Positions 1-64,000 of a stretch of 64,000 nt of DNA are shown one piece after another. A program made the translations under genes and the position numbers. The number at the start of each line of letters is the position of its first letter. Within the stretch, counting starts at the first letter, position 1. The notes beneath the pieces were generated by a model. The model saw only the letters and a list, made by a program, of their open reading frames with translations. It did not search any database and was not told the origin of the DNA. This DNA comes from Candidatus Woesebacteria bacterium (lineage in GTDB: Bacteria; Patescibacteriota; Microgenomatia; UBA1400; UBA1396), in contig CAVVNJ010000002.1 of assembly GCA_963749595.1 (NCBI GenBank), positions 96,606-160,605 on the forward strand, written 5' to 3'.

Positions 1-451
1 AATATTCGGCGGCAAACTGATGGCCCCGGATATCGGCAATCACTGCCTGCCGACTATGCCGGTTTTTGGGGTACGCCGTCAAGTTGTCCGCCGCTTTCCG
101 AAAATATTCCGCCGCCAATCCATATTCCTGGGCTTCATAATAGTATTTCCCCAGATTGTGATAGGGAATACCCACGGCTTCCGGCTGGCCACTTTTTTCC
201 GCGATATCCACTGCCGCCTGGGCGGCATGCCTTTCCAAAATTAAATACACTTCGGCGTTAGCTTGCTGATAAAGATGTTTAAAAACACTTTGTCGGGAAG
301 ACTGAACTTCCGCCAAACCGAATAAATCACCGTCTTTTTGGTAGGCTAGCGTCGCTTGGTCGGTGTGTTCGAGGGCGGCCAAAAAATCACCCCGCTCCCG
401 GGCTTCTTCAGCCAGAGCGTGCAGTCGTCGGCCTTCAGGTGAATCGGTCAT
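1..451 (-). CDS. hypothetical helical-repeat (TPR-like) protein; 3' end runs off the window
   Basis: My own minus-strand translation starts at the ATG (cat at 449-451): MTDSPEGRRLHALAEEARERGDFLAALEH...NLGKYYYEAQEYGLAAEYFRKAADNL. The frame is open to position 1. It is absent from the ORF track only because no stop lies in the window. Confidence 0.6.
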   Translation of the reverse strand, partial: MTDSPEGRRLHALAEEARERGDFLAALEHTDQATLAYQKDGDLFGLAEVQSSRQSVFKHLYQQANAEVYLILERHAAQAAVDIAEKSGQPEAVGIPYHNLGKYYYEAQEYGLAAEYFRKAADNLTAYPKNRHSRQAVIADIRGHQFAAEY

Positions 452-488
452 GCGGCCATTATAACCCAATTGAATTTTCAGGTTTTTT

Positions 489-1010
489 ATGCTAAATCTG
501 TATACCAACATGGCCGACCTCAACACTGAGCTACTGCAGTCAATCATCGATGGGCAAGCGACCCTCTTTGAGGGACAGGCGAAGTTGTTTGAGGGGCAGG
601 CGAAGTTGTTTGAGGGGCAAGAAAAGCTGTTTGAGGGACAGGCGAAGTTGTTTGAGGGGCAGGCGAAGTTGTTTGAGGGGCAAGAAAAGCTGTTTGAGGG
701 ACAATCGGCGCTCTCAACCAAAATCGAACAACTCGACGACAAACTTGATCAGGTTGACGCTAACTTGAGTTTGCGAATCGATACTCAAGCCAAAATGCTG
801 CAAGTATTGATCAAAGGACAATCGGCACAGGGGGTTGAAATTGACGCTCTGAGAAAAGATTTAAAACGAGTAGAGATAAATCTCACTTCGAGAATCGATA
901 AAATTGGTCTACAGGCAGCGTTCGTTGAAGACGATACACCAACCAGGGAAGAACATCGATCTTTAGAGAAACGCGTCAAGAAAGTTGAGCGTAGGTTAGT
1001 AATGGACTAG
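489..1010 (+). CDS. coiled-coil protein with a perfect heptad array (LFEGQAK/LFEGQEK x7)
   Basis: 173-aa ORF. The N-terminal third is an exact 7-residue repeat and the rest is heptad-like (LDDKLDQVDANLSLRID...). No family recognised. Confidence 0.7.
   Translation: MLNLYTNMADLNTELLQSIIDGQATLFEGQAKLFEGQAKLFEGQEKLFEGQAKLFEGQAKLFEGQEKLFEGQSALSTKIEQLDDKLDQVDANLSLRIDTQAKMLQVLIKGQSAQGVEIDALRKDLKRVEINLTSRIDKIGLQAAFVEDDTPTREEHRSLEKRVKKVERRLVMD
567..713. repeat. 7 x 21-bp in-frame tandem repeat; 63-bp super-unit duplicated exactly
   Basis: The unit tttgagggacaggcgaagttg and its variants recur seven times. Bases 567-629 are repeated without mismatch at 630-692. Confidence 0.95.
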
Positions 1011-1017
1011 GAGGGCT

Positions 1018-1260
1018 ATGTCTGAAAATCAAGCCAAAGGTTCTTCGCTCAGCCAAACCAGGGAAATATTTAACTTTACCGCCCCATTCTTAACCATAGC
1101 CGCAGCGGAGTTAGCCGCTTTGGACCTCGTAAACGCTCAAGTTGCCGAGTTGGGTAGCATTTTTCCGTTGATCGCTGGCGGCATGGTCATTATCGATCTC
1201 CTTGCCTCGGTAGGCATCGCCGAACAACTTGATCGACGCTATCTAAGTAAGCACCGATAG
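1018..1260 (+). CDS. small membrane protein, hypothetical
   Basis: 80-aa ORF with AGGAGG a few nt upstream of the ATG and two hydrophobic segments. It follows the coiled-coil gene by 7 nt. Confidence 0.55.
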   Translation: MSENQAKGSSLSQTREIFNFTAPFLTIAAAELAALDLVNAQVAELGSIFPLIAGGMVIIDLLASVGIAEQLDRRYLSKHR

Positions 1261-1300
1261 AACGGTGTCTTCTTAATCCTTAAAGTATAATAGTCCTGAT

Positions 1301-2383
1301 ATGAGTCTTTCGATCGGCATCGTTGGCCTTCCTAACGTCGGCAAATCCACTTTATTTAACGCTCTGCTCCAAAAACAGCAAGCTTTGGCAGCCAACTATC
1401 CCTTTGCCACCATCGAGCCTAACGTCGGCGTCGTTCCGGTGCCTGACAATCGTCTGCCGGTACTAGCTAAAATTGCCAATACCACTAAGATCGTCCCGGC
1501 TACGGTCGAATTTGTTGATATCGCTGGGCTAGTTGCCGGAGCAGCCGAGGGCGAAGGACTGGGAAACAAGTTTTTGGCCCACATCCGCGAAACTAATGTC
1601 ATTGCCCACGTCGTGCGAATTTTTGAAGACAGCAATGTCGTCAAGGAGGGCAGCGTGGATCCCCGATCCGATTTCCAGACCATTGAAACCGAGTTGATGC
1701 TCGCCGATTTAAGCACGCTGCAAAAACAAGTTGGGCCGCGAGCGGGACAGGGCAAGGCCTTGCTGGATCGTTGGGAGATTATTACCCGCTGGAAAGAACT
1801 ACTTAACGCCGGCACTCCCTTAATCAAGGCCATCGAAACCGAGGAAGAAAAAGTGGTGGCGGAGGAGTTGGCCTTGCTGAGCGCTAAGCCGCGAATCATC
1901 GTCGCTAACGTCAGTGAGGATCAATTGGCTAATCTTGATCAAATCCGGCAGCAATACGCCGAGATTTTGTCGGTCCCGGCTGAAGATCTGGTTTTTATTT
2001 CGGCCAAGCTGGAGGCCGAACTGGCCGAACTAAGCGAAACCGACAAACAAGAATATCTGGATTCTTTGGGTATTAAGCATTCCGGACTCGAATCGTTGAT
2101 TTCAAAGGCTTATTCGACGTTGGGTTTACAAAGTTTCTATACCGCCGGCGAAAAAGAAGCGCGAGCGTGGACGATTAGACAGGACGCGGTCGCTCCGGAA
2201 GCGGCGGGTGTGATTCACACCGACTTTATCAAGCACTTTATTAAGGCGATGGTGGTGTCTTACGAGGACTTCGTGAAGGTCGGCGGCTGGAAAAATGCCC
2301 GGGAAAAAGGGGTGCTCCGGCAAGAAGGTAAGGATTACGTGATGCAGCCGGATGACGTGGTGGAGTTTATGATTGGAAAATAA
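1301..2383 (+). CDS. ychF: ribosome-binding ATPase YchF (Obg-like GTPase family)
   Basis: P-loop GLPNVGKST near the N-terminus, a 360-aa length and a conserved YchF C-terminal domain (IHTDFIKHFIKA...). Confidence 0.95.
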   Translation: MSLSIGIVGLPNVGKSTLFNALLQKQQALAANYPFATIEPNVGVVPVPDNRLPVLAKIANTTKIVPATVEFVDIAGLVAGAAEGEGLGNKFLAHIRETNVIAHVVRIFEDSNVVKEGSVDPRSDFQTIETELMLADLSTLQKQVGPRAGQGKALLDRWEIITRWKELLNAGTPLIKAIETEEEKVVAEELALLSAKPRIIVANVSEDQLANLDQIRQQYAEILSVPAEDLVFISAKLEAELAELSETDKQEYLDSLGIKHSGLESLISKAYSTLGLQSFYTAGEKEARAWTIRQDAVAPEAAGVIHTDFIKHFIKAMVVSYEDFVKVGGWKNAREKGVLRQEGKDYVMQPDDVVEFMIGK

Positions 2384-2459
2384 GCCATTTATGGGCAATT
2401 AAACCAATAATTGTAATGATTTGGTAACAATTTCCGCTATACTGAATCCATGACCCCCG

Positions 2460-2529
2460 TGATATACTATCCACCAGTCTCGATCGAGCAATCGAACCAG
2501 AGCGTGGCGAGACATAAAGAAAGGAGCAT
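2460..2529 (+). promoter_or_regulatory. rpsF promoter (TGaTATACT) plus structured ~55-nt leader
   Basis: Extended -10 at 2460-2468. The leader carries a GTCTCG...CGAGAC closing stem around a UCGA-GCAA-UCGA hairpin, followed by the AAAGGAG SD. Confidence 0.4.
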
Positions 2530-2862
2530 ATGACGCGTGCTTATAAAATTGCGGTTGTCATCAACCCGAAGCTATCCGACGCCGAAATCGAGCGTTGGGG
2601 TCATGCTTTCCAAGAAATTCTCAAAAAATATGGTGGTGAAGTCACCAATCAGGAAGTGTGGGGCCGTCGCCCGACCGCCTACCGACTCAAGGGGCAGGAC
2701 GAAGCTTTCTATGCTTTCTACTATGTTTCCCTGGACGCGGCTAAGGTTTTTCCCCTAGATCAAGAGCTTAAGCTCACCGAAAACGTTCTCCGCCACCTAA
2801 TTACCCTGGCGGAAGACGAAACCGAAACAATGGAAGAACAGAAGGAAGAAGCATCTGTCTAA
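2530..2862 (+). CDS. rpsF: 30S ribosomal protein S6
   Basis: S6-like sequence (YKIAVVINPKL...WGRRPTAYRLKG...FYAFYY) in the rpsF-ssb-rpsR gene order. Confidence 0.95.
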   Translation: MTRAYKIAVVINPKLSDAEIERWGHAFQEILKKYGGEVTNQEVWGRRPTAYRLKGQDEAFYAFYYVSLDAAKVFPLDQELKLTENVLRHLITLAEDETETMEEQKEEASV

Positions 2863-2880
2863 CAGGTGGGAAGGAAAGTT

Positions 2881-3381
2881 ATGGCGAGCCGCTCGCTCAA
2901 CAAGGTTTTGCTGATCGGAAACGTAACCCGCGATCCGGAACTGCGTTACACCCCGCAAAATACGGCTGTTTGTAAGTTTAGTGTCGCTACCAATCGCACC
3001 TGGACCGGCGGCGACGGCAGCCAGCAGGAAGCGGCCGAATTCACTCCCGTCGTCACCTGGGGCAAGTTAGCGGAAATCGCCAATCAAATCCTCACCAAAG
3101 GCCGCAAGGTCTACGTTGAGGGCCGCCTACAATCCCATACCTGGGAGAACAAAGAGGGCGTCAAACAAAAGACAACCGAGGTCATTGCCGACCAGCTGAT
3201 CGCTTTAGATTCCAGACCCGGTGCTGGGGGCGAAGGAGCCGAAGAGGGACGGGACTATTCCTATCCTGAAGAAGAAGGAGCCGCCAAACCGGCGCCCAAA
3301 AAGAAAAAGGATGAGGATGAATTAGCGGTTGATGACAACGTCGGTGGCGTTGACGACATCGCTGATGACATTCCTTTTTGA
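2881..3381 (+). CDS. ssb: single-stranded DNA-binding protein
   Basis: OB-fold N-terminus (LNKVLLIGNVTRDPELRYT), a Gly/acidic tail and the canonical C-terminal DDIPF. ATG 2881 is preferred over the track GTG at 2866. Confidence 0.93.
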   Translation: MASRSLNKVLLIGNVTRDPELRYTPQNTAVCKFSVATNRTWTGGDGSQQEAAEFTPVVTWGKLAEIANQILTKGRKVYVEGRLQSHTWENKEGVKQKTTEVIADQLIALDSRPGAGGEGAEEGRDYSYPEEEGAAKPAPKKKKDEDELAVDDNVGGVDDIADDIPF

Positions 3382-3391
3382 ACGTAAAAGT

Positions 3392-3475
3392 GGATTTTCC
3401 TTGGAAAGGAGAATCCCCGCTACATAAAAACCGTAAGGGGATTAATCTGGAAAGAATAATTCCCGCTACAAAATA
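3392..3475 (+). repeat. two tandem copies of a ~12-bp-stem hairpin motif followed by CCGCTACAnAAA, upstream of rpsR
   Basis: Copy 1 is ggattttccttggaaaggagaatcc+ccgctacataaaaa (3392-3430). Copy 2 is ggggattaatctggaaagaataattccc+gctacaaaata (3437-3475). A third copy lies at 63370-63409. Confidence 0.6.
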
Positions 3476-3484
3476 GAAAGAACT

Positions 3485-3673
3485 ATGAGACAACTCAAAA
3501 TTACTGAAATTCAGTACACCAACACCAAACTGTTGCAAAAATTCCTGACTCCGTCTGGCAGCATCGTGCCCCGGAGCAAGACCGGCCTCAGTGCCAAACT
3601 GCAGCACCGGGTGACCCGCGAAATCAAGCGCGCCCGTCATTTGGCGCTCTTACCGTTTACCAGCACCCTTTAA
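3485..3673 (+). CDS. rpsR: 30S ribosomal protein S18
   Basis: 62 aa with the S18 core ([43 protein letters not shown]). Confidence 0.93.
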
Positions 3674-3698
3674 ATCTGTTATAGTCTGAAGCTCAGCT

Positions 3699-4953
3699 AT
3701 GCGATTTAAAGGCCATCGGTTTGGGTTCAAGCTTTTTACCTATCTTCTGATAGCTGTTTTAGCTGGTGTAATCGGCTACCGGTCCGGCAAGGGATTAACC
3801 TGGCAACAAATTCTGCGGCTACCGACCAAGGCGGACATCAGCCAACTTAGTCGGCTACGCAATGCGGAACCAACGATTAGTCAGGGGACGGTCGATTTCT
3901 CCTTGTTCTGGGAAGTCTGGGCCAGACTCGAACGCGACTATGTGGATCCGTCCAAACTGGACGCCCAACAGATGGTTTATGGGGCCATTGCCGGAATGAC
4001 CAGTGCTTTGGGAGATCCTTACACTGTTTTCCTCAAGCCGGAAACCAAACAGCGCTTAACCGAAGACCTACAGGGTGAGTTTGACGGCGTCGGCATTCAA
4101 CTGGGCTATCGCGAGGGTCAATTGGCGGTCATTGCTCCGCTTAAAGGCCACCCAGCTGAGAAAGCTGGGGTTAGAGCCGGTGATTTTATTCTCCGAATCA
4201 TCGACGAACAGAAGAAAATTGATCGGGAAACCATCGGCATGAGTGCCGAAGAGGCAGTTTCCCTAATCCGCGGCAAGCGGGGAACTACGGTTAAATTGAC
4301 CCTGCTCACCCCGGAACCAGGAACCGCGCGACGTCACGCTCACCCGGGATAAAATCGAGATTCCTTCGGTGGAACTAAAAATAGTGGAGCAGGACGGCAA
4401 GCGCTATGGCTCATATCGTTCTCAGCCGCTTCGGGGACAACACCTTGCCCGAATGGGATAAGGTTGTCACCCAGCTTCTTCTGGAGGTCAAACTGGACGG
4501 CGTGGTGTTGGATATGCGTAATAACCCCGGCGGTTACCTGCAGGCAGCGATCGATATTTCCAGCGACTTCTTTGATGGCGGGAGTCGTCGTTTCCCAGGC
4601 CGGACGAGTCGCATCCGCAATCCTATACCACTACCCGTCGGCCTAGATTACAGAAGATCCCAGTGATCGTCTTGGTTAATAAGGGGAGCGCCTCGGCTTC
4701 GGAGATCGTGGCCGGCGCCGTCCGCGATCGGCGGCAGGCCAAGTTGGCTGGTGAAAAGACCTTTGGCAAGGGAACGGTCCAGGACGCCCAGCAGCTCGTG
4801 GACGGCGCCGGCCTGAACGTCACCATCGCCCGCTGGCTGCTTCCCTCTGGCGACTCCATCGACCACGAAGGTTTGGCCGTTTCCGTCGAGGCCATCGATA
4901 ATCCGGAGACCGTGGAAGACGAAGCAGTTGCCGCTGCCGCCAAAGCCCTTTAG
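3699..4953 (+). pseudogene. S41-family C-terminal processing peptidase (Ctp/Prc-like), reading frame broken at least 4 times
   Basis: Homology runs through three track ORFs (3699..4352, 4406..4666, 4663..4953) plus short stretches in other frames. The motifs are PDZ (GVGIQL...VIAPLKGHPAEKAGV), LDMRNNPGGYL and VLVNKGSASASEIVAGA. Shifts lie near 4325, 4403, 4585 and 4605. Confidence 0.85.
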
Positions 4954-4954
4954 A

Positions 4955-6113
4955 ATGAGAGTAATGGTTGATCGACGTTTCCGTGTCTCGAGCTTCGCGT
5001 TGGGCTTATTAGTTTCCGGACTGCTTCTGCTTTCCGCCGTTGGCGGCGCCCTGGCTGACCGGGTCTTCGTCGTTCAAACCCCTGGATCGCTGGTGGCCGC
5101 GCGGCGGACAACCGGTCGTCGGTCAGATCTTCACTGTCCCGCAATCCGCCGAACCAGCCATCGCCGTCGCGGAAAAAAGCCGCGACGCCGTCGTCACCGT
5201 GGCCGCCAAACGACCGGTGCCCAAACGGAACGTGTTGCCATTCGGCCTGCCAGATCGAGTCCGCCGAAACCGAATTGGTCCAGCAGGACATCGGTACGGG
5301 CTTTTCGGTTTCGCTGTCGGACGGTTTGATCGTTACCAACCGCCATGTCGTTGCTGATCCGTCCCTCGACGTACAAGATCATCGACGTCGACGGTCAGGA
5401 ATACGAAGTGCAGAAAATCTACCGCGATCCAACTAATGACCTGGCTATTCTTCAAACCACGGCCCATCTGCCAGCGCTCGCCGCTCGCTGACAGCAGTCA
5501 ACTCAAAGTCGGGCAATCCGTGGTCGCCATTGGTACGTCACTGGGCGAATTCCGTCAGAGTGTGACCACCGGCGTTATTTCCGGCCTGGGGCGGGGTATT
5601 GACGCCAGTGATGGATTCTCCGCCGAACATATTGATGATTTAATCCAGACCGACGCGGCGATTAATCCTGGTAATTCCGGCGGTCCGTTACTTAGCCTTA
5701 ATGGCGAAGCCGTTGGTGTTAACGTTGCCATGGCGGACGCGGAAAATATTGGTTTCGCGATTGCCATCAACATCGTTAAGTCCTCGATCGACAACTTCAA
5801 CAACACCGGCAAGTTTGACCGGCCGCTACTCGGAGTGCAATACAAATTAATCCCCCGTGAGACGGCTCTGCTTAATGACGTGCCTGAAGGGGCGTACATC
5901 GTGGCTGTTTTGCCCGGTACGACCGCGGAAAAGATGGGTCTTAAAGTCGGTGATATTCTGATTAAAGTTGATGGACAAGCCACCAAAGACACTACAGGCG
6001 GATTAGCCGGACTAATCAACCGCAAGAAAATCGGTGACACGGTTTCGGTGGAGTTGTGGCGCAATGGTGCTCTCCAGACTTTGTCCGGGGAACTTTTAAT
6101 TGCGCCGTCTTAG
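4955..6113 (+). pseudogene. HtrA/DegP-like trypsin-fold serine protease with C-terminal PDZ, frame broken at least 4 times
   Basis: Pieces lie in all three frames: IVTNRHVV, DLAILQ and DAAINPGNSGGPLL (catalytic Ser), then the PDZ (LPGTTAEKMGLKVGDILIKVDG). Shifts lie near 5070, 5260, 5368 and 5475. Confidence 0.85.
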
Positions 6114-7165
6114 AGTTTCATTAGACCCAGAACTAATCTGCCCAAGTTATGCAAAGACTCGATTGGCTGTCGCTCACTTACTGTATGAGCATGTTCACCG
6201 CCACTGCTAATATTAAAAACCGTTAACCCTTTGCCAGTATTAAAGATATTCGCGTCGGAACAACCAAAAGAAATTGTTGGTCTTTTTCTCTGTCGCAGAA
6301 TTGAATTCAACATACGTTGTAAATCGGCCATCGCAGTTCTTGAGTGACGATAGCCTGGGTTTTCAACTTGGACTTTGACCGATGTTCGATAACCATTTTT
6401 TCGCTGAGATATTTTCTGCAACCGGTCAACGGTTTGGTAGAACATATTTTCTTCAAAACAACGAATCTCACCCCCGAATTCCATGCTCCCCACTACCGTG
6501 TTTCTGGCTGAACCACCACTGATCAGGCCCACATTGACGAGAAGATCATTGCGGCGCAGGGATTCAATGTGGTTAAGAACCTCAATCGCCAGGGGAATAG
6601 CTGGGCGGGCTTGCCGGTAATAACCCGCATGGGCAGATTTGCCTCTGACCACAATGTCGAAGCGAGCATAAAAAGGCGAGGCGGAAACTATCGCTCCCAA
6701 ATCCGAACCGGCATCAAAAATATAGCCAACTTGGCTTTTCAGCAAAGCTTTATTAAAGCCTACGGCCCCATAATTTCCTGTCTCTTCTGAAGTCGTGAGC
6801 AATACCTCAATTGGACGATGGTTTGGCGCGTTCAGAATTGATTTCAGAGCCATCAGGATCGATACAATGGCGTTCTTATTATCAGCACCAAGAATCGTTG
6901 AACCATTTGAACGAATATATTTGCCGTCTATTATTGGAGAAACATCTGCACAGGGTCCGACCGTATCCAAATGGGCACAAAAAAATCTCGGCTCTCCCAT
7001 TCCGTCAATCCGGAAAAATATGTTGCCGAATTGGTCGGTCTCCGGTTGCACCATCGGTAGTTCGCGGTTAATCCAACCGAGAATAAATTTCCGAATTTTA
7101 GCTTCCTCTCCGCTTGGACTACTGATCCGACAAAGGTCGATAAACAATCTGGTCAACTCCGTCAT
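6110..7165 (-). CDS. M20-family metallopeptidase (peptidase T-like)
   Basis: CAHLDTVGP and TSEETGNYGA metal-ligand motifs. I place the start at MTELTRLF, with AGGAGG 7 nt upstream. The longer track ORF overlaps the upstream gene. Confidence 0.8.
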   Translation of the reverse strand: MTELTRLFIDLCRISSPSGEEAKIRKFILGWINRELPMVQPETDQFGNIFFRIDGMGEPRFFCAHLDTVGPCADVSPIIDGKYIRSNGSTILGADNKNAIVSILMALKSILNAPNHRPIEVLLTTSEETGNYGAVGFNKALLKSQVGYIFDAGSDLGAIVSASPFYARFDIVVRGKSAHAGYYRQARPAIPLAIEVLNHIESLRRNDLLVNVGLISGGSARNTVVGSMEFGGEIRCFEENMFYQTVDRLQKISQRKNGYRTSVKVQVENPGYRHSRTAMADLQRMLNSILRQRKRPTISFGCSDANIFNTGKGLTVFNISSGGEHAHTVSERQPIESLHNLGRLVLGLMKL

Positions 7166-7175
7166 TTTCTGCCTC

Positions 7176-8057
7176 CTATCTTTGTCCTGCCCGACGGGCT
7201 GCCTCTTCATAAAAGGCCGCAATTTTTCCATACGAACGCACTGAAATATCGCCCGGAGGAATCGATTCGCCCAACCACTCCCAATGCAGTCGCCGCATCT
7301 TCTGGTCAAACGACGATGCCTCATCCGGATCGATCGTCACCAGCGTGCAGGGGATATAGGCATTGCCACCAATCTGTTGAAATAGCGTCAGTAGATTTTG
7401 TTTGGTACTTTCATCAGAAGAGCGGCGATATTGACACGATTCGTGACCATAGCGTTCCGAAACCGGTTGGCAGGTGTCGGTCAAAAACGAAAGATAGGGG
7501 TGTTCCCAGTAACTGATCGCCCGACAATTCATTTTGTCAAAAACATGGCCGGTAACCAACCTTTTCACGGTTGAAATTCCAACGATTTTTATCCCGGCCG
7601 AACGGTATTCTGGTCTTCGGCGTAGATCATCGATTTTTTTTAGCCTCTCTCTTAAACCAATCGTTCCAAGTCCCTGATTTCGATATTTGGGGTTGGTGAT
7701 CCACGTACCCAGCTCAACTACCTGAAAGCCTAAAACCATCTCCTCACCATTTTCAAACGCCGGATAAATCGTGCCGTGATAGACGAATTCCCAACCTCGC
7801 TCGCGATCTAAACGAGCCAGGATACAACTCAAACCAGCGGAAAACTGTTCGCGGATTACCTCTGGAGTTTTGGCCAACATTTCCGAGGGGTGATTGTGGT
7901 TATAGTCGTTAACGCAGGACGATATTTGACAGAACAGATCCCACAAATCCCCGGCGCTCAGGCGATTATTTTCGACAGATTCTATTCCGTCAAGCACAAT
8001 TTGTCCCTGTGCCTCAGTGCTTTCAATATTTCGCCCCCGCTCTTCCTTTTCAATCAT
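7176..8057 (-). CDS. GNAT-like acetyltransferase domain protein
   Basis: 293-aa ORF with an acetyl-CoA-binding-type motif (YRNQGLGTIGLRERL). Assignment is weak outside that motif. Confidence 0.5.
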   Translation of the reverse strand: MIEKEERGRNIESTEAQGQIVLDGIESVENNRLSAGDLWDLFCQISSCVNDYNHNHPSEMLAKTPEVIREQFSAGLSCILARLDRERGWEFVYHGTIYPAFENGEEMVLGFQVVELGTWITNPKYRNQGLGTIGLRERLKKIDDLRRRPEYRSAGIKIVGISTVKRLVTGHVFDKMNCRAISYWEHPYLSFLTDTCQPVSERYGHESCQYRRSSDESTKQNLLTLFQQIGGNAYIPCTLVTIDPDEASSFDQKMRRLHWEWLGESIPPGDISVRSYGKIAAFYEEAARRAGQR

Positions 8058-8131
8058 TTTTCTCCTTGGTTGAATCGGATTTTATGACCGCCTCGATCAT
8101 CTGTAAAATATTTATGATAATTCCAACATTA

Positions 8132-8159
8132 TTGACATTTTTGTTGTAGATATTACAAT
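8132..8159 (+). promoter_or_regulatory. sigma70-type promoter, leaderless start
   Basis: TTGACA (8132-8137), a 16-nt spacer, TACAAT (8154-8159), then 6 nt to ATG 8166. Confidence 0.6.
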
Positions 8160-8165
8160 CGGCCC

Positions 8166-8810
8166 ATGCTTAAAGTATCGGATAGTGTGCGAAGAATCTT
8201 ATTGGGAGACGACGTTGCCCTGCAATCTCTCGAGTCCGGCATCTTAAACTTCAGCGCCTATGCCGCCAAGATCATTCTGGAAGTCGAGAATCTAACTTTT
8301 AAACCGGTAAAAAAGGGAACAGTGGTGGTCGCCCTGACCAGATTGGCTCAAGAAATAGGTGGTCTGGCGCCTTTAAAACCAAGGGTTATTTTGGACGATC
8401 TTAGTATTCGTTCACCGCTTTGTGACATTACTTATCCCAAAACGCCAGCCAACCGTGCAAAATTGGCCGAATTGCCAAAAATAGTCCCGATTGGCGAGAA
8501 TGCCTTCCTCGCTACGACCATCGGCTTAAGCGAAATTACGATTATTGCTCCGCAGTCTTCCTTAGATAGAATATTGGCCCATTTTGTAGACTCACCGAAA
8601 GCAGTACTTAAAGATCTGGTCGGAATTACAGTCCGATTCGATGAAAAGTATCTGCAGATACCGAACGTTCTTTATACTTTGCAGGCTGCTCTGGCCGTTC
8701 AGCGGATTAATTGCTTAGAAGTCATCTCTACCTACACTGAATTATCTTTCGTTATTGAGGCCAAGGATTTGGAGACCGCCACCAAAGCCCTGCGGCGATT
8801 TTTCGAATAA
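8166..8810 (+). CDS. hypothetical protein
   Basis: 214-aa ORF with coding-like composition and no motif I can name with confidence. Confidence 0.6.
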   Translation: MLKVSDSVRRILLGDDVALQSLESGILNFSAYAAKIILEVENLTFKPVKKGTVVVALTRLAQEIGGLAPLKPRVILDDLSIRSPLCDITYPKTPANRAKLAELPKIVPIGENAFLATTIGLSEITIIAPQSSLDRILAHFVDSPKAVLKDLVGITVRFDEKYLQIPNVLYTLQAALAVQRINCLEVISTYTELSFVIEAKDLETATKALRRFFE

Positions 8811-8838
8811 GAAAATTCCCACCAACTTAGACTTCCAC

Positions 8839-8981
8839 TTGACTGCATAGACAATAAACGGCATAATTAGGCGTTAATGAATCACAGTTCTGTTTGTAAC
8901 ACTGTTTCAATTATCAGGCCCTCCTAGGCGGAAAGATTCTGGGATTATCCCGATTCACCCGCCAAACGGCGGGACTTTTTT
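8839..8981 (+). promoter_or_regulatory. promoter + 16-codon micro-ORF + intrinsic terminator (candidate attenuator leader)
   Basis: TTGACT (8839-8844), 17 nt, then CATAAT (8862-8867). The micro-ORF 8877..8927 encodes MNHSSVCNTVSIIRPS. The terminator is CCCGCC-aaac-GGCGGG plus T6 (8958-8981). GGCGG at 8927-8931 could pair with the terminator 5' arm. Confidence 0.45.
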
Positions 8982-9006
8982 GCATCAATAAAATATTAAG
9001 GAAATT

Positions 9007-10637
9007 ATGAAAAGAAATCAACAAAATAATAACGTTAAAGAACAGCGCTTCTTGGTTAATCTGCAAGAGATGGCTTTCGCGAAAGTGGTGGAACAGTACG
9101 TCAACTTCAGCGAAATGAAAGAGAATTTAAATCAGCTCTTACCGCTAGTAAATCCAGCCTTCATTTATTTGCGGGAGTCGTATATTGCGGTGCTCTAGAC
9201 ACTTCCTATCATTTAGCTCAACAAGCCCTTGCCGGATCCCGTTCAAATCCGAATCGAATCACCGGTGCCAAGCTATCTTCGACCGATTATAAAAGGATCC
9301 TCCAGCATCACTTTCCGCAAGCCGCCAAGATCTGGGTTCTGGACGGTTTAGTTTTTAAACAACAATCGGCTGGTCTAAAACATCTCGCCGGCTTCAACGA
9401 TAACTCGGGAACCTTGATCGATGTCCTTAATTCTGCCGCTTCACTTAGTTTGGGAGCTGAAAACCCCTGGTTAGTGAAAGCCGACCACTTGGAAGACCTG
9501 CTTGGGATCCGTGACAATATCTGCGCGGCCTATCATCCTGGTGTTAGACAAGCGTTTGCGCTGGAGTCTTTAGCAAAACTCTTTCCCAATAAAACCGTTG
9601 CCGATGTCGCAGTGCATACGGAATCATCCGGCACCATCGTCAACTCCGTGGCGATTGAATCAGCGGTCGCCTTTGCGGAAAGAACTCATAATGCGACCAA
9701 GCCAATGCGACTTTTGGCCGTCGACGGCACGTGGGCTGGGGGATATGGCTCGGCTCGGGAAGCAACCGGGTTCGGTGTCGATCAACACCAAGTTAAGCGA
9801 GCTGGAAAAAGCACTTGGGCTGATCGTTGTCTGCCGCCGCCAACATCGGAAAACCGAACAAAATTTCTCGCCGTCGTCAAGGCCGAGTTAAAGAAACAAA
9901 CTGTGGCTGGAGTTTATCTTGAACCAGACGTAGTGGGGGATTTGGGGTTAGTTACTACCGACCCCCAGCTACTCCAACAAATCAAACATTTAATGAGCCG
10001 TCATCAATTGCCTATCATTTTGGATTGCGTGCAACAACTAGGCCGTTCCGGCAGCTATTGGGGCGAAAATGTGGATCGGATCTTTGCTGATTATCCGCTG
10101 CTGATTGTGACTACGGCTAAATCAGCTTCCAACGGTCAGCCTTTCGGTTTTACCCTGATGCCCAAGGAAGTCGCCGATGCGGCCGCCCCTCTTACTCAAA
10201 TCACCACTAACCAGATGAATGGGCCTTTGTTGCGATCACTGGTGGTGGCGGAAATTCTCAATAACGTCGAGTTCCAAACTTGGCTAAAAAGAAAATCACA
10301 CCAAATCGAAGAAATAGCCGACAAATATGGTTTCGCAATCGGCTCGCATGGATTGAGGGGAAAATATCTCAATCGTGGTGTCTATTTAAAAGATAATGAG
10401 CTTGTTAAGTTGGCTCAGATTGCCTTATTGGTTGAAGACGGTATTCTGGTCGGTGCAACACCAAATACCATCCGCTATCAACCAATGCTTTTGGAGTATA
10501 GCGAAACGAATCGGCTGATTGCAGAATTAATCTTTCGGAGAGTAAAACTAGTTCTAGATGGGGTTGTATCTTCGGAGGTGCAGTCTATTTTTGACCGAAT
10601 GCGTGACGCGCCAACTGGTTTAGCCAGAAAATGCTAA
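9007..10637 (+). CDS. class-III (PLP-dependent) aminotransferase-like protein, one frameshift near 9175-9200
   Basis: DCVQQLGRSG resembles DEVQTGfGRTG, and TTAKSASNG supplies a candidate PLP-lysine. The frame of ORF 9414..10637 is open back to about 9120 with no start codon. It joins ORF 9007..9198 only through a 1-nt shift. Confidence 0.65.
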
Positions 10638-10646
10638 ACTATCCCT

Positions 10647-10946
10647 ATGTCCTACCCCACCAAATCCGACCGAGAACTAATCAGCGCCTTTTCACAGCTG
10701 AAAAACGAAAAGGAAGTCACCGGCTTTCTCCGCGATCTCCTTACTCCGGCCGAAATCGAGGAGTTTTCCCGCCGCTTCCAGATCGCCAAACTGCTCTGGA
10801 CCACCAAGCTGTCCTATGCCGACATTGCCGAAAAGGCGAAGACTAGCACGACTACTGTCACCCGGGTTGGCCAATGGTTGTACAAGGAATCTTGGCACGG
10901 CTACCGGGTCGTTCTCCAGAGAACTTTTGGTGATTCCAAGCGTTAA
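10647..10946 (+). CDS. TrpR-like YerC/YecD family DNA-binding protein
   Basis: 99 aa with LLTPAEIEEFSRRFQIAKLL...SYADIAEKAKTSTTTVTRV (HTH). TGcTAAACT lies 6 nt upstream of the ATG, indicating a leaderless start. Confidence 0.8.
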   Translation: MSYPTKSDRELISAFSQLKNEKEVTGFLRDLLTPAEIEEFSRRFQIAKLLWTTKLSYADIAEKAKTSTTTVTRVGQWLYKESWHGYRVVLQRTFGDSKR

Positions 10947-10968
10947 TTCATGTTAGCGTATTAGCATG

Positions 10969-11163
10969 TTGACATACTATCTTTCCTAAGTTATACTGCA
11001 GCCATGTTAAAGCAATGGACCAATTTATTGGCAATCCATCACCACCTCCTTACTAGCGGGGTGATTTAACGTACTAAAAAAATAAAACAAGAAAACGTAG
11101 TCCCACCCCGCAGCACAGCGGGGTTTTTCGTACCGCAAAAAACGAAAGGACTGCGTTTTTTTA
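10969..11163 (+). promoter_or_regulatory. promoter + leaderless 21-codon micro-ORF (HHH) + two nested terminators (candidate attenuator)
   Basis: TTGACA (10969-10974), 17 nt, TATACT (10992-10997), then 6 nt to ATG 11004. The micro-ORF 11004..11069 encodes MLKQWTNLLAIHHHLLTSGVI. Terminator 1 is CCCCGC-agcaca-GCGGGG plus T5 (11106-11128). An outer stem pairs ACGTAGTCC (11095-11103) with GGACTGCGT (11148-11156) and is followed by a T-run. Confidence 0.5.
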
Positions 11164-11181
11164 TTGAAAGAAAGGATATGT

Positions 11182-12087
11182 ATGTCATATCAAGAAAATA
11201 GACCCTATGTAGTTTCGACAGATAGCCGGGGCTTACTCAAAAGTTGGGCGAGAAAGAACCAGCTCACGCTACCAAACGATGCGTACTTTCAGGGAATGCT
11301 CAAAGACCTTGAAGCAACCCTGAGACAGTATTTTGCTGAGGTTGAGATCGTGCCGGAAGAGTTCTTGCGCCAGGGACTCAATAGACTAATCATTAATTCG
11401 CCCGTTCCGGTGGTCTCGCTCGACCGCGCCTATGTCAACCCCAAACAAAGCAAGCTCTTGGGATTTTTGGACGCAACCAGAACGGTCGATACCAATCTCA
11501 ACAGCACTGGTTTGGGCAGTCGTGGGTTAGAGATCACTCTCGAGCGACAAATTGGGCAACTGGCAGCTAAACAGAGTGGAAAAACCATCGCACTGGCTGA
11601 CGACGTTATTTTTGAGGGAAAAACCATGCTCCAGCTAGTACAGAAATTCAGAAATAAAGGGGTGGTGGTTGATTCCGTCCTGGCGGGAATCGCCATTAAG
11701 GAGGGCAAAGAGCTGCTCGAACAAAATGGCATCAGGGTTGATTCTCTTATCGTTTATGACCAAGTCATTGACGAAATCTGTGAGCGCGATTTTGTTGTCG
11801 GCTGTCCATATTCGGGACGGAGCGTGGTTAATGGCCAAGGAATAATTGAGGGCGCTCCCTACCTTTACCCGTTTGGCAAGCCAGTGGAGTGGGCTTCTAT
11901 CCCACCAGAGGAAGCAGTAAACTTCTCCCTTTTTGCTCTGTACCAATCGCTGCAACTTTGGACTAAGACCGAACAACTTTCGCGCCAAAGTATCCCCACC
12001 CAACAAGTTGGCAAACCAGTCTTTGGTCTACCGAAAGGTAAATCAATAAGTGAAGCACTTGCTGCGGTAATGAAAGAACTCAAATAA
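11182..12087 (+). CDS. type-I phosphoribosyltransferase-domain protein, substrate unknown
   Basis: PRPP-binding-type motif IALADDVIFEGKTM. The ~130-aa N-terminal extension has no recognisable family. ATG 11182 has AAAGGA upstream. Confidence 0.6.
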   Translation: MSYQENRPYVVSTDSRGLLKSWARKNQLTLPNDAYFQGMLKDLEATLRQYFAEVEIVPEEFLRQGLNRLIINSPVPVVSLDRAYVNPKQSKLLGFLDATRTVDTNLNSTGLGSRGLEITLERQIGQLAAKQSGKTIALADDVIFEGKTMLQLVQKFRNKGVVVDSVLAGIAIKEGKELLEQNGIRVDSLIVYDQVIDEICERDFVVGCPYSGRSVVNGQGIIEGAPYLYPFGKPVEWASIPPEEAVNFSLFALYQSLQLWTKTEQLSRQSIPTQQVGKPVFGLPKGKSISEALAAVMKELK

Positions 12088-12112
12088 ATGCTGACTCTGA
12101 AAGGATTGAATT

Positions 12113-12610
12113 ATGAGACCAGAAACTAAACTTCTATTTATCGCAGCCACGCACGGCAATGAAAATTTTTCCATCCCAGTGTTTAAAAGCCTGGAGTCTG
12201 AATACCCTAGGAATAAGTGGGGCTATGACTGGATTATCGGCAATCCTAAAGCCCTAAATCAAGGGAAACGGTTTACTGAGACCGATCTTAACCGATCGGC
12301 GCCCGGTGATCCCAACTCATCACTTTACGAAGAGCGAAGAGCCGCCGAATTGATCGAAACTGCTCAAGACTACGATATGATTGTGGATATACACGGTACG
12401 GTTTCGCCTTGCGGTCTGGTCAAGATCATTCCCAAACCTAGTATTGAAAATCTGGCTCTGGCTTCGCTGTTTCCAGAGTTGGTAAACATCATCTGGTATT
12501 CCGCTCGATCTTTGAAAAAGGGCCCGCCGGTTCAGTTCATGGCAAAACCCGCACTGGAAATTGAGTGCGCATTGAGGACACATTTTTGTATCAATAGAAA
12601 GGAAATATGA
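12113..12610 (+). CDS. succinylglutamate desuccinylase/aspartoacylase (AstE/AspA, M14-like) family protein, short
   Basis: ATHGNE, DLNRSAPG and DIHGT zinc/active-site-like motifs. At 165 aa it is only about half the usual length. Confidence 0.55.
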   Translation: MRPETKLLFIAATHGNENFSIPVFKSLESEYPRNKWGYDWIIGNPKALNQGKRFTETDLNRSAPGDPNSSLYEERRAAELIETAQDYDMIVDIHGTVSPCGLVKIIPKPSIENLALASLFPELVNIIWYSARSLKKGPPVQFMAKPALEIECALRTHFCINRKEI

Positions 12611-13161
12611 AAACAAAAAATAGATTGCAAATCGGCGTCATGGGTTCGGCCGCCGACCTGAAATATGCCAGGGAAGTGGAACAAGCCGCTGAAAAACTCG
12701 GTGAGTTAATTGCCCAAAATGATGGCATTCTTTTCTTTGGCGCCGAAAAAGATAGCGACTCGTTATCGACGGCTGCCTGCAGAGGAGCAAAAAAGGCCAA
12801 TGGACTGACCGTTGGCGTCACGTATGGCAAGGGCAAAAACATCTGGGAGAAGGACTATGCTGACGTGATAATCCCGAGCGGTTTGGAGCGGGGAGGCGGC
12901 AGAGAGTTGGTACTGGTTTTGGCTTGCGACGCCATCATCTCTATCAGCGGCGGTTCGGGAACACTAACTGAACTAGCGATTGCCTACCAGGCTGACATTC
13001 CCATGGTGGCTCTGAAAGGGTTTGGTGGCTGGTCTGACCAACTTGCTGGCACCTATTTTGACGGGCGAAAACGTCGGAAAGTGGTCGAAGCTAACAATCC
13101 GGAAGAAGCCGTAGAAATTGCACTGCGCTTAGCCAGTGAGTACCGATCACGCTTCGTCTGA
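12607..13161 (+). CDS. TIGR00725/LOG-like (SLOG) Rossmann-fold protein
   Basis: IGVMGSA near the N-terminus and ISGGSGTLTELA. It overlaps the upstream stop (ATGA). Confidence 0.7.
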   Translation: MKTKNRLQIGVMGSAADLKYAREVEQAAEKLGELIAQNDGILFFGAEKDSDSLSTAACRGAKKANGLTVGVTYGKGKNIWEKDYADVIIPSGLERGGGRELVLVLACDAIISISGGSGTLTELAIAYQADIPMVALKGFGGWSDQLAGTYFDGRKRRKVVEANNPEEAVEIALRLASEYRSRFV

Positions 13162-14631
13162 AATAATCTCCTTAAATGCCGGCCGCACTAGCTGATACGC
13201 CTCTCTTACAAACTGGGCTTTAATTTCCTGACAATCCTCTAGATCCGCAATCGTCCGAGCCACTCGCCACAACTTTAGCTTCCGCCGTAGCGACCAATAC
13301 TTCGTTAATTTTCCTGGCAAAATCTGACTTGAATAACCACCCAGTTGTTGTAGCGCCGTCTTTTCGTACAGCCGACAATACTCCGGCAATCCGTCTTTCA
13401 CCCTGGCTTCCTGTTTTCGCCGCGCCGCCGTAATCTTTTCCCGCCAAACAACCACTTCTATGGGTGAAAGCGTCACTCGGTCCTCAATTGAGACTCTAAC
13501 TTGGAGATCAATCCGGTCCAGCACCGGCCCGGAAATTTGCTCAACGTAGCGCTTAACCTCCGAATCACGGCAATCGCACTTATCGGTACCATAAAAGCCA
13601 CAGGGACAAGGGTTGGCCGTAGCAATCATGGTAAATGAACAAGGCAGCGTCCAAGCTCCGCCGCCACGCACCAGCGTTAAACGCTCGTTCTCCAGGGGTT
13701 GGCGCAGGGCTTCAAGACAAGCGCGAGAAAATTCCGGCAACTCGTCTAAAAATAAAATGCCGCGATGCGCCAAAGTAATCGCGCCAGCCCGCACCGGTCG
13801 GCCGCCACCGATCAGGCCAGCAAGGGTAGCCGAATGGTGAGGCGCGACAATCCGCCCCGGAGGAATGTCGGAAAACGCCCCGATACTTTCACGTACCTGC
13901 CGTTCCCAAACTTGAGCTTCCGTCTCCTCAGGCAAGAGAATCGGCAACATACTCCGCGAATAGGTTTTTCCCACGCCGGGACTGCCAAATAGTAGTAGAT
14001 GATGACCGCCGGCTAGAGACAAAGCTAGCGCCCGCAATAGTTGCTTGGAAATCGTCAAGTTTTCGCTTGATAATGGACTGGACTTAGTTTTTGGCCGGCC
14101 CACCACGCTGGCCAGGGGCAGGAGACAACTGCTGCCGCTTAAACCCAGATATAGTTCGCGCAGCGAATTAGCCGGATAGATCGCTCGGCTAACTAGCGGC
14201 CCTACTGAACGATCGATCACGTCGGCAGAAGTGTACACTCGTCCCTGAGACGAGAGATTATCAAGTAAGGCCAAGTATTCCGGATTGGAATGCAAGGCCC
14301 CATCCAAACCCAATTCGCCGATTGCCGTATAGGGACGATTAGGAATCAAGCGATTAACAGCTAAAACTCCCAACGCAATCGCCAAATCTAAACTCGAACC
14401 GCTTTTGGGTACTTCGACTGGCCGCAAACTGATCACTAATCTTTTCCGCGGCAGCGACAAACGCAAGCTGCGCAGCGCCGAAAAAACCCGGTCCTTGCTT
14501 TCCAGTACCGAAGCATTGGGTAAACCGATCAACGAAACCGTCGGAAGCGAAGTGCTGGAACTTTCCACCTCGATCTCCACTGGTTGGACCGTTGGTCCGC
14601 AAACAACGGCCGAATAAACGCGTGCTACCAT
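13147..14631 (-). CDS. comM: YifB/ComM-family Mg-chelatase-like AAA+ ATPase
   Basis: N-terminal Lon-protease-like domain, Walker A (GSPGVGKT), ILFLDELPEF and the C-terminal ComM region. 494 aa. Confidence 0.9.
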   Translation of the reverse strand: MVARVYSAVVCGPTVQPVEIEVESSSTSLPTVSLIGLPNASVLESKDRVFSALRSLRLSLPRKRLVISLRPVEVPKSGSSLDLAIALGVLAVNRLIPNRPYTAIGELGLDGALHSNPEYLALLDNLSSQGRVYTSADVIDRSVGPLVSRAIYPANSLRELYLGLSGSSCLLPLASVVGRPKTKSSPLSSENLTISKQLLRALALSLAGGHHLLLFGSPGVGKTYSRSMLPILLPEETEAQVWERQVRESIGAFSDIPPGRIVAPHHSATLAGLIGGGRPVRAGAITLAHRGILFLDELPEFSRACLEALRQPLENERLTLVRGGGAWTLPCSFTMIATANPCPCGFYGTDKCDCRDSEVKRYVEQISGPVLDRIDLQVRVSIEDRVTLSPIEVVVWREKITAARRKQEARVKDGLPEYCRLYEKTALQQLGGYSSQILPGKLTKYWSLRRKLKLWRVARTIADLEDCQEIKAQFVREAYQLVRPAFKEIISDEA

Positions 14632-14640
14632 GAGAGGTAT

Positions 14641-15484
14641 TTAAACAAACAATACTGACAGAATACTTACCAAAACCAGATACCATGCAAAGTACACCAG
14701 GCGTGAATGCTTCATCGTGTACTCTAAAATCCATAAGGCCAGGAAGCCGAAGAGGGCCGAAGCAACCGTGGCGAGCAGATAAAAGCCCCAATCGATACTG
14801 ATTGCCACCCGCTCCCTGCCACAGGTCAACCAAATCTAAAGTGATCGCTCCGGCGATTGCCGGGATGCTAATAATGAAAGCGAATTCGAAAGCTTTGGTG
14901 CGTGGCAGACCAACGATCAGACCCGCAAAGAGGGTGGCTCCAGAACGGGAAACCGCCGGTAGAATAGCCAAGGCCTGAAATAATCCGACAAAGAAGGCCT
15001 GCCAAGAGTTGGGAGCGCTTAATTGGTAGCGCAGCTTAGCGCGATCAGCGATTTTCAATAAACCCTGGGAGACTTTCTCCCAAAATCGCCCACCCTGATC
15101 CTGACGATCTTCCTGGCGCAACAATTGGTCGGCCACGAACATAAAAAAGGCCGAAAATAAGAACTGGATGGCCAGGGCAGGCGGGCTAGTTTCGGCCGTT
15201 TCCAGATAGGGTTTTAGCAGCAAACCAAAACCAATCGCCGGAATGGTCGCGACCACAATCTGCAACCAATATTTTTGCGATAAATGTAGGAGCTGGCGGC
15301 GAAAATAGTAAACCAAGGCCAACAACGTGCCGATATGGACGATAATTTCAAAAGATAAGGAAAGCTGGGTAACGCCCAACCAGCGCTCGGCGAGAGCCAG
15401 ATGACCAGAGCTGGAGATCGGCAAAAATTCGGTAAAACCTTGCGTGGCGCCTAGGACAATCGCTTTCCAAAGGGAAAGTTCCAT
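14641..15484 (-). CDS. uppP: undecaprenyl-diphosphate phosphatase (BacA/UppP), one frameshift near 14800
   Basis: The N-terminus is GATQGFTEFLPISSSGHL. The true C-terminus (SIDWGFYLLATVASALFGF...) lies in ORF 14641..14829. The 376-aa track ORF is a read-through artefact into comM. Confidence 0.85.
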
Positions 15485-15490
15485 AAAATT

Positions 15491-16177
15491 TTAGGGTTGC
15501 TGCCGACGCTGTTTTTCTTCGTTAACCATGGAAGTCAGTGATTCCCGGACCAAATCCTTGGCCCCCAAACCAATCGCCAGACCAATCGACAGGGCGGTGG
15601 CCAGAATGAATCCGGCAAACAGCACCAAGATGAAGTCGCTGGCAATCCCCAGCTCGGACAACGCAATCAGGGCGAACAAGGACAACGTAAAGTAACTAGC
15701 CAAGGTCCCGGCCAAAACCGATTGCTGCGGGGCCAGACGTTTGAACTGTTTTTTAACAACCCGTTCGGCCACACCGGCAATAACCACGCCAAAGCCCAAG
15801 ACAATTAAGGCGGAGAGAACCCTAGGAACGAAGCCTAGGATTAGCGAAACAAAATTCGTGAAGAGAGTAATGCCGAGAATTTCTCCGGCGATCGAAAGGA
15901 AAAGTAACATGATCGTCCAAAAAACTAGATTAGAGAAAACCCCGGAGCCTTTCAGGGCATGGGTGGACTCAAAAATACTGCCTAGGGGCGAATCTTGAAC
16001 CAGGCGGCGACCAAAGACCGCTTTGAAACTCCGCCGAACAAATTGAGTCAGCTTGCGGGAGATGATCAAGCCAATAATCAGGACCAAAACACTGAGAGCA
16101 ACGCGCCAAACCGCTCCGGAAACCAGAGCGAACTGGGGTGAAAAGGGGGCAGTGGCGGAAAACCAGGAGGTGGCCAT
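15491..16177 (-). CDS. multi-pass membrane protein, hypothetical
   Basis: Several hydrophobic helices. I place the start at MATSWF. No catalytic motif seen. Confidence 0.55.
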   Translation of the reverse strand: MATSWFSATAPFSPQFALVSGAVWRVALSVLVLIIGLIISRKLTQFVRRSFKAVFGRRLVQDSPLGSIFESTHALKGSGVFSNLVFWTIMLLFLSIAGEILGITLFTNFVSLILGFVPRVLSALIVLGFGVVIAGVAERVVKKQFKRLAPQQSVLAGTLASYFTLSLFALIALSELGIASDFILVLFAGFILATALSIGLAIGLGAKDLVRESLTSMVNEEKQRRQQP

Positions 16178-16221
16178 AACCTCATTGTACACGATTTTTT
16201 CCCAGCACAAGAGCTGATACC

Positions 16222-18006
16222 TCAGTCACGAAAAAGTTCGCTCAACTGCGACGCAGGCAAGGTGTTGGCGACGTCTTTAGCCTGAGCCCAACCGCGACGA
16301 GCCGTCCAAACACCGTACTTCATAAAATCAAAATTGGATAGTGAGTGACTATCGCTATTTATCACCAATTTTATGTCGGACTCAATCGCCGTATGAACCA
16401 GGGCGTCCGGCAGGTCTAAGCGCCAGGGAGAAGCATTAATTTCGATCAGAATCTTGGCTTGAGCACAGACCTTAAATAACTCAGTCCAATCATATTCTAA
16501 TCCCCGACGCTCATTAATTTTTCGCCCGGTGGGATGTCCCCAAATCATTGCTTTGGGGTGAGAGAGTGCCCGTTTCATCCGCTCGGTAGCTTCCTTCGCC
16601 GATTCACTAAAATTGGAGTGAACGGAAACAATCGTGTAATCTAACTGGTCGATCGCTTCATCTTCCAGAGCCAGACTGCCGTCGGAACGGATATCGATTT
16701 CCAGACCCTTGAAAACGGTCAGTTTTTTCTTAGGATTAGCCCGCTGCCATTTTTCGTGGGCCCGTTCAATCTGTTCGTTACGTTTTTCAACATAGCGGCG
16801 GCGGTCGGTCGCGGACAATCCGCTGGCTTTGGGCTGATGGTCCGAAATCCCAAGATATTCGTAGCCGCGCTCCGCCGCCGCCGAGAAAAGTGCCGCCAAT
16901 GAGTCCTCCCCGATATCGTGACTGCTTGGCCAATCGAGATTGCAATGAACGTGCAAGTCACCGCGGATATCGTTCGCCTCAACCAAGTGCGGTAATTTTC
17001 CAGTTTTGGCGGCCTCAATTTCTCCACCGTCTTCCCGCAATTCCGGCGGAATATTGTCCATGCCCAAAAACCGATAGAACGATTCCTCGTCCTGGAATTT
17101 TTTGAGACCTGCCTTCGTTTTGATCCCATACTCCGATAACGAATAGCCATTTTCTTTGGCCAACGTGCGCAAATGGATATTGTGCAGTTTAGAACCGGTG
17201 TAGTGCTGCAACAAGCTACCCCAACTTTCCGGCGGTTGAGTTTTCAAATCGATTTGCCTGCCGGAATTATGCGTCATCATCGCTGTATTTTCGCCTGAAG
17301 AAACCAGGCGCTTCAGTTGGGGAAAGCGCTGCAATTGTTCAAAAACTTCTTTTGGCCGACGGGTTTTAATCGCAAGGTCAATGTCGCCTATGGTCGAACT
17401 ATGACGGCGAAGACTACCAAGGTTCTCCACCGCCTCGACTTCCGGAAGAGTGCTTAGATATGCCATCACTTCGCTGGCAATGGCTTCCGCCTCGGACAAA
17501 AAAAGGCGGTACTTGGTCGGATGATGACGCAAACTACCCAAAGCCCGTCCCAACTCCGCGATGGTCTTCTCCCCGATGCCGGGAACATTGACTAAATCCC
17601 CGTCCTCGACCGCGGCGACAAGTTTTTCCAGCGCAGTCTCAGCAGAGTTAAGTTTTAATTTGGTTGCTAGTTTATGCGCGGTTTTTGGTCCAACGTCTGG
17701 CAAGTCCAGCAGAGCAAACATTCCGCCTGGCAAATCATTCATCACCTCATCAAAGTGTTTCACCCGTCCGGTACGAAATAGTTCGTCCAAGTGTTCAATC
17801 AAATTGGGACCCAGTCCTGGCACGCGCTCCAGCGCTTTTTCCCGCCACAGGTCATAGAGATCGGCACCGGCGTGATCAATACTTTCGGCAGCACTGGTAT
17901 AGGCGCGAGTGCGAAAATAATCCCCGGACTTTACTTCATAGGCCGCCGCCACCTCCCGAAACAGTCGAGCAACTTCCTGATTGGTGGGATGCTTACCTAA
18001 CTTCAT
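16222..18006 (-). CDS. polX: family X DNA polymerase with C-terminal PHP domain (PolX)
   Basis: 594 aa with HhH motifs (LPGLGPNLIEHL, VPGIGEKTIAEL), the Pol-beta-like GDIDL motif and PHP histidines (DLHVHCN...SDH). TACAAT (18013-18018 on the minus strand) lies 6 nt from the ATG. Confidence 0.9.
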   Translation of the reverse strand: MKLGKHPTNQEVARLFREVAAAYEVKSGDYFRTRAYTSAAESIDHAGADLYDLWREKALERVPGLGPNLIEHLDELFRTGRVKHFDEVMNDLPGGMFALLDLPDVGPKTAHKLATKLKLNSAETALEKLVAAVEDGDLVNVPGIGEKTIAELGRALGSLRHHPTKYRLFLSEAEAIASEVMAYLSTLPEVEAVENLGSLRRHSSTIGDIDLAIKTRRPKEVFEQLQRFPQLKRLVSSGENTAMMTHNSGRQIDLKTQPPESWGSLLQHYTGSKLHNIHLRTLAKENGYSLSEYGIKTKAGLKKFQDEESFYRFLGMDNIPPELREDGGEIEAAKTGKLPHLVEANDIRGDLHVHCNLDWPSSHDIGEDSLAALFSAAAERGYEYLGISDHQPKASGLSATDRRRYVEKRNEQIERAHEKWQRANPKKKLTVFKGLEIDIRSDGSLALEDEAIDQLDYTIVSVHSNFSESAKEATERMKRALSHPKAMIWGHPTGRKINERRGLEYDWTELFKVCAQAKILIEINASPWRLDLPDALVHTAIESDIKLVINSDSHSLSNFDFMKYGVWTARRGWAQAKDVANTLPASQLSELFRD

Positions 18007-18020
18007 GAAACCATTGTATC

Positions 18021-18046
18021 CAAAAACGCCCTCCGCGAGGAGGGCG
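18021..18046 (-). terminator. intrinsic terminator of rnpB
   Basis: On the minus strand, the CGCCCTCC-tcgc-GGAGGGCG stem is followed by TTTTT. Confidence 0.7.
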
Positions 18047-18059
18047 TTAATGATTTTGT

Positions 18060-18362
18060 GGCTATCCCGATAAGCCAGATTCTGTTTAGGTGTTCATTTC
18101 TCTAGGCCCGCATCTTTATCACCCGGACCGAAGTCCATAGGGAACGCGTCCAATATGGTGAAGGTCGTCGGTTGCGACAGAGAGGATTGCCCCCGCCCGA
18201 AAGCGGTCCGCTTGGCGTTTCACCCGGCGCGACCCGGTTCGTCACTGTGGCTCTAACTGTACCCCCTTGCGAGGGCCCCGGCTTTGGGCCGGCATCCTGC
18301 GTTCAGTCGTCTGGACTTTCCTCACCGACCTTGCGGCCGGCGCGAACACTTCGAGATCGCCA
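18060..18362 (-). ncRNA. rnpB: RNase P RNA (bacterial type A-like, compact)
   Basis: The reverse complement contains the universal GAGGAAAGTCC (P4 5' strand) and ACAGAATCTGGCTTATCGG (P4 3' strand/P1), plus GGGTGAAAC and several GNRA/UUCG hairpins. It has its own promoter and terminator. Ends are approximate. Confidence 0.85.
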
Positions 18363-18368
18363 ACTCAT

Positions 18369-18397
18369 ATTATATAGGATTTTTGCCGTTATGTCAG
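18369..18397 (-). promoter_or_regulatory. rnpB promoter
   Basis: On the minus strand: CTGACA, 17 nt, TATAAT, then about 7 nt to the GGCGATC start of the RNA. It overlaps the 3' end of the AI-2E gene. Confidence 0.6.
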
Positions 18398-19438
18398 CTT
18401 GGAAAAGTCGGAAAAAGGACCCCGGTCCGGCCAGAGTTCCTGGACCACCGAACGAACCGTAATATAGAACGGGATGATCAGCAGCGCGCCCATCACTCCC
18501 AGAAGACTAAATCCGGCCAGCATTAGCAAGATCGTGGTTACCGGACGAACGTCGACCGCCTCCTTCATAATTTGAGGTACGATCAAGTTATTTTCCAATT
18601 GCTGAACCAGAATCGAAAGCAGTAATACCGCCAAACCCATAAACGGGCTAACTAAGAAGAAGCCGACCAAAATTGCCGGAACCGCCGCGATGGTTGGTCC
18701 CAAGTTCGGCAGAATTTCCAGCAATCCGGCCAAGATCGCCAATGGCAAAGCGTACGGAATACCCAACAAGGCCAGTCCGACATAGGTCAACACGCCGATG
18801 ACAGTCATCAGGGACAATTCGCCCCGCACCCAACTGCCGAGCTGGTGCTGAATGCGCGCCATAATTCGCTTGGCTTTGGCAGCCTGCTCAAGCTTTGACC
18901 CGGGCAGGAGCCAAGCGTAAGACAATGCCAGATTATCGAAAGACAATAAAATATAAAAGGTTAGAACCAAAGTCGTCGCGAAAATAAAGACAAAAGAAAA
19001 GGTTGAAAAAACTACCTGCAGGACGGCATTGATGGACCCACCGATCTGATTCAACAATGAACTGTAATCGCGGAATGACGAACTTAGGCGGGAAATATCC
19101 AAACTGGCAATACCGTCCAGCTGCAGCTCGTTAACCCCGATCAAGCCGGAGATTCTAATGATTAGTTGGGTGGTTTCGGTAACCAGTGGCGGAATAAGTA
19201 AGGAGAGAATTACCGACAGAGCCACCAGAATAATGATATAGAGGAAGGTAATCGTCAGCGGCCGGGGAATACGCCTTTTATTGCCCCACTCGACCACCGG
19301 ACGCATGGCCGAAGCTAAAATCAGACAAACGAAGAAGATCATTACTAGACCGCGCAACTGCCAGGTTAAAAGCAGGGAAAGGAGCAACCCAGCGATGAGG
19401 AAAAAAGGCGTTATAATTGACGAGAAACGCGTGCTCAT
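18389..19438 (-). CDS. AI-2E family transporter (PerM/YhhT-like)
   Basis: 349 aa with about 8 TM segments and the typical family layout (LLEILPNLGPTIAAVPA). Confidence 0.8.
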   Translation of the reverse strand: MSTRFSSIITPFFLIAGLLLSLLLTWQLRGLVMIFFVCLILASAMRPVVEWGNKRRIPRPLTITFLYIIILVALSVILSLLIPPLVTETTQLIIRISGLIGVNELQLDGIASLDISRLSSSFRDYSSLLNQIGGSINAVLQVVFSTFSFVFIFATTLVLTFYILLSFDNLALSYAWLLPGSKLEQAAKAKRIMARIQHQLGSWVRGELSLMTVIGVLTYVGLALLGIPYALPLAILAGLLEILPNLGPTIAAVPAILVGFFLVSPFMGLAVLLLSILVQQLENNLIVPQIMKEAVDVRPVTTILLMLAGFSLLGVMGALLIIPFYITVRSVVQELWPDRGPFSDFSKLT

Positions 19439-19455
19439 TGCGTTCAGTATACCGT

Positions 19456-20112
19456 ATGTTACAACTCGACATCATCACTATTTTTCCCGAATACTTTGCC
19501 TCGGTTTTGACCACCAGTATTCTGGGCAAAGCCCTGGCCGAAAAAAAAGCCGTGGTTAAAGTTCATGACTTGCGGCCGTTTGGCGTCGGCAAACATCAGC
19601 TGACCGACGACCGTCCCTATGGCGGCGGTGCGGGAATGGTCATGCTGGTCGAGCCGATCGACCGGATCTTATCCCAACTGCGCTACCAAAAAGGCACCCC
19701 TCAAGAGCAAATTTTATTAACTTCGGCCAAAGGAAAACTTTTTACCCAGAGAATGGCCCAAGAACTTAGCCAATTAAATAGGGTTTGCTTAATTTGCGGC
19801 CATTATGAGGGTGTAGACGAGCGGGTCGCCCAATATTTGGTTGACGCCGAAATCCGAATTGGTGATTACGTTTTAACCGGCGGCGAACCGGCGGCAGCGG
19901 TCATTATTGACGCCCTCGTCCGGTTGCAGCCAGAGGTTTTGGGTAATGCCGCCAGTCTCCAGGGCGAGTCACACGAACAACCCGGAGTTTTGGCTCATCC
20001 GCAGTATTCCCGGCCAGCGGATTATAAAGGGTGGTCGGTTCCGGAAATTTTGCTCAGTGGTAATCATCGTCAAATCGAAGATTATCGCCAAGAAAACAGG
20101 GGCCAAGCCTAA
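19456..20112 (+). CDS. trmD: tRNA (guanine37-N1)-methyltransferase
   Basis: MLQLDIITIFPEYF...DDRPYGGGAGMVM...CGHYEGVDERV. The internal Met is preferred over the track start at 19417. Confidence 0.93.
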   Translation: MLQLDIITIFPEYFASVLTTSILGKALAEKKAVVKVHDLRPFGVGKHQLTDDRPYGGGAGMVMLVEPIDRILSQLRYQKGTPQEQILLTSAKGKLFTQRMAQELSQLNRVCLICGHYEGVDERVAQYLVDAEIRIGDYVLTGGEPAAAVIIDALVRLQPEVLGNAASLQGESHEQPGVLAHPQYSRPADYKGWSVPEILLSGNHRQIEDYRQENRGQA

Positions 20113-20525
20113 CGACGGCGACGCAACTGCAACTCGGAAGCATCCGGCAGGTCCAGGGCAAAATCGATCGGTGGGAAAGCCAAAGTAAAGCTAGTTGGGT
20201 CGGCCGCTTTAATTTCTCCGGACAATTGGTCAAAACGACGATCAATTTCCGAAGTACTTCCCACTACTGCCAGAGGAGAGGGGGAGGGTGTGCCGGCCTG
20301 CTGCTGTTCCCGTCCGCGGTTATACATCAGGGTCACCACAAAGAGACCAAACATCACCGGCACGGCGATGAGTAAAATCAACAAAGGTGACCGCCTGCGG
20401 GACGGACTGGCCGCAACTGCCGCTTTAACTCGGTCGGTCGGCAAGATCAAAGCCTCCTCAGCAAACCGGGTTTGATCCAATGAGCGGTCGTCGATAACTT
20501 CGTTTTCTTGATCGTTTTCGTTCAT
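20109..20525 (-). CDS. hypothetical single-pass membrane protein
   Basis: 138-aa ORF with one TM (LLILLIAVPVMFGLFVVTLM). It overlaps the upstream gene by 4 nt. Confidence 0.55.
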   Translation of the reverse strand: MNENDQENEVIDDRSLDQTRFAEEALILPTDRVKAAVAASPSRRRSPLLILLIAVPVMFGLFVVTLMYNRGREQQQAGTPSPSPLAVVGSTSEIDRRFDQLSGEIKAADPTSFTLAFPPIDFALDLPDASELQLRRRR

Positions 20526-21346
20526 AAACCCTTGACTATTTCCTTGAGGAACGATTCCGCTTGGCGAATTTGAATGTAGATGGGATCAACTTTAGTTTGG
20601 AAAGTCCGGTACGAATCTGCCGAGACGAAAGAACCGGCCGTCTTGCGTTGGGTCGCCAAAATCTCAGCCAAATCATTGCGCGCTTGCTGGAGCAACCGAT
20701 CGGTCTCCTGCAAACCCCGCAACTTGATCGCCCGGTCGGCGGCGGAAAGATTGGCCGCGTTAACCCAGCCCTCCATATCCTGCCGTAGTACGGAAGCCGT
20801 GTCGATCACCGTCTGCAATTCACCAATTTTAATCACTTCTAAAGCACCATAAGCCGCGGTCAGGTACTGCCGTTGACTCTGGTTGAACTGGGTCAAATGG
20901 CGATGCACATCGTCCCGGGTATAAAGGGAGGGAATGCGGTCTTTATAAACCGCTAATTCCGCTAAGTTTTCGGCAATTTCGTTTAATACTCGAGTTTTAT
21001 CGCCAACTTCAACGCCGCGGGTTTGCTGCAGAAAAAGGTGTAAATAGGTGAAATAGGTACTTAGCAATTCCGATCGGGAAAGCAAAAAATCCTTACCCCG
21101 CCTGATTGCCTCGTCCTGGGCAGCCAGGGTGTTTAATTGAAAATAGGTCTCGCGAGAAATAACGAATTTCTGTTCGTCGTCGCGGTATTTTTCCACCGTG
21201 GCGAAAAATTCCTTCGTGGTGGCTTCCAATAAGCTCGGATCAACCGCGGCCTCGGTCACTTCTTGGGCTCTAACCGCTGGACGCAACCAGACCAGTCCAG
21301 CGAAAAAAATAAACAGCGATGCCAACCAGAAGCGTGAAGCGCGCAC
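20522..21346 (-). CDS. hypothetical secreted helical protein
   Basis: 274-aa ORF with an N-terminal signal/anchor (FWLASLFIFFAGLVWL). Confidence 0.55.
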   Translation of the reverse strand: MRASRFWLASLFIFFAGLVWLRPAVRAQEVTEAAVDPSLLEATTKEFFATVEKYRDDEQKFVISRETYFQLNTLAAQDEAIRRGKDFLLSRSELLSTYFTYLHLFLQQTRGVEVGDKTRVLNEIAENLAELAVYKDRIPSLYTRDDVHRHLTQFNQSQRQYLTAAYGALEVIKIGELQTVIDTASVLRQDMEGWVNAANLSAADRAIKLRGLQETDRLLQQARNDLAEILATQRKTAGSFVSADSYRTFQTKVDPIYIQIRQAESFLKEIVKGL

Positions 21347-21380
21347 AATAGAAGTTTAGCAGATTTCCCAACCAAAATGG

Positions 21381-22110
21381 CTAGGCTTTTTCCGAAGCGA
21401 GCGCCTTTTCCCGGGCAAAAACCGTCGCCTCATAGAGCGATTCAAAAGTACCGGTGTCCAACCAACGACCATTGACTTGGGCCACATCCAAAGTACCTTC
21501 CTGTAGATACACCATGTTTAAATCGGTGATTTCCAACTCACCTCGGGGCGAAGGCTGAAGATCTTTCGCTTTTTGGATCACTGAGTTGTCGTAAATATAC
21601 AATCCGGTCACGGCGTAGTTAGATTGCGGGTTCTCCGGTTTTTCGATAATTGAGATCGCTTTATTACTTTTGTCAAACTCCACCACCCCAAAGCGCTCCG
21701 GGTCCGGAACTTGCTTGGCAAAGATTCGGGCTCCAGACCGAAATGTCTGGATGGGTTGGGTAAAATCGTCCTCAAAAAGGTTATCGCCGAGAATCATGGT
21801 CACGTTGTCGTCGCCGATAAAGTTCTCACCAACCAATGAACGCTTGGGCTAGACCTTCCGGCTTGTCCTGAATTTCATAAGTAAATTTGCAGTCAAAGTC
21901 TTTGCCACTGCCCAGCAACTTCAAAAAGTCACCGGCGTGATCAGGAGCCACGATAAACAAAATGTCGCGAATTCCCGCCTGGCGGAGAGTGTTGAGCGGA
22001 TAATAAACCATCGGCTGGTTGTAGATCGGCAACAACTGCTTGCTGGTCACTTTGGTCAGGGGACGAAGACGAGTACCGGAACCCCCGGCCAGGATAATAC
22101 CTTTCATCAT
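21381..22110 (-). CDS. rfbA: glucose-1-phosphate thymidylyltransferase, one frameshift near 21835
   Basis: The N-terminal ORF carries [18 protein letters not shown]...GLAQAFI. It continues as [11 protein letters not shown]...LEITD in ORF 21381..21836. Confidence 0.85.
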
Positions 22111-22124
22111 AGGATTCTAGATTA

Positions 22125-23520
22125 TCACAAAACATTCGGCTGCCAAGGCGTCGCCAGGTTGGCGCGGTTGCCGGAACGCCAAAAATGACCTCTTACCAGA
22201 CAAGCTTGAGCCAACTCCCCAGCACAATCCCCCCAGTTATTCCAGTCGATGCCACTAAGATTTAATTGCCGCCGTTGCGCCGAGGCGCGAATTTTGGTCG
22301 CCGTATCATTTTTACCAGCCAACCATGAACCTACTGGCGTCCGGTCAAGCTCGATCCCATTCTGAGCCCGCAAAACCAACTGGGCACCGTTATTGTTTAG
22401 TGATAGTTCGGTCGTGACCCAATCCGGATCGCGCGCTAGCTCCGTGTTGGCGCCGCCGCGGCGGCCAATGATAATCAGACCGTAGGGTTCCAAAAATAGA
22501 TCTACGTTAACCAGCAGCGTCCCTCCCGCCACGGCGGCGCCCTCAATCTTTAAACCGCGTAAGTTAAAACGCTGGGTCGGTTAAATTGGCCAACTCTAAC
22601 CATTCGTCAAAATCCAAGCCAAGATCGCCACGAAAACTACCCGCCCACATGATCTCGGAAATCACCACCTCGCCTGGCAGAGTCGGCTTTTCACTCGGCG
22701 GCAAAATCACCGGGGCATACTGTCCGCTCGGTTGGCTGGCAAAAAGATTACGGCCACGCCAAGAATACTTGGGTACATTCAACTCGGCCCAGTCGACTAG
22801 CTGGCAATCAGCACCATGATCAAGCGGATAGGCCAGTGACGATCGGGAAGTGCACCCCGATACCGGTCGAACCTGACTCGGAGCAGTCGGAGTAAACATC
22901 GTGCTCGACACCAACCGATTCCAACCTCGCTCCATACTAGAAATTACACCGGTTTCTCCCCAAGACTCACTGACCGCTAAACTCCGGTCAGGAAAATCAT
23001 TCGGACGAAAAGCACTGGCCGTTCCCAGAATCACTTGATCCCCAACGCTGGGAAAAAAGACGTCCAACCGCATCGGCTTTTTCTCCGACCAGTAGAGCGC
23101 GATCCGATCGCCGTCGCTTGTGAGACTAAATCTCTGTTCACCGGAATAGCTAGCCGTCAACCAAGGTTTTTCCAGATAGGCCGAATAGCTGCTGACCGGA
23201 ATCTCAATCGCCAACGGCGCCGGACAGGGGACGCTGAGGGCAAAACTGGCTCGCGCTTGATCGGTCGAAGATTCGAATAAAGTGGCTTCCGGCGTTGACT
23301 GAGTCGTTACCGCTCCCGCCTCTATTGGATACCCTGACAGGAGACCGCTGCACTCGGCCCCGCTCACCGGTATCTGCCAAGCCGGGGAACCGATGATAAA
23401 ACCCGTTTCCTCAATCCGCACCGACTCGGCGAAACCGTGCGCCCGCTGCCAACTCATCAGAAACAGAACCAGAGCGGAAAAGAGGGCGTACCACCACCAG
23501 CTACCTAACAAGTTCTCCAT
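22125..23520 (-). CDS. secreted protein with C-terminal lamin-tail domain (LTD), one frameshift near 22555
   Basis: VVISEIMWAG...DEWLELANLTDP in ORF 22564..23529 continues as FNLRGLKIEGAAVAGGTLLV...LNNNGAQLVL in the frame of ORF 22125..22532. The join lies at a T-run. Confidence 0.6.
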
Positions 23521-23713
23521 AATCCTCACTTTTCAGTCCGTGATCCAGGTCCCGTAGTTCCCATAGGGTAAGGAAAACGAGCGGGAGCATTGCCAGCAGG
23601 AAAAACCGCTTTGGCGTCACTAACCAGCTTGGTTGTAACGCCAAAGCGGCGGCGCAAATACCCATCAAGTAAAGCCAGAGACTGATTTTGCTGATCAGGG
23701 CAACTTGCTTCAT
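23501..23713 (-). CDS. small two-TM membrane protein, hypothetical
   Basis: 70-aa ORF packed tightly between the TasA-like and LTD genes. Confidence 0.45.
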   Translation of the reverse strand: MKQVALISKISLWLYLMGICAAALALQPSWLVTPKRFFLLAMLPLVFLTLWELRDLDHGLKSEDYGELVR

Positions 23714-23715
23714 GC

Positions 23716-24333
23716 TTACTCCGCAATCGATCCGTCCAAGATAAAGCGGACACTGGAGGTTACCTTACCCATTACTTCTTCACCAATCGGGCTCCCAGCC
23801 ACCAACAGTCCGGCGCCATCCGGATCAACCGGGTAATTGTTCGGTACCTGGTAGGTCAACTCAAAGTGCCGCTTCTGATTGATGTTGATCGTTGAGGCCG
23901 GAATCGAAATCGCGCTATCAACTAGCTCACCCAGAGTGTTAAAACCAGTGTTACTGCCATATTGGGAATCAATATCTTTTAGATCCACCTCAACCAACGA
24001 TTTGACGGCTTCCCAATCCTGATCCCCGGGCGCCACGCGTAGTTTCACCCGCAGCGTTTGATCAGGGGAGGCGTTCCACAGCCAAAACCGCTTTTTCACC
24101 GCGGTCATCCCTGGATACATCGTCGACAAGCCCTCAAAACCGATCGCGTTCTGGAAGCTCGCATCGTCCGGCGCCGTCGCTTGCTCCAGGGCTACCTTTA
24201 AATTGGGGCTGGCCACACTGAAGGTCATACCTTGCATCTGCGCTTCCGGATAGAAAAGCGCAAAGGCGGTGGTGGCTACCATTCCATACAGAGCCAGCAT
24301 CGCCCCGGCGCCAACTAACCAACGTTTGGTCAT
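23716..24333 (-). CDS. TasA/camelysin-like secreted protein (SipW-type signal peptide class)
   Basis: N-terminus MTKRWLVGAGAMLALYGMVATTAFALF followed by a beta-rich body of about 180 aa. The family call rests on signal-peptide style and size only. Confidence 0.5.
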   Translation of the reverse strand: MTKRWLVGAGAMLALYGMVATTAFALFYPEAQMQGMTFSVASPNLKVALEQATAPDDASFQNAIGFEGLSTMYPGMTAVKKRFWLWNASPDQTLRVKLRVAPGDQDWEAVKSLVEVDLKDIDSQYGSNTGFNTLGELVDSAISIPASTININQKRHFELTYQVPNNYPVDPDGAGLLVAGSPIGEEVMGKVTSSVRFILDGSIAE

Positions 24334-24438
24334 AAACTCCTTTCGTTACTGGAAAAGAGCATGACAGCCAATTCTTACCAAAATCTAACCAAAGATTGTG
24401 ATAACGATGATTATTCGGTATAATTCGAGGATTGTTTT

Positions 24439-24511
24439 GGCCCCATCGTATAGTGGCCTAGTACGATGCCCTCTCACGGCATAAACTCCGGTTCAAATCC
24501 GGATGGGGTCA
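24439..24511 (+). tRNA. tRNA-Glu (anticodon CUC)
   Basis: Manual cloverleaf: acceptor GGCCCCA/TGGGGTC, anticodon stem ATGCC/GGCAT with loop CTCTCAC, and T-arm TCCGG-TTCAAAT-CCGGA. CCA is not encoded. A TTGTGA-17-TATAAT promoter lies upstream. Confidence 0.9.
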
Positions 24512-24559
24512 CTTACTTAATCTCAATGCTTCAGATCTCAGGCATGCTATACTCATTTT

Positions 24560-24859
24560 ATGAATGTTTACTTGAGTAAGCTCCAGAATCAGAGAAGCAA
24601 AACCATGTATGAAAAACAGGGTATAAAGTACGTTGGCCTTTTCGGTTCCGTTGCTCGGGGTGAGGAGAGTCAAGATAGCGACGTCGACGTTTTAGTTGAT
24701 TTCGATAAACCCAGAACTTTATTTGATCTCGCTGATATTCAATTTCATCTTGAGGAGAGCCTGGGTAAAAAGGTAGACCTCGTAACTAGAAAAAGCCTCA
24801 AGTCACAGCTTAGGCCCTATATCGAACAAGATCTGATTACCGTTTATGAAAAAAACTGA
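24560..24859 (+). CDS. MNT-type nucleotidyltransferase (antitoxin-like)
   Basis: GLFGSVARGEESQDSDVDVLVDF motif. TGcTATACT lies 6 nt upstream of ATG 24560. Confidence 0.8.
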   Translation: MNVYLSKLQNQRSKTMYEKQGIKYVGLFGSVARGEESQDSDVDVLVDFDKPRTLFDLADIQFHLEESLGKKVDLVTRKSLKSQLRPYIEQDLITVYEKN

Positions 24860-24911
24860 TTCCGTTTACCTCGAAGATATGAAGGCTGCCATCGGCGCTG
24901 GCCAAAATTAA
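24846..24911 (+). pseudogene. remnant of the partner HEPN/DUF86 gene (first ~21 codons only)
   Basis: MKKTDSVYLEDMKAAIGAGQN* overlaps the MNT stop, as in intact MNT-HEPN pairs. No continuation is found in any frame downstream. Confidence 0.4.
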
Positions 24912-24993
24912 TTTTGCTGCCTGATATATGGTCGTATAGATTCTTCCAAATAGCACCGTCGATATTGTGCGATAATAACCACCCCGAGCAACT

Positions 24994-25512
24994 ATGAACC
25001 AAACCAACATCAGTGAATTCTGGACTTCCTCCGACGGCATCACCGCCAAGTTTACCTGGATTTCCGACGCTAATCTTTCCAACTATACCCCTTACTTTCA
25101 GGTACGCGGAATTTGTTTTGATCATCAGGGCCGTATCCTCATCATCAATGAAGGCTCCGGCTGGACCATCCCCGGAGGCACTCCCGAAATTGGGGAATCA
25201 GCCGAAGAAACCCTGCGCCGCGAGCTGATTGAAGAAGCCGACGTTGAGCTCTCGCTCTGTCTCCCCTTGGGCGTACAAAAAGTTGACGTGGAGAATAATC
25301 CCAATCTCAAAGAAGGGGATCGGTCCTATCAATATCGATTTATTGGTTTGGTCGATAAGATTGCTCCCCAAACGCCGGATCCGGACAATGGTCGGGTTCA
25401 CGAACGAAAATTTGTGCCTGCTTTGGAAATTACTGATTGGGTGAAGTGGGGAAAAACCGGGGCGGCAATGTTTGCCGAGGCAATTCAGGCTTATCTGGAA
25501 ATTATTGTCTAA
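24994..25512 (+). CDS. NUDIX hydrolase
   Basis: Nudix box GGTPEIGESAEETLRRELIEEADV. Confidence 0.85.
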   Translation: MNQTNISEFWTSSDGITAKFTWISDANLSNYTPYFQVRGICFDHQGRILIINEGSGWTIPGGTPEIGESAEETLRRELIEEADVELSLCLPLGVQKVDVENNPNLKEGDRSYQYRFIGLVDKIAPQTPDPDNGRVHERKFVPALEITDWVKWGKTGAAMFAEAIQAYLEIIV

Positions 25513-25544
25513 TCAGCTCCCTTGCACTCGCTTCCGCCAATACT

Positions 25545-26633
25545 CTAGTCGTTGCCATGACGGTAGGCGCGAACATAACTGGTCGCCCCGTTATTACGGG
25601 TCGGCAATAACCACTGACTATCTTCTCTCAATTTTAAGTAGTCTGCCTTTACCTTTTCCCAATTCTGGAAAGCGGCTAAACCTTGTGGGTGAGTGGCGTA
25701 AGAATCTAGTCCGTCGATGGTACGACACACTATAGTCCGTACCGTTTGCTCGCCACTATACCAATCGCGTGGCGTCCATTCCACTTCCATCATTTCCTCT
25801 TGATAGACATTGAAAGGAAAAACCGTTCGCAACCAGCGAAAGACAAAATGATCAAAACCCATGGTCTCCCCATCCCAGTTGATGTTGTATGGAGATTGCG
25901 GATTATAACTGGCTAAATTAATGCAACCAGCACTGCCAAAATATCCGCGAGTAATCTCCGACCAAGGCTTCCAGGGCGCACCGTGAAACGCCTTGCCTTC
26001 CGCCCGGTTATAGTAGGCCACAAAAGGCACCCCATGCAGAGTATTCATGTTGCGGGTAACCCGCAGGCTGTTAATGTGGTATTCAGCGGGGTAGGTAGAA
26101 CTCGATTGGTAATTGCCACCCAATCCGACCGGAAAATAGGCCACAATCTTATCTTTTTCCAATAACATTCCCTCCGGATAATAACCGTTGAACAGAACGA
26201 CGATCTGTTTGTCCGGATTTTGGGTATCAGAATTCACCGATAATGGAGTGAAATTCGTTAATTCCTGAAAATCGGCCCGCCGAACAAAGACTTCAAGCTT
26301 TCCATCTTCTTTGGTGAAAGGTAAATAAAAACCGTTATCCGGATGAACCCGAACAAATTCAGCGTTATCCGGCAAGATCTCTCCTGAGATTATGGCTCCG
26401 GCTAAGATTTCATGCCGCGGGGTAAAGAACGAGTCCTCGGTAGGATGTGCATATACCGCCACGCCGGTTTCTTTCGCCAACAAGTAAACTACCGGGGGCA
26501 GAGTCTTCTCTTTGGAGGCTAATTTTTCCGGATCGGGTAACCCACGAAAACCCAATAAAGCCTCGGCACCTAGGGCGGCAGTTATTGTCAAAAAATTGCG
26601 ACGGCTAAAACGTTCCTGGGAAAATTTCGGCAT
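25545..26633 (-). CDS. L,D-transpeptidase (YkuD-fold) with Tat-type signal
   Basis: RRNFLTITAALGA signal. Catalytic region HG...GSAGCINL. Confidence 0.78.
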   Translation of the reverse strand: MPKFSQERFSRRNFLTITAALGAEALLGFRGLPDPEKLASKEKTLPPVVYLLAKETGVAVYAHPTEDSFFTPRHEILAGAIISGEILPDNAEFVRVHPDNGFYLPFTKEDGKLEVFVRRADFQELTNFTPLSVNSDTQNPDKQIVVLFNGYYPEGMLLEKDKIVAYFPVGLGGNYQSSSTYPAEYHINSLRVTRNMNTLHGVPFVAYYNRAEGKAFHGAPWKPWSEITRGYFGSAGCINLASYNPQSPYNINWDGETMGFDHFVFRWLRTVFPFNVYQEEMMEVEWTPRDWYSGEQTVRTIVCRTIDGLDSYATHPQGLAAFQNWEKVKADYLKLREDSQWLLPTRNNGATSYVRAYRHGND

Positions 26634-26753
26634 GTACTAAGGTTACATAATTAAATTAGGAATTGATACTCACAGCTATAATATCCTGGTTCCGGTCGTA
26701 AGTCCTGTCATTAGGGTGTTGATCCGTAGGTTCAGCGCAATTCGAAAATATCT

Positions 26754-27701
26754 TCAATCCCATTCCCAATCAAGCCAGTCCACAGTGTGACCGAAGTCGT
26801 AGGAAGCGCGACAGACATTTCTAATCAACTGCAAACAGCGCTCGGTCAATGGTTGGGTAGCAACCAGTTCCCCACCTAAATTTAAAGTGATCGTTTCCTC
26901 TACTAGCAGCTGATCATCGGGAAGGTAAGGAACTTCGGTATCACTAGTCAGCTGTTTATGATAAACCACTGTGTCTTGGCAATAAGTCTGACCGATTTTC
27001 AAACCTAACAGATTTAAGAGGCTATCGCTATTACACTCGCTGGCGCTAACTCGGGCAACATGCTTACCCTGCTCAACCAGCAAGGCGGGATTTCCCTGGT
27101 AACAAACCAGTGGGCTATCGCCGCCAAAGTAGTAAACATGTTGTTGCCGATGTTGATTGACGACGATTTTTTCCAATATCCACTGATCGCTGTTACCAAT
27201 TCGGTGGGCAATCAATCGTACTGTTTCCACGTCTCTGCTGTGAGGGTAGGCTGTGGTTCCCAACTCCATCATCACATCCAGTCTGGGACGAACCGCCAGG
27301 AAGGTGCCAAAAACCAATCCGATCCCGCTATTACCATAATCCTCGGCATAGGTAACAGAGTAAGTGCTAACCATGGTGTTCTCATCGGCGCTAAGGGCCA
27401 CCTGCCAAACTATGTCGATGTCTCGTTCGGGGACGGCCTCTTCTTCCCGATCATAAAACCAAAAAGGTTCCATCTGATTAGCGACCGCCACGGTATTGTT
27501 AATATCGGGAATAGTATAGGTTGGCGCCCCGCATTTTTCCGTTTCCCGCCAGTCACCCATATTCGGATTCCACCGGCTATCCAGCGCTTCACGAGTACAG
27601 GCCAAGAGAGAGAAAATCAGCAAACCATCGGCGCAACGGCGGAGCAAGGAACGGGAAATCTCGCTGCGCTTGGTCCAAGCTTCGCCGATTTTTCGCCTCA
27701 T
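26754..27701 (-). CDS. hypothetical lipoprotein
   Basis: 315-aa ORF with a lipobox-like LLAC after a hydrophobic stretch. Confidence 0.5.
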   Translation of the reverse strand: MRRKIGEAWTKRSEISRSLLRRCADGLLIFSLLACTREALDSRWNPNMGDWRETEKCGAPTYTIPDINNTVAVANQMEPFWFYDREEEAVPERDIDIVWQVALSADENTMVSTYSVTYAEDYGNSGIGLVFGTFLAVRPRLDVMMELGTTAYPHSRDVETVRLIAHRIGNSDQWILEKIVVNQHRQQHVYYFGGDSPLVCYQGNPALLVEQGKHVARVSASECNSDSLLNLLGLKIGQTYCQDTVVYHKQLTSDTEVPYLPDDQLLVEETITLNLGGELVATQPLTERCLQLIRNVCRASYDFGHTVDWLDWEWD

Positions 27702-27729
27702 TTAAATCGATTATACAGACCTGGGAAAT

Positions 27730-27921
27730 TTACCCCTGCCTGAACAGCCAAAAACCAATCGCCATGGCAATCAGCAAAATTACCAGAAAGAAAACGGTCC
27801 AAATTATTCCTCTGAGCTGTCCCCAAAACGGATAAGCAATCAATTCGGGTGAAAGAGGAGGGGGTTTGATTGATTTTGGTTGGATTTTTAAGGGAAAAGT
27901 TTGCATAGCCATTGGTGACAA
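27730..27921 (-). CDS. small membrane protein, hypothetical
   Basis: 63-aa ORF with a C-terminal TM (VFFLVILLIAMAIGFWLF). Confidence 0.4.
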   Translation of the reverse strand: MSPMAMQTFPLKIQPKSIKPPPLSPELIAYPFWGQLRGIIWTVFFLVILLIAMAIGFWLFRQG

Positions 27922-27964
27922 GCAGCGTCTGATTTCATTATAATGAATATACTAGCGCTTGCCT

Positions 27965-30343
27965 ATGAACCTGTTGCCAAAATCAGCCGCACGATTATTA
28001 CTGGGTGGGTTTCTCTCCGGCTTGATTTTCTTTTCTTTCTCTGGCAAGGCGCTAGCGGCCCGCACCATCAATTCCGCTACTTTGAATGGTAGTAGCAGCG
28101 TCACTGTGGCGCCCTCTAGCTCAATCACCGCCGGAGTCACCGTGACCACCAGCGGTGGCGGACCAGCCAATGACTGGAACTCAACGTCCTACCAGATCAG
28201 CGGACAGGGTACAAACTGTGTCAACCACGCCGATTACACCAACAGCGGCACTTTCAGCGAAAGTTTTGGCGTCACCGCGCCAGCCACTCCCGGCACTTAT
28301 AATGTCAGTTTTATTGCCTATCAGGATAACAGCTGCGCCACCAGTCCCAGCAATACGGTCACACTGACTGGTGGAATCGTGGTCTCCAGCCCCCCGACCC
28401 CAACGCCAACGCCAGCTCCTACGCCCACTCCCACGGTGGCTCCAACTCCGACACCTACTCCAGCTCCTACGCCGACGCCTACCGGGCCAACTCCCACTCC
28501 CACTGGACCACCCGGCCCCACACCGACGCCGACGGGTGGAACTACTCCCACTCCGGCACCCGGGGAGACAACACCAATACCCTCTCCTGGTGTTTCTGAG
28601 GGGGGCGCACCGGCGGTAGTTCATTCTCCAACCGTGAGTTTAGACTCGTATTCCCCGGATCCGACTAATCGCACTCGACTGGATTTCACCGGCAGCGCTT
28701 CTATTGAACAAGGCGGTATCGCGGCCGTGGAGTACTCTCTTACTCAAGGAGCGGAATGGTTTCCGGTGACTCCCGCCGATGGCCGATTCGACAGCCTGTC
28801 CGAATCATTTTCTTTCAGCACACCAACTTTGGCTGAAGGAACTTACAATGTTACCGTCCGCGCGCACAGCGCCGCCGGCATTACCACGCCAACCGATTCT
28901 TATGCCACCGACACAGTTACGATCATTACCACGCCACCGGCAGTCAACCTGGATTTAATTCAACCCAATCCCACCAAAAATACCCGGCCGACACTAACCG
29001 GAACAGCAACCTCCCGTTTGGGAATCATTATGAGAATTGAGATTAGTGTTGATGGGGGTCAAACTTTTCTGCCTGCCCGGAGATCGGGAAGTCGTTTCTC
29101 CCTGACGCTAGAAGAACTAGAAGACGGAAATTATGAAATCTTTGCCCGCGCCTTGGATAACGCCGGCAATATTGGCCGTTCGGAGCGCCAAACCCTGATC
29201 GTTGATACAATCCCACCGATTATTGGCGGCGGCATCCAAACCTTAGGCCCGCAAATCCTGACTCCCAATCCTGGAGGAAAAATTACCGTGGTCGCCGGAG
29301 CTAAAACCACCTTGGCCGTCAGCGGCAAGGGCGGTATCACTGAAGCCGTAGTCAAAGTGGCCGACTCCACTTTTCCACTGCAGCGCTTGCCCAACACCAA
29401 TCTCTGGAAAGGAAATATCGAATTTGCGTCAGAGGGGGAGTATCCGCTACTGATCGAAGCGATTGATGGCGCCAATAATCAAGTTAGCCGAATCCTGAAC
29501 ACCGTGGTTAGCGAACGGTTTGGTCGGGTCGTAAATCGTGCCGATCAGCAGCCAATACCTGGTGCCACCGTGACTATTTTTACTTGGGAGAACGCCACTC
29601 AACAATGGCTGCCTTGGGAAGCCGCTTCTTTTGGCCAGGTAAACCCGCAACTCACGACTAATCAGGGAAACTATAGCTTCATGCTCCCCCCGGGAAAATA
29701 TTACCTTGAAGCCAAAGTTTCCGGATTTCGCACCCTCCAGAGTGAGTATTTTACTTTCTCCGAAACCACTATCGTTAATCCTGACTTGGAACTGACACCG
29801 CTACCAACCATTAACTGGACGCTACCTTTCCTTGGAGACATTCGCCTTAGTTGGCCGCCGTTCTCTCCGCCGAATTCTTTTACTCTACCAATCCGAACTC
29901 TAACCGCGACCGAAAGCGCTGATCTCCACCAGCCCAATCCAGCTGATTTGGCCAATACAACTTGGCTTGACTTGACCGGGAAAAAAGTTGCCTTTAATCA
30001 GCTGCGCGGGAAAAAAACCATCCTCACTTTCTTGGCTTTCTGGTCCACGCCCTCCCAGGAACAAGCTGCTCAGTTAAATCTGATCTCTGACGAACTAAAC
30101 GCGGATCAGGCCATCAGTGGTATCGCGCTCCAGGAGGAGATCGCTACTACTCGCGCCTTCTTGAAACGAGGTAGCTATGACTTCCCGGTCTTAGTTGACC
30201 CCAATGGATTGAGCGCCGGAATATTCCAGGTTACGCTCCTCCCTTATCACGTGTTTATTGACTCTAACGGAAAAATCGTGGGCAACTATGCTGGTGTTTT
30301 GAACAAAAATGAATTGCTGCAAAGGCTGAATAACCTGCCATAA
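27965..30343 (+). CDS. large surface protein: signal/anchor, Ig-like domains, (P/T)-rich linker, CarboxypepD_reg-like domain, C-terminal Cys-less TlpA/thioredoxin-like domain
   Basis: 792 aa from ATG 27965. The PT linker is encoded at about 28390-28560. GATVTIF...GNYSF..PPGKYYLEA is carboxypeptidase-regulatory-like. The C-terminus KKTILTFLAFWSTPS...LLPYHVFIDSNGKIV is redoxin-like, with WSTPS where WCxPC is expected. Confidence 0.75.
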   Translation: MNLLPKSAARLLLGGFLSGLIFFSFSGKALAARTINSATLNGSSSVTVAPSSSITAGVTVTTSGGGPANDWNSTSYQISGQGTNCVNHADYTNSGTFSESFGVTAPATPGTYNVSFIAYQDNSCATSPSNTVTLTGGIVVSSPPTPTPTPAPTPTPTVAPTPTPTPAPTPTPTGPTPTPTGPPGPTPTPTGGTTPTPAPGETTPIPSPGVSEGGAPAVVHSPTVSLDSYSPDPTNRTRLDFTGSASIEQGGIAAVEYSLTQGAEWFPVTPADGRFDSLSESFSFSTPTLAEGTYNVTVRAHSAAGITTPTDSYATDTVTIITTPPAVNLDLIQPNPTKNTRPTLTGTATSRLGIIMRIEISVDGGQTFLPARRSGSRFSLTLEELEDGNYEIFARALDNAGNIGRSERQTLIVDTIPPIIGGGIQTLGPQILTPNPGGKITVVAGAKTTLAVSGKGGITEAVVKVADSTFPLQRLPNTNLWKGNIEFASEGEYPLLIEAIDGANNQVSRILNTVVSERFGRVVNRADQQPIPGATVTIFTWENATQQWLPWEAASFGQVNPQLTTNQGNYSFMLPPGKYYLEAKVSGFRTLQSEYFTFSETTIVNPDLELTPLPTINWTLPFLGDIRLSWPPFSPPNSFTLPIRTLTATESADLHQPNPADLANTTWLDLTGKKVAFNQLRGKKTILTFLAFWSTPSQEQAAQLNLISDELNADQAISGIALQEEIATTRAFLKRGSYDFPVLVDPNGLSAGIFQVTLLPYHVFIDSNGKIVGNYAGVLNKNELLQRLNNLP

Positions 30344-30359
30344 TGATCAATAGGAGACC

Positions 30360-31925
30360 ATGCTGCTAACTCTGCTTTTTACCAATACTGCTTTCTTCGC
30401 TCTCACGGTTTTCAGTGCGTTTGTGTTTTTAGCCGGCGGGTTACTATTTTTTGATTCCTGGTTGGTTGATCGGTCAAAAGCAAACCTACTCATTCGGGGA
30501 ATTGGTTTCTGGTTATTAGCCGGTGCCACCGCCTCGCTGGTGTCGGCCGAATACTTAGCCATTTCCTTCCCGATTATCCAGATCGCAAAAGTCGCTGGTT
30601 TAGGAATGGTCTTGCTTAGCCTAACTGCCGAACCAATCTTACATGCCCCCAAGAAAAATCAGGCTCCACTCATCATTCCGTTGTGGGCTTGGTCACTAAC
30701 CCCGGTGATTACCGCCCTCTATCTAATCGTGGCGGCGGCCTTTTTCCGTAAGAGCACCGAAGGAAAGGAGAAACAAATTCAACCGGCCGCCATCGGTTTT
30801 CTTTTTCTCGGCTTGGCGGAAGCCCTGAGCATCCGCGGATTTTGGGCTGAGACAACGGTAATTTTTTGGTCCAAATTGCTGGCTGAGTTTGGACCAATTT
30901 GGATGGCACAGCAATTTTTGCAGTTGATTGGCGTCGGCATCTTAGCAATATGGATCTGGGGTTACGTTCGCTTCCGCCTAAAACTTCAACTTTTTGTCAT
31001 GACTATCGCCCTGACCCTGATAATTTTCTTGTCAACCACGGTGTTATTCACTTTTCTTTTGCTCCGTAACTTGGAAGCCGACGCGCTCGACCATTTGAAA
31101 ACGGATACGGCCGTATTGCAGTATGCCCTCCAAAGCCTGCAAGAACGAACCTTGGCCCAAGCGCAGTCGATTGCCCAAGACAGTGAAATGAAAGCAGCCT
31201 TTATCACCCAAGACCGTAGCAAGCTCTCCTCGCTGGCAATCGACATCCTCGCCGTCCACCAAACCAGCACCCTGGCTCTGGCCTCAACTTCCGGTACAGT
31301 GGTCGCTCGAGCTGAGGATAGCGAACGAACTAATGACAACATTTCGACTAATCCCATTTTTGTCGCCGCGGCTGCTGGTCAGGAAAAATCCGGCGTGACT
31401 TATCAGGAGGGCGTAACCCAACCCGAAATCACCGTTCAGGCCGCTGTTCCAATTCGTTCTGGCAACCGCGCCTCCGGAGAAATCATCGGTGTCGTCCTCA
31501 CCGGTTTTACGATTGATAGTGCTTTTGTTGATGGAGTTAAAACGGTGACTGGTTTGGACACCACTGTTTTCGGTCAGGACAAGCGGGCGGCGACTACCCT
31601 GGTCGCTCCAGACGGAAAATCGCGCTTTGTCGGTACTATCGAAACCAATCAGACGATAAAAGAAAAAGTGCTTGCCAATGGCGAAACCTATATCGGCAGC
31701 GCTAATGTTTTAAACCGTCCTTTTTATACTGCTTACGCCCCACTTAAGACCGCCGACAATCAAGTTGTGGGGATGCTATTTGTGGGCAAGCCCCAAAACA
31801 CGCTCACGGCCGCTGCCCGCCGCTCAATCGATTTAACTTTCCTGGGGAGCCTGGTACTGATGGCCATTTCTCTGATGCCGAGTTTTTTCTTTGCCCGCTT
31901 CCTGCAAGAACAGTTAGAGGCTTAG
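30360..31925 (+). CDS. polytopic membrane protein with extracytoplasmic Cache-like sensor domain and no output domain
   Basis: 521 aa. About 7 N-terminal TM segments are followed by ~270 aa resembling double-Cache sensors, a final TM, and the end of the protein 10 aa later. Confidence 0.6.
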   Translation: MLLTLLFTNTAFFALTVFSAFVFLAGGLLFFDSWLVDRSKANLLIRGIGFWLLAGATASLVSAEYLAISFPIIQIAKVAGLGMVLLSLTAEPILHAPKKNQAPLIIPLWAWSLTPVITALYLIVAAAFFRKSTEGKEKQIQPAAIGFLFLGLAEALSIRGFWAETTVIFWSKLLAEFGPIWMAQQFLQLIGVGILAIWIWGYVRFRLKLQLFVMTIALTLIIFLSTTVLFTFLLLRNLEADALDHLKTDTAVLQYALQSLQERTLAQAQSIAQDSEMKAAFITQDRSKLSSLAIDILAVHQTSTLALASTSGTVVARAEDSERTNDNISTNPIFVAAAAGQEKSGVTYQEGVTQPEITVQAAVPIRSGNRASGEIIGVVLTGFTIDSAFVDGVKTVTGLDTTVFGQDKRAATTLVAPDGKSRFVGTIETNQTIKEKVLANGETYIGSANVLNRPFYTAYAPLKTADNQVVGMLFVGKPQNTLTAAARRSIDLTFLGSLVLMAISLMPSFFFARFLQEQLEA

Positions 31926-32335
31926 GATTGAATCGTTGATTTGACCTGCGGGACTTCGCGAACGTAACCGGCCAAAACTTCCTTGACTTTCTCGACCACT
32001 ACTGAGGGTCGGTTCCCGGCCTTAACAATGTAGGCCACGGCCCCCAATTCCAAACCACGATCGGTGTCCTCTTGAGAGGAGCCAAGGTTGGTCAATAAGA
32101 TCACTGGAATTTTATTGGTCACCGAATTTTTTTTGAGCTCAGTCAAAACTTCTAAACCATTTATTTTGGGCATCATGATGTCAAGCAGCACCACATCTGG
32201 TAGAAATTCGGTCACTTTTTTGAGCGCATCAACGCCATCTGAGGAAGTGGCCACGGTAAAACCGTCGTTTTGAAACTTGGTTTGATACATCCGAACTAAA
32301 AGTGGATCGTCGTCGACTAATAATATTTTGGCCAT
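31922..32335 (-). CDS. stand-alone receiver-domain response regulator (CheY-like)
   Basis: MAKILLVDDD...DVVLLDIMMP...K motif set in 137 aa with no DNA-binding domain. Confidence 0.88.
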   Translation of the reverse strand: MAKILLVDDDPLLVRMYQTKFQNDGFTVATSSDGVDALKKVTEFLPDVVLLDIMMPKINGLEVLTELKKNSVTNKIPVILLTNLGSSQEDTDRGLELGAVAYIVKAGNRPSVVVEKVKEVLAGYVREVPQVKSTIQS

Positions 32336-32375
32336 AGTTTGAGTCTAGCAAGGAAAAGAAAAAAATCCACCTGAC

Positions 32376-34625
32376 TTAAGGTAAAACTGGTTTTTCACCA
32401 GCTTCTTTCACCAACTCGGCTTTGACTAAAGCGGCGGAGGCGGTGCCAGACATGGGCAGGGAAAAGATAAAAGTACTGCCCCGTCCGGGTTCGGAACTAG
32501 CCAGCCAAATGTTGCCACCCATTTTTTGGGCAATTCCCAAAGACACATAAAGACCCAAACCCGTACCAGGCGGCCTTTCCTTGACCGAATAAATTTGCTC
32601 AAATTTGCCGAATAATTTCGCTTGGTCCGGCTTGGCAATACCAACCCCGGTGTCGGCTATGGCGATCTCAACCAAATCATGAACGGGGGTTATGGTTATG
32701 CTTACTCCACCTTGGTCGGTAAATTTCAGGGCATTGCCGATTAGATTATTCAGTACTTGGTCGAATTTATCTTCGTCAGCCTGCGCATCAATCTCCAGCA
32801 CACTGGCCAGGGTCAAGGAGAGATGTTTTTCCACTGCCAGCGGTTGCAGCATATCGACAATCTTCTGAAGCTTTTGGGACAGTGAAAAATCGCTAAGATT
32901 ATATTTGAGCTTACCAGCCTCTAATCGAGATAAGCTGAGCATATCGTTAACCAAATGAATCAATCTTTCGCTGGATTCGTTGATATCCTTCAGTGGTTCC
33001 GTTAAATTCGGACTGATTTGGCCATATTCTCCCTCCAGCAGCATCGAAATAATTCCGTCGATGGCCGTTAGTGGTGTGCGCAGCTCATGGGATGCTACCG
33101 CCACAAACTCATCCTTCAGCCTCTCGGCCTCTTTCAATTTAGTCACGTTCCGAATCACCACTACAGCGCCGACCACTTGCCGGTCGGTACTGGAAACCGG
33201 CACGGCGTTGATGGCCACCGGAATTTTTCCACCATCCACCCGTTCGAGGAAATAGTGATTTTCCACCGAAATTTGCTGGCCAGCCAAAGCGTGAGCCACA
33301 ATGGTTTCTTCAGCCGATTGGTCCTGATCCAGCCGCAGCTTCAGTATCTCTTTGTACGGCCGTCCCAAGGCATCACGTTGGCTGACGCCGGTGAGCGCCG
33401 CGCTAGCTACGTTAAACAAAATTATTTTTCCTTGCTGATCCACCGCCATAACACCATCACCAATGCTCTGCACGATTGCCTCCGTCTGCCGCTTCTCCAC
33501 CAGATTTTGCCAATTTTGAATGGTCAACATTCTTTCCAGCAAAACTTGCCGGGTGATATCTTCTTCCGTAGCGATAAAGCCGATAACTTCACCCGCTTTG
33601 TTTTTGAAAGGAGAGATATGCCCGATGACGTAATATAATTCGCCGTTTTTCTTCCGGTTGGTTAATTGTCCGGAAAAGGCCTCTCCGCCCTTCAGCTTAG
33701 TCCATAAGTCGCGATAAAACTGTGAGACCATCAGCGCCCCCCACAACCGAGGCGTATTACCAATCATTTCTTCCTTGGTGTAAGCCGTCATAGCTTGGGC
33801 CGCTTGATTAACAAACAGAATTTCACCATTCATATTGGTAATCACAATATGCTGCGTAGATTGCTCCATCACCATCAAGCCGACGTTGGTTTCACCAGAA
33901 GTAAAGGCATCCAGCTCTTGTTTATTTAGACTGCTGGCTTGGGAAGGGTAGACGTGGTTAAAGGCCATTTGCTCGTCTTTTACCCCATGCAGGCGGAGTG
34001 CTGACACCACTTCCTCAACCATGGCCGGTTGGCCGGAGATAAAAAAGGTGGTATCAGCAGGTGTGTCACCCAATAAACTTTTTTCCCAGTCAAAATTACC
34101 AATCAAGCGAACAACCGACCGATTAGGTTCGGCGGCAATCGCGGCCAATTTTTCGCCATAAATTGCCCGCTTTTCCGAAGAGTTCAGATGAATTATCGTA
34201 ACGGGCTGATCGGGAGGAAAAAATCCAGGTGTCTGTAACATGCTGAGAAAAGGGGCTATTCCCGTCCCACCAGCAATCAACGCAATCTTTGGCCGAACCG
34301 CTCTTTCCAGGGAGAGAGAAGAACCAAAAGGACCAATAATCTGCACAGTGGTTTGGAGCGTCAGAGCCATTAGGGATTTTTTATATCCTGATTCGCCGCC
34401 TTTAAAAATCAAAGAGATTTTACTAGGATCGGTGGCCGGAGACGCAATGGAAAACGCCCGGCGACTACCCTTGGGATCATAAAATTGCATCTGCGGCAAA
34501 ACTAACCAAAGGTACTGACCAGGGTTAAACTGAAAATCGGCCGCCAAGACCTGAAAGACGAATTCGTATTTGTCCTCCGCCAGCGTTTTTTTCTCCAGCA
34601 AAATAGCCGCGAAATTATGGTTCAT
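32376..34625 (-). CDS. cytoplasmic hybrid sensor: FNR-like FAD/NAD(P)-binding domain + 2 PAS + HisKA + HATPase_c histidine kinase
   Basis: RAFSIAS (RxYS-type flavin motif) and GGTGIAP (NAD(P) motif) sit at the N-terminus. They are followed by PAS regions, the H-box ASHELRTPL and the N/G boxes (NLIGNALKFT, DTGVGI, GTGLGL). I place the start at MNHNFAAILL (34625). Confidence 0.85.
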   Translation of the reverse strand: MNHNFAAILLEKKTLAEDKYEFVFQVLAADFQFNPGQYLWLVLPQMQFYDPKGSRRAFSIASPATDPSKISLIFKGGESGYKKSLMALTLQTTVQIIGPFGSSLSLERAVRPKIALIAGGTGIAPFLSMLQTPGFFPPDQPVTIIHLNSSEKRAIYGEKLAAIAAEPNRSVVRLIGNFDWEKSLLGDTPADTTFFISGQPAMVEEVVSALRLHGVKDEQMAFNHVYPSQASSLNKQELDAFTSGETNVGLMVMEQSTQHIVITNMNGEILFVNQAAQAMTAYTKEEMIGNTPRLWGALMVSQFYRDLWTKLKGGEAFSGQLTNRKKNGELYYVIGHISPFKNKAGEVIGFIATEEDITRQVLLERMLTIQNWQNLVEKRQTEAIVQSIGDGVMAVDQQGKIILFNVASAALTGVSQRDALGRPYKEILKLRLDQDQSAEETIVAHALAGQQISVENHYFLERVDGGKIPVAINAVPVSSTDRQVVGAVVVIRNVTKLKEAERLKDEFVAVASHELRTPLTAIDGIISMLLEGEYGQISPNLTEPLKDINESSERLIHLVNDMLSLSRLEAGKLKYNLSDFSLSQKLQKIVDMLQPLAVEKHLSLTLASVLEIDAQADEDKFDQVLNNLIGNALKFTDQGGVSITITPVHDLVEIAIADTGVGIAKPDQAKLFGKFEQIYSVKERPPGTGLGLYVSLGIAQKMGGNIWLASSEPGRGSTFIFSLPMSGTASAALVKAELVKEAGEKPVLP

Positions 34626-34630
34626 GAGGT

Positions 34631-35731
34631 CTAGTGTAGCAATCTCGTCGAAGATAGTCCTCGACCAATCAACCACCAGAGAGGCAGAAGCAAACTAATG
34701 CTCAATGGATTAAACAGACCAACCGTCAAAATACCGAGCAAGGACAACAAAAAGATTTTTTCTTTATGCCGAATCAAGCCGCGAATCGCCAAAAATAAAA
34801 TCGAACTGAAAAAAGTTAATCCGACCAACCCGCCTTGCACCCACCAATCCAAAAATAGATTGTGGCTACTGTCTACGTACTGGTAACGCAATGAGGTGCC
34901 AATATTCCGCGCCGCCGATCGTAAACCGATTTCCACGTTGCCAAAACCCCAACCCAAAATCGGTCGCTCCAATCCGGCTTGCCAGGCAGTGCGCCAGACA
35001 GCGGGCCGGAAATCAAAGGCTTGGGGTAGTTGGAAAAATGGCAGAGTTAAGCTCAGGAGGAGAAATAGAAGGCCAAACAAAGTTGCCCGCCGCAATCCAA
35101 GTTTCGGTTCCAGTCCAAAAATTATCCCCTGAACCAGTCCACCGATTAAAGCCGAACGCGATCCGGAAAGAAAGACAATCAGAACGGTGACAACCAAAAG
35201 GAAAAAGGACCAGATCTTTTTGCGGGCGGTTGGGACCCAGCCGGTTAAGGACAGAGGCCACAGAAATAGCGCATAACCTCCCAAGGAGTTGGGTTCTCCG
35301 ACGGTCCCAACCGCCCGCCCGGAAAGATCGGTTTGACCAAAAATCGCCATGATTAACGTCCCTACCAAAGCCAGGATCGAAAGTCGATTAAGAAAACGCC
35401 GCGGAACCTTCGAATCAAGGAGTGTCACGCCTAAAAGTGCCCAGAACGTTAGAACTCCCTGGAGCCGAAAGGGATTGCCAAAAAAAGCAGTGGCTGAGGG
35501 AAATAAAACCAAGCTAAGCGCTGATAGTAGCCAGATACTAACCAAAATCGCCCTAACCAATGGAGGCCAGGGGATTTTTACTCGTTGGCGGGACCAAAAA
35601 TTTGCGGACAGTAGTCCGCCGATTGCCAGCCAAGCCAGCACTACTTTTGGGATTTCATACCACGAGGTACCAAAGGGAAGAACCACGAGACCAAGGCCGA
35701 TCAATAATATGGGCAGTATTTTTTCCGTCAC
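34631..35731 (-). CDS. O-antigen ligase/Wzy_C-family polytopic membrane protein
   Basis: About 10 TM segments with the loop motif SSHNLFLDWWVQGGLVG typical of Wzy_C/WaaL/PglL-type proteins. Confidence 0.72.
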   Translation of the reverse strand: MTEKILPILLIGLGLVVLPFGTSWYEIPKVVLAWLAIGGLLSANFWSRQRVKIPWPPLVRAILVSIWLLSALSLVLFPSATAFFGNPFRLQGVLTFWALLGVTLLDSKVPRRFLNRLSILALVGTLIMAIFGQTDLSGRAVGTVGEPNSLGGYALFLWPLSLTGWVPTARKKIWSFFLLVVTVLIVFLSGSRSALIGGLVQGIIFGLEPKLGLRRATLFGLLFLLLSLTLPFFQLPQAFDFRPAVWRTAWQAGLERPILGWGFGNVEIGLRSAARNIGTSLRYQYVDSSHNLFLDWWVQGGLVGLTFFSSILFLAIRGLIRHKEKIFLLSLLGILTVGLFNPLSISLLLPLWWLIGRGLSSTRLLH

Positions 35732-35779
35732 CAGGAAAAGCGTAACAGAAAGCGCTCAACCAGCCAAGGAAGATCGAAA

Positions 35780-36109
35780 TTAGCGGTTGGACCGGTACCA
35801 GCGGAGCAAGACTTTTTGCCAGCGCTCGGGCAACTGATTAAAATTAAAGCTGAGCTTCGGCTGGGAAACTGATACCGTTACCGGGCTGACTGTCGGACGA
35901 GGGGTCGGACGAGGGGTGGCGGTAGGCCGGGGCTTGGGGGTCGGTTTGGGGGACGGTTTAGGGGTCGGACGAGGTGAAACCGAGGGGGTAATTGGCCGAG
36001 TGATTGGTCCACCGGCGAAGGCCACCATAGGGAGCTGAGTCAGCTCAAAAAAGATAACGGCCAGGATGACTAAGCCGCTGATTAGAACAGAAAGTTGATT
36101 TTTCTTCAT
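35780..36109 (-). CDS. small secreted Pro/Thr/Ser-rich protein
   Basis: Signal anchor followed by TPSVSPRPTPKPSPKPTPKPRPTATPRPTPRPTVSP. Confidence 0.55.
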   Translation of the reverse strand: MKKNQLSVLISGLVILAVIFFELTQLPMVAFAGGPITRPITPSVSPRPTPKPSPKPTPKPRPTATPRPTPRPTVSPVTVSVSQPKLSFNFNQLPERWQKVLLRWYRSNR

Positions 36110-36120
36110 AGCGAAAAAGG

Positions 36121-36149
36121 ATTGTAGACCTATAATGGCAGAATGTCAA
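36121..36149 (-). promoter_or_regulatory. consensus sigma70-type promoter for 35780..36109
   Basis: On the minus strand: TTGACA, 17 nt, TACAAT. Confidence 0.6.
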
Positions 36150-36219
36150 CCAGATTCGGATAAATATAAGACCTAGCTTAGGCTAACAGAGGGGATCACT
36201 AACTGCAACTGGGCCATTT

Positions 36220-37113
36220 GTGCCGGCGCATCCAAACCATGGTAGGCTGGACAGTATGAGAGAGAATCGTTGGTTGAATTTTTTCCGCCGCTCCGAACCA
36301 GTCAAAACTAGTACTTCCGAGAAAGAAAAAAGCCAAGAATCGCAACGCCTTTGCGTCGTTGAAACTTTACTCTCCATGGCTAATCGGCTTGCCGACATTA
36401 ATTGGCAGCAGGAACCATATTCCGCGATTAAACAAGAGGCCATCGCCCGCCGAGAAAAGGCCGTGGCGGCACTGAAAACGGAAATCCAGAACCAGGCCCA
36501 GCGTGAAAGCGCCCGACTTTTCCAACAACTTTACCCCGGACTTGAGCTGAAACTGCGGACCGAAGCTGACCAAGACGGCACTTTACATGGCACCGGCATT
36601 CATTACAAATCCCAAGCCGCCCAGTTGGCTAAACGAGTGATCGCTGAACAATTCGAGCAGCGGTTTAATGTTGGTGACCGACGTAACATTCGCGAGCAGG
36701 CCGAATGGTTTTGGGCCGCCTTGGCCCAAGCCACGGGTTTGGATCTAAACGCTAAATTCGTTCGTTTTGATCCCTATCACCCGGCCCAACCAGATGAGTT
36801 GGAAGCCATTTTCCACCAACCAAACCAAGAAGCAGGTGTACTCCTGCAGATCGGCATGAGCGGAATTTCAACCGACATAAAAGGCGGAAACGTCGTGAAT
36901 TTATCCGATAACCACATGTCGCACGTGGTGGCCGCCGGTCCCGATGAGTGGCAAATAATTAGCGAAGGGGCGCTACACGGGCCAGGAAAAAGTCGTCAGC
37001 TTTCCCGAAGCAGGTTGAGGTTGTTCATCGGTGAGCTCGCTGTTGGAACGGGAATTTTTACCGCCAGCGACCAAGACGAACCCTGGAACTTGATGCTGGT
37101 CACAAAAACATAA
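36220..37113 (+). CDS. hypothetical protein
   Basis: 297-aa ORF with no recognisable motif. The start is uncertain (GTG 36220 or ATG 36256). Confidence 0.5.
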   Translation: MPAHPNHGRLDSMRENRWLNFFRRSEPVKTSTSEKEKSQESQRLCVVETLLSMANRLADINWQQEPYSAIKQEAIARREKAVAALKTEIQNQAQRESARLFQQLYPGLELKLRTEADQDGTLHGTGIHYKSQAAQLAKRVIAEQFEQRFNVGDRRNIREQAEWFWAALAQATGLDLNAKFVRFDPYHPAQPDELEAIFHQPNQEAGVLLQIGMSGISTDIKGGNVVNLSDNHMSHVVAAGPDEWQIISEGALHGPGKSRQLSRSRLRLFIGELAVGTGIFTASDQDEPWNLMLVTKT

Positions 37114-37130
37114 CGGCTATAATCCTCTCC

Positions 37131-37747
37131 ATGCTTCCTCTTTTGCTTAAAGAAACGACGGGCAATCGGTATACTTTATCCGGCCGGGAAATCAAAGCCT
37201 CGGTTGGTGGTCTGATCGAGGACGAGCGGGGACGCTTGTTACTGGTGCGCGCCGCTGATGGCTGGGGCCTACCAGCCGGCACTGGAGGGCGGGGAAATCT
37301 ATCGCCCAATCTTGGGTTTGGAACATGAAATGATCGAAGAAGTTCAAATCCGGATCGAGAATGCTGATTTATGGGCAGTTTTGGCCCAACTAACCAATAA
37401 AACACTGGCGTTAGGACTAATCTACCAGATTACCCGCTATCAAAAATTCGATTGGTTAATGCCCACCGCTCAATTTTTGGCCGAACTTGAGGACTCGGAG
37501 TATCGGAAAAGAATGAGCGCCTTGTTGAACGAAGACGTGCTGGAAAGCAGATTCTTTTTCTCCGGCAGAAGTTCAAGCCCTCGTTGCCGGAAAACAACTA
37601 AGGAAAGCCAAGTGGAACCGACCGGCGCTAGAGGGTTGGCTACAAAAACGCGATCGCTTCGTGGAAATAATACCTGGCAGTACTAACCATAAATTTCCAC
37701 GTTTCTTGCTAAATATTCTCGCTCAAGGACTTTTGAGGACGCAGTGA
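37131..37747 (+). CDS. NUDIX-like protein, two frameshifts (near 37280 and 37545)
   Basis: LVRAADGWGLPAG joins LEGGEIYRPILGLEHEMIEEVQI (Nudix-box-like) in another frame. The C-terminus (FSPAEVQALVAGKQLRKAKW...) lies in a third frame and ends with TGA overlapping the next GTG. Confidence 0.5.
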
Positions 37748-38358
37748 ACCACGCCGAAATCCAGCAGTTTCGCCACCGGCTCGTGCAGAGTGAGTTTCGA
37801 TCGGCTTTAAACCCAGGGGAAATCGCCTATTCTTTGGACACCGAGGTCGTAATGGTTCTTTCGGGACCAACCGCCGCAGAGAATCTGGCTCGGATTGCCA
37901 AAGGAATAGAGGTAACAAGAATCATCACGGCAAAAAGACTCGATCACCAGGGGCCGCGACTGGTTCTTAACGGCGAAACCGAACAACTTCCGGCGATGAT
38001 TGAGCTGGCCAAACAACTCAGTTTTCCAGAAAAATTAGTCTTTACTTTGGACTGCGGACCACTCGGAAATGGCAACACCAAAACCAATTTCACCGCTTTT
38101 CAACAAGATCCGCAGTACAGCCTGGTTCGGTCACTGATAGTTGTGACCAGCGATTATCACGTCCCGAGAGTACAACGCACCGCCCAAGCCAACCTGGCCC
38201 ACAGCATTCGCTTCCAAGTGGTTCCAACTTGCTATTCCCCCCAGAATCTTGATGTCTTCCGAACCATACGCGGAGAAATCAAGCGCATTGAAGCCTATTC
38301 GGCGCGGGGCGATATCGCCTATAATTTGCCTGATAGACCTAGCCCAAACGAACACTAA
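37744..38358 (+). CDS. DUF218/YdcF-family protein
   Basis: LIVVTSDYHVPRVQ motif in 204 aa. Confidence 0.72.
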   Translation: MNHAEIQQFRHRLVQSEFRSALNPGEIAYSLDTEVVMVLSGPTAAENLARIAKGIEVTRIITAKRLDHQGPRLVLNGETEQLPAMIELAKQLSFPEKLVFTLDCGPLGNGNTKTNFTAFQQDPQYSLVRSLIVVTSDYHVPRVQRTAQANLAHSIRFQVVPTCYSPQNLDVFRTIRGEIKRIEAYSARGDIAYNLPDRPSPNEH

Positions 38359-38375
38359 AGTATATACTTGCCCCA

Positions 38376-38777
38376 ATGGACCACTCTGAAGTGCTGCAAC
38401 CGATTATTGATTTTCTGGACCAGCTTTTGGAAATTGTCGGTCACGAAAGTCAGGAACGGGAACAGGCGGCAGCACTGATTCTCAGCATGATTTCGGAACT
38501 GGCGATCGCCACTTTGGTGGCCGCGTTGGCTGAGACTGACCGACCGGCTTTTTTAGACAAGCTGAAAAAAGTTGCCGCTCCGACCGAAATCTGGAAGTTG
38601 ATCACGGCGGAATTCTCCCCTGATGAGGTGCAGTCGGCTCTTACCTTTGCCAGTCAAGACACGCTGTCTTTTTACCTCCAACAGGTCACGCCTCATCTTT
38701 CTCCAGATCAGCTACAAAAACTCGACCAACTAATGCAAAGTACCAGAAACATACTAAAGGATTCACATGCGGCGTGA
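38376..38777 (+). CDS. hypothetical helical protein
   Basis: 133-aa ORF. TATACT lies 7 nt upstream of the ATG. Confidence 0.5.
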   Translation: MDHSEVLQPIIDFLDQLLEIVGHESQEREQAAALILSMISELAIATLVAALAETDRPAFLDKLKKVAAPTEIWKLITAEFSPDEVQSALTFASQDTLSFYLQQVTPHLSPDQLQKLDQLMQSTRNILKDSHAA

Positions 38778-39588
38778 AGCAGAACCGGAAGTTGAAGTTG
38801 CACCCCGAGGCAATCGGGTGGAGGGTCTCTTAAAAACCGTTGGGCGGGAAACCTTGGGCCGATTGCCCAAATACCAAATTCTGGGCGTGCTGCTCGGTTT
38901 AGGCTTGACCCATTCCGAAATTTTTGCCGGAAACGAGTGGGCAGCGGCATTTCTGGCTCCACTGGTGGTGTACACCATGGCCGCTTCCAAATTGGAAAAG
39001 TATTCGCCGACGGTCCACTTGCGGACAGCCGAGTTCGCTCTTCTGGGCGTCGTGGCCGCCTGGCCAGAAATGGGACTCAAGTTGGAACATGGTACCGTTG
39101 AGGCTTTAAAAATAGGACTGCCTTTTCTTAAGGACACCGCCGGAACCGTTTGGGGCGGGCTGGTCGATCTGGCCAAAGCCGCGATCAACGTGCCGAGTGA
39201 CGCCAAAGACGTTTACGACAATCTGAGCCCTCAGCAACAGGCTCTGATCATGGAAGCTGTAGAAAAAATTGGCCCACCGGCCGCGGTCGGCGGGGTGGCG
39301 GCATATATTCTCCGGCGCCTGCGTCGGCGGTCGGATGAAGAGGAATTTAACGGTGATGAAAAGCGTGCCGGAATTATTCGCCGGCTAGCCAGTCTGCCAG
39401 TTGACCTGCTCTTTGGCAGCGTCGGCGCGGCCGCTTATACCGGTGAAAAAGTCAAAGAAAAGGGTGGAGCGGGCATTGAATCCGCATTGATCGCCAGCTT
39501 GGCGGTAATTGAGTTTTTCCGCAGCATTCGTTCACCCATCGTTCTACAAAGTCCGGTTCGTCGGCGCGATAATGACGATGAGTATTAA
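38767..39588 (+). CDS. hypothetical membrane protein
   Basis: 273-aa ORF with several hydrophobic segments. It overlaps the upstream gene by 11 nt. Confidence 0.5.
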   Translation: MRREAEPEVEVAPRGNRVEGLLKTVGRETLGRLPKYQILGVLLGLGLTHSEIFAGNEWAAAFLAPLVVYTMAASKLEKYSPTVHLRTAEFALLGVVAAWPEMGLKLEHGTVEALKIGLPFLKDTAGTVWGGLVDLAKAAINVPSDAKDVYDNLSPQQQALIMEAVEKIGPPAAVGGVAAYILRRLRRRSDEEEFNGDEKRAGIIRRLASLPVDLLFGSVGAAAYTGEKVKEKGGAGIESALIASLAVIEFFRSIRSPIVLQSPVRRRDNDDEY

Positions 39589-40426
39589 TTCACGCTTGCG
39601 ATCGACCACCGAAAAATTAATCACTTGGCCCCTGGTTGGTGACTTTATACGCCTACTTTTGAAAGTGAAAGTGGCCAGTTTTTACTGGCGCGAACCCCTT
39701 AAGAATCTCTGGCCGTGGTTGGTTTCTTCTCATGAGATCACGAATCTGACTTACGACCTCACCGAACAGAGTCAACTTTACTTGGCCGTGACCATCGCAC
39801 AAATTACGGGTGTCAGAGTTGAGCAAATTCAAAAATATTTTCGTGAACTAACCACTGACTCGGCCTTGGAAAAACATCTCCAGCAAAAAATCTCTAAGAC
39901 TTCGTTGCACCACTGGGCCGATCTGGAAATTCATTACGGTCGACGGATTGGTTGGTACGCTTTTGTACGGGCCCTTAAGCCAAAAGTGGTGGTCGAAACC
40001 GGCGTTGACAAGGGTCTGGGCGCCTGCGTTCTGGCCAGCGCCCTACTACGCAACGCCAAGGAGGGCTTTCCGGGGCGCTATTTTGGCACCGACATCGATC
40101 CTCAGGCTGGATTATTATTTTCGGACCGCTATGCCGCCACCGGTGTCATTCTTTATGGTGACTCGGTCCAATCGTTGCGTAAATTTGATCAACCTATAGA
40201 TCTATTCATTAACGATAGCGACCACTCGGCCAATTATGAAGCCAAGGAATACGCCACAATTGCTAATAAGTTAAGTCCGAATGGGGTAATTCTTGGCGAC
40301 AATGCCCATGCCACGGATAAGCTTCTCCGCTTTTCCCTAAAACAATCGCGCCGATTCACCTTCTGGAAAGAACAACCCAAAGACCACTGGTACCCAGGCG
40401 CGGGAATCGGTATTTCTTACCCTTAG
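39572..40426 (+). CDS. class I SAM-dependent methyltransferase (Methyltransf_24/CmcI-like)
   Basis: VVETGVDKGLGA (motif I) and LFINDSDHS. The internal Met is chosen to limit overlap. Confidence 0.72.
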   Translation: MTMSINSRLRSTTEKLITWPLVGDFIRLLLKVKVASFYWREPLKNLWPWLVSSHEITNLTYDLTEQSQLYLAVTIAQITGVRVEQIQKYFRELTTDSALEKHLQQKISKTSLHHWADLEIHYGRRIGWYAFVRALKPKVVVETGVDKGLGACVLASALLRNAKEGFPGRYFGTDIDPQAGLLFSDRYAATGVILYGDSVQSLRKFDQPIDLFINDSDHSANYEAKEYATIANKLSPNGVILGDNAHATDKLLRFSLKQSRRFTFWKEQPKDHWYPGAGIGISYP

Positions 40427-40466
40427 GCTTTGGCTTACAATGATTCTATAGTAACGAAAGGATTTT

Positions 40467-41042
40467 ATGGCTGTTTCCTCCACTATGCTGGCGCTCGGCA
40501 CGAGTGCGCCGGATTTTTCTTTGCCCAACACTGACGGAAAAATGATGTCTCTGGCCAATTTTTCCACCGCCAAAGCACTACTGGTAGTGTTTACCGCCAA
40601 TCACTGCCCCTTCGCCCAGCACACTGCGCCGGGCATTATCGCCGTCGCTCAAGAATACCAATCGAGAGGTTTGCAAGTAATCGCAATCAGCGCCAGCGAT
40701 GTGGCCGCCTATCCGGACGATACGCCGGAAAAGATGAAACAACTGGCGCAAGAAAAAAACTATCCTTTCCCATATCTTTACGACCAGTCGCAACAAACCG
40801 CCCTGGCCTATACCGCGGCATGCACGCCGGATCTCTTTCTATTCGATCAGGAAAGAAAATTAGTTTACCGCGGCCGCTTTGACGGCAGCAGTCCGGGAAA
40901 TAACGTGCCCTTGACGGGGGATAGCTTACGCGCCGCTCTCGACCAATTATTATCCGGCCAACCGATTACGATTGAGCAGGTGCCCAGCATTGGCTGCAGC
41001 ATCAAATGGAAACCGGGCAACGAGCCGGCTTACATGAAGTAA
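40467..41042 (+). CDS. thioredoxin-fold (AhpC/TSA-like) protein
   Basis: LLVVFTANHCPFAQH resembles the CNHCPYV family, here retaining one Cys. 191 aa. Confidence 0.78.
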   Translation: MAVSSTMLALGTSAPDFSLPNTDGKMMSLANFSTAKALLVVFTANHCPFAQHTAPGIIAVAQEYQSRGLQVIAISASDVAAYPDDTPEKMKQLAQEKNYPFPYLYDQSQQTALAYTAACTPDLFLFDQERKLVYRGRFDGSSPGNNVPLTGDSLRAALDQLLSGQPITIEQVPSIGCSIKWKPGNEPAYMK

Positions 41043-41061
41043 GGAACTTAAAAAAAGAATT

Positions 41062-41090
41062 GGGCGGGACGGATCTGATCCGTCCCGCCC
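41062..41090. terminator. perfect 13-bp hairpin between convergent genes
   Basis: GGGCGGGACGGAT-ctg-ATCCGTCCCGCCC. The T-run is present on the minus-strand side (AATTCTTTTTTT) and absent on the plus side. Confidence 0.7.
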
Positions 41091-41100
41091 GCTTCGCTAA

Positions 41101-41295
41101 CTACTTTCCCCGCGCCCAAGCCAAAATACAGGCCGAGACGGCGAAGATTCCGGTGATGATGATTTTCAGCGGTTGTTCGCCGCTATCGACGAAACTCAAG
41201 ATCACCACGCCGACAATCAGGACCGTCAGCAAGACGGCATCACTATCGGTTGTTACCAGTACTTCGATACGACGAATAATTCGCCGGACAATCAT
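41101..41295 (-). CDS. small two-TM membrane protein, hypothetical
   Basis: 64-aa ORF with a GGAGG SD. A TTGATT-17-TATAAT promoter lies at 41382-41410 (minus strand), leaving an ~85-nt structured 5' UTR. Confidence 0.5.
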   Translation of the reverse strand: MIVRRIIRRIEVLVTTDSDAVLLTVLIVGVVILSFVDSGEQPLKIIITGIFAVSACILAWARGK

Positions 41296-41736
41296 GTGGA
41301 ACCTCCTGAAGTAGAAAAGCGATGTTCAAGTGCTACCCGCCCTCTGGCCCGAAAGCCGGGGCAAATAGCAAGTGAACAGGTATTATAGGACTAATATCTT
41401 GACAAATCAAGCACTGGACGATCGATCTAAACGTCGTTCGTCAGCAGACCGCGGCGCAAGTCGCGGTACCAGCAGACGCGTGAAGCAGTTTCTGCGGATA
41501 TAGTAAATAAATTTGTGGGAGATCACGGTCAACCTATCTTAGACATAGTAAAACCTCGAGCGAATTCGGATCAAACCTGGGTTGCTTTTGAGAATGGTGG
41601 TGTGGCAGAATTTCGCTAGAAAAGGAGAAGATTTTTTCCGAATCAACGCAACAGAGAATGCAACCACAAGTAAAATTACTGGTTACAGCCACCACAGGGC
41701 CTCGCCATCTAAATTATCTCCTTTTAAAATCACAAA

Positions 41737-42774
41737 TTAACGCAGCGGTGGGAATTTTTGACCCTTAAAGTCGAAATGACCTTGCTCAATATCCACCGCA
41801 AAACTCTTGCCGGGAATTGGTTGCTTGCCATAACCCCCGGGGGTATCGGTAACATAGGTCGGCTGGATTATTCCAGAATGATGATTGCGTAATTCGGTAA
41901 TAATCTGCCGACCCTCTTCCCAAGGAACCGAAAAGTGTTGCCCCCAATACACTGGATCGTTATCGAAGAGAAGATAACTTTTGATTCCAATTTTGGTCAG
42001 TTTCCGGTAAAGTTGGGCTAAAATCTCAGCGTTATTATTAACATCTTTCAACAACACGGTTTGGGAATAGATGTCGGCGCCATTTTTTCTTAATTGCCTG
42101 ATCACTTGGATTACTTCCTCGCTGATTTCGGCTGGATGGTTGGCATGGAGCATGATCTTGGGATTCTCTAACTGGGCGATCGCTTCATACAGCTCCGGCT
42201 TGAAGGCCCGGGGGTTATGAATAGGCAGGCGAGTGCCGATGCGCACCCAATCGATCTGGTCGTTCTTAATCAATTCATTGAGCTTTCCAATAATGTAGTG
42301 CAACATTTTTGGTGGCAGCGTCAGGGGATCCCCACCAGAAAGAATCACTTCCCGCACTGATTCGGTGTCACGAACATAATTCAACGCCTGATCGATTTGC
42401 TCTTTGGTTAAAGGACGCCTCAATCCCACGTCGCGCCCGCGAGTGCAAAAACGGCAATAAGTGGCACAGCGAAAAGTTGGCGTTAGTAACACCCGATCGG
42501 CATACTTATGGATCAGCCCAGGCAGCACTTCATGCTCCGCCTCGTTTAAAGGATCACTAGCAACACCTTGGTAACCGGCTCGCTCGAGTTCGGGTTGAGC
42601 GACAAACTGTAAGCGTAGCGCCTTGGCCCACTCCGGATTTTCCTGATCTAATCTCTCGATCCGTTCTCCCATATATTCAGAGAGAACCTCCGGTAAACCA
42701 CCATGCGGCGGCGCGACTTCCCGACCGCGAGATTTAATTGGTTGCTTAGCTAAACTTTCTTTTGACACAAGCAT
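41737..42774 (-). CDS. KamA-family radical SAM aminomutase (lysine 2,3-aminomutase/EpmB-like)
   Basis: CATYCRFCTRGR (CxxxCxxC) and KamA-type flanking sequence. The start is uncertain (ATG 42774 or GTG 42768). Confidence 0.82.
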   Translation of the reverse strand: MLVSKESLAKQPIKSRGREVAPPHGGLPEVLSEYMGERIERLDQENPEWAKALRLQFVAQPELERAGYQGVASDPLNEAEHEVLPGLIHKYADRVLLTPTFRCATYCRFCTRGRDVGLRRPLTKEQIDQALNYVRDTESVREVILSGGDPLTLPPKMLHYIIGKLNELIKNDQIDWVRIGTRLPIHNPRAFKPELYEAIAQLENPKIMLHANHPAEISEEVIQVIRQLRKNGADIYSQTVLLKDVNNNAEILAQLYRKLTKIGIKSYLLFDNDPVYWGQHFSVPWEEGRQIITELRNHHSGIIQPTYVTDTPGGYGKQPIPGKSFAVDIEQGHFDFKGQKFPPLR

Positions 42775-42830
42775 AGATTTTAGCACTAATCGGGTTGACA
42801 ATAAACGCTTTCTGTTATGATGGGGCCAGC

Positions 42831-43373
42831 ATGTTACACGACTTTCAATTCGAACCCACTCCCATACCCGGCTTGATCCTGATTCAGCCAAAAATTGCCG
42901 AGGATGAACGCGGCTTTTTCCTCGAGGATTATAATCGCCGGACCTTTGCCGAACAGGGTATTGACGTCGAGTTTATTCAGGATAATCACTCACACTCTTC
43001 CCGCGGAGTCTTGCGCGGCCTTCATTTTCAACGCGAGCCCATGGCCCAAGACAAATTGGTCCGTGTCGTCTCGGGCGAAGTTTATGACGTGGCAGCGGAT
43101 CTTCGCGTTGGTTCGCCCCATTACGGTCAGTGGTTTGGAACCCGCCTATCGGCCGAAAATAAACAAATGATGTTCGTTCCCCAGGGCTTTGCTCATGGCT
43201 TCCAGGTTCTGAGCCCGACGGTCGATTTTCTCTATAAAGTAAGCAATTATTATTCTCCGGCCCATGAAGCGGGAATCATTTGGAACGATCCGGATCTGGG
43301 CATTGATTGGCCAATTTCGGAATCGATTCTCTCCGCCAAAGATCAAGTTCTGCCGCGCCTAAAAGAACTTTAA
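42831..43373 (+). CDS. rfbC: dTDP-4-dehydrorhamnose 3,5-epimerase
   Basis: DERGFF...GVLRGLHFQ...KLVRVVSGEVYDVAADLR...FVPQGFAHGF. Confidence 0.92.
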   Translation: MLHDFQFEPTPIPGLILIQPKIAEDERGFFLEDYNRRTFAEQGIDVEFIQDNHSHSSRGVLRGLHFQREPMAQDKLVRVVSGEVYDVAADLRVGSPHYGQWFGTRLSAENKQMMFVPQGFAHGFQVLSPTVDFLYKVSNYYSPAHEAGIIWNDPDLGIDWPISESILSAKDQVLPRLKEL

Positions 43374-43387
43374 GCGAAAGGAGGGGG

Positions 43388-43717
43388 ATGAACACCATCC
43401 TGCAGTCCCGCAACATTGAGGTCGACGAGACGCTCGAGAAATTCATGAATCAACAGCTAGCTGAGCTGGACCGGCATCATTTTCGGTTGGACAAACTGAC
43501 GGTCGTTTTGGAGCGGGTTGAGAAGAAGAAAAATGATTCGTTTGCTAACCAGGTCACGCTGATCGCCGACTGGCCAGGGGAGAACGTCGTGGTGGAACGG
43601 CACGCCGAGGACCTGAAAGTGGCGTTCGTGGACGCCGTGGAACGGCTGGACCAGGCCTTGCTCAAAGCCAAGGAAAAACGCCGCGATGAAGAGCGTCGGT
43701 CGGAAAATCCCGCCTGA
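43388..43717 (+). CDS. hpf: ribosome hibernation factor (HPF/RaiA, short form)
   Basis: MNTILQSRNIEVDETLEKFMNQQL...DLKVAFVDAVERLDQAL. AAGGAGG lies upstream. Confidence 0.82.
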   Translation: MNTILQSRNIEVDETLEKFMNQQLAELDRHHFRLDKLTVVLERVEKKKNDSFANQVTLIADWPGENVVVERHAEDLKVAFVDAVERLDQALLKAKEKRRDEERRSENPA

Positions 43718-43771
43718 AGGTCAAACCTTCCAGAGGTGAGATTCCCAAAGGTCAGACCTTCCTGATAAAAT
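43716..43771 (+). promoter_or_regulatory. operator pair 1 (two 15-bp palindromes, 31-bp offset) overlapping a leaderless promoter
   Basis: GAAGGTCAAACCTTC is at 43716-43730 and AAAGGTCAGACCTTC at 43747-43761. TGaTAAAAT follows at 43763-43771, with ATG at 43778. Confidence 0.6.
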
Positions 43772-43777
43772 GCCGGA

Positions 43778-44401
43778 ATGGCAACTCGAATTTTAATTAT
43801 CCGCCACGGTGAAACCATCTGGAACGTTGAGCGGCGAATTCAAGGATCGCAAGACATCGCACTGACTGAACGCGGTCGGCAGCAAGCGCAATTGCTGGCT
43901 AAACGACTAAGCGCCGAATCCATCAAGGCGATCTATTCTTCACCGTTAGTGCGCGCTTGGGAGACGGCGGAAACTGTCGCTGCGCATCATACAGGGATCA
44001 ATCCGATCGCCCAACCAGAATTAGCCGAGTTTAGCTTCGGACCTCATGAGGGCAGAAAACTCGACCAAGTACTGGCCGAAGTTGATGAGGAAAAGTTGAA
44101 TTTTGACGACGACTACCGAATATCGATCGGAGCCGAACCAAAACAACCGTCAACTGCTTGGGCGCAGACGTTTTTTCCTAACATGGCCGATCGTCATTCC
44201 GAACAAACCATCTTACTTTCCACCCATGGCGCCAAAAAAAGACACCTGTTGGACGCGATTTTTCCAGATAAGACTGCCGAATTCTACGGTAGCCACCCAG
44301 AAAACTGCTCCCTAACCATTGTCCACTGGCATCCCCAAAACGGTCCCTCCCTGGAACTGCTCTATGATGCCTCACACCTGGAAGGTCAAACCTTCGGTTG
44401 A
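43778..44401 (+). CDS. histidine phosphatase family protein (phosphoglycerate-mutase-like)
   Basis: ILIIRHGETIWN catalytic motif in 207 aa. Confidence 0.85.
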   Translation: MATRILIIRHGETIWNVERRIQGSQDIALTERGRQQAQLLAKRLSAESIKAIYSSPLVRAWETAETVAAHHTGINPIAQPELAEFSFGPHEGRKLDQVLAEVDEEKLNFDDDYRISIGAEPKQPSTAWAQTFFPNMADRHSEQTILLSTHGAKKRHLLDAIFPDKTAEFYGSHPENCSLTIVHWHPQNGPSLELLYDASHLEGQTFG

Positions 44402-44443
44402 ATTTGCTCAAGAAGGTCAAACCTCAATCAGAACCTGTACAAT
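44381..44443 (+). promoter_or_regulatory. operator pair 2 (31-bp offset) plus -10 box of the downstream gene
   Basis: GAAGGTCAAACCTTC is at 44381-44395 and GAAGGTCAAACCTCA at 44412-44426. TACAAT follows at 44438-44443, then 7 nt to ATG 44451. Confidence 0.6.
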
Positions 44444-44450
44444 GGAACCC

Positions 44451-45564
44451 ATGGACGAACTTAATCCGCCCCGCCGCCTAAATTTTAAGCGCGTTGTCGT
44501 TTCGATCTTCGTTGGCGTTTTGATGTTTATCGTCGGCTTCGGTCTGCGCGCGCTAATGGAAACCTCGTCCCAAAGTTACCAGTTATTATCGCCACGCTCC
44601 GAGAAAGTCGAGCCGCCACCCAACCCTTATTCGGCGTACAGTTTAGCGGCATTACGAATTCGGCCCTGACACCTGGTCCGATCACCATTCTCGGCCCGCT
44701 GGGCGAACCGCAACCGACCTACCAGTCCTTCTTGGTCTCCTGGAACGTTCCCAACTTGGAAACTAAAAACTTGGATCGGGTGACCGGCCAATTAAATCTT
44801 CCCACCGGATCCGGTCCCTATCCGGTGATCGTCATGTTGCGCGGCTACGTGGATCGCGATGAATATCAGACTGGAGTCGGCACCAGAGAACGCCGCCGCC
44901 GAATTAGCCAAGTCCGGTTTCGTGACCATTGCTCCCGGATTTTTTGGGCTATGGCGGCAGTGATGCCGAGTCCAGCGACATTTTAATCTCCCGGTTTGCC
45001 AGACCAATCACAGTTTTGCAATTGTTGAAAAACCTTGGCCGACTCAATTGGAAATTAAACCCGCAACTAGCAGCGCCATTCAACCGCTCAACGCTCAACT
45101 GGTTAATCGCACCATTGACCCCACCCGAATCGGAATCTGGGCGCATAGCAATGGCGGCCAGATTGCCTTATCGGTTTTGGAAATCTACTAGCCGGGTTCT
45201 GCCCACGTCTCTCTGGGCTCCCGTCTCGCAACCCTTTCCTTACTCCGTGCTTTATTACAGCAATGAGCTGGCTGATGGCGGAAAATATTTACGCCAGCAA
45301 CTAGCCAATTTTGAGTTCAGCCTGAACAACGATCCAGTCGACTTTTCTGTCCTTAGTGAACCGGGACGGATCCTCGCACCGATTCAAGTTCATCAGGGCG
45401 GACAAGACGAGGCCGTACCGCTTTCCTGGTCGGAAACTTTAGTCGAGAAATTGCGTGACGCAACTGTGGCTGCCCAGCTGTATACTTACCCCTCGGCTGA
45501 TCACAATCTTCAGCCCGATTGGCAGACCGTGGTCCAGCGCGACCGACAGTTTTTCGCCAAATAG
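44451..45564 (+). pseudogene. membrane-anchored alpha/beta hydrolase (dienelactone hydrolase/S9-like), frame broken at least 4 times
   Basis: TM anchor, then YPVIVMLRGY, GFVTIAPDFLGYGGSD, the nucleophile elbow IWAHSNGGQIA and a C-terminal PSADHNL, spread over three frames. Shifts lie near 44660, 44885, 45130 and 45185. Confidence 0.7.
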
Positions 45565-45583
45565 CTGAAAAAGTAGGAGCCCC

Positions 45584-46654
45584 ATGATCGACCCTCGTTA
45601 TACCGAACTGGCCCGCATTCTGGTGCAGGAATGCATCGCCACCCAGGCGGGTGAACATGTCTGGATTCGAGCCACTTCTCCGGCGGCTTTACCGCTCAGC
45701 CGCGAGGTATACAAGCAAGTGGTTCGAGCCGGCGCCCATCCACTTTATGATCTGGCCGACGATCAAGTGGCCCCATTCTTTTACAAATACGCTACGCCCG
45801 AACAACTTAACCACCATCCGGACGTAATGGAGTTCATGGCCAATCTGGCCGACAAGACCATTACTATTATCGGCGAGCAGAACAAGCGTGATCTGGCCGG
45901 GGCGGATCCCAAAAAACTAATGGAACGATCGCGACTCTTCAAGAGCGTCAAAGACATCATTATGGCGAAACCCTGGGTCCTGACTTACGTGCCCACCTAC
46001 GGCACGGCCCAGGACGCGAATTTGTCGCTGGAAGAATTTGAGGAATTTTTCTTTGGCGCCACCAACCGCGATTGGCAGGAAGTGGAAACCAAAATGCAAC
46101 GCCTGGCCGATCGGTTAAAGCAAGCCGACAAATTACGGATCCGCGGATTGAAAACCGACTTAACGATGTCGGTGAAAAGTCGCCATTGGATCGCGGATGA
46201 CTGGAAAGCCAACATGCCAGGTGGAGAAGTCTTTACTTCGCCGATCGCCGACTCGGTGGAGGGGGAGGTCTATTTCAATTTCCCACTACTGCGCGACGGA
46301 AAATTAATGAGGGACATCCACCTGTTCTTTGAACGGGGCCGGGTCGTGAAAGCGGAAGCGAGCGAGAATGAAGAATATTTAAACCATCTGCTGGATACCG
46401 ATGAGGACGCTCGCCGTCTGGGAGAAATCGCCATCGGCGGTAATCCGGGTATCACCAATTACATGTTGAATATGTTATTCGATGAAAAGATGGAAGGCAC
46501 GATTCACATGGCCCTAGGCCAAGGGTTTGCCGAATGCGGTGGCGAAACTAGCTCTGCCCTGCATATGGACATCGTCAAAGACATGCGCGCGCCCGGATCA
46601 CGGATTGAGTTAGACGGCCAAGTTTTTCTGAAAGAAGGCCGGTTTTTGCTATAA
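45584..46654 (+). CDS. M29-family aminopeptidase (AmpS/PepS-like)
   Basis: 356 aa with the family-typical N-terminus (YTELARILV...) and C-terminus (GTIHMALGQG...HMDIV). Confidence 0.85.
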   Translation: MIDPRYTELARILVQECIATQAGEHVWIRATSPAALPLSREVYKQVVRAGAHPLYDLADDQVAPFFYKYATPEQLNHHPDVMEFMANLADKTITIIGEQNKRDLAGADPKKLMERSRLFKSVKDIIMAKPWVLTYVPTYGTAQDANLSLEEFEEFFFGATNRDWQEVETKMQRLADRLKQADKLRIRGLKTDLTMSVKSRHWIADDWKANMPGGEVFTSPIADSVEGEVYFNFPLLRDGKLMRDIHLFFERGRVVKAEASENEEYLNHLLDTDEDARRLGEIAIGGNPGITNYMLNMLFDEKMEGTIHMALGQGFAECGGETSSALHMDIVKDMRAPGSRIELDGQVFLKEGRFLL

Positions 46655-46681
46655 TCAAGAAAAGCTTGATATAGTTTGCTG

Positions 46682-47422
46682 ATGAAGCTGGCCAGAATCA
46701 GATCCACTCTCCGAACTGCACCGCCGCTGCTAGTTTATTTCCTGGAAATCTCGCTCGGCTTAGGGCTAATCGCTATCTCATTCTGGTCCTTTTTGAATCT
46801 GCGCGACCGCGTCTTTGCCAACGAATTGGTTAATTTTGATACCAGTCTTTCCTTATGGCTTTATTCGCTCCGCTCACCCATTTTAACCACGCTGATGTCC
46901 CTGATTTCATTTTTTGGCCAGGAAGTCGCCATCACTTTGGCAGTCGCCGTCGTCGTCGTGTTCTTAATCAAAAGGCACCAGCGCGAGGCGGTTTTGTTCA
47001 CTCTGACCCTTGCCGCCGAAGGGATTTTTAATGCCGTGCTCAAAAACTGGATCGAGCGGCCCCGTCCGACTTTCGCCGCGGTCACCGTCATCAACGAGTA
47101 TAGTTTTCCCTCCGGCCATTCCAGCAACGCTTTCGTTTTCTACGCCCTGGCCGCATATTTTGCTTACCATTTCACGGGCAAGAAAAAACTGTCGTTCGCC
47201 ATCGCGATTATTTCAGCCTTGATAATTATCCTGGTCGGAGTCAGCCGGGTTTATTTGGGCGTCCATTACCCGACCGACGTCCTAGCTGGCTACCTCGTTG
47301 GTTTCTGGTGGTTCCTGACCATGATCGTCCTGGAAAAAACTTTTGTCTTTTTCCGCCTGTTCCGGGAAAATCAAAAGGTTAAGATTTTCGTTGATTCGCT
47401 GCGAGTATTCCTGCACTGGTAG
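46682..47422 (+). CDS. PAP2-family phosphatase
   Basis: KNWIERPRP, PSGHS and SRVYLGVHYPTDV motifs. TGaTATAGT lies 6 nt upstream of ATG 46682. Confidence 0.85.
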   Translation: MKLARIRSTLRTAPPLLVYFLEISLGLGLIAISFWSFLNLRDRVFANELVNFDTSLSLWLYSLRSPILTTLMSLISFFGQEVAITLAVAVVVVFLIKRHQREAVLFTLTLAAEGIFNAVLKNWIERPRPTFAAVTVINEYSFPSGHSSNAFVFYALAAYFAYHFTGKKKLSFAIAIISALIIILVGVSRVYLGVHYPTDVLAGYLVGFWWFLTMIVLEKTFVFFRLFRENQKVKIFVDSLRVFLHW

Positions 47423-47609
47423 GCAAACCCACAACTAAAAAATCTCCCGTCTTTCACGACAGATTTCACGCTTTTAGGAAGATAGGGATCAATTTCCGGA
47501 TTTTCTGCTTGGTCCAACTTGTACAACATCTTGTACAAGTAGGGGCAAGCTGGAATTGGCCAAAAGAAGATATATGTCCCCAAAATCATGAAGAGAATCG
47601 TGAAAAAAG

Positions 47610-47870
47610 TCAGCGTAACTTAAACCAAGCCAAAAGCAGCAACAGTCCAACTATCGCCAACGCGTAAAACGTTCGCCTGATATCTTTGAAGAAAAACAAT
47701 CGCTCCGCCTGATCAGCCCGACTTGGCATGCTCGCCGTCTTAATCGGAGTTTTCACGACTGGAACAGTAATTTTTCCGCCCCCTGAAGCTTCTGGCTTCC
47801 AGGTATAGCCTACCTGTTCACGCCGCAACTGCGCCCGCTCCTTATCTTCCCTGGTCCGCCGTATCGCCAT
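47610..47870 (-). CDS. hypothetical C-terminally anchored protein
   Basis: 86-aa ORF with a basic N-terminus and a C-terminal TM. Confidence 0.45.
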   Translation of the reverse strand: MAIRRTREDKERAQLRREQVGYTWKPEASGGGKITVPVVKTPIKTASMPSRADQAERLFFFKDIRRTFYALAIVGLLLLLAWFKLR

Positions 47871-47920
47871 ACTTTGCCCCTATACCTGTTTGTACTCAAC
47901 CGTTATTATAGTAGGGTTCT

Positions 47921-49099
47921 ATGACTAAGAAACACTTGATCGTTTTTGCACTTGCTACCTACCTAGGCGTCTCCGCCCTCGGTTTTTTTGGTTTCCGGAC
48001 CCTTTTTCGAACCGCCGGCGTGACTACTCCAGGCGGCAAACCCAGCCGTTTCGCCAAGTTAATTTCTCCGCTGGTGCCCAAAGCCGGTCTGGGAAAAGCC
48101 GACGTTAAAGCCGATGCTCCCAAAACCGAGCCCTGCCCGCTTAATGGCCAACTTTACAGCAAAGCCGAACGCGAAGCCTGGGAATCACGCACTCCCTTGG
48201 CCATCATGATCGAAAACCATCCTGATGCTCGCCCACAGTCCGGTTTGAATAACGCTGACGTTATCTTCGAGGCCGTAGCTGAGGGCGGAATTACGCGATA
48301 CATGGGTATATTTTATTGTGGCGCTCAGGCCCAAGACATCATCGTGGCACCGATACGCTCGGCCCGAACCTATTTTATCGACTGGGCTTCCAGCTACCAG
48401 GAACCGCTTTATGTCCACGTTGGCGGTGCCAACTTGCCAGGACCTTCTGATGCTCTTGGCCAACTGGATAAGTACAAATGGGTTGGGGCCAACGATCTCA
48501 ATCAGTTCTCGATTGGTTTCCCCACCTTTGTTCGCAACTACGACCGGATTCAACTTGGCGAGGGCAAGGAACTGGCCACCGAGCATACAATGGAGTCTTC
48601 CACCGAGCGGCTCTGGAACTATGGCAAGGACAAGCGCAAGATCACCACCTGGACTGGCAAAGCCAAGTTCACATCCTGGGGTAGCAAAGACGATGCCGCT
48701 GATGGCGAGGTAGCCAAGATCACCCACGATTTCTGGGAAGGCTACAAGCAGTTCACCGCCGAGTGGACTTACGATGCCAACAGCAATACCTATCTCCGCT
48801 CAACCGGCGGCCAAGGTCACACGGACAACAACACCGGCGAGCAGCTGCGCGCTAAGAACGTCGTCATTCTTTTTGCTACCGAAAAAGGCCCGATCAACGA
48901 GAACAAGCACATGCTCTATGGCACGATTGGTAATGGTCAGGCGCTCATTTTCCAAGATGGCAAAGTTGTTAAGGCAACGTGGCAAAAATCCTCGCGCACG
49001 GCTCCATTGCAGTTTTTGGTCGGTGGTAAACCAGCCCAATTTAACCGCGGTCAGATCTGGATCTCGGTGGTGGCAACCGGCACCAACATTGAATACTAA
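47921..49099 (+). CDS. DUF3048-family (YerB-like) secreted protein
   Basis: IENHPDARPQSGLNNADVIFEAVAEGGITRYMGIFY is characteristic of the family. There is an N-terminal anchor. Confidence 0.78.
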   Translation: MTKKHLIVFALATYLGVSALGFFGFRTLFRTAGVTTPGGKPSRFAKLISPLVPKAGLGKADVKADAPKTEPCPLNGQLYSKAEREAWESRTPLAIMIENHPDARPQSGLNNADVIFEAVAEGGITRYMGIFYCGAQAQDIIVAPIRSARTYFIDWASSYQEPLYVHVGGANLPGPSDALGQLDKYKWVGANDLNQFSIGFPTFVRNYDRIQLGEGKELATEHTMESSTERLWNYGKDKRKITTWTGKAKFTSWGSKDDAADGEVAKITHDFWEGYKQFTAEWTYDANSNTYLRSTGGQGHTDNNTGEQLRAKNVVILFATEKGPINENKHMLYGTIGNGQALIFQDGKVVKATWQKSSRTAPLQFLVGGKPAQFNRGQIWISVVATGTNIEY

Positions 49100-49138
49100 A
49101 ATACTTCAATTTCAGAGAAAGTACGCTATACTGATGCT

Positions 49139-49736
49139 ATGGCTAAGCTCACCGACTTCATCATTTCCAAGGTGCGCGTCAAGATGCTGGAGTTATTCTT
49201 CCGCAACCCCAACAACCTGTTCTACGTGCGGCAAATCACTCGGGAAATCGACGAAGAAATTAATGCCGTCCGGCGCGAACTGGAACGAATGTCTGAGACC
49301 GGCATGCTAAAAAGCGAAAAACGCGGTAATCGGCTGTATTATTTTCTTAACCGACAGTACGATTTTTATTCCGATTTGCTCCGAATGCTGGCCAAAACCA
49401 CTGGACTGGGACTGGCAATCAAGAAAAGTCGGCAGGTAATCGGTAATCCAAAATTTGTGATGTTCTCCGGAAAATTTGCCCAGCACCGCAATCGGGCAAT
49501 GGACGAAGTTGATATTCTGCTGGTCGGCGACATCAAGATGCAGGCCCTGGAACCACTGGTTAAAGAAGAAGAAAAGTCGCGGGGACATGAGATAAATTAC
49601 ACTGTCATGACTCTCGACGAGTTCGAGTTCCGCAAAGCCAGACATGATCCTTTCTTGCAGGAAGTGCTGGCGGGCGGGCCGAATCATGATCCTCGGCGAC
49701 GAAGATGCACTAGTCGAACGCAAGAGCGAACGGTAA
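49139..49736 (+). CDS. winged-helix transcriptional regulator-like protein, one frameshift near 49675
   Basis: N-terminal wHTH-like region (VRQITREIDEEINAVRRELERMSETGML). The natural C-terminus RIMILGDEDALVERKSER* is in another frame. The 347-aa track ORF fuses it to secD. Confidence 0.55.
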
Positions 49737-49745
49737 ACTACCAGC

Positions 49746-51133
49746 GTGGCCAAGATTCGTTTCCGCTTATCACTCCGCTTGTCAAGACGAAACTGCAGTT
49801 CTTTTTGACGACGGTGCTGCTGGCTGTCGCACTCCTGGTTGCTTTGCCAAACCGGTTCACGATTCCCTGGCCCAAGCCAATCGAAATTACCAAGCTCTCG
49901 TTAGATTTTACCCGACATCGGCCTGCCGATTTCGACCAATCAACCGTTGAAAAAGGACTCGATATCGTTGGCGGCACCCAAGTCACTTTGGCAGCCGACA
50001 TGAAGGATATCCCGGTGAGGAACGCGACAACGCTCTGGCCAGCGTGGAGGAGGTCTTGCGCCGACGAGTGGATCTTTACGGCGTGGCTGAACCGCGTATC
50101 CGCAGCTCGGTTTGGGGTGATCAGTACCGGATTCTGGTCGAGTTGCCCGGACTGGACCAGCCGCAGCAGGCCCTACAGCTGATTGGACAGACGGCGCAGC
50201 TGTCGTTTCGCGAAATTGAGCCCTCCGTTGCCATTGCCACCGACGCGGCCAACCTAACGCTGGACACGTTTATTCCCACCGGCCTGGGCGGAACGCAGCT
50301 GCGCCGCGCTACCGTGCAGTTTAGTCCGACGGGCGAGCCGGTCGTTTCGATCGAATTCAACAGCGAGGGCGCGACGCTCTTCGGCCAGATTACCGAGCGA
50401 AACGTCAGCAAACCGCTGGCGATCTTCCTGGATGAACAGCCGGCATCGCTGCCGGTGGTCAACGAAGCCATCCTGGGCGGCACGGCCCAGATTTCCGGCA
50501 ATTTCACCCTGGAGCAAGCTAAAACCCTGGTCAGCCAACTCAACGCCGGCGCGCTGCCGGTCCCGATCCAAATCGTGGAACAAAAAACCATCGGGCCGTC
50601 CCTCGGCCAACAGTCGCTCAATCTCTCGGTGCACGCCGGCTTCATCGGCATCGCGCTGGTGATCCTGTTTATGATTTTGCTCTACGGCTGGGCCGGCTTG
50701 ATCGCTGATTTCGGCCTGATCGCCTATGGCATCCTCACCGTGGCGCTGTACAAACAAATTCCCGTCACGCTCAGTCTTCCCGGTATCGCCGGACTCTTGC
50801 TCTCGATCGGTATGGCGGTGGACGCCAACATTCTCACCTTCGAGCGCATCAAGGAGGAATGGCGGGCGGGCAAATCCTGGCCGGAAGCCTTGCGGCTGGG
50901 CTTTGGCCGTTCCTGGGACAGCATTAAGAGCGCCAACTTGGCCACCTTGGCGATCTGTTTTATTCTGTTCAATCCGCTCGACTGGGGTTTTCTCAACACC
51001 AGCGGCCCGGTGCGCGGCTTTCGCCCTGACTCTGGCCCTGGGCATCGCGGTTAGCCTCTTCACCGGCGTATTTTACTCCCGGCTGCTGGTGCAACTGTTC
51101 CTAGCGCCGACCCAAACGCAGGAGGTTAAATGA
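49746..51133 (+). pseudogene. secD: protein translocase subunit SecD, frame broken at least 3 times
   Basis: GLDIVGGTQVTL, RVDLYGVAEPRI, LGGTAQISGNFT and GPSLGQQS, then the TM bundle ending GFALTLALGIAVSLFTGV in the frame of ORF 50726..51133. Shifts lie near 49765, 50005 and 51020. The stop overlaps the secF ATG (ATGA). Confidence 0.85.
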
Positions 51134-52021
51134 CCGTTCACTGGATGGCGCGCCGGCGCTGGTACTATTTATTTTCCGGGACCCTAATTCTGTTGGGTTT
51201 ACTGGCCATTCTCCTGGGCGGACTAAAGCCGGCGCTGGAGTTCACCGGCGGTTCGCAACTGATCGTGCGCGATACCAGTAATCGGATGCGAGGTTGCTTG
51301 GCGACGCAGCCAAAAAGCCTCGAAACGAGCAAAGATCGAACGACCGACGATTATTCCCTTGGCCGACAACGAATACGAATTCGATTTGGCAACTTGACCA
51401 ATCACCCAGAAAGACGGCTTTACTAACCAGCTGGCGGACCAGCTTGCCTGATTCGGAAATCTAAGGAACTGAGTTTTCAGAGCGTCGGTCCGACGATCGG
51501 CGGGAGTTGCTGACCAAAACCGGCTACGCCGTCGGTCTGGCGGTGATTGTGATTTTGGCCTATCTCTGGCTACAGTTTAACGATTGGCGCTTTGGTCTGG
51601 CCGGCGTTTTGGCCATGCTGCATGACACTTTTATCGTCACCGGCACCTTCGCGGTCCTGGGTTATTTTCTCGGAGTGAAGGTCGACGTGCTGTTCGTGAC
51701 GGCCTCTGTTAACAATTCTGTCCTTTCTCGGTCCATGACACGATCGTTTTGTTCGACCGCTACCGCGAGCTGCGCCGCACCACGCGCGCCACGGTTTCGG
51801 CCGAAGAATTGGCGGATTTGGCGGTGACGCAAACGGTGACACGGTCGTTAAATAATTCATTGACGATTCTGATCATGTTGGCGGCCTTGTTGCTGTTGGG
51901 AGGGGAGTCGTTGCGGTGGTTTGCGATGGCGTTATTTGTGGGGACACTGATTGGGACGTACTCAAGTACCTTCACAGCGTTGCCGTTATATGTGGATTTG
52001 GTGAAATGGGATAAAAAGTAG
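51130..52021 (+). pseudogene. secF: protein translocase subunit SecF, frame broken at least 3 times
   Basis: LKPALEFTGGSQL (N-terminus), LAMLHDTFIVTGTFAVLG, and RYRELRR...TRSLNNSLTILIMLAALLLLGG spread across three frames. Confidence 0.82.
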
Positions 52022-52146
52022 TAAACCCAATCGAAGTCTAAAAGACTGCATCATCAAACTATTTCGACCAATTTATCCTGAAAACACAGAATATAAGCCC
52101 TAACTGCTTATTCACAGGCTAAAGTACTTCGGGTATTATTCGAGCC

Positions 52147-53739
52147 ATGCGGATCTTACCGGAGAGATTTACCGATTTCATTCAAGAGCATCCCAAGGCT
52201 GTAAGGCGCACCGTCATTTTTGGTGTATCGGCATTCCTGATCAATCTTGGTGTTGATCTGAATAACAACGGTCAACCAAAACACGAGATTGCGCCGCAAC
52301 CGGGACTTCCGACCGAGAATACTGGTGTAGAAACTCCCGCGGTCGAGCTTAAAAAATTACCTGTCTTCTTTCCGGCTGGGTCCTCAGCTCACGAAGAAGC
52401 GGCTCCGGAAGCATCGGAAACTCAAAAACCGATATATATATTCCCAGAAGTAAAAGCCTCCAAAGCTGCACAAGAAGAAACAAAATCAGATCAGGTGGAG
52501 CCAGCCGCGAAACCGGTAGAAACTCAAGAAAAGAAGACTATATTCCCGACCGGCATGGAAACTTCTCCCGGTTTTAGTTCTTACTTGTTGAATAATCCAA
52601 TTCACCGGGCTGCTGATCTGGTTAGCTATAAGCAAATGGTCCAAGAAACCTATGCCACCAAAGAACTGGTCAGTGATTTCTTATTCGAACAAGTACTTAA
52701 CGGCGAATTAGATATTATCCCTGGAAATACCGTCGAAGATTTTGGTCACGGTTTTTCTGAACAGCTCTGGCTGGATTTGGTTCCAATGGAACAACGAATC
52801 GATAGCACTTTTACGAGCGAAAGTCTGTCTGCTGCCCGCAATGAATTTGAATTCCAACCCTTAGTCTTTAAAGACGGCGCTTTCGAGCACCCAGGCGCTC
52901 TTTGGAATGTTGATCCCGAAACCGGCGTGGAAACTTTTGCTTACGTTGCCGCTGATTACGACAATGCCCAAACCGTAATGGTCTTGGCTGCAGCTGGTCG
53001 ATTGGAAAACCAGATGGGTTCGGAAGCCTGGAGTCAATTAAGCCAAAACGAAAAAACCACCCAAGCCGTTGATTTGTTCCGCTCTTGGATTTTAGAAACA
53101 CGAGAGAGTGTTGCTCCTGGAACCCCTCATCGTGTCATTACCGATGAAAATGGCAAAAAACTATTTGAGCTGTATTTCCCTGAGGAAAACGGTTCCTTTG
53201 TAACTTGCCGCATTGAAGTTCAACCAGGCCTAGACTCTCGTGATGATCAAGAAGCAGGTAAATTTATCAGGGAAAAAGTAAAAATTAAATTCCAGCCAAA
53301 AAATAATCTCCAGGCAAATTTCTTTGAACTGAGCCGCAATGGCGATTTTTTGCCTATAATTATTTTTGATCCGGCGACTGGTCAAACGCGAGTTGAAATG
53401 TGGGATCTGTCTACCGGATTCAAATTTATTCCTGATGGTTGGCAAGCTCCTGACGGTCCGTTTGAAGAGAGCGATCTGGTGATGCCGATGGATTCCTGCG
53501 GCGTTGATCAACCGTCAGTTGCACCGATAACTCCTCAACCTACTCCCGGTCAGCCACCAATAATTCCGCCGCCACCTGAAACCTGCGAGGAACGCGGTGA
53601 TTGTCCTCCTCCACCACCCAAGACACCAGAAAAACCAAAAGGAGATGGTGTAAACCCAGACGGTGAAGATGAAATATTACCCGGTGGCGGCCTAATTGAA
53701 GGTGAAGATAATCCTCCACCTACTGGATCAGGATACTAA
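52147..53739 (+). CDS. hypothetical secreted protein with Pro-rich C-terminus
   Basis: 530-aa ORF with an N-terminal anchor and a C-terminal [34 protein letters not shown] lies 7 nt upstream of the ATG. Confidence 0.55.
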
Positions 53740-53741
53740 AT

Positions 53742-55466
53742 ATGAATATTTTTCAAACCCTACTCAGAGTTTCCAAAAAAGCAGCCGCAATCACTTCATT
53801 GTCTTTATTAGTGTTGGCCCTTTTAACCGTTGGTGGGATTCTACATTTCCGTTCCAGAGCTGCGGCAACAACGCAGCCAACTCTCGTTGTTGGAATGAAA
53901 AAAGTTGGTGACAGTTCCTATACCAATACCCTTAATCTAAATGTTGGTGATCGGGCTCGATTTAAAGTCGCGGTGATCAACGGAACTGAGGGGAATGTGA
54001 TCAACAATCTTCACTTCTTTTCCGTGTTCGGTCACGACGGAGTTTACACCTGGATTAAAGCCGACAATCTAGACAAAGTTGGTGTACCACGTGTCTTATG
54101 GACCGTTCCTGATAGCGCCAAGGTTCGATACATTCCCAATTCGACTTACTACGAAACCAACGTCAGTGGTTCTTGGGTCGGCTCAATCCAGCCTGATTAT
54201 CAGGGTGACAGCATGCTCTTTATTGATGACTCGCATGACGGCATCGGCTTCCATAAACACAATCTCACCGGTGGAACCAACTATCAATATGTCGCTTACT
54301 TTGATGTCGAGGTTGTCGAAGGTAATAATCCAGTCTTCAATAACCATTCAGAGGATCAACCCACTTTCCAGGTCCGCAAACAAGGAGACAGCGATTGGAA
54401 AACCTCACTCAGCGGCTTCGCGCCCAATGACATTCTCGAGTTCAAGCTCTACGCTCACAACAACACTCGCGGTACCTTGGCCCATGACGTTCGTGTCGGC
54501 TTAACCAACTGGACTGCCACGGAAACCGAGCACCTCACTTTGACCGGTTTCGTCAAAGCCAACAATGCCACCACCAAGCAAAATAACGTCACCATTAATG
54601 ACGACCAACCCTTCACCTTGGACTACATCGAGGGCTCTACTCGTTTCCAAGGTCGGCCGACTCTAGGTGCCGATCCCTTTGACACTAATGCCGTCCAAGC
54701 CGATGGAGTAATTGCACCCAACGGAATCCAAATCGGTTCGATTGGCGACATGGAAGGCTGCTGGGACTTCTTAATGACCGTACGTTTCCAGGCTAAAGTC
54801 GAGGCTATTCCTACGCCGACACCAACTCCAACCCCCACTCCTACGCCGACTCCTACTCCCACACCAACTCCGACGCCAACCCCTACGCCGACACCCACGC
54901 CTACGCCTACCCCTACCCCTACCCCTACCCCCACACCCACTCCAACCCCCACTCCTACGCCGACTCCTACTCCCACACCAACTCCGACGCCAACCCCTAC
55001 GCCGACACCAACCCCTGAGTACACCGGCTTTGTCATCGAAAAATACGAAGACACTGACGGCGACGGCTCTCGCGACAACAACGAAAACGGCTTGAGCTGG
55101 GAATTCGAATGGGACTTGAATCACGACGAAAACTGGCGCAACTACGTGACCTACTCGGAAAGTAATGGGCGTGGTGGAACCGTCGGTAACCTACACCAAG
55201 ACGACGTGGTCCGCGTTCGTGAAAAAGGTAAGGACGGCTGGAAAGCCACCACCAGCACCGAAGTGACCCTCACCATGCAAAAGAACGAGATCAAGATGGC
55301 GGTGTTTGGCAACCGTTTGACCAAACCCACTACTACTCCGAGCAGCCAACCGCCGGAAGAACTGCCGGAAACCGGCACTGACAGTGTGCCAGGCTTGATG
55401 ACCGCCTTCGGCTTGGGCTGGCTGGGACTGGGTCTTAAGCTACTCAGCCGCCGCCTGCGCCTCTGA
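53742..55466 (+). CDS. LPXTG-anchored cell-surface protein with (TP)n stalk
   Basis: Signal anchor, beta-rich domains, about 68 TP dipeptides, then LPETG plus a hydrophobic stretch and RRLRL at the C-terminus. Confidence 0.85.
54810..55016. repeat. (ACN-CCN)n Thr-Pro coding microsatellite with a ~70-bp exact internal duplication
   Basis: The segment starting actccaacccccactcctacgccgactcc... occurs at about 54825 and again at about 54939. Confidence 0.9.
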
Positions 55467-55511
55467 AAGGTCTGACTTTGAAAAGTACTACGCCTGGAAG
55501 GTTAAACCTTT
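55466..55511 (+). promoter_or_regulatory. operator pair 3 (31-bp offset) at the LPXTG-sortase junction
   Basis: AAAGGTCTGACTTTG is at 55466-55480 and GAAGGTTAAACCTTT at 55497-55511. Confidence 0.5.
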
Positions 55512-56455
55512 ATCTGAGGGATTTCCCCAGTCTGGAAACCGGCTGGTTTTACAGCGAACTCAAAATTAACCCCGCGGTTCGTTCCTGGAAGCGGCAAAAA
55601 CGCACCGAGCCGGTCGTCTGGCTAGATTTAACGGCTTTACGCCAACAGAGGCTTGAATCCGCCCAAGCGCTGGTTATCACCACCACCGCTAATCAGTTAG
55701 CCGCCCACCCACTGGCACATCTAGCCTTGCCAGTAATTGCTTGGCCGCAAATTACCCTCGCGCTTTCCCTACCGGAAGTGCCGCTTCCGAACAAAAAAGT
55801 GGTTGCCCAAACCTTGGATTGGACCAGCCGGTTTTCGTTGGCTTTCGCCGTGGCCTTGGCTCTGCTTTTTGCCGGTCCGATCGCGATTTTAGAGACCCAA
55901 TCCTTAGTTGGCCGCGCCATCAGGAATATAAACCCGGTTGAACAATCAGTGACCGAGGCACCGGAACCAACCATTGCTCCCGACCCCACGCCCAATATTA
56001 CCAGTCCAAAAGATATTTTTTCCATTTCTTTCCCTGATTTGGGCATTGAAAGCACCATTACACCGAACGTCAACTCCGCTGACGCCAAAGCTTACCGCAC
56101 GGCACTAAAAGAGGGGATTGCCCATGCCGCCGGCACCGGTCTGCCGGGGCAATTAGACGTTAATCACACCATCTACCTCTTTGCTCACTCCACCGATGGA
56201 ACCTGGAATATTGACCGCTACAACGCCCAATTTTATGCCCTTAAAGACGCTGAGCCGGGCCAGATCATTACCGTTCGGTTTTGGGGTGAGGATTTTCGCT
56301 ACCGCATCACGGATAAACAGATCGTCGCCGCCGATGATACGATCTGGCTGCAACCCCAGTTCGAGTCTGAAAAATTGGTCCTGCAGACCTGTTATCCTCC
56401 AGGAACCACTTGGAAAAGATTGCTCGTGATCGCCGAACCGGTGCCTATTGAATAA
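55478..56455 (+). CDS. sortase (transpeptidase); start uncertain (TTG 55478 or GTG 55799)
   Basis: IYLFAHS (His), LVLQTCYPPG (catalytic Cys) and RLLVIAEP (Arg). The frame is open for 107 codons upstream of the TM anchor. From GTG 55799 the protein would be a typical ~218 aa. Confidence 0.8.
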   Translation: MKSTTPGRLNLYLRDFPSLETGWFYSELKINPAVRSWKRQKRTEPVVWLDLTALRQQRLESAQALVITTTANQLAAHPLAHLALPVIAWPQITLALSLPEVPLPNKKVVAQTLDWTSRFSLAFAVALALLFAGPIAILETQSLVGRAIRNINPVEQSVTEAPEPTIAPDPTPNITSPKDIFSISFPDLGIESTITPNVNSADAKAYRTALKEGIAHAAGTGLPGQLDVNHTIYLFAHSTDGTWNIDRYNAQFYALKDAEPGQIITVRFWGEDFRYRITDKQIVAADDTIWLQPQFESEKLVLQTCYPPGTTWKRLLVIAEPVPIE

Positions 56456-56485
56456 TGTGCTATATTTTCAAAGGAGGAGAGTGAT

Positions 56486-56824
56486 ATGCCTAGAACCATT
56501 GAACAACCACCCATTCCTGATGAAATCGAAAACATTTTTGCCCGTTACTACAATTATTTTGGTGATATTGCCCTAACCGAAGGCTATATTCGGGCCGTTG
56601 AAGCCGGTCACATTGCCCTGCGCGAGTCGGTCGATTTGGATATCGCCGATAAATCCAGGGATCAAAAAACCAAGCGATTAAAGCAAAAAATGACCAAAGA
56701 GCGCGGTCTAGAATTTACTCCGGAGATAGATACCTTGTTTGAAGCTTATCTGGAACAAGTCATTACTCAGCTGCTGCCAGGTGTTGGTCGAATTCTGAGC
56801 ATTGGTGAGCCAAAAACGCGTTAG
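56486..56824 (+). CDS. hypothetical protein
   Basis: 112-aa ORF with an AGGAGG SD. Confidence 0.5.
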   Translation: MPRTIEQPPIPDEIENIFARYYNYFGDIALTEGYIRAVEAGHIALRESVDLDIADKSRDQKTKRLKQKMTKERGLEFTPEIDTLFEAYLEQVITQLLPGVGRILSIGEPKTR

Positions 56825-56848
56825 TGCCTCGTCACCTCACAATAACTG

Positions 56849-56962
56849 TGTTATAATTTCCCAGTGCTAGTCGGGCGCAAGCCCTTCTTCAGCTAAGACA
56901 TGTCTAAGCCGAGAAACTAGCACACTCAAGAGCGTCCATCCGGACGCTTTTTAGTTTTAGTT
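56849..56962 (+). ncRNA. candidate small RNA (~95 nt) with its own promoter and terminator
   Basis: TGtTATAAT at 56849-56857. GTGCTAGT (56864-56871) pairs with ACTAGCAC (56925-56932), closing a junction that contains a GGGC-GCAA-GCCC hairpin. The terminator is AGCGTCC-atcc-GGACGCT plus T5 (56941-56962). No family recognised. Confidence 0.35.
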
Positions 56963-57354
56963 CTTGAACGCTTTTTGTGTGGCATAACACTCAAAAAATG
57001 CAATTTCCCATTGCCAATTTTTTCAAGTATTACCCTTATCTCGACCCCTGATTCAGTCTCACAGACTAATTGATAGCGAACCGTTTCTTTCCATTTGCCT
57101 TTTATCTTTCTTCGAACGACCCGGGTATCGGAGACTTGCCGGCAGTGAGCAATAACATATGGCACGTGCGTAAAACATTTAAGCTTTAAATATTGTTCGC
57201 TAATTTTCCGCGGGGCTCGATTCGACTCATAGATCAAATGCATGAATCCTTCGGAAGTAAAGCTTACTTCTTCCGATAGAATCGGGCAATATAGTGGGGC
57301 AAGTTTTTTGAATTCAGATTTTACCTGGTGTTTAATTTTTTGAATAGCCGACAT
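56926..57354 (-). CDS. hypothetical basic protein
   Basis: 142-aa ORF with a Lys/Arg-rich C-terminus. Its last codons overlap the hairpin at 56941-56958. Confidence 0.5.
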   Translation of the reverse strand: MSAIQKIKHQVKSEFKKLAPLYCPILSEEVSFTSEGFMHLIYESNRAPRKISEQYLKLKCFTHVPYVIAHCRQVSDTRVVRRKIKGKWKETVRYQLVCETESGVEIRVILEKIGNGKLHFLSVMPHKKRSRTKTKKRPDGRS

Positions 57355-57442
57355 ACAACCGCAATTATTAAGCTATCATAATCCCGAATAATAGGCAAAT
57401 ATATCTTTATGTTTCAGGCCCATAGTTTCAGAGTAAACGACA

Positions 57443-57471
57443 TTGACCAGTCCCCAGATGACCAGTACAAT
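57443..57471 (+). promoter_or_regulatory. greA promoter
   Basis: TTGACC, 17 nt, TACAAT, then a ~40-nt leader with an AAAGG SD. Confidence 0.6.
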
Positions 57472-57512
57472 ACCCCTCCATGCCCAGGTAATTGGGCTAA
57501 GAAAGGTTTACC

Positions 57513-57986
57513 ATGACCGATCCCAACCAGGTTGTCCAGATGACCCAGCCGGGATATGACGAGATTCTCGCCGAGCTCAAAGAGCTCAAGGAAGTAAAAA
57601 TTCCGGCGGCGATCGATCGCGTGGCCCAAGCCCGTTCTTACGGCGACCTCTCTGAAAACTCCGAATATCATGCCGCTCGTGAAGATTTGGCCGTACTTAA
57701 TGGCCGTTTGGAAGAAATCGAGTACCTTCTCCAGCGGGTCCAAGTCGTCAAGGCCAATGGCTCCAAGACTGTTGGCGTTGGTTCCAAAGTCGTCGTCAAG
57801 GTCGCCGGCAAGGAACCGGAGCACGTTTTCCACGTGGTGGGCGAATGGGAAGCCGATCCGGCCGAGAAAAAAATCTCGGAAAAATCTCCTTTGGGTCAAG
57901 CCTTAAGCGGCAAGAAAAAGGGCGATCAAGTTGAGTTTGAAGCCCCGGCCGGCAAAGTGATTTACCACATCCAAGACGTCAAATAA
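57513..57986 (+). CDS. greA: transcription elongation factor GreA
   Basis: GDLSENSEYHAAREDL motif, 157 aa, and the C-terminal FKBP-like domain. Confidence 0.92.
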   Translation: MTDPNQVVQMTQPGYDEILAELKELKEVKIPAAIDRVAQARSYGDLSENSEYHAAREDLAVLNGRLEEIEYLLQRVQVVKANGSKTVGVGSKVVVKVAGKEPEHVFHVVGEWEADPAEKKISEKSPLGQALSGKKKGDQVEFEAPAGKVIYHIQDVK

Positions 57987-58012
57987 AGCCTGGGCTGTGG
58001 TACAATCTCACA

Positions 58013-58915
58013 ATGGAAAAAAAGACCAAGTCGACCACCAAAAAAGCTGCCGTCAAGTCGGCCGCGGCGGAAAATAAGACCGCCGAGCTGATCGTTCCCA
58101 GCCACACCTTTGCCCTGACTATTAAGCACGCCGACACCGCCGCGGCCCGCCAACGAGCGCTGCAACGGGCCCAGCAATCGGTCAAAATCGACGGCTTCCG
58201 TCAGGGGAAAGTCCCGCTCAAACTAGTCGAAGAGCGGATCGGCAGCCAAGGTTTGCTGGAGTTGATGGTCGACGACCTATTACCGAAAGCCTACCGCGCT
58301 TACCTGGAAGAAAACAAACTCCAACCCCTGACTGACCCGGAAGTGAAGCCCAAATCTCTGGAAGAGGGGAAAGACTGGGAATTTGAAATCGCCATCGCGG
58401 TGGCCCCGGAATTAACCCTGGGCGATTACGCTGCCATCGTCAAGGCCACTCCGGTTCCGGAGCACGGCGAACATGATGGTCATGATCACAGCGCCGAGGA
58501 ATTAAAACAAATCCAACTGCAGGCCATTCTGGGCGAATTGCTGAAGAATATTCCGGTTAAAGTTCCGGAGCTACTACTCCGCAAGGAAACCGAACACCGC
58601 CTCCACCAAATCGCTCACCAACTCGAGCGCGTTAACCTTTCCCTTGAAGATTATTTAAAAAACATCAATAAGACCCAGGAAGAACTGCAACAAGAATATG
58701 CCATCAGCACGATGGCTTCGTTGCAAGTCGAGTTGCTTCTGGCCGCGATCATTAAAACAGCTGATTTAAAAGTCGAAACGGCCGAACTGGAAGCCCTGAT
58801 TAAAGCTCGTCTGGCCAACCGCAAACCGGAAGAGAAGCTGACTCGTGAGGAATTAAACTATCTCCACTCGGCTCTTCTTAAGCAAAAAGCCATTGATCAT
58901 CTTTTGAGCTTGTAA
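58013..58915 (+). CDS. tig: trigger factor-like chaperone lacking the PPIase domain
   Basis: Ribosome-binding signature GFRQGKVP in the N-domain, joined directly to a helical C-domain. Only 300 aa. TGgTACAAT lies 6 nt upstream of the ATG. Confidence 0.72.
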   Translation: MEKKTKSTTKKAAVKSAAAENKTAELIVPSHTFALTIKHADTAAARQRALQRAQQSVKIDGFRQGKVPLKLVEERIGSQGLLELMVDDLLPKAYRAYLEENKLQPLTDPEVKPKSLEEGKDWEFEIAIAVAPELTLGDYAAIVKATPVPEHGEHDGHDHSAEELKQIQLQAILGELLKNIPVKVPELLLRKETEHRLHQIAHQLERVNLSLEDYLKNINKTQEELQQEYAISTMASLQVELLLAAIIKTADLKVETAELEALIKARLANRKPEEKLTREELNYLHSALLKQKAIDHLLSL

Positions 58916-59006
58916 TTTAGCCAACTTTTTGCTCTAATAGCTTAACGCTTCACTGTCCGAGGTGTATCTTGAAAATATAGGTTGTTTCGGTTATACTTCG
59001 GAATCA

Positions 59007-59753
59007 ATGAGCGGACAAAACATGAAAGGCGCTACGCCAAACCGGCAGAACGTGACCCAGCCTCCCAAAGCTGAGGCTGGTTCTGTGGGTGGTCAGTTTG
59101 ACAACGGCTCCCTTACCGCCGAACAATTGGCTGCCGCCGGGCTACTTGATCCCTCTCTGACTAACCCTCAAAATCGTGAAACTGGCGCTAATGAGCCAAA
59201 GGAAACCATTAACGCTCGGGAACAATTCCGAACCCTTTTCTCCACTCCCGCTGAGGCTGGGCGACAAGTCGGCCTGAACGGTATTATTTTTGACCGCTCC
59301 GAAGATGACCGGAAAAAGTCACTCGATCAACGAAATCAAGAAGTCCAGAAGATTGCTCAAGCCCAGGCTGAACAAGCTCGAACAACCAGCCGGCGTGATC
59401 CTGCTACGGAGCAAGAGATTCAACAGCTGACCAAAGAGGCTCGCAAGCAAAGTCGACGCAATAATGCCGCCACCCTGGCCGCCGGGAGAGCCCAAACTCT
59501 CAGTCTACAATCCGAACAGACCATTAATAACAAAGATAAGAGCACCACGCCACTGCTACGAAGAATGATTGGCGATATGCTCCAATCGGCCAGACGCAAG
59601 AAACAGCTGGAAGCTCATCAGATACAGGCCGAACGCCAGAACAAGAAGAAGGCGGCTTCCGGCATGGAAGGCAACGCTGATAAGAAATCCAGCGCGATTG
59701 CGGAAATGCGGTCGCAAGGTTCCACCGAAGATCAGAGCGGGGACAGCGAATAA
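59007..59753 (+). CDS. hypothetical low-complexity (Gln/Arg/Ala-rich) protein
   Basis: ORF 58962..59753. The ATG at 59007 is preferred. Confidence 0.45.
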   Translation: MSGQNMKGATPNRQNVTQPPKAEAGSVGGQFDNGSLTAEQLAAAGLLDPSLTNPQNRETGANEPKETINAREQFRTLFSTPAEAGRQVGLNGIIFDRSEDDRKKSLDQRNQEVQKIAQAQAEQARTTSRRDPATEQEIQQLTKEARKQSRRNNAATLAAGRAQTLSLQSEQTINNKDKSTTPLLRRMIGDMLQSARRKKQLEAHQIQAERQNKKKAASGMEGNADKKSSAIAEMRSQGSTEDQSGDSE

Positions 59754-59784
59754 CGCTTTTTCCCGTGGTAAAATACAACCTCTT

Positions 59785-59857
59785 GAGTCTATAGCTCAGT
59801 TGGTAGAGCGCTTCGTTGACATCGAAGAGGTCACAGGTTCGAGTCCTGTTAGACTCA
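59785..59857 (+). tRNA. tRNA-Val (anticodon GAC)
   Basis: Manual cloverleaf: acceptor GAGTCTA/TAGACTC, D-arm GCTC-AGTTGGTA-GAGC, anticodon stem CTTCG/CGAAG with loop TTGACAT, and T-arm ACAGG-TTCGAGT-CCTGT. CCA is not encoded. Confidence 0.9.
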
Positions 59858-59881
59858 CTTTACTGGTTGTATACTGCTCCC

Positions 59882-60214
59882 ATGGCCCTCACTCCTCCCG
59901 ACACCACCGAAGACACCCAAGTTAATCCGCCCGTTCCCGCTCGAACCATTTACAATGCCGGTTACGGCGAAATCGCAGCCAAAAGTTTCGTGGCCGGCCT
60001 GGCCCTGGGCTTGGGAAAAACCGTCGCCAGCTTGGTTTTTTGGGGCATTATCTTCGTCCTCTCAATCCAGTTAATTCAGCCCTTGATCGCGCCCCTCATC
60101 ACTCAATTCCAACAGTTCAGTCTTTTAATTCCTAAAACCGGACAATCCTCTGGTCAGCCGAGCATTGAGAGCATTTTCCAGCAATTTCAGCCGCGCCCTA
60201 CTGTCAATCCGTAA
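59882..60214 (+). CDS. hypothetical membrane protein
   Basis: Start moved to MALTPP so that it does not overlap the tRNA. Two hydrophobic segments. Confidence 0.5.
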   Translation: MALTPPDTTEDTQVNPPVPARTIYNAGYGEIAAKSFVAGLALGLGKTVASLVFWGIIFVLSIQLIQPLIAPLITQFQQFSLLIPKTGQSSGQPSIESIFQQFQPRPTVNP

Positions 60215-60372
60215 CGTGCTATACTTGGCCCGTGTTAAGTGGTTTTAAACCTACCAGCTCGACTATTTTGGGGAACGCCTAATTTTTTGGCGTCTTCCCC
60301 CCCCCAGGCCAAATCGGCCCCCAACCTCACCCGTAAACCGTTTATAATCGAGACAAGTCTCGGAAAGAAAAT

Positions 60373-62112
60373 ATGCAAAATCAAGAATCATTGAATAATC
60401 TGCGGCACTCCGCCGCCCACTTATTGGCTGCGGCCGTTAAGGCAATCTGGCCGGACGCCAAACTGACTTTGGGACCGGCGATTGAGGACGGCTTTTACTA
60501 CGATATTGAGTTCAGCCAGCCGATCAGCGAACATGATTTTCCCCAAATCGAAGCCAAGATGAGAGAAATTTTGCCGTCGTGGCGGGAATTTCAACGAGTC
60601 GAGTTGAGCCCGGAAGAAGCGCGGCAGGAGTTTGCCGGCAATCCCTTCAAACTCGAGCTGATCGAGGAAATCATCGGGCGAGGGGAGCCGGTAACGGTTT
60701 TCCAGTCCGGCGATTTTCGTGACCTTTGCCGGGGCGGACACATTGACAATCCGGCCGAGGACCTCAAGCATTTCAAGTTGCTCAGCGTGGCCGGGGCCTA
60801 TTGGCGCGGTGATGAAAATAATCCTATGTTAACGCGTATTTACGGCACGATCTGGCCATCGGCCGCCGAACTGGAAGATTACTTGAATCGGCTGGAAGAG
60901 GCGAGAAAACGGGACCACCGCAAACTTGGCCGGGAACTGGAACTGTTCGCTTTTTCCAACGAGGTCGGTTCCGGTTTGACGCTCTGGCTGCCCAACGGCG
61001 CCGTTATCCGCCGGGAAATTGAAGATTTCATGGTTAAAGAACAGACCAAGATGGGCTACAAACACGTTTATAGTCCGCACATTGGTCAAAAATCGTTATG
61101 GGAAAAAAGCGGTCACTGGGATCTTTATCGCGAAAAAATGTACTCCCCGATGGATGTCGATGGCACGGAGTACCTGGTCAAACCAATGACTTGCCCGATG
61201 CACATCCAGTCCTTCCAGTTCAAGCCCCATTCTTACCGGGAACTGCCCATCCGTATCGCCGAGGTCGCATCGGTTTACCGCTATGAGCAATCCGGCGAAC
61301 TGAGCGGCTTACTGCGGGTGCGTTCCTTTACCCAAGACGACGCCCACATTTTCTGCACGCCGGATCAGGCAGTAGGCGAGTTCTTGTCGGTCTTCAAGTT
61401 CATCCAGAAACTGTATGCCGCTTTTGGCTTCAGCAACTACCGTGTCCGCTTGGGCGTGCGTTCCAAGAGCGAGAAGTATCTCGGCGATGATGAGCTCTGG
61501 GAGAAAGCCGAAGAGAAGGCCATCGAGGCTCTCAAGGAAGTGGGTGCCGATTACTCGATCTCGGAAGGCGACGCCGCTTTCTACGGCCCGAAAGCCGATT
61601 TTCTCATCAAGGACGCTCTTGGTCGGGAATGGCAATGCGGCACGGTGCAGATCGACTTCATGCTCCCAGAACGCTTTGGCTTAAAGTACGTCGACCAGGA
61701 CGGGCAAGAAAAAGTGCCGGTCATGGTTCACCGCGCGCCGCTAGGATCGCTGGAAAGATTCCTCGCCATTTTGATCGAACATTATGGTGGCGCTTTTCCA
61801 CTGTGGTTAAGCCCGATCCAAGCGGTAGTCATCCCGATCAGCCAAGACCAAAGCGAATATGCCCAGACAATCGCCGCCGGTCTGCTGGAGCAGGGGATCA
61901 GGGTAGAGAACTGGAACGAGGCCGAAAGCATGCAGAACCGCATCCGCAAGGCGGAAGGTCAAAAAATTCCCTATATGCTGATTGTTGGTAAGAAGGAAGT
62001 GGCGGACCAGACGGTTTCGGTCCGAGCGCGAAAAAATCGCGAGATGAAAGTCGTGACTCTTCTGGAGCTGATCGGACAGTTACAGCAAGAAATTACCAAC
62101 CGATCCCTCTGA
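60373..62112 (+). CDS. thrS: threonine--tRNA ligase (no N-terminal TGS domain)
   Basis: It begins at the editing-domain motif LRHSAAHLLAAAV...GFYYD. The class II catalytic core and the anticodon-binding domain are both present. 579 aa. Confidence 0.95.
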   Translation: MQNQESLNNLRHSAAHLLAAAVKAIWPDAKLTLGPAIEDGFYYDIEFSQPISEHDFPQIEAKMREILPSWREFQRVELSPEEARQEFAGNPFKLELIEEIIGRGEPVTVFQSGDFRDLCRGGHIDNPAEDLKHFKLLSVAGAYWRGDENNPMLTRIYGTIWPSAAELEDYLNRLEEARKRDHRKLGRELELFAFSNEVGSGLTLWLPNGAVIRREIEDFMVKEQTKMGYKHVYSPHIGQKSLWEKSGHWDLYREKMYSPMDVDGTEYLVKPMTCPMHIQSFQFKPHSYRELPIRIAEVASVYRYEQSGELSGLLRVRSFTQDDAHIFCTPDQAVGEFLSVFKFIQKLYAAFGFSNYRVRLGVRSKSEKYLGDDELWEKAEEKAIEALKEVGADYSISEGDAAFYGPKADFLIKDALGREWQCGTVQIDFMLPERFGLKYVDQDGQEKVPVMVHRAPLGSLERFLAILIEHYGGAFPLWLSPIQAVVIPISQDQSEYAQTIAAGLLEQGIRVENWNEAESMQNRIRKAEGQKIPYMLIVGKKEVADQTVSVRARKNREMKVVTLLELIGQLQQEITNRSL

Positions 62113-62439
62113 TCAGTCACGCCTTCGCAGCTTGACCAAGATATGTTTGGAACTATCAGGATCGGTAATAATGTTAAGATTTCCAGCCGCTTTAGCTAAG
62201 ATCACAAAGCTCTTTTTTGGCTGATTTTTGACAACCTCTTCCATCACTTTATCGGTACTCAATACGAACATAAAAGAGTTGTCTTGCTGTTCCGGCGAGC
62301 CAGACTCCATTTCAGCCGATATTTTATGGGAAAGTTCCCGGATCTGCTGATCGACAGCTGGCGTAATTGGAAAAATCAGCTCGTATTCAACCGTAATTTC
62401 CGTCTCTTTTTTCGGTGAGGAATCAGGGGTTCGCTTCAT
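62113..62439 (-). CDS. hypothetical protein (start uncertain)
   Basis: Only the C-terminal ~108 codons of track ORF 62113..62751 avoid overlap with infC. The alternative start is 62532. Confidence 0.4.
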   Translation of the reverse strand: MKRTPDSSPKKETEITVEYELIFPITPAVDQQIRELSHKISAEMESGSPEQQDNSFMFVLSTDKVMEEVVKNQPKKSFVILAKAAGNLNIITDPDSSKHILVKLRRRD

Positions 62440-62559
62440 GTCCGCATCATACCAATGGTTAATGTTATAATTCCAGGGTAAATAACCAAGGAGGGGACGA
62501 TTCGATTTCGACCGCGTAAACCAAAACCACATGATCAACGAACGCAAATTCGTTATGTC

Positions 62560-63090
62560 ATGAATGAAATGATCACCGCACCCCAAGTACGGGTGATTGA
62601 TCAATTCGGCAAACAAGTTGGTGTTCTCAGCACCTCGGAAGCTTTGGCTCAGGCCGAGTCCGAAGGTAAGGACCTGATTTTGATTGCCGATAAAGCCGTG
62701 CCGCCGGTCGCCAAACTGATCGAGTTGTCCAAATTCCGCTACCAAGAACAACAGAAAAAACAGGAAGAAGCCAAGAAGACCAGCAAAGGCAGTGAGATGA
62801 AAGAGCTGCGTTTGACGCCGTTCATTGCTGCTGGAGATCTGGAAGCGCGGATCGCCCGGGCTCGCGAATTTTTAGAGGATGGCAATAAAGTTCGTCTTCA
62901 AGTCAAATTCAAGGGCCGCGAAGTAACTAAGCCTGAATTCGGCCAACAAGTTTTAAAGCGAATTTTTGTCGCGGTGGAAGATGTCGGCAAAGTCGAGATT
63001 CCGCCCAAGTTGACCGGTAAATTCATGTCCGCCCAGTTGATGCCAGGCGGCAAGAAGAAACTGGCCGAGCCGAAAGCAGCAGAGTCTTAA
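62560..63090 (+). CDS. infC: translation initiation factor IF-3
   Basis: ITAPQVRVID...GKDLILIADKAVPPVAKLIE...KELRLTPFIAAGDLEARI. An in-frame ATT at 62548 is an alternative start. Confidence 0.9.
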   Translation: MNEMITAPQVRVIDQFGKQVGVLSTSEALAQAESEGKDLILIADKAVPPVAKLIELSKFRYQEQQKKQEEAKKTSKGSEMKELRLTPFIAAGDLEARIARAREFLEDGNKVRLQVKFKGREVTKPEFGQQVLKRIFVAVEDVGKVEIPPKLTGKFMSAQLMPGGKKKLAEPKAAES

Positions 63091-63153
63091 ATTTTCAGGT
63101 ACTAGTTGGCGAAATGGCAGTTGTTTGTTATAATTCCCTTTCGTAGGAATCCT

Positions 63154-63360
63154 ATGGCTACTAAATTCAAACATAAGACCCGCAAAACGGTCGTCAAGCG
63201 CTTCAAAATTACCGGCACCGGTAAAGTGATGCGCCGCTCCCAGAACATGCGTCACCTGCGCCGCAAGAAGTCCAAATCCTTGCAACGCAAGTACGCCATC
63301 CCGGTTGAAGTAAAAGGCGAATGGGCCAAGAAGATCAAACAAATGTTAGGAATCGCTTAA
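63154..63360 (+). CDS. rpmI: 50S ribosomal protein L35
   Basis: [28 protein letters not shown]. The internal Met of the track ORF is used. Confidence 0.9.
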
Positions 63361-63369
63361 AAACCGCAA

Positions 63370-63409
63370 GGGGATTTTCCCCAAAGGGGATAATCCCCGC
63401 TTCAAAAAA
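63370..63409 (+). repeat. third copy of the r-protein-operon hairpin motif, upstream of rplT
   Basis: GGGGATTTTCCCC-aaa-GGGGATAATCCCC (13-bp stem, 1 mismatch) followed by GCTTCAAAAAA. It aligns with the copies at 3392-3475. Confidence 0.6.
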
Positions 63410-63415
63410 GGAATT

Positions 63416-63778
63416 ATGTCCAGAGTTAAAACCGGCACCACCCGCCACGCCCGCCACAAAAAAGTCCTTGGTCTGACCAAGGGCTACCGCATGACTAAGA
63501 ATCGGCTGTATAAAGTCGCCCACGAAGCGATGATGCACGCCGGTGCGTACGCTTACATTGGCCGCAAGAACCGCAAGCGCGATTTTCGTTCCCTGTGGAT
63601 TGCCCGTATTAGCGCCGCCGTCAAGGCCGTCGCTGTCCAATTGAACTATTCCCGTTTCATGAACCAGCTCAAGAAAGCCAACATCCAGCTCGACCGCAAG
63701 ATGCTGGCTGACTTAGCCGTGCATGACATGGAAGCTTTTAGCGAGGTGGTCAAGGCCGCCGAGCAAAAAACCAAGTAA
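63416..63778 (+). CDS. rplT: 50S ribosomal protein L20
   Basis: [25 protein letters not shown]...[11 protein letters not shown]. Confidence 0.95.
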
Positions 63779-63803
63779 GCCCGGCAACCAAGACCACCAG
63801 AAG

Positions 63804-63828
63804 CCCCTCGCTCCGCGCGGGGTTTTTT
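63804..63828 (+). terminator. intrinsic terminator after rplT
   Basis: CCCCTCGC-tcc-GCGCGGGG (one mismatch) followed by TTTTTT. Confidence 0.65.
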
Positions 63829-63860
63829 GTATCAGGAAAGGTATAATGAGGGACATCGCT

Positions 63861-64000
63861 ATGAACATCGACCAATATAAAACGGAACTAAAAAAAATAT
63901 CTCTCATGCTGGAAAATCCCCAGTATCACCCGACCCCCGTATTTCGGTCGGAGATTAACGGATTGTTGAAACAACTGCCGATATCGGAAGTTGATAAAAA
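63861..64000 (+). CDS. hypothetical protein, N-terminal fragment (runs off the window)
   Basis: The frame MNIDQYKTELKKISLMLENPQYHP... is open to the window edge, with TATAAT at 63842-63847 upstream. Its position after rplT is where pheS often sits, but the sequence is too short to say. Confidence 0.4.
   Translation, partial: MNIDQYKTELKKISLMLENPQYHPTPVFRSEINGLLKQLPISEVDK

Follow-up and report, generated by a model that had tools for sequence, protein, structure and literature searches.

The 64-kb stretch of DNA analysed here, referred to as the window, contains only two ribosomal-protein operons. In each of them, rpsF-ssb-rpsR and infC-rpmI-rplT, a short palindromic element lies between two of the genes. 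Two copies, c1 and c2, occupy the 103-nt gap between ssb and rpsR, and a third, c3, occupies the 55-nt gap between rpmI and rplT. A hibernation-factor gene (Pfam Ribosomal_S30AE, 43307-43717) lies separate from both operons. A preliminary description of this DNA had reported three hairpin-forming repeats between these two pairs of genes. The repeats are found where it placed them and are real hairpins, as judged from a check of the sequence and from folds with z scores of -3.2 to -4.5, and the flanking genes are those it had named, according to the Pfam domains of their homologues and to tblastn. The genes, signals and copies at the two loci are listed below.

2881-3381, plus strand: ssb, upstream of c1 and c2; tblastn with the SSB protein of the relative L070 gives 88% identity over 2881-3378, and orthologues carry the Pfam SSB domain
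3382-3428, plus strand: copy c1; stem 3392-3402 paired with 3406-3416, 11 bp including one G-U
3430-3474, plus strand: copy c2; stem 3437-3448 paired with 3453-3464, 12 positions with one A-A mismatch and one G-U
3485-3673, plus strand: rpsR (S18, 62 aa), downstream of c2; identified by its translation and by homologues with PF01084
63106-63134, ahead of rpmI: promoter-like site TTGGCG-17-TATAAT, from the promoter scan
63154-63360, plus strand: rpmI (L35), upstream of c3; identified by its translation and by orthologues with PF01632
63363-63408, plus strand: copy c3; stem 63370-63382 paired with 63386-63398, 13 positions with one T-T mismatch
63416-63778, plus strand: rplT (L20), downstream of c3; identified by its translation and by homologues with PF00453
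63806-63822, after rplT: canonical hairpin and T-tract terminator, from the terminator scan

The repeated unit is about 46 nt long and consists of a stem-loop with a stem of 11-13 bp, followed by a conserved single-stranded tail of the form G-CT(A/T)C-A-rich, which as RNA begins GCUACA... or GCUUCA... and is A-rich. The window has exactly three occurrences of its core, AATYCCCGCTWCA. In c1 the loop is GGA (3403-3405), the 5' flank ACGTAAAA and the tail CCGCTACATAAAA / CCGCTACATAAA; c2 has the loop GGAA, the 5' flank ACCGTAA and the tail GCTACAAAATAG / GCTACAAAAT, and c3 the loop AAA, the 5' flank ACCGCAA and the tail GCTTCAAAAAA / GCTTCAAAAA. The c1 stem begins 10 nt past the stop codon of ssb (3379-3381), and c2 stands in direct (head-to-tail) tandem with c1 and is followed by a weak Shine-Dalgarno sequence, GAAAGAA, and then by the rpsR ATG at 3485. 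At the other locus, the c3 stem begins 9 nt past the stop codon of rpmI (63358-63360), and 17 nt separate its end from the rplT ATG (63416). Counting the copy from L070 described below, the upstream stop codon precedes the hairpin base by 8-10 nt in c1, c3 and L070, and the orientation relative to transcription is identical in all known copies. The gene junctions themselves are closely alike, TAA(AAA)GGA(A/G)AAATATG.

On the sense strand, c1, c2 and c3 fold at -14.2, -14.5 and -21.5 kcal/mol, with z scores of -3.7, -4.5 and -3.2, respectively, relative to dinucleotide shuffles, and a covariance model scores them at 55.8 bits (E 3.5e-14), 47.2 bits and 59.8 bits. An nhmmer profile of the three copies, run against the 64-kb window, recovers only c1-c3 (E 1e-11 to 1e-14), with the next match at E > 0.1, and no further copy was found in the window by a mismatch-tolerant degenerate pattern, by nhmmer or by the covariance model with its filters off. 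Two near-matches, at 2429 and 43265, were dismissed as extra copies, as neither forms a hairpin. By nhmmer and the covariance model, none of the other spacers of the window, which has about 60 in all, carries the element. For two independent random placements, the probability of hitting both ribosomal-protein operons is roughly 0.003-0.01, which hints at selection or at a target preference that a purely selfish element leaves unexplained. Possible causes of the association with ribosomal-protein genes, which involves two loci, are selection, a preference for highly transcribed DNA, and microhomology of the junctions.

Known RNA families do not account for the element. Across the whole window, Rfam 15 at the gathering threshold matched two tRNAs only, and around both loci a search at E up to 10 returned noise only, with no L20 or other ribosomal-protein leader, in agreement with the earlier view that this is neither a known L20 nor a known S18 leader. 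Most hits of scans for long stems were terminators, both in the window and in the relatives. A promoter scan of the element was empty, and hexamers picked out by eye were inconsistent between copies. An origin from a tRNA was considered for AATCCCCGCT, which resembles a T-arm and acceptor end, and was rejected on comparison with the two tRNAs of the window, which are dissimilar; the small alternative hairpins of this tRNA-like test can be formed by c3 only. Also rejected was a small open reading frame of 28 codons that starts at GTG 3390 and runs across c1 and c2, which lacks a Shine-Dalgarno sequence and is conserved neither in c3 nor in L070.

The stems covary, as had been proposed. Across the four distinct copies (c1-c3 and that of L070), 6 of the 13 stem pairs have changed on both sides. 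Paired cells make up 84% of the alignment's stem as observed versus 74% in shuffles, with none of 500 shuffles reaching the observed value, and slid registers all score below the true one. The G-U pairs favour folding of the sense strand; in every copy there is either one such pair on that strand or no corresponding A-C mismatch. The antisense folds of c1, c2, c3 and L070 reach -10.3, -9.2, -20.7 and -15.9 kcal/mol, and the sense strand is the more stable in 4 of 4 copies. The pairing points to sense-strand RNA, and pairing in one particular strand of DNA would fit just as well. Of the earlier proposal that selection acts on RNA structure, what stands is a constraint on pairing that favours the sense strand; its attribution to RNA is matched equally well by pairing in one strand of DNA.

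To place the element among its relatives, we compared the two orthologous junctions in related genomes. The L20 homologues, whose named matches are Woesebacteria and Pacebacteria MAGs, assign the window to the CPR Microgenomates, and L070/L071 were reached through the cluster members of the closest S18.

rpmI-rplT in L069, 89.8% nucleotide identity over rpmI and rplT: gap of 9 nt, no hairpin
rpmI-rplT in L001/L002, 77% identity: gap of 9 nt, no hairpin
rpmI-rplT in L049-L052, more distant: gap of 19 nt, no hairpin
rpmI-rplT in L054, more distant: gap of 19 nt, no hairpin
rpmI-rplT in L053, more distant: gap of 24 nt, no hairpin
ssb-rpsR in L055, about 79% identity: gap of 8 nt, no hairpin
ssb-rpsR in L056/L057, more distant: gap of 9 nt, no hairpin
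ssb-rpsR in L058/L059, more distant: gap of 16 nt, no hairpin
ssb-rpsR in L070/L071, about 79% identity: gap of 60 nt, one copy

The hairpin is missing at rpmI-rplT from all five of the related lineages compared and at ssb-rpsR from three of four. The flanks are colinear and free of gaps, and the extra DNA of the window amounts to 46 nt at rplT (aligned against L001) and to about 95 nt at rpsR, in each case fitted exactly into the space that separates the upstream stop codon from the downstream Shine-Dalgarno sequence. The relatives have no such space, their Shine-Dalgarno sequence adjoining the stop codon or overlapping it. Judged by sequence, this is the layout of classic translational coupling, which the inserts of the window would break.

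The one copy outside the window reads GGGATGCTTTCCC GTC GGGAAGGCTTCCC, then GCTACAAAATAGAAAGA. L070 comes from the JGI sample 3300037424, and L071, from the independent SRA run SRR12684511, is identical to it over the stretches compared. For the L070 copy the fold energy is -20.2 kcal/mol (z -4.2). Over its tail and ribosome-binding region it matches c2 at 21 of 21 positions, part of this stretch being the ribosome-binding site of rpsR, against about 79% identity for the flanking genes. In the stem-loop, identity to c1 or c2 is only 13 of 29 positions (45%), yet 12 of 13 positions pair. The copies are homologous, they are insertions relative to close relatives, and their tail is conserved. L069, from the same sample as L070, probably represents the same organism.

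Flanking-gene identity makes L055, from SRR22388142, the sister of L070 (88%), and each of the two is about 79% identical to the window. Because L055 lacks the element and both the window and L070 have it, there has been either one gain followed by a precise loss or two gains; under either scenario the element turns over fast in a clade of roughly genus level. Both the copy at rplT and the duplication in tandem are, on the same comparison, specific to the lineage of the window. A covariance-model search over 187 kb (window and relatives) found one copy in the approximately 22 kb of the nearest relative and none in the approximately 100 kb of other relatives.

Larger public collections were scanned with strict patterns. 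Among 185,579 species genomes these matched 46 stretches, made up of one site common to Bacillus cereus-group genomes and scattered chance matches, none of which has the long continuous stem of the element. The JGI metagenome scan gave a single match, which lies within a coding region and is not palindromic, and the IMG/VR scans gave eight chance matches for one pattern and zero for the tail pattern. Strict patterns would miss a version as diverged as that of L070, so that these negatives from public collections weigh little. For the refuting conditions set out in the preliminary description the outcome is mixed: a further copy with covariation occurs in one relative, L070/L071, and in no other among the relatives and collections searched.

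Among known systems, the element most invites comparison with repetitive extragenic palindromes (REPs). GTAG- and CGTC-tagged REPs have stems of 6-13 bp, loops of 2-4 nt and an unpaired GTAG tag, their sub-families differ by complementary stem changes and contain G-T pairs, and they favour positions less than 20 nt past an upstream open reading frame, between co-directional genes; examples are the REP/BIME elements of E. coli, the SMAG elements of Stenotrophomonas and the GTAG-24 families with stems of 12-13 bp (Di Nocera et al. 2013, PMC3733652). In the GTAG-tagged superfamily the palindromes measure 20-40 bp, the unpaired tag at one end may be a degenerate GYRG, the neighbouring genes can also be convergent, copies are numerous and spread over intergenic space, and the genome has an associated RAYT (Y1/HUH transposase) gene. 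The element described here has a stem-loop of 25-29 nt with a stem of 11-13 bp and a loop of 3-4 nt, within the size range of such REPs, and it likewise lies less than 20 nt past an upstream open reading frame, between co-directional genes. Its variants differ by complementary stem changes, contain G-T pairs and are patchily distributed among close relatives. On the opposite strand, c1, c2 and L070 read GTAG-C-stem and c3 reads GAAG-C-stem; with four copies only, the GTAG tag may be a chance tetranucleotide. The likeness has limits. REPs normally number tens to hundreds of scattered copies, whereas the window has 3 copies in 64 kb at two junctions, and c1 and c2 form a direct tandem, an arrangement that is rare in REPs, in which the inverted dimer is usual (PMC3733652). 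One base separates the tag from the stem, c3 has GAAG, the host is a small-genome CPR bacterium, and no transposase or RAYT was seen among the 40 open reading frames of the window scanned with Pfam.

Two other classes of element are comparable in part. MITE-like elements, such as the Correia elements of Neisseria and the RPEs of Rickettsia, are also short inverted-repeat insertions in transcribed regions that form an RNA hairpin and are present in some close relatives and missing in others; the c3 insert is bordered by AAAAA, a possible target duplication that the A-rich context makes ambiguous. MITEs have terminal inverted repeats and a target-site duplication and usually exceed 50-100 bp, whereas the unit here is an inverted repeat as a whole. 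The MITE-like elements are typically roughly 100-150 bp or longer, in contrast to about 46 nt here, and no partner transposase is known for the present element. Ribosomal-protein leaders, namely the L20 leader RF00558, the L20 pseudoknot of E. coli and the S6:S18-binding rpsF leader, occur in the same operons (infC-rpmI-rplT and rpsF-ssb-rpsR) and are likewise structured RNAs upstream of a ribosomal-protein gene. Such leaders stand ahead of the first cistron under their control, resemble a site in rRNA to which the regulating protein binds, and show conservation that extends over orders or phyla, whereas the present element is intercistronic, exists as one type for two unrelated proteins, is missing in near relatives and has no Rfam match. 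No rRNA gene lies in the window.

The element is not a conserved ribosomal-protein operator. As nearly all close relatives lack the hairpins, a recently spreading palindromic repeat is favoured over a conserved regulator of ribosomal-protein genes. The reading we prefer, with about even confidence, is that of a young, lineage-restricted, duplicating REP-like palindromic repeat that acts, if at all, as an intercistronic hairpin in the mRNA. On this reading the copies form a repeat family that is confined to a narrow, roughly genus-level clade of CPR Microgenomates and behaves like a GTAG-tagged REP. Four distinct copies at two kinds of junction, both in ribosomal-protein operons, are an observation that weighs against a REP-like repeat.

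In such a history, the repeat would have originated at ssb-rpsR, the site common to the window and L070/L071. Later, in the lineage of the window, it would have been duplicated in tandem and then copied into rpmI-rplT, landing every time precisely after the upstream stop codon and ahead of the downstream Shine-Dalgarno sequence. The copying might have been carried out by a Y1/RAYT-type transposase acting on single-stranded hairpin DNA, or by template switching or gene conversion through the microhomology of the junctions TAA...GGAAATATG.

Once transcribed within the polycistronic mRNA, each insert would fold into a stable hairpin 8-10 nt beyond the stop codon of the upstream cistron. When a REP of E. 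coli is closer than 16 nt to a stop codon, it stalls terminating ribosomes and lowers translation, according to the account of Liang, Rudd and Deutscher (2015) given in PMC12306157, and the hairpin bases of c1, c3 and L070, 8-10 nt past the stop codon of ssb or rpmI, fall within that distance. By analogy, the hairpin may hinder the terminating ribosome. The present element differs from the E. coli cases as that account presents them in having a downstream cistron at 17-23 nt; given this cistron, translational coupling, and not just the upstream gene, may be what is chiefly affected. Hindered termination would break the tight stop/start coupling of the relatives, separating rpsR from ssb and rplT from rpmI. 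The A-rich tail would leave the downstream ribosome-binding site unpaired, with the Shine-Dalgarno sequence borne on an unpaired A-rich stretch of 17-23 nt after the hairpin. The hairpin could also serve as a barrier to exonucleases. REPs are reportedly classic barriers to 3' exonucleases that give the cistrons of one operon differing stabilities, a view associated with Higgins and Newbury. The outcome would be an altered relative output or stability of the upstream cistrons (ssb, rpmI) versus the downstream ones (rpsR, rplT). These functional steps, namely the uncoupling, the effect on termination and that on mRNA stability, are ones we infer.

Several other explanations share part of this evidence. 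A selfish or neutral palindromic insertion without an RNA role, its pairing kept by copying through single-stranded DNA hairpins or by gene conversion with other copies in the genome, is possible, if on the whole unlikely, and a neutral insertion that is simply tolerated is a serious rival to the functional steps above. Its anatomy would be REP-like, as found, and the rapid turnover of stem sequences and the patchy presence are what it would lead one to expect, including the absence from L055, the 88% sister of L070, by precise loss or independent gain. A bias towards G-T pairs on one strand is likewise to be expected of HUH transposases, which act on a single DNA strand, and that of the element fits such a single-strand transposase. 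Such an insertion fits less well with a tail conserved at 21 of 21 positions versus a background of 79% (part of it being the rpsR ribosome-binding site), with the consistent spacing of 8-10 nt relative to the stop codon upstream, with the single orientation of all copies relative to transcription, and with the location of both known loci in ribosomal-protein operons. If selfish, the copies would persist at these junctions because the Shine-Dalgarno sequence stays free.

The preliminary description had itself suggested a shared translational operator for ribosomal-protein genes, a suggestion that does not survive the comparison of relatives: the same junctions lack the element in almost all of them, the insertion is clean, and two unrelated proteins would be served. 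A narrower version, in which a new lineage-specific cis-regulatory RNA coordinates the synthesis of S18 and L20, either by serving one trans-acting RNA-binding factor as its operator or by sensing ribosomes, seems improbable to us. All known copies do lie directly upstream of ribosomal-protein genes in sense orientation, covariation favours sense-strand RNA, the single-stranded tail is conserved and the other roughly 60 spacers of the window have no copy; the placement in both operons is the main reason why a lineage-specific regulator is retained, at low probability, among the explanations. Against these points, the orthologous junctions of nearly all relatives are without the element, no Rfam ribosomal-protein leader matches, and the sample comprises two loci. 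S18 and L20 are moreover unrelated and bind different rRNAs, which argues against one element mimicking both rRNA sites. We regard as comparably improbable an incipient regulon, in which a structure-constrained hairpin and tail arose in one CPR genus and was recruited to the stop/start junctions of ribosomal-protein genes, to rpsR and then to rplT. Shared control by the hairpin, through stalling at the upstream stop codon or through a common factor, would there replace the ancestral coupling.

The remaining candidates concern the hairpin as a signal for other machinery. The earlier suggestion of a processing site, at which RNase III or another endonuclease would separate the cistrons, now looks very improbable. 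The stability of the hairpin, its place between cistrons and the A-rich single strand after it would suit such a site, and relatives encode RNase III. Typical RNase III substrates, however, span roughly two helical turns, or about 20 bp; the stems here, at 11-13 bp with mismatches, fall short of that length, and almost all relatives lack the element. Least probable of all, to the point of being barely credible, is that the element serves as an intrinsic terminator or attenuator, whichever strand is read, or as a palindromic operator of a dimeric DNA-binding protein. The hairpin is G+C-rich and the minus strand has T runs a few bases past the stem, yet these runs are not adjacent to the stem and that of c3 predates the insertion. 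No T-tract follows any copy, and the terminator scan, which detects the rplT terminator at 63806-63822, flags the element on neither strand, confirming the earlier conclusion that the copies are not terminators. Compensatory changes on both arms argue against a duplex-DNA operator of a dimeric protein; together with the G-T pairs, they denote nucleic-acid pairing rather than two protein half-sites. Taken as a whole, the preliminary interpretation is partly supported.

No new conserved regulator of ribosomal proteins is revealed by these data. If the REP-like reading holds, the genome of a CPR (Microgenomates) bacterium harbours a small palindromic repeat family; a limited literature search found no report of REPs for CPR. 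The family would have been caught very early, when it numbers one to three copies and its steps can still be read in order: entry into one junction, tandem duplication, and a move into a second operon. The data further show how a structured insert of 46-95 nt has split a tightly coupled stop/start junction of a ribosomal-protein operon, and the genes have survived. Such survival of split junctions bears on the origin of intercistronic regulatory hairpins. In L070 the spacer happens to leave ssb and rpsR in frame, while the corresponding spacer of the window and that of c3 have early stop codons.

The 3′ arm of c1, the first of the two tandem hairpin copies between ssb and rpsR, is nearly identical to a Shine-Dalgarno block in a relative that has no hairpin at this junction (AAGGAGAAT at 3406-3414 of the window; TAAGGAGAAAT at 232-243 of L055). 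In that relative the block lies directly 3′ of the ssb stop codon. The junction in its ancestral form, CTTC TAA GGAG, is already a small quasi-palindrome. Together, the likeness of the arm to the block and the quasi-palindromic junction suggest from sequence that the ssb-rpsR hairpin may have been born from the junction by template switching, instead of having been imported from elsewhere.

In L070, the relative with a single homologous hairpin at this site, the 60-nt hairpin spacer (6192-6251) leaves ssb and rpsR in one frame, which stays open beyond the TAA, such that readthrough of the ssb stop codon would, as judged from the sequence, produce an SSB-S18 fusion. This continuity is probably a coincidence, because it is not kept in the window, where a TAA comes one codon later. 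A 28-codon frame also runs across both tandem hairpins of the window, c1 and c2, from GTG at 3390 to TAG at 3474-3476; it lacks a Shine-Dalgarno sequence, and neither L070 nor c3, the copy between rpmI and rplT, has a counterpart. The S18 protein encoded downstream (3485-3673) is only 62 aa long in this clade, the same length as in all close homologues; S18 of E. coli has about 75 aa.

At the other locus, a good sigma-70-like promoter lies between infC and rpmI at 63106-63134 (TTGGCG and TATAAT separated by 17 nt, plus a TG upstream), and L001, a relative lacking the rpmI-rplT hairpin, has a similar TATAAT. Both suggest that rpmI-rplT could be transcribed independently of infC.

The most stable hairpin of the window (41057-41095, −29.7 kcal/mol), with a stem of 13 perfect bp that can extend to 17, falls outside the family of c1, c2 and c3. 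It begins 15-20 nt past an AhpC/TSA peroxiredoxin gene, and, given an A-run upstream and the lack of a T-run downstream on the plus strand, it looks like a minus-strand terminator.

Within 3699-6110 and 14644-15478 of the window, three genes are broken across frames:

Genes split in the window and intact in L070
about 4315-4616, frame 3 then 1, S41 peptidase gene
4964-6110, frames 2/3, trypsin-like protease gene
frames −1/−2, BacA/UppP gene

These are either pseudogenes or products of assembly indel errors; if the latter, the length of homopolymer runs within the hairpins could be wrong by one base.

Between the protease gene and a ComM/Mg-chelatase-like gene, the window carries a block of about 7 kb (6110-13147) that is missing from L070, L056 and L058, relatives otherwise syntenic with it. 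The block encodes an M20 peptidase, an ACT-domain protein and a class-III aminotransferase, along with Trp-repressor-like, AstE/AspA-like and SLOG/LOG-like proteins.

Follow-up and report, generated by a model that had tools for sequence, protein, structure and literature searches.

Start codons and -10 boxes in the window

The window, meaning the whole 64-kb stretch of DNA that was analysed, carries a promoter -10 box 6-9 bases 5' of the ATG in about half of its transcription units. The original prediction had listed 12 pairs of a -10 hexamer and an ATG separated by 6-7 nt, and all 12 are present in the window at the positions given. Beyond these, about 17 additional starts have equal geometry (plus strand: 1301, 37131, 42831, 47921, 59007 and 59882; minus strand: 451, 16177, 19438, 21346, 22107, 27701, 32335, 34625, 35731, 42768 and 62439). 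Three sites use GTG as start codon. The preference for ATG does not discriminate, because ATG makes up ~88-90% of starts in the leaderless-type and the other class alike. Since many frameshifts occur in the window, single gaps could be 1 nt off if these are assembly indels.

Several plus strand starts could be placed within recognizable genes. The ychF start (1286..1303, TATAAT-N9-ATG) would have a leader of 0-3 nt; its GTPase domain begins at residue 5, homologues have 360-361 aa, and orthologues show gaps of 8 and 6. The ACT-domain gene (8166-8810) is preceded by a complete promoter (8132..8168, TTGACA-16-TACAAT-N6-ATG), and ATG 8166 is the first start codon of the ORF, in agreement with the public gene call. 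A TrpR/YerC-like gene with a Trp_repressor domain from residue 10 (10632..10649, TGcTAAACT-N6-ATG) has its -10 box within the 3' end of the upstream gene. The MNT-like nucleotidyltransferase gene (24545..24562, TGcTATACT-N6-ATG) is located 36 nt past tRNA-Glu; the exact 99-aa product of the start at 24560 was not found in the public collection, and ATG 24605 is an alternative start. Further starts belong to a frameshifted NUDIX gene (37118..37133, TATAAT-N7-ATG), a 133-aa gene whose -10 box begins 5 nt past the upstream stop in a 17-nt intergenic gap (38363..38378, TATACT-N7-ATG), rmlC with its domain from residue 10 (42795..42833, TTGACA-15-TATGAT-N9-ATG) and a histidine phosphatase gene with His_Phos_1 from residue 5 (43763..43780, TGaTAAAAT-N6-ATG).

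In the right part of the window, the PAP2 gene (46667..46684, TGaTATAGT-N6-ATG) has an identical start in the public call. The DUF3048 gene (47907..47923, TATAGT-N8-ATG) and the 198-aa-family gene 5' of secD (49127..49141, TATACT-N6-ATG) each have an orthologue that aligns from residue 1, the latter at 49139; orthologues of this second gene show a gap of 9 in one relative (L084) and a Shine-Dalgarno (SD)-led start in another (L083). A 530-aa gene (52134..52149, TATTAT-N7-ATG) has orthologues with TATAAT and TATTAT at gap 8. The promoter of the trigger factor gene tig (57998..58015, TGgTACAAT-N6-ATG) overlaps the end of greA; the N-terminus of Tig is common to 30 homologues and orthologue gaps are 6-8. 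At ATG 59007 (58992..59009, TATACT-N9-ATG) the N-terminus MSG(Q) is kept in orthologues, whereas the public call begins at 59022. A 110-aa gene (59870..59884, TATACT-N6-ATG) lies 23 nt past tRNA-Val, again with orthologue gaps of 6-8.

On the minus strand, such starts were found for a gene running off the left end of the window (449..463, TATAAT-N6-ATG), for a mechanosensitive-channel-domain gene with a public call of 228 aa (16175..16189, TACAAT-N6-ATG; also TACAAT-N6 in the orthologues of L088 and L089) and for polX (18004..18018, TACAAT-N6-ATG). The polX box is located directly past the rnpB terminator, the HHH_8 domain begins at residue 8, and the public call agrees on the start. An AI-2E transporter gene (19436..19451, TATACT-N7-ATG, as in the L087 orthologue) is divergent from trmD, with start codons 17 nt apart. 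The others are a 274-aa gene (21344..21361, TGcTAAACT-N6-GTG), a frameshifted rmlA (22105..22119, TAGAAT-N6-ATG), a 315-aa gene (27699..27715, TATAAT-N8-ATG), a response regulator gene with Response_reg from residue 4 (32333..32350, TGcTAGACT-N6-ATG), a PAS histidine kinase gene (34623..34641, TGcTACACT-N7-ATG), a Wzy_C-domain gene (35729..35747, TGtTACGCT-N7-GTG), a radical SAM gene of uncertain start (42766..42785, TGcTAAAAT-N8-GTG) and a 108-aa gene (62437..62451, TATGAT-N6-ATG). The promoter of the PAS kinase lies within the upstream gene; its domain begins at residue 8 and its start is that of the public call.

The listed pairs had been described as first-in-operon genes, a description that needs some corrections. 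ATG 11004 is the start of a leaderless leader peptide of an attenuator-like leader (10969..11131, plus strand, TTGACA-17-TATACT-N6-ATG) and not a first-in-operon gene. It opens a 21-codon ORF, MLKQWTNLLAIHHHLLTSGVI, followed by alternative hairpins and an intrinsic terminator (11105-11124) with a T run; the real gene downstream starts at 11182 and has an SD sequence. The leader shows a fold z=-5.2 and a weak Trp_leader match (E=0.023). Masking of the His codons shifts the fold from the terminator to the antiterminator, with 11056-11063 pairing with 11104-11111. ATG 44451 (44438..44453, plus strand, TACAAT-N7-ATG) opens a 72-codon ORF, probably the N-terminal part of a gene interrupted by a frameshift; the ORF product is absent from public calls. 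The putative join is to 44929-45564, the sole fragment with a Pfam match (dienelactone-hydrolase family). In addition, eight starts are located <30 nt from the preceding same-strand gene, with the promoter in or just past the 3' end of that gene, so that they count as first in an operon only insofar as a new transcript begins there. Read-through transcripts could carry these eight genes too, and on them an SD sequence would be lacking.

Frequency and conservation of the spacing

The spacing was counted independently of gene calls by searching both strands of the window and of 100 dinucleotide shuffles. TAYAHT-N6-ATG has 11 matches vs 1.43 +/- 1.21 expected (shuffle maximum 5) and TAYAHT-N7-ATG has 7 vs 1.38; the excess over the shuffles is 8-fold. 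The histogram of hexamer-to-ATG distances over gaps 0-40 has its sole peak at 6-7. When every non-overlapping ORF of 100 aa or more is given its first in-frame ATG as start (the neutral start rule), TAnAnT occurs at gap 6-9 in 16 of 66 window ORFs vs ~5% for any other four gaps. An enrichment at gaps 6-9 was also found in eight relatives: among 150 of their publicly called genes, TANANT occurs 16, 5, 5 and 4 times at gaps 6, 7, 8 and 9 vs 1.2 per gap elsewhere (p about 1e-14).

Many of the start codons are fixed by independent evidence. At 15/29 sites the ATG is the first start codon past an in-frame stop, and Pfam domains begin 4-16 residues past the Met in ychF, polX, His_Phos, Response_reg, rmlC, the PAS kinase, TrpR-like and MNT. 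Public gene calls agree on the start in 11 of the 14 checked. The geometry is kept in orthologues from ten related metagenomic loci, where Tig is 31-63% identical: the -10 box remains 6-9 nt from the ATG while the spacer sequence differs. The genes with conserved position are tig, the 52147 orthologue, the gene that follows tRNA-Val, the mechanosensitive-channel gene, ychF, DUF3048 and the 49139 orthologue. In some orthologues an SD-led start has taken over. Among the sampled loci the pattern is restricted to this lineage. Under the neutral start rule, 24% of ORFs in the window and 22% in the relatives have TAnAnT at gap 6-9. The corresponding value is 0.4% for Gammaproteobacteria, and the 4% obtained for Bacilli is at or below their own background.

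These counts bear on the possibility that the pattern arose spuriously, through chance, the AT-rich composition of intergenic DNA or wrongly assigned start codons. Chance alone would indeed yield two or three of the 18 strict matches, and some of the ATGs open no real gene: the ORF at 36143 has 6 codons, and ATG 6904 is internal to the M20 peptidase gene, in its reading frame and downstream of the start at 7165. However, the excess over shuffles, the limitation of the peak to gaps 6-9, the missing pattern in the control taxa, its survival under neutral start rules and third-party gene calls and the conservation in orthologues reject this explanation, which we consider extremely improbable.

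Promoter features and Shine-Dalgarno use

The hexamers have the character of extended -10 boxes of the sigma-70 type, TGnTAYAMT. Two bases which were unused in site selection are strongly enriched among the 29 aligned sites: hexamer position 4 is A in 25/29 (p=7e-12), and position -14 is G in 20/29 (69%, p=8e-7). Perfect TTGACA -35 boxes are found at 8132, 10969 and 42795. At most sites the -35 element is weak or absent, and scanning the first 20 kb for two-hexamer promoters gave 25 hits, barely more than the 18.9 in shuffles. The -10-type motif also precedes RNA genes. In front of the RNase P RNA (18055..18397, minus strand; RNA 18055-18362; RF00010, 93 bits vs a gathering score of 100, E=4e-29) the promoter reads CTGACA-17-TATAAT, with TATAAT ending ~6 nt before the RNA 5' end. 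On the plus strand, tRNA-Glu (24419..24512) has TATAAT 14 nt upstream and tRNA-Val (59766..59858) has TGgTAAAAT 10 nt upstream.

In a curated table of 72 genes, in which the leaderless class was given priority, an SD core of 4 nt or more occurs at 0/31 leaderless-type starts vs 24/41 other genes (p=2e-8), which bears out the proposed lack of SD sequences at such starts. The expected difference between internal and first genes was also observed, with an SD of at least 5 nt in 11/27 vs 7/45 (p=0.025). The SD sites near 1018, 2530, 7165, 43388 and 56486, cited originally as internal, could all be confirmed, though not each gene as internal. Internal genes are those at 1009..1020 (plus strand, AGGAGG-N3-ATG), 7163..7177 (minus strand, M20 peptidase gene, AGGAGG-N6-ATG) and 43377..43390 (plus strand, AAAGGAGG upstream). 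The gene at ATG 56486 (56470..56488, plus strand) has AAAGGAGG upstream and, with TATATT ~23 nt upstream, may have its own promoter. The gene rpsF is first in its operon and leadered (2438..2532, plus strand): from its own TATACT promoter (2438-2443) the predicted transcription start is followed by a leader of ~80 nt and AAAGGAG-N3-ATG. ATG 2450 (TATACT-N6-ATG), at the predicted transcription start, opens a 27-codon ORF.

Could the motif be a translation signal? An AU-rich ribosome or S1 site (TAnnnT, "group B") on leadered mRNAs from upstream promoters would fit an A/T-rich motif at the position of a ribosome binding site, mostly lacking a recognizable -35 box. We hold this to be highly unlikely. 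Group B motifs also precede internal genes (PMC6028130), but here the motif is depleted at internal genes, which carry AAGGAGG. It is RNA polymerase, and not the ribosome, that contacts G at -14 and A at hexamer position 4. In addition to the RNA genes and the polX box directly past a terminator, TATAAT-like boxes lie farther upstream of the SD-led rpsF, rpmI, thrS, 40467 and 8057, and the motif occurs 18-24 nt upstream of SD-led genes; hence, unlike a ribosome signal, it is not bound to start codons.

With a box 6-9 bases 5' of the ATG, the mRNAs most probably have the start codon at their 5' end. Leaderless transcription and translation in the "group C" organisation of GeneMarkS-2, in an uncultured Patescibacteria (CPR) lineage near the Microgenomates group, is the explanation we favour, with a probability of roughly 0.85. 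The organism was assigned to this lineage by its marker proteins. The hexamers would be -10 elements, often extended, of housekeeping sigma-70-type promoters, from which RNA polymerase is predicted to initiate at the A of the ATG or no more than ~3 nt away. The resulting mRNAs would have neither a 5' UTR nor an SD sequence, and the ribosome would bind the 5'-terminal AUG by the leaderless pathway. Operon-internal genes and a minority of first genes, with leaders of ~12-80 nt, would use canonical AAGGAGG-type sites. This organisation appears to be common to the relatives of the lineage. The transcription start and the mode of translation are here deduced from DNA sequence; the promoter features, SD exclusion, orthologue conservation, control taxa and fixed starts argue for the many leaderless primary transcripts that were originally proposed.

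A variant with real promoters has mostly very short leaders (2-8 nt) and another SD-independent route in place of a strict 5'-AUG. Gaps of 8-9 nt at six sites and the ctpB gap of 12-13 nt kept in three genomes would imply leaders of 1-6 nt, counting against strict leaderlessness, and genes 36109 and 3699, with gaps of 12-13 nt, lack an SD sequence. However, the modal gap is 6 nt (16/29 sites in the window, 16/30 in relatives), so that the ATG begins at the canonical +1, and leaders of up to ~5 nt still use the leaderless pathway in studied systems (PMC4007540). We therefore regard this variant as unlikely.

Comparison with known leaderless systems

The architecture is of a known kind, well known in Actinobacteria and Deinococcus; in the literature we found no report of a leaderless layout for CPR. 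Bacteria rich in leaderless mRNAs have a Pribnow box 6-8 nt ahead of first genes and a ribosome binding site at internal ones (PMC6028130). This is the layout of group C, which comprises most Actinobacteria and Deinococcus-Thermus, with SD sequences at internal and leadered genes and ~25-50% of operons predicted to be leaderless (Lomsadze et al., 2018). The assignment made here comes from counts on 64 kb and relatives and not from a GeneMarkS-2 run. Unlike group C, the host belongs to the Patescibacteria/CPR with ~50% GC and is neither a high-GC Actinobacterium nor a Deinococcus, and the TG of the extended -10 is frequent.

In Deinococcus deserti 60% of mRNAs are leaderless, including those of leader peptides (de Groot et al., 2014, PMC4007540). 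The likeness extends to many mRNAs starting at the AUG, a TAnnnT-type -10 box and leaderless short ORFs including predicted attenuation leader peptides, although the evidence there came from dRNA-seq and proteomics and here from sequence inference. Mycobacteria (Cortes et al., 2013; Shell et al., 2015, PMC4633059) are similar in that the -10 box is TANNNT and the -35 weak, that a 5'-AUG or 5'-GUG is enough for initiation, and that numerous short leaderless ORFs precede genes. They represent another lineage, however, and the organism of the window keeps strong canonical SD sequences for internal genes. The leaderless mRNAs of archaea (GeneMarkS-2 group D) likewise have no 5' UTR and a promoter at a fixed distance from the start codon, but the archaeal TATA box is located ~22-26 nt upstream and is read by a different transcription machinery.

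Spacing and sequence of the -10 box

All 12 hexamer/ATG pairs listed in the original prediction are present in the window, with 6 or 7 nt between the end of the -10 hexamer and the start codon (the gap). The pairs are genuine and represent a subset only, as about 17 further starts share the geometry. Hexamer-gap-ATG patterns were counted on both strands of the whole window, independent of gene calls. TA[TC]A[ACT]T followed by ATG occurs 11 times at gap 6 and 7 times at gap 7, compared to about 1.3 times at each other gap from 0 to 40. The search's own shuffles gave an expectation of 1.43 ± 1.21 (maximum 5) at gap 6 and 1.38 at gap 7. With this difference at gap 6, a chance or compositional artefact is rejected, and the proposed enrichment of -10-like hexamers just before starts is seen as a peak at gaps 6-7. 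Under a neutral start rule, in which each non-overlapping ORF of 100 aa or more starts at its first in-frame ATG, TAnAnT lies at gap 6-9 in 16 of 66 window ORFs (24%) vs about 5% for other four-gap sets; a second neutral rule found TANNNT in 22 of 58 ORFs.

For analysis of the motif, 29 sites were aligned on the hexamer, and only T1, A2 and T6 had been used for their selection. The gap is 6 nt at 16 sites, 7 nt at seven, and 8 and 9 nt at three each, which places a Pribnow motif about 6-8 nt before the start codons of first genes. Position 4 of the hexamer, which was not used in selection, is A in 25 of the 29 sites (p=7e-12), -14 is G in 20 (p=8e-7) and -15 is T in 15. The resulting consensus, TGnTA(T/C)A(A/C)T, is a sigma-70-type extended -10 element. 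TTGACA as a -35 box at 16-18 nt spacing is not a general feature of the sites: three of the 29 carry TTGACA, one of them at 15 nt. Perfect copies are located at 8132, 10969 and 42795, and the other -35 boxes are mostly weak. Because of these weak boxes a two-hexamer promoter scan remained near shuffle expectation and was uninformative. The scarcity of -35 boxes is consistent with extended -10 promoters that work without them.

An extended -10-like element also precedes all three stable-RNA genes. The RNase P RNA gene (18055-18362, minus strand) has the promoter CTGACA-17-TATAAT, whose TATAAT ends about 6 nt before the RNA 5' end and so gives an indirect calibration of the distance to the transcription start. 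TATAAT lies 14 nt upstream of tRNA-Glu and TGgTAAAAT 10 nt upstream of tRNA-Val. With Rfam gathering thresholds only the two tRNAs were reported; the RNase P RNA (RF00010, 93 bits, E=4e-29) scores just below its gathering score of 100 and surfaced with an E-value threshold. Its terminator (18025-18048) abuts the polX promoter.

TATAAT-like boxes are also located 18-24 nt before the Shine-Dalgarno (SD)-led genes rpmI, thrS, 40467 and 8057, and about 85 nt before rpsF. The distance from box to ATG varies by gene class, so the motif is a transcription signal and not a ribosome signal. A non-SD ribosome binding site, as in genomes of GeneMarkS-2 group B, would appear as one motif before first and internal genes alike. 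Such a shared motif was not found in the window: internal genes use AAGGAGG and TAnnnT goes with the starts of new transcripts, by which this explanation is rejected.

Shine-Dalgarno sites and transcript starts

The distribution of SD sites was analyzed in a table of 72 genes, which is curated and gives priority to the leaderless class; the neutral counts are independent of it. The leaderless type (TANNNT at gap 5-9) accounts for 31 starts in this table; of the remaining 41, 18 carry an SD core of 5 nt or longer, 6 carry one of 4 nt, and 17 show neither signal. The two signals exclude each other, with an SD core at none of the 31 leaderless-type starts vs 24 of the 41 others (p=2e-8). For SD 4-mers, the spacing to the start codon has its peak at 3-6 nt. 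The 45 genes that diverge from the upstream gene or are separated from it by more than 30 nt comprise 23 with a leaderless-type start and 7 with a strong SD (at least 5 nt); for the 27 that follow closely, the counts are 8 and 11, respectively. Ribosome binding sites with SD consensus are thus found at internal genes and at leadered first genes. The predicted leaderless share (23 of 45 first or own-gap genes, 31 of 72 overall in the curated table) lies above about 25% of transcription units, in agreement with the proposal that a large share of primary transcripts is leaderless.

The proposed contrast in SD usage between first and internal genes has the right direction. The term "first-in-operon" only holds when it is read as a new transcript starting there, as the -10 box lies in or just past the 3' end of the preceding gene at eight starts (10647, 34625, 37131, 38376, 46682, 58013, 22107 and 4964). 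One of the SD-led genes cited as internal, rpsF (2530), is preceded by a promoter of its own (TATACT, 2438-2443) and a roughly 80-nt leader. The predicted transcription start of rpsF-ssb-rpsR is itself an ATG (2450), which opens a 27-codon ORF running through the rpsF SD and start codon (2438-2532). The upstream ORF may be leaderless and coupled to rpsF, or it may have arisen by chance. Divergent start codons are only 17 nt apart at the AI-2E transporter gene and trmD (19436-19458) and 37 nt apart at the genes starting at 451 (minus strand) and 489 (plus strand; 449-491). With start codons this close, each promoter must lie within the coding region or first codons of its partner.

Conservation, start codons and gene content

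For comparison we used ten related loci (L081, L083-L091) and L001, which show extensive synteny with the window. Gammaproteobacteria and Bacilli loci served as negative controls; they came from a scan of genome contigs with a Tig alignment, whose matches were mostly generic trigger factors of Proteobacteria and Bacilli, with L001 as the one true relative. At orthologues the -10 box keeps its 6-9 nt from the ATG, and the spacer sequence differs. The box of tig (58013) reads TGgTACAAT-N6 in the window and L084, TGaTATAAT-N7 in L081, TGaTACAAT-N6 in L083, TGaTATACT-N6 in L085 and TATACT-N8 in L086 (N, gap in nt). The MS-channel gene has TACAAT-N6 in three genomes, ychF has gaps of 9, 8, 6 and 9 nt across genomes, and the position is also kept at the orthologue of 52147, the gene after tRNA-Val, the DUF3048 gene and a PBP gene. 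Switches of class occur as well: the gene of a 198-aa protein is SD-led in L083 and the DUF3048 gene in L084, which is expected if the two initiation modes interchange over evolutionary time.

Among 150 publicly called genes of eight relatives, TANANT occurs 16, 5, 5 and 4 times at gaps 6, 7, 8 and 9 vs 1.2 times per gap elsewhere (p~1e-14), and the SD 4-mers of these genes are most frequent at a spacing of 4-7 nt. In L091, from a MAG named "Patescibacteria group bacterium", 8 of 19 genes show the geometry. Under the neutral rule, TAnAnT at gap 6-9 is found in 22% of ORFs of the relatives, in 0.4% of 237 ORFs from Gammaproteobacteria and in 4% of 208 ORFs from Bacilli, the last value being at or under the Bacilli background. 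Four Parcubacteria-type loci gave a background fraction without excess under this rule. In two uncultured Saccharibacteria loci (L015 and L029), the 23 long ORFs, a small sample, include 6 with TAnAnT at gap 6-9 and only one with an SD 4-mer; Saccharibacteria may share the leaderless architecture.

At ctpB, TGnTATAGT lies 12-13 nt before the ATG without an SD in three genomes (window 3676-3701; L088 6465; L089 14474). The expected leader of 5-6 nt would thus be conserved, and ctpB would belong to a class between leaderless and leadered genes. L088 (JGI 3300037424) has a GC content of 59% vs 50% in the window, despite 90% identity of YchF and syntenic gene order.

Mis-called start codons are rejected as an explanation: 15 of the 29 ATGs are the earliest possible start codon of their ORF, and public gene calls on the same contig agree with the proposed start in 11 of 14 cases checked by exact-sequence look-up. 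Pfam domains start 4-16 residues past the proposed Met in the products of ychF, polX and rmlC and in the histidine phosphatase, response regulator, PAS kinase, TrpR-like and MNT nucleotidyltransferase proteins. The DUF3048 protein (47921) and the 198-aa protein (49139) align with their orthologues from residue 1, and the Tig N-terminus is common to 30 homologues. Usage of ATG vs GTG fails to separate the classes, both being about 90% ATG. At 59007 the public call is 59022, but the MSG(Q) N-terminus that a start at 59007 gives is conserved in orthologues.

The products of 24560 and 44451 are absent from public calls. The original prediction took 44451 as a true start. The ORF that begins there has 72 codons and encodes a hydrophobic segment at its N-terminus; it is followed by fragments in two other frames, of which the last (44929-45564) matches the C-terminal part of the dienelactone-hydrolase profile. 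The ATG at 44451 is probably the start of a frameshifted gene. Other genes of the window are split across frames as well, namely ctpB, htrA, uppP/bacA, rmlA, a NUDIX gene, secD and secF besides this DLH-family hydrolase gene (3699-6113, 14354-15484, 21381-22110, 37131-37686, 44451-45564 and 49139-52021), and their orthologues are intact in L084 and L088. In secD and secF at least four frame changes occur within 2.3 kb. The breaks result either from indel errors in the assembly or from extensive pseudogenisation; in the first case, single gaps between -10 box and ATG could be off by one.

The source contig has 174,862 bp and the GC content of the window is about 50%. Housekeeping genes in the window are ychF, rpsF-ssb-rpsR, polX, trmD, greA, tig, thrS, infC-rpmI-rplT and secDF, together with two tRNAs and RNase P RNA. 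Among named sequences, ThrRS is closest to a Patescibacteria group bacterium and Ca. Roizmanbacteria (66% identity), and YchF to the Patescibacteria group, Ca. Pacebacteria and the Microgenomates group (61-62%). Together with the domain content of Tig, these markers place the host, an uncultured bacterium, approximately in the CPR/Patescibacteria close to the Microgenomates group. Tig (58013-58915) has about 300 aa with Trigger_N and Trigger_C domains, lacks the FKBP-type PPIase domain and carries a lysine-rich, low-complexity N-terminal extension. This architecture is common to its homologues P0001-P0038 and to Paceibacterota hits. Between htrA and comM, the window has a segment of about 7 kb (6110-13146) that the syntenic L088 and L089 lack and that looks like an insertion or island. 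It contains M20 peptidase, ACT-domain, class III aminotransferase, TrpR-like, PRTase-like, AstE/AspA-like and SLOG/LOG-like genes.

Probable leaderless initiation and comparison with known systems

For the observed geometry, motif properties, SD exclusion, conservation and lineage specificity, leaderless transcription and translation is the most likely reading, to which we assign a probability of about 85%; transcription start and translation route are deduced from what is known of sigma-70 promoters and leaderless genes (PMC6028130, PMC4007540). RNA polymerase holoenzyme would recognize the extended -10 promoter and initiate 7 nt past the hexamer, which at gap 6 is the A of the ATG. The resulting mRNA would lack a 5' UTR and enter translation by the leaderless route. 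At gaps of 8-9 nt, and at the 12-13 nt of ctpB, leaders of 1-6 nt would probably result. Operon-internal and some first genes would use canonical SD pairing, and with this pairing in use the anti-SD must be intact.

The ATG at 11004 had been taken as the start of a first-in-operon gene. It opens just a 21-codon ORF (MLKQWTNLLAIHHHLLTSGVI), which is followed by an intrinsic terminator (11105-11124) with a T run and then by an SD-led gene at 11182. The ORF contains three consecutive His codons (11037-11045) and the leader is strongly structured (fold z=-5.2). When the footprint of a ribosome stalled at the His codons was masked, the predicted fold changed from the terminator (-14.1 kcal/mol) to an antiterminator (-18.3 kcal/mol), in which GCGGGGTG (11056-11063) pairs with CACCCCGC (11104-11111). 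With the ribosome placed at the stop codon, the predicted fold returned to the terminator. Short ORF, tandem codons, alternative hairpins and a U-tailed terminator are all found at this site, and in this model 11004 would have a classical attenuator layout with a leaderless leader peptide. Rfam Trp_leader matches the leader weakly (22 bits vs a gathering score of 41, E=0.023), and no Pfam match was found for the 301-aa protein encoded by the 11182 gene. The leader (10969-11181) adjoins a TrpR/YerC-like repressor gene (10647-10946), and the 301-aa product downstream has a PRTase-like motif. Attenuators with leaderless leader peptides have been predicted for 14 D. deserti transcripts (PMC4007540).

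In a wider reading, leaderless initiation is the main mode for primary transcripts across a broad Patescibacteria clade with Microgenomates-like lineages and possibly Saccharibacteria. It may be linked to reduced ribosomes and include leaderless leader-peptide attenuators like the His-codon leader at 11004. We consider this wider reading slightly favoured. CPR bacteria branch deeply, their ribosomes are reduced, and their genomes are annotated almost wholly by automatic callers. A -10 box 6-9 nt upstream as a mark of the true start would improve start calls in CPR genomes, as at 59007, 24560 and 44451. The rule also uncovers short leaderless ORFs and leader peptides, and offers an inexpensive way to map promoters in uncultured organisms. 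Because of the reduced ribosomes and deep position of CPR, the finding is of modest relevance to the question of an ancestral origin of leaderless translation.

A literature search with leaderless and SD terms and CPR taxon names returned no description of leaderless genes in CPR, though an earlier description is possible. The nearest report describes some Parcubacteria without the anti-SD motif (PMC9297842). If true, leaderless-dominated expression extends from Actinobacteria and Deinococcus-Thermus to CPR. It is a known kind of organisation in a further lineage, with a textbook mechanism, and useful rather than surprising. In GeneMarkS-2 group C, the class of leaderless-rich bacteria, a Pribnow box is located 6-8 nt from operon-first genes, internal genes have a ribosome binding site and 25-50% of operons are leaderless (PMC6028130). 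This class is typical of Actinobacteria (90%) and Deinococcus-Thermus (97%) (PMC6028130), and its organisation was confirmed experimentally in M. tuberculosis, M. smegmatis and D. deserti (PMC6028130, PMC4007540). The pattern of the window is exactly like group C in its organisation.

Follow-up and report, generated by a model that had tools for sequence, protein, structure and literature searches.

At the junction between a gene for an LPXTG surface protein and a sortase gene, two short palindromes are set at a fixed distance, and the locus raises the question of whether they form a control site for the sortase or belong to a repeat that has settled there. The window (the whole stretch of DNA analysed, 64 kb) contains three such pairs, of which this is pair 3, a 46 bp unit at 55466–55511 with site starts 31 bp apart. 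Site 1, AAAGGTCTGACTTTG (55466–55480, plus strand), scores 17.2 bits, deviates from the core at one position (ACTTT in place of ACCTT) and is the weakest site of the window family; the final base of the LPXTG stop codon, an SD-like AAAGG and the TTG that starts the sortase (55478–55480) all fall within it. A 16 nt spacer, aaaagtactacgcctg (55481–55496, plus strand), forms sortase codons 2–6; it has the same length as the pair 1 and pair 2 spacers and an unrelated sequence. Site 2, GAAGGTTAAACCTTT (55497–55511, plus strand), has an exact 13-mer core and encodes the sortase residues GRLNLY. The 5′ CTGA tag of site 1 (55462–55466, plus strand) includes the TGA (55464–55466) that ends the LPXTG gene. 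This upstream ORF (53742–55466, plus strand) encodes a surface protein whose translation contains a long (TP)n linker, the sorting signal LPETG, a hydrophobic tail and RRLRL, and a Pfam search with it gave no match. Direct inspection confirmed what the first-pass annotation had described here: the positions of both sites, the 31 bp offset, the unrelated spacer, the start of site 1 on the last base of the stop, the inclusion of the TTG in the pair (within site 1) and the likeness of the flanks of pairs 3 and 1 (cgcctgGAAGG and cgcctGAAGG). It had also reported no −10 box after pair 3, and indeed neither a promoter nor a terminator-like signal was called at this pair; the intrinsic-terminator test detected no G+C-rich stem with a U tract there, and only site 1 of pair 2 scored weakly.

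Pairs 1–3 and a single site at 24220 have in common a 5-3-5 palindrome, AAGGTnnnACCTT, with a stem of 5–6 bp and a loop of 3 nt (GAAGGT-NNN-ACCTTC) and a window consensus of GAAGGTnnnACCTTC. Exact palindrome sites numbered five in the window, compared with 0.05 expected, and AAGGTNNNACCTT with at most one mismatch gave seven matches (five exact, two with one mismatch), compared with about 1.7–1.9 expected and with 0 of 100 shuffles reaching seven. Six of the seven sites form the three pairs at exactly 31 bp (43717/43748, 44382/44413 and 55467/55498); the chance of a partner with at most one mismatch lying exactly 31 bp to either side of an exact site was estimated at ~6e-5. A 5′ CTG tag is present on the top strand at five of the seven (P about 7e-7), which indicates that the motif is not purely symmetric. 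As the unit is a near-perfect palindrome, orientation is readable solely from its centre and its tag.

Pair 1 (43716–43761, plus strand) consists of GAAGGTCAAACCTTC, a 16 nt spacer and AAAGGTCAGACCTTC; its site 1 is overlapped by the HPF stop TGA (43715–43717), and the pair is followed by TGATAAAAT (43763–43771) and the leaderless ATG (43778) of a phosphatase gene. Pair 2 (44381–44426, plus strand) consists of GAAGGTCAAACCTTC, a 16 nt spacer that contains the phosphatase stop (44399–44401), and GAAGGTCAAACCTCA, followed by TACAAT (44438–44443) and the ATG (44451) of a hydrolase gene. The phosphatase gene, which the closest relative lacks, lies between two doublets that share identical 15-mers. 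All three pairs lie on the sense strand of same-direction junctions and begin at, or no more than 18 nt from, the upstream stop, and none of their central triplets are complementary (CAA/CAG, CAA/CAA and CTG/TAA for pairs 1, 2 and 3, respectively). The earlier proposal that pair 3, which spans a stop/start junction, is the third member of a phased-pair family found beside the phosphatase and hydrolase genes is supported. The single site, GAAGGTCATACCTTG (24220–24234, no strand assigned), lies inside a minus-strand ORF (23716–24333) and encodes QGMTF, a frame-1 peptide of the type that intragenic copies specify elsewhere in CPR. The window holds no tail of decayed copies, and in an Rfam covariance-model scan of the window only two tRNAs reached the gathering score, with the doublets unmatched.

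The sortase ORF (55478–56455, plus strand; 325 aa) has its sortase domain at residues 185–322 and an N-terminal extension at residues 1–107, and the first-pass annotation had doubted that these 107 codons are translated. Homologs with 43–81 % identity, whose names place them in Woesebacteria/Microgenomates, align over 90–99 % of the ORF, and blocks such as RDxPxLxTGWxY, LDxxxLRxQR and HPL are kept among them from codon 14 onward. Since no ATG, GTG or TTG other than TTG 55478 lies ahead of these conserved blocks, the sequence comparison indicates that TTG 55478 is the real sortase start and that the extension is real protein. An untranslated extension is refuted by its conservation as protein down to ~43 % identity, which also rules out a start at GTG 55799. 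The first 11 residues, from the spacer and site 2, are non-conserved, and those encoded by site 2 are not conserved in the homologs.

The palindrome is not confined to the window. A genome scan found the core motif in doublets at 41 loci, ~27 of them in CPR (Patescibacteria) and distributed over many CPR classes, and a metagenome scan for doublets gave at least 120 loci. Among the matches listed, ~46 % of metagenomic doublets were intragenic (65 of 141), in all three frames, with 34 in tandem, 18 in convergent and eight in divergent contexts. Compared with homologs of solved structure, LigA and GatB carry intragenic doublets as insertions of 9–13 residues, and translated copies also occur in SecA and a tRNA synthetase. 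The genes adjoining 31 bp doublets in Woesebacteria-type genomes are functionally unrelated. In an unbiased variable-gap scan, spacings among the matches listed were predominantly 21–29 bp with peaks at 23–24 and 27–28 bp, which are not helical-turn multiples, and universal 31 bp helical phasing was therefore ruled out. Inverted complementary units accounted for ~80 % of the CPR family doublets among the matches listed, which is not the case for the window pairs. Doublet flanks in the matches listed contained no direct repeat indicative of target-site duplication, and long-hairpin flanks were not a general feature, with flank complementarity of 0 in ~70 % of the doublets listed. Homology of the window spacers to family spacers was marginal (nine shared 7-mers versus ~4 expected, P 0.03–0.08) and was not relied upon. 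Literature searches for palindromic, REP or MITE elements in CPR returned nothing relevant.

A Y1/HUH transposase gene was present in 10 of the ~150 doublet loci listed, and at eight of these ten it was bracketed within 2–76 bp by sites in inverted orientation, with 31 bp doublets among the bracketing sites at two loci (L015 and L001). A Y1 transposase gene flanked by its own REPs in inverted orientation is the defining REP-RAYT arrangement (PMC3337134, PMC5581495). The CPR Y1 transposase scores above the gathering threshold of Pfam PF01797, and its only NCBIfam match is to the REP-associated tyrosine transposase. A PDB search with a single CPR RAYT-like sequence gave no match; a profile of five CPR transposases was needed, for which the best solved-structure match was E. 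coli TnpA-REP (4er8), with HUH and YIxxNP aligned. No GTAG or CGTC tag was seen beside the RAYT-flanking units. There was no RAYT homolog in the 64 kb window or in ~60 kb from relatives, which is weak counter-evidence because RAYTs are single-copy.

Orthologous doublets were detected for pair 1 in L170 and for pair 2 in L169, relatives at 81–89 % HPF identity, with half-sites and the exact 31 bp spacing kept while spacers and central triplets drift; at one site of L169, T-A is replaced symmetrically by C-G, a double change that leaves pairing intact. Relative to L166, the pair 2 junction has a net excess of 46 nt, which is the length of a doublet. By comparison, the pair 3 junction measures 74 nt versus 75 and 66 nt in its orthologs, and with no gain in length a simple insertion is not evident there. 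Pair 3 is absent from two orthologous LPXTG–sortase junctions, which have ordinary SD sequences without palindromes; in the closest relative (JGI metagenome 3300037424), contig Ga0395806_0038163 begins within the sortase gene. The first-pass annotation had held that absence of the pair from such junctions, with the coding sequence conserved, would refute its reading; the absence is real at both but does not settle the matter, since no member of the site family is present in 13.6 kb and 19.5 kb of the more distant lineage. One candidate phosphatase ortholog, P0124, was rejected as it is a CobC in an unrelated cobalamin operon.

Taken together, these data suggest that the 46 bp unit at 55466–55511 is a REP doublet, belonging to a new family in CPR, that was absorbed into the gene junction, a reading given a probability of about 0.7. 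The family as a whole is most likely a previously undescribed one, spread across Patescibacteria and associated with its own Y1/HUH RAYTs. This is supported by the occurrence of the core in doublets across CPR classes, RAYT bracketing, intragenic insertions, unrelated neighbour genes, the lineage pattern and the extra 46 nt at the pair 2 junction, and by the nature of pair 3 itself, which lacks a promoter and an Rfam family and is partly coding. By analogy with known systems, a single-copy RAYT would recognise the units as DNA hairpins and disperse or maintain them, and the doublets would accumulate at gene 3′ ends and be tolerated inside coding sequence. At the sortase junction, the tag would have given the LPXTG gene its TGA stop, site 1 would carry the SD-like AAAGG and the TTG start, and the spacer and site 2 would encode the first 11 sortase residues. 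Pair 3 would not be a promoter operator and would influence sortase expression at most secondarily; a hairpin in which the ribosome-binding site and start codon pair with codons 7–11, for instance, might make sortase translation depend on ribosomes finishing the LPXTG gene. Pairs 1 and 2, which immediately precede −10 boxes of leaderless genes and recur in close relatives, may have a secondary regulatory role. Arguing against a REP doublet are the absence of a RAYT from the window, doublets that are not inverted, the lack of decayed copies, −10 boxes near pairs 1 and 2 and in L166 and L169, a pair 3 junction that is no longer than its orthologs and the absence of a GTAG/CGTC tag. In addition, the retention of half-sites and spacing while spacers drift resembles selection for a bound protein and not neutral selfish DNA.

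The CPR doublets resemble REP/REPIN-RAYT systems such as the P. fluorescens REPINs and E. coli REP/TnpA-REP (PMC3116915, PMC3337134, PMC5581495, PMC3479197) in several respects. They are short palindromic doublets with a spacer, present in many copies per genome (for the window organism, copies were counted in the 64 kb window), mostly between same-direction or convergent genes near the upstream stop. In the CPR family a Y1/HUH gene is likewise flanked by inverted units, and the copies occur patchily, are bound to lineages and persist at orthologous sites. However, the CPR units are very short (13–15 bp, stem 5–6 bp, 3 nt loop), their core is kept across many classes whereas published cores are species- or genus-specific, and their intragenic share (~46 % of the matches listed) exceeds that of published families. 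Unlike the inverted complementary units of REPINs, those of the window doublets are not inverted, and their spacers are unrelated. Published REPs have stems of 5–13 bp and loops of 2–20 bp (PMC3733652, Table 1). The GTAG/CGTC REP super-families and their dimers, including E. coli BIMEs (PMC3733652), share with the CPR units this stem and loop range, an unpaired tag at one end, dimer spacers that differ in sequence and are similar in length, REP ends that give flanking ORFs their stop codons, and copies inside genes for DNA ligase and tRNA synthetase and at the N-termini of proteins. The window tag is CTG(R) instead, and head-to-head or tail-to-tail arrangement is not assignable for a near-palindromic unit. 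Rickettsia palindromic elements are also alike, as in-frame palindromes in housekeeping genes of a reduced genome that are translated as extra loop residues, and as N-terminal protein decoration of the kind seen in the sortase. Those elements are reported to be 100–150 bp long and confined to Rickettsia (PMC3733652), whereas the CPR units are 36–46 bp doublets with an associated RAYT. MITEs such as the Neisseria Correia elements are similarly small non-autonomous repeats with inverted ends that lie at gene junctions and can alter neighbour expression; the CPR doublets differ in being far smaller, in having no detected target-site duplication and in their association with a Y1 HUH and not a DDE transposase.

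The strongest competitors of the REP reading assign the doublets to a bound protein. An established operator layout places two palindromes in tandem at a distance of three helical turns; in NrdR boxes, for instance, two 16 bp palindromes lie ~31–32 bp apart upstream of ribonucleotide reductase genes (consensus acaCwAtATaTwGtgt). If the doublets were operators, one dimer would bind each palindrome and two dimers would cooperate across three helical turns (31 bp), repressing the leaderless phosphatase and hydrolase promoters and forming a roadblock into the sortase within a small regulon. The exact 31 bp in all three window pairs despite unrelated spacers, the divergence of spacers and central triplets in L170 and L169 against constant half-sites and spacing, and the lack of decayed copies in the window are consistent with this proposal. 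So is the position of the proximal site 8–19 bp ahead of a −10 box in pairs 1 and 2, L166 and L169, although the distance to the box in these leaderless genes varies (8, 12, 12 and 19 bp). Pairs 1 and 2 resemble tandem NrdR boxes in their spacing and in overlapping promoter elements, but the window consensus differs, the neighbours are HPF, phosphatase, hydrolase and sortase genes and not nrd, and the CPR sites are found within ORFs and surrounding transposase genes as well. Operators are considered unlikely, as pair 3 has no promoter, overlaps coding sequence and is absent at two orthologous junctions, the family spacing peaks of the matches listed (23–24 and 27–28 bp) are not helical-turn multiples, and the RAYT association accounts for the family without a transcription factor. 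The earlier claim that pair 3 ties the sortase to a regulon with the phosphatase and hydrolase is not supported for similar reasons: this is a CPR-wide repeat with ~46 % of listed copies lying inside ORFs as insertions, functionally incoherent neighbours, RAYT bracketing and no promoter. A LexA operator was rejected, since comparative genomics of LexA, the one regulator so studied in CPR, reportedly gave a direct-repeat motif in Patescibacteria (PMC7739468). A further reading, also unlikely, is that CPR bacteria share an ancient phylum-wide REP-RAYT partnership, its 13 bp core recognisable from class to class and its copies settling even in housekeeping proteins of ~1 Mb genomes, and that in this lineage the doublets have been co-opted as phased 31 bp protein sites, bound possibly by the RAYT or a derivative, that gate the leaderless phosphatase and hydrolase promoters and the LPXTG–sortase junction and mediate cassette gain and loss.

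A function at the RNA level is improbable. The transcribed doublet would form two small hairpins, or pair site 1 with site 2, and would stabilise the 3′ end of the upstream mRNA or hide the sortase ribosome-binding site and start, coupling its translation to that of the LPXTG substrate. Published REPs are thought to work largely as RNA elements (PMC3733652), the window pairs lie in sense orientation at same-direction junctions at or near the upstream stop, and the predicted fold of 55456–55521 pairs AAAGG...UUG with site 2 (−17.3 kcal/mol). However, the folds barely beat shuffled sequence (z=−2.9, −1.3 and −1.5), G.U-compatible changes in imperfect family members run in the wrong direction (sense 5, antisense 16), hairpins need no exact 31 bp spacing, and there is neither a terminator-like U tract nor an Rfam match. 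The pairing-preserving double change in L169 would be equally expected for a dimer-bound palindrome. Less probable still is an origin of the sites as DNA-uptake-type sequences, built up in situ by biased uptake and recombination in naturally competent CPR bacteria. Saccharibacteria are reportedly naturally competent (PMC10187176), pair 3 arose without length change and the sites occur in both coding and non-coding DNA; against this, their density is low (seven sites in 64 kb), strict doublets and RAYT flanking are not properties of uptake sequences, and intragenic copies are insertions. Chance, or a by-product of the SD sequence, start codon and N-terminal codons, is effectively refuted by the window site-count and pairing statistics. 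It would fit the weakest site, site 1, which overlaps an SD-like AAAGG and a TTG that are needed anyway, but site 2 matches the 13-mer exactly, where 0.05 such sites are expected per window, and its partner lies precisely 31 bp away, a spacing repeated in two other pairs; the residues that site 2 encodes are unconserved, and orthologous junctions have ordinary SD sequences without the palindromes.

For this locus, the analysis removes an unsupported link between sortase, phosphatase and hydrolase and fixes the start codon of the sortase. Most known REP/REPIN-RAYT systems come from Proteobacteria, with a few other phyla also represented, and CPR genomes are noted for streamlining. A REP family with a core common to CPR classes, and with nearly half of the sampled copies (matches listed) translated in essential genes (DNA ligase, GatB, SecA and tRNA synthetase), would be relevant to the persistence of such elements and to genome annotation. 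Gene callers and motif-based predictions of regulons in CPR MAGs are likely to be misled by REP-encoded peptides, REP-supplied stops and REP-bracketed cassettes.

The strings, coordinates and 31-bp spacing that the first-pass annotation had assigned to the two palindromes at 55466-55511 (pair 3), together with their overlap with a stop codon and coverage of a TTG, were all confirmed in the sequence. Site 1 (AAAGGTCTGACTTTG, 55466-55480) contains TTG 55478 as well as the final base of the TGA that ends the LPXTG-protein ORF (53742-55466), and site 2 (GAAGGTTAAACCTTT, 55497-55511) starts 31 bp from the start of site 1. The core AAGGTNNNACCTT occurred at seven sites in the window with at most one mismatch (1.7 expected; seven was reached by no shuffle), with five exact copies (0.05 expected). 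Six of the seven are paired, each exactly 31 bp from its partner (43717/43748, 44382/44413 and 55467/55498), and the three pairs are located at the HPF/phosphatase (pair 1, 43716-43761), phosphatase/hydrolase (pair 2, 44381-44426) and LPXTG-protein/sortase junctions; the seventh, at 24221, is unpaired. The consensus is a 15-bp palindrome, GAAGGT-NNN-ACCTTC, made asymmetric in five of the seven by a top-strand 5' CTG tag (P about 7e-7). A position weight matrix, trained on the same seven sites that it separates, scored them at 17 bits or more versus at most 11.8 bits for the rest of the window. Sites with two or three mismatches were not over-represented in the window, being rarer than the first-order Markov expectation (14 vs 24 and 145 vs 197).

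With one genome scanned for each species, the 31-bp pair was detected in 41 loci. About 27 of these belong to classes of the CPR (Patescibacteria), with Saccharibacteria, Woesebacteria, Beckwithbacteria, Doudnabacteria, Nomurabacteria, Zambryskibacteria, Adlerbacteria and Paceibacteria represented. Neighbours of the 31-bp doublets (two units and a spacer) in Woesebacteria-type genomes are functionally unrelated. A variable-gap scan of metagenomes returned at least 120 loci, many from groundwater; among the matches listed, spacings of 21-29 bp dominate, with peaks at 23-24 and 27-28 bp, and 31 bp is rare. In about 80 % of doublets the two 13-mers are reverse complements of each other over their whole length, centre included; flanks are mostly non-complementary and spacer motifs recur inside each spacing class. 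Among the matches listed, 65 of 141 metagenomic doublets lie deep within long ORFs, in all three frames, with the peptides KVxP, QGxTL and RSDL, and the rest included 34 between same-direction, 18 between convergent and 8 between divergent genes. In orthologous host genes (GatB in L088/L139; L130/L152) the position of the element is shared but its reading frame differs, and comparison with solved homologs identified the elements as insertions in a LigA (12, 9 and about 12 residues) and in a GatB (about 10 residues). The unpaired window site translates as QGMTF, the frame-1 peptide type of the family; this exact copy (24220-24234) lies inside a hypothetical membrane protein ORF on the minus strand (23716-24333) and has no partner within 18-45 bp.

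The family is associated with a transposase. All ORFs flanking intergenic doublets were clustered, and the most recurrent family, with YHxxNRG and LMPNH(F/Y)HLL motifs, was present in 10 loci by tblastn. Each of the five proteins tested matched Pfam Y1_Tnp above the gathering threshold; their sole NCBIfam match was the REP-associated tyrosine transposase (RAYT), under the equivalog cut-off. For a five-member profile the best solved structure was E. coli TnpA-REP (4er8), ahead of the ISDra2 transposase, and the HUH and YIxxNP motifs align between profile and 4er8. AAGGT-N3-ACCTT sites in inverted orientation bracket the transposase gene, 2-76 bp away, in eight of the 10 loci, and one transposase flank (L015) bears a 31-bp doublet. 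A gene bracketed by inverted REPs (short repeated palindromes) is the defining REP-RAYT arrangement (PMC3337134, PMC3116915, PMC5581495).

The CPR family also matches published REPs (PMC3733652) in stem (5-13 bp) and loop (2-20 bp) lengths, in the predominance of dimers whose spacers may vary in sequence and stay similar in length, in lying near the upstream 3' end when between same-direction genes, in stop codons supplied by REP termini, and in having intragenic copies in genes for DNA ligase and tRNA synthetase and at the N-termini of proteins. CPR were not among the eight phyla of that survey and are not mentioned in a later HUH survey, and literature searches found no description of such palindromic elements in CPR. 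The CPR element is a new REP family, in a new phylum, of the already known REP/REPIN-RAYT system. The locus is of moderate interest and the family-level result matters more: a REP core is deeply shared among CPR genomes and often translated within essential genes.

The most likely reading of the stretch 55466-55511, which shares the motif and doublet architecture of this CPR family and lies at a gene junction, is a REP doublet of the family's 31-bp class. We infer that a RAYT is present in this genome and that its activity placed, or maintains, this copy. The CTGA tag gives the LPXTG gene its stop codon, and it likewise gives the HPF stop at pair 1 and in L170, a related locus. Site 1 holds an SD-like sequence and the sortase start codon, and the spacer and site 2 code for the variable N-terminal tip of the sortase; the site-2 peptide is of the frame-2 RLNL type known from other CPR genomes. 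The sortase domain comprises residues 185-322 of the 325-residue ORF, and homologs (43-81 % identity) span 90-99 % of it, with the extension blocks RDxPxLxTGWxY, LDxxxLRxQR, HPL and LPxIAWP conserved in the alignment from codon 14 on. Between 55478 and these blocks there is no other candidate start codon (ATG, GTG or TTG), which makes TTG 55478, with SD-like AAAGG upstream, the start. Conservation of the extension (55478-55798) as protein, together with this start, indicates that it is translated, against the doubt raised in the first-pass annotation. The homologs show no conservation at residues 6-12, which site 2 encodes, and the palindrome is therefore not there on account of the protein.

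The order SecDF, 548-residue protein, LPXTG protein, sortase, GreA and trigger factor is kept in L043 (sortase 63 % identical to that of the window) and L045 (60 %). The pair is absent from both LPXTG-sortase junctions, where ordinary SD sequences are found, and L042, L043 and L045 (31 kb combined) contain zero sites. This absence, proposed earlier as a refuting result, is not decisive because the whole site family is missing from a more distant lineage. Conserved anchors lie 74 nt apart in the window versus 75 and 66 nt in the relatives, and thus pair 3 added no length. The sortase-greA segment is variable: two small ORFs of 112 and 142 residues in the window (56486-57354), with no Pfam family above curated cut-off, a DUF3800 gene in L042 (975-1772) and nothing in L043 (1525-1615) or L045. 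The LPXTG protein itself has about 47 consecutive Thr-Pro repeats (54700-55000), encoded by a perfect, microsatellite-like ACNCCN stretch; they probably serve as a stalk or linker, possibly of variable length.

Close relatives retain doublets and spacing at pairs 1 and 2, and a more distant lineage lacks the whole site family (L171, HPF 72 % identical, zero sites in 13.6 kb). In the pair 1 ortholog in L170 (HPF 81 % identical), the TGA overlap and the CCAG following site 1 are kept and the second site again starts exactly 31 bp further along; the spacer is half diverged and the central triplets differ. In L169 (HPF 89 % identical), a 31-bp pair directly 5' of the hydrolase -10 box and ATG has a spacer matching that of pair 2 at 13/18 positions. 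In L166 (phosphatase 50 % identical) pair 2 is missing, but a site persists immediately before an extended -10 box and leaderless GTG; measured between the same anchors, the pair 2 junction of the window exceeds that of L166 by 46 nt, the doublet length. The first sites of both doublets around the phosphatase gene (43778-44401) are identical 15-mers (GAAGGTCAAACCTTC). L169, the closest relative, has no phosphatase gene, and its HPF-hydrolase junction (2458-2580) is colinear with the expected product of recombination between pairs 1 and 2; alternatively, it may be the ancestral state before gain of a REP-flanked cassette.

The first-pass annotation placed pair 3 in one family with pairs 1 and 2, which stands, and proposed a phosphatase-hydrolase-sortase regulon, which is unlikely given the intragenic insertions, the transposase association and a pair 3 that is partly coding and promoter-less. 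Doublets acting as operators keep some weight: spacing is exact although spacers are free, half-sites are conserved across orthologous doublets, no decayed copies were found, and pairs 1 and 2 and the L166 and L169 sites each lie close to the -10 box of a leaderless gene. The phosphatase and hydrolase genes begin 6-7 nt past the -10 box (TGATAAAAT, TACAAT, TGTAGAAT; window 43763-43780 and 44436-44453, L166:31-47, L169:2538-2554) without a Shine-Dalgarno sequence, and their mRNAs therefore look leaderless; the sortase, in contrast, has SD-like AAAGG and a TTG start. Operators leave unexplained the insertions within genes, the link to the transposase, the family's non-helical spacings and the coding position of pair 3, with no promoter.

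A function in RNA only is weakly supported. Fold z-scores were -2.9, -1.3 and -1.5, there was no Rfam match, and single non-Watson-Crick positions in doublet arms, family-wide, were compatible with G.T (G.U) pairing in 16 antisense versus 5 sense cases. In a predicted hairpin (-17.3 kcal/mol), codons 7-11 of the sortase would pair with its start codon and ribosome-binding site, a possible secondary effect of the REP doublet. In E. coli, a REP lying no more than about 15 nt from a stop codon reportedly lowers expression of the upstream gene via ribosome stalling.

The alpha/beta hydrolase (44451-45564) is broken across three reading frames in the window, whereas a public contig with an identical phosphatase has it intact (403-residue ORF). 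SecD/SecF, HtrA-like and RmlA-like genes also appear split (51130-52021, 4406-6113 and 21381-22110); all of these splits, that of the hydrolase included, reflect either pseudogenes or indel errors in the assembly. Several translated doublets can occur in single CPR genes, as in the LigA of L142 (three insertions); many copies lie inside L021 and L028 ORFs (2,280 and 1,871 residues), a giant CPR ORF holds at least eight in about 1 kb, and one lies within a RAYT-like ORF itself (L141:1419-1454). In L103:223-345, between convergent genes, AAAAGGTTRKACCTTTTRGGKHA is repeated seven times head to tail every 22 bp, forming a tandem array of the same palindrome and not doublets. Repeated palindromes with an AAGGT...ACCTT core also occur outside CPR, in Nostocaceae (L019, L034) and Chitinophagales-type Bacteroidota (L009, L029, L031), for example GTTACAAGGTAGAACCTTGTAAC and AAAGGTGTCACCTTT; these may be unrelated REP families converging on a similar core.
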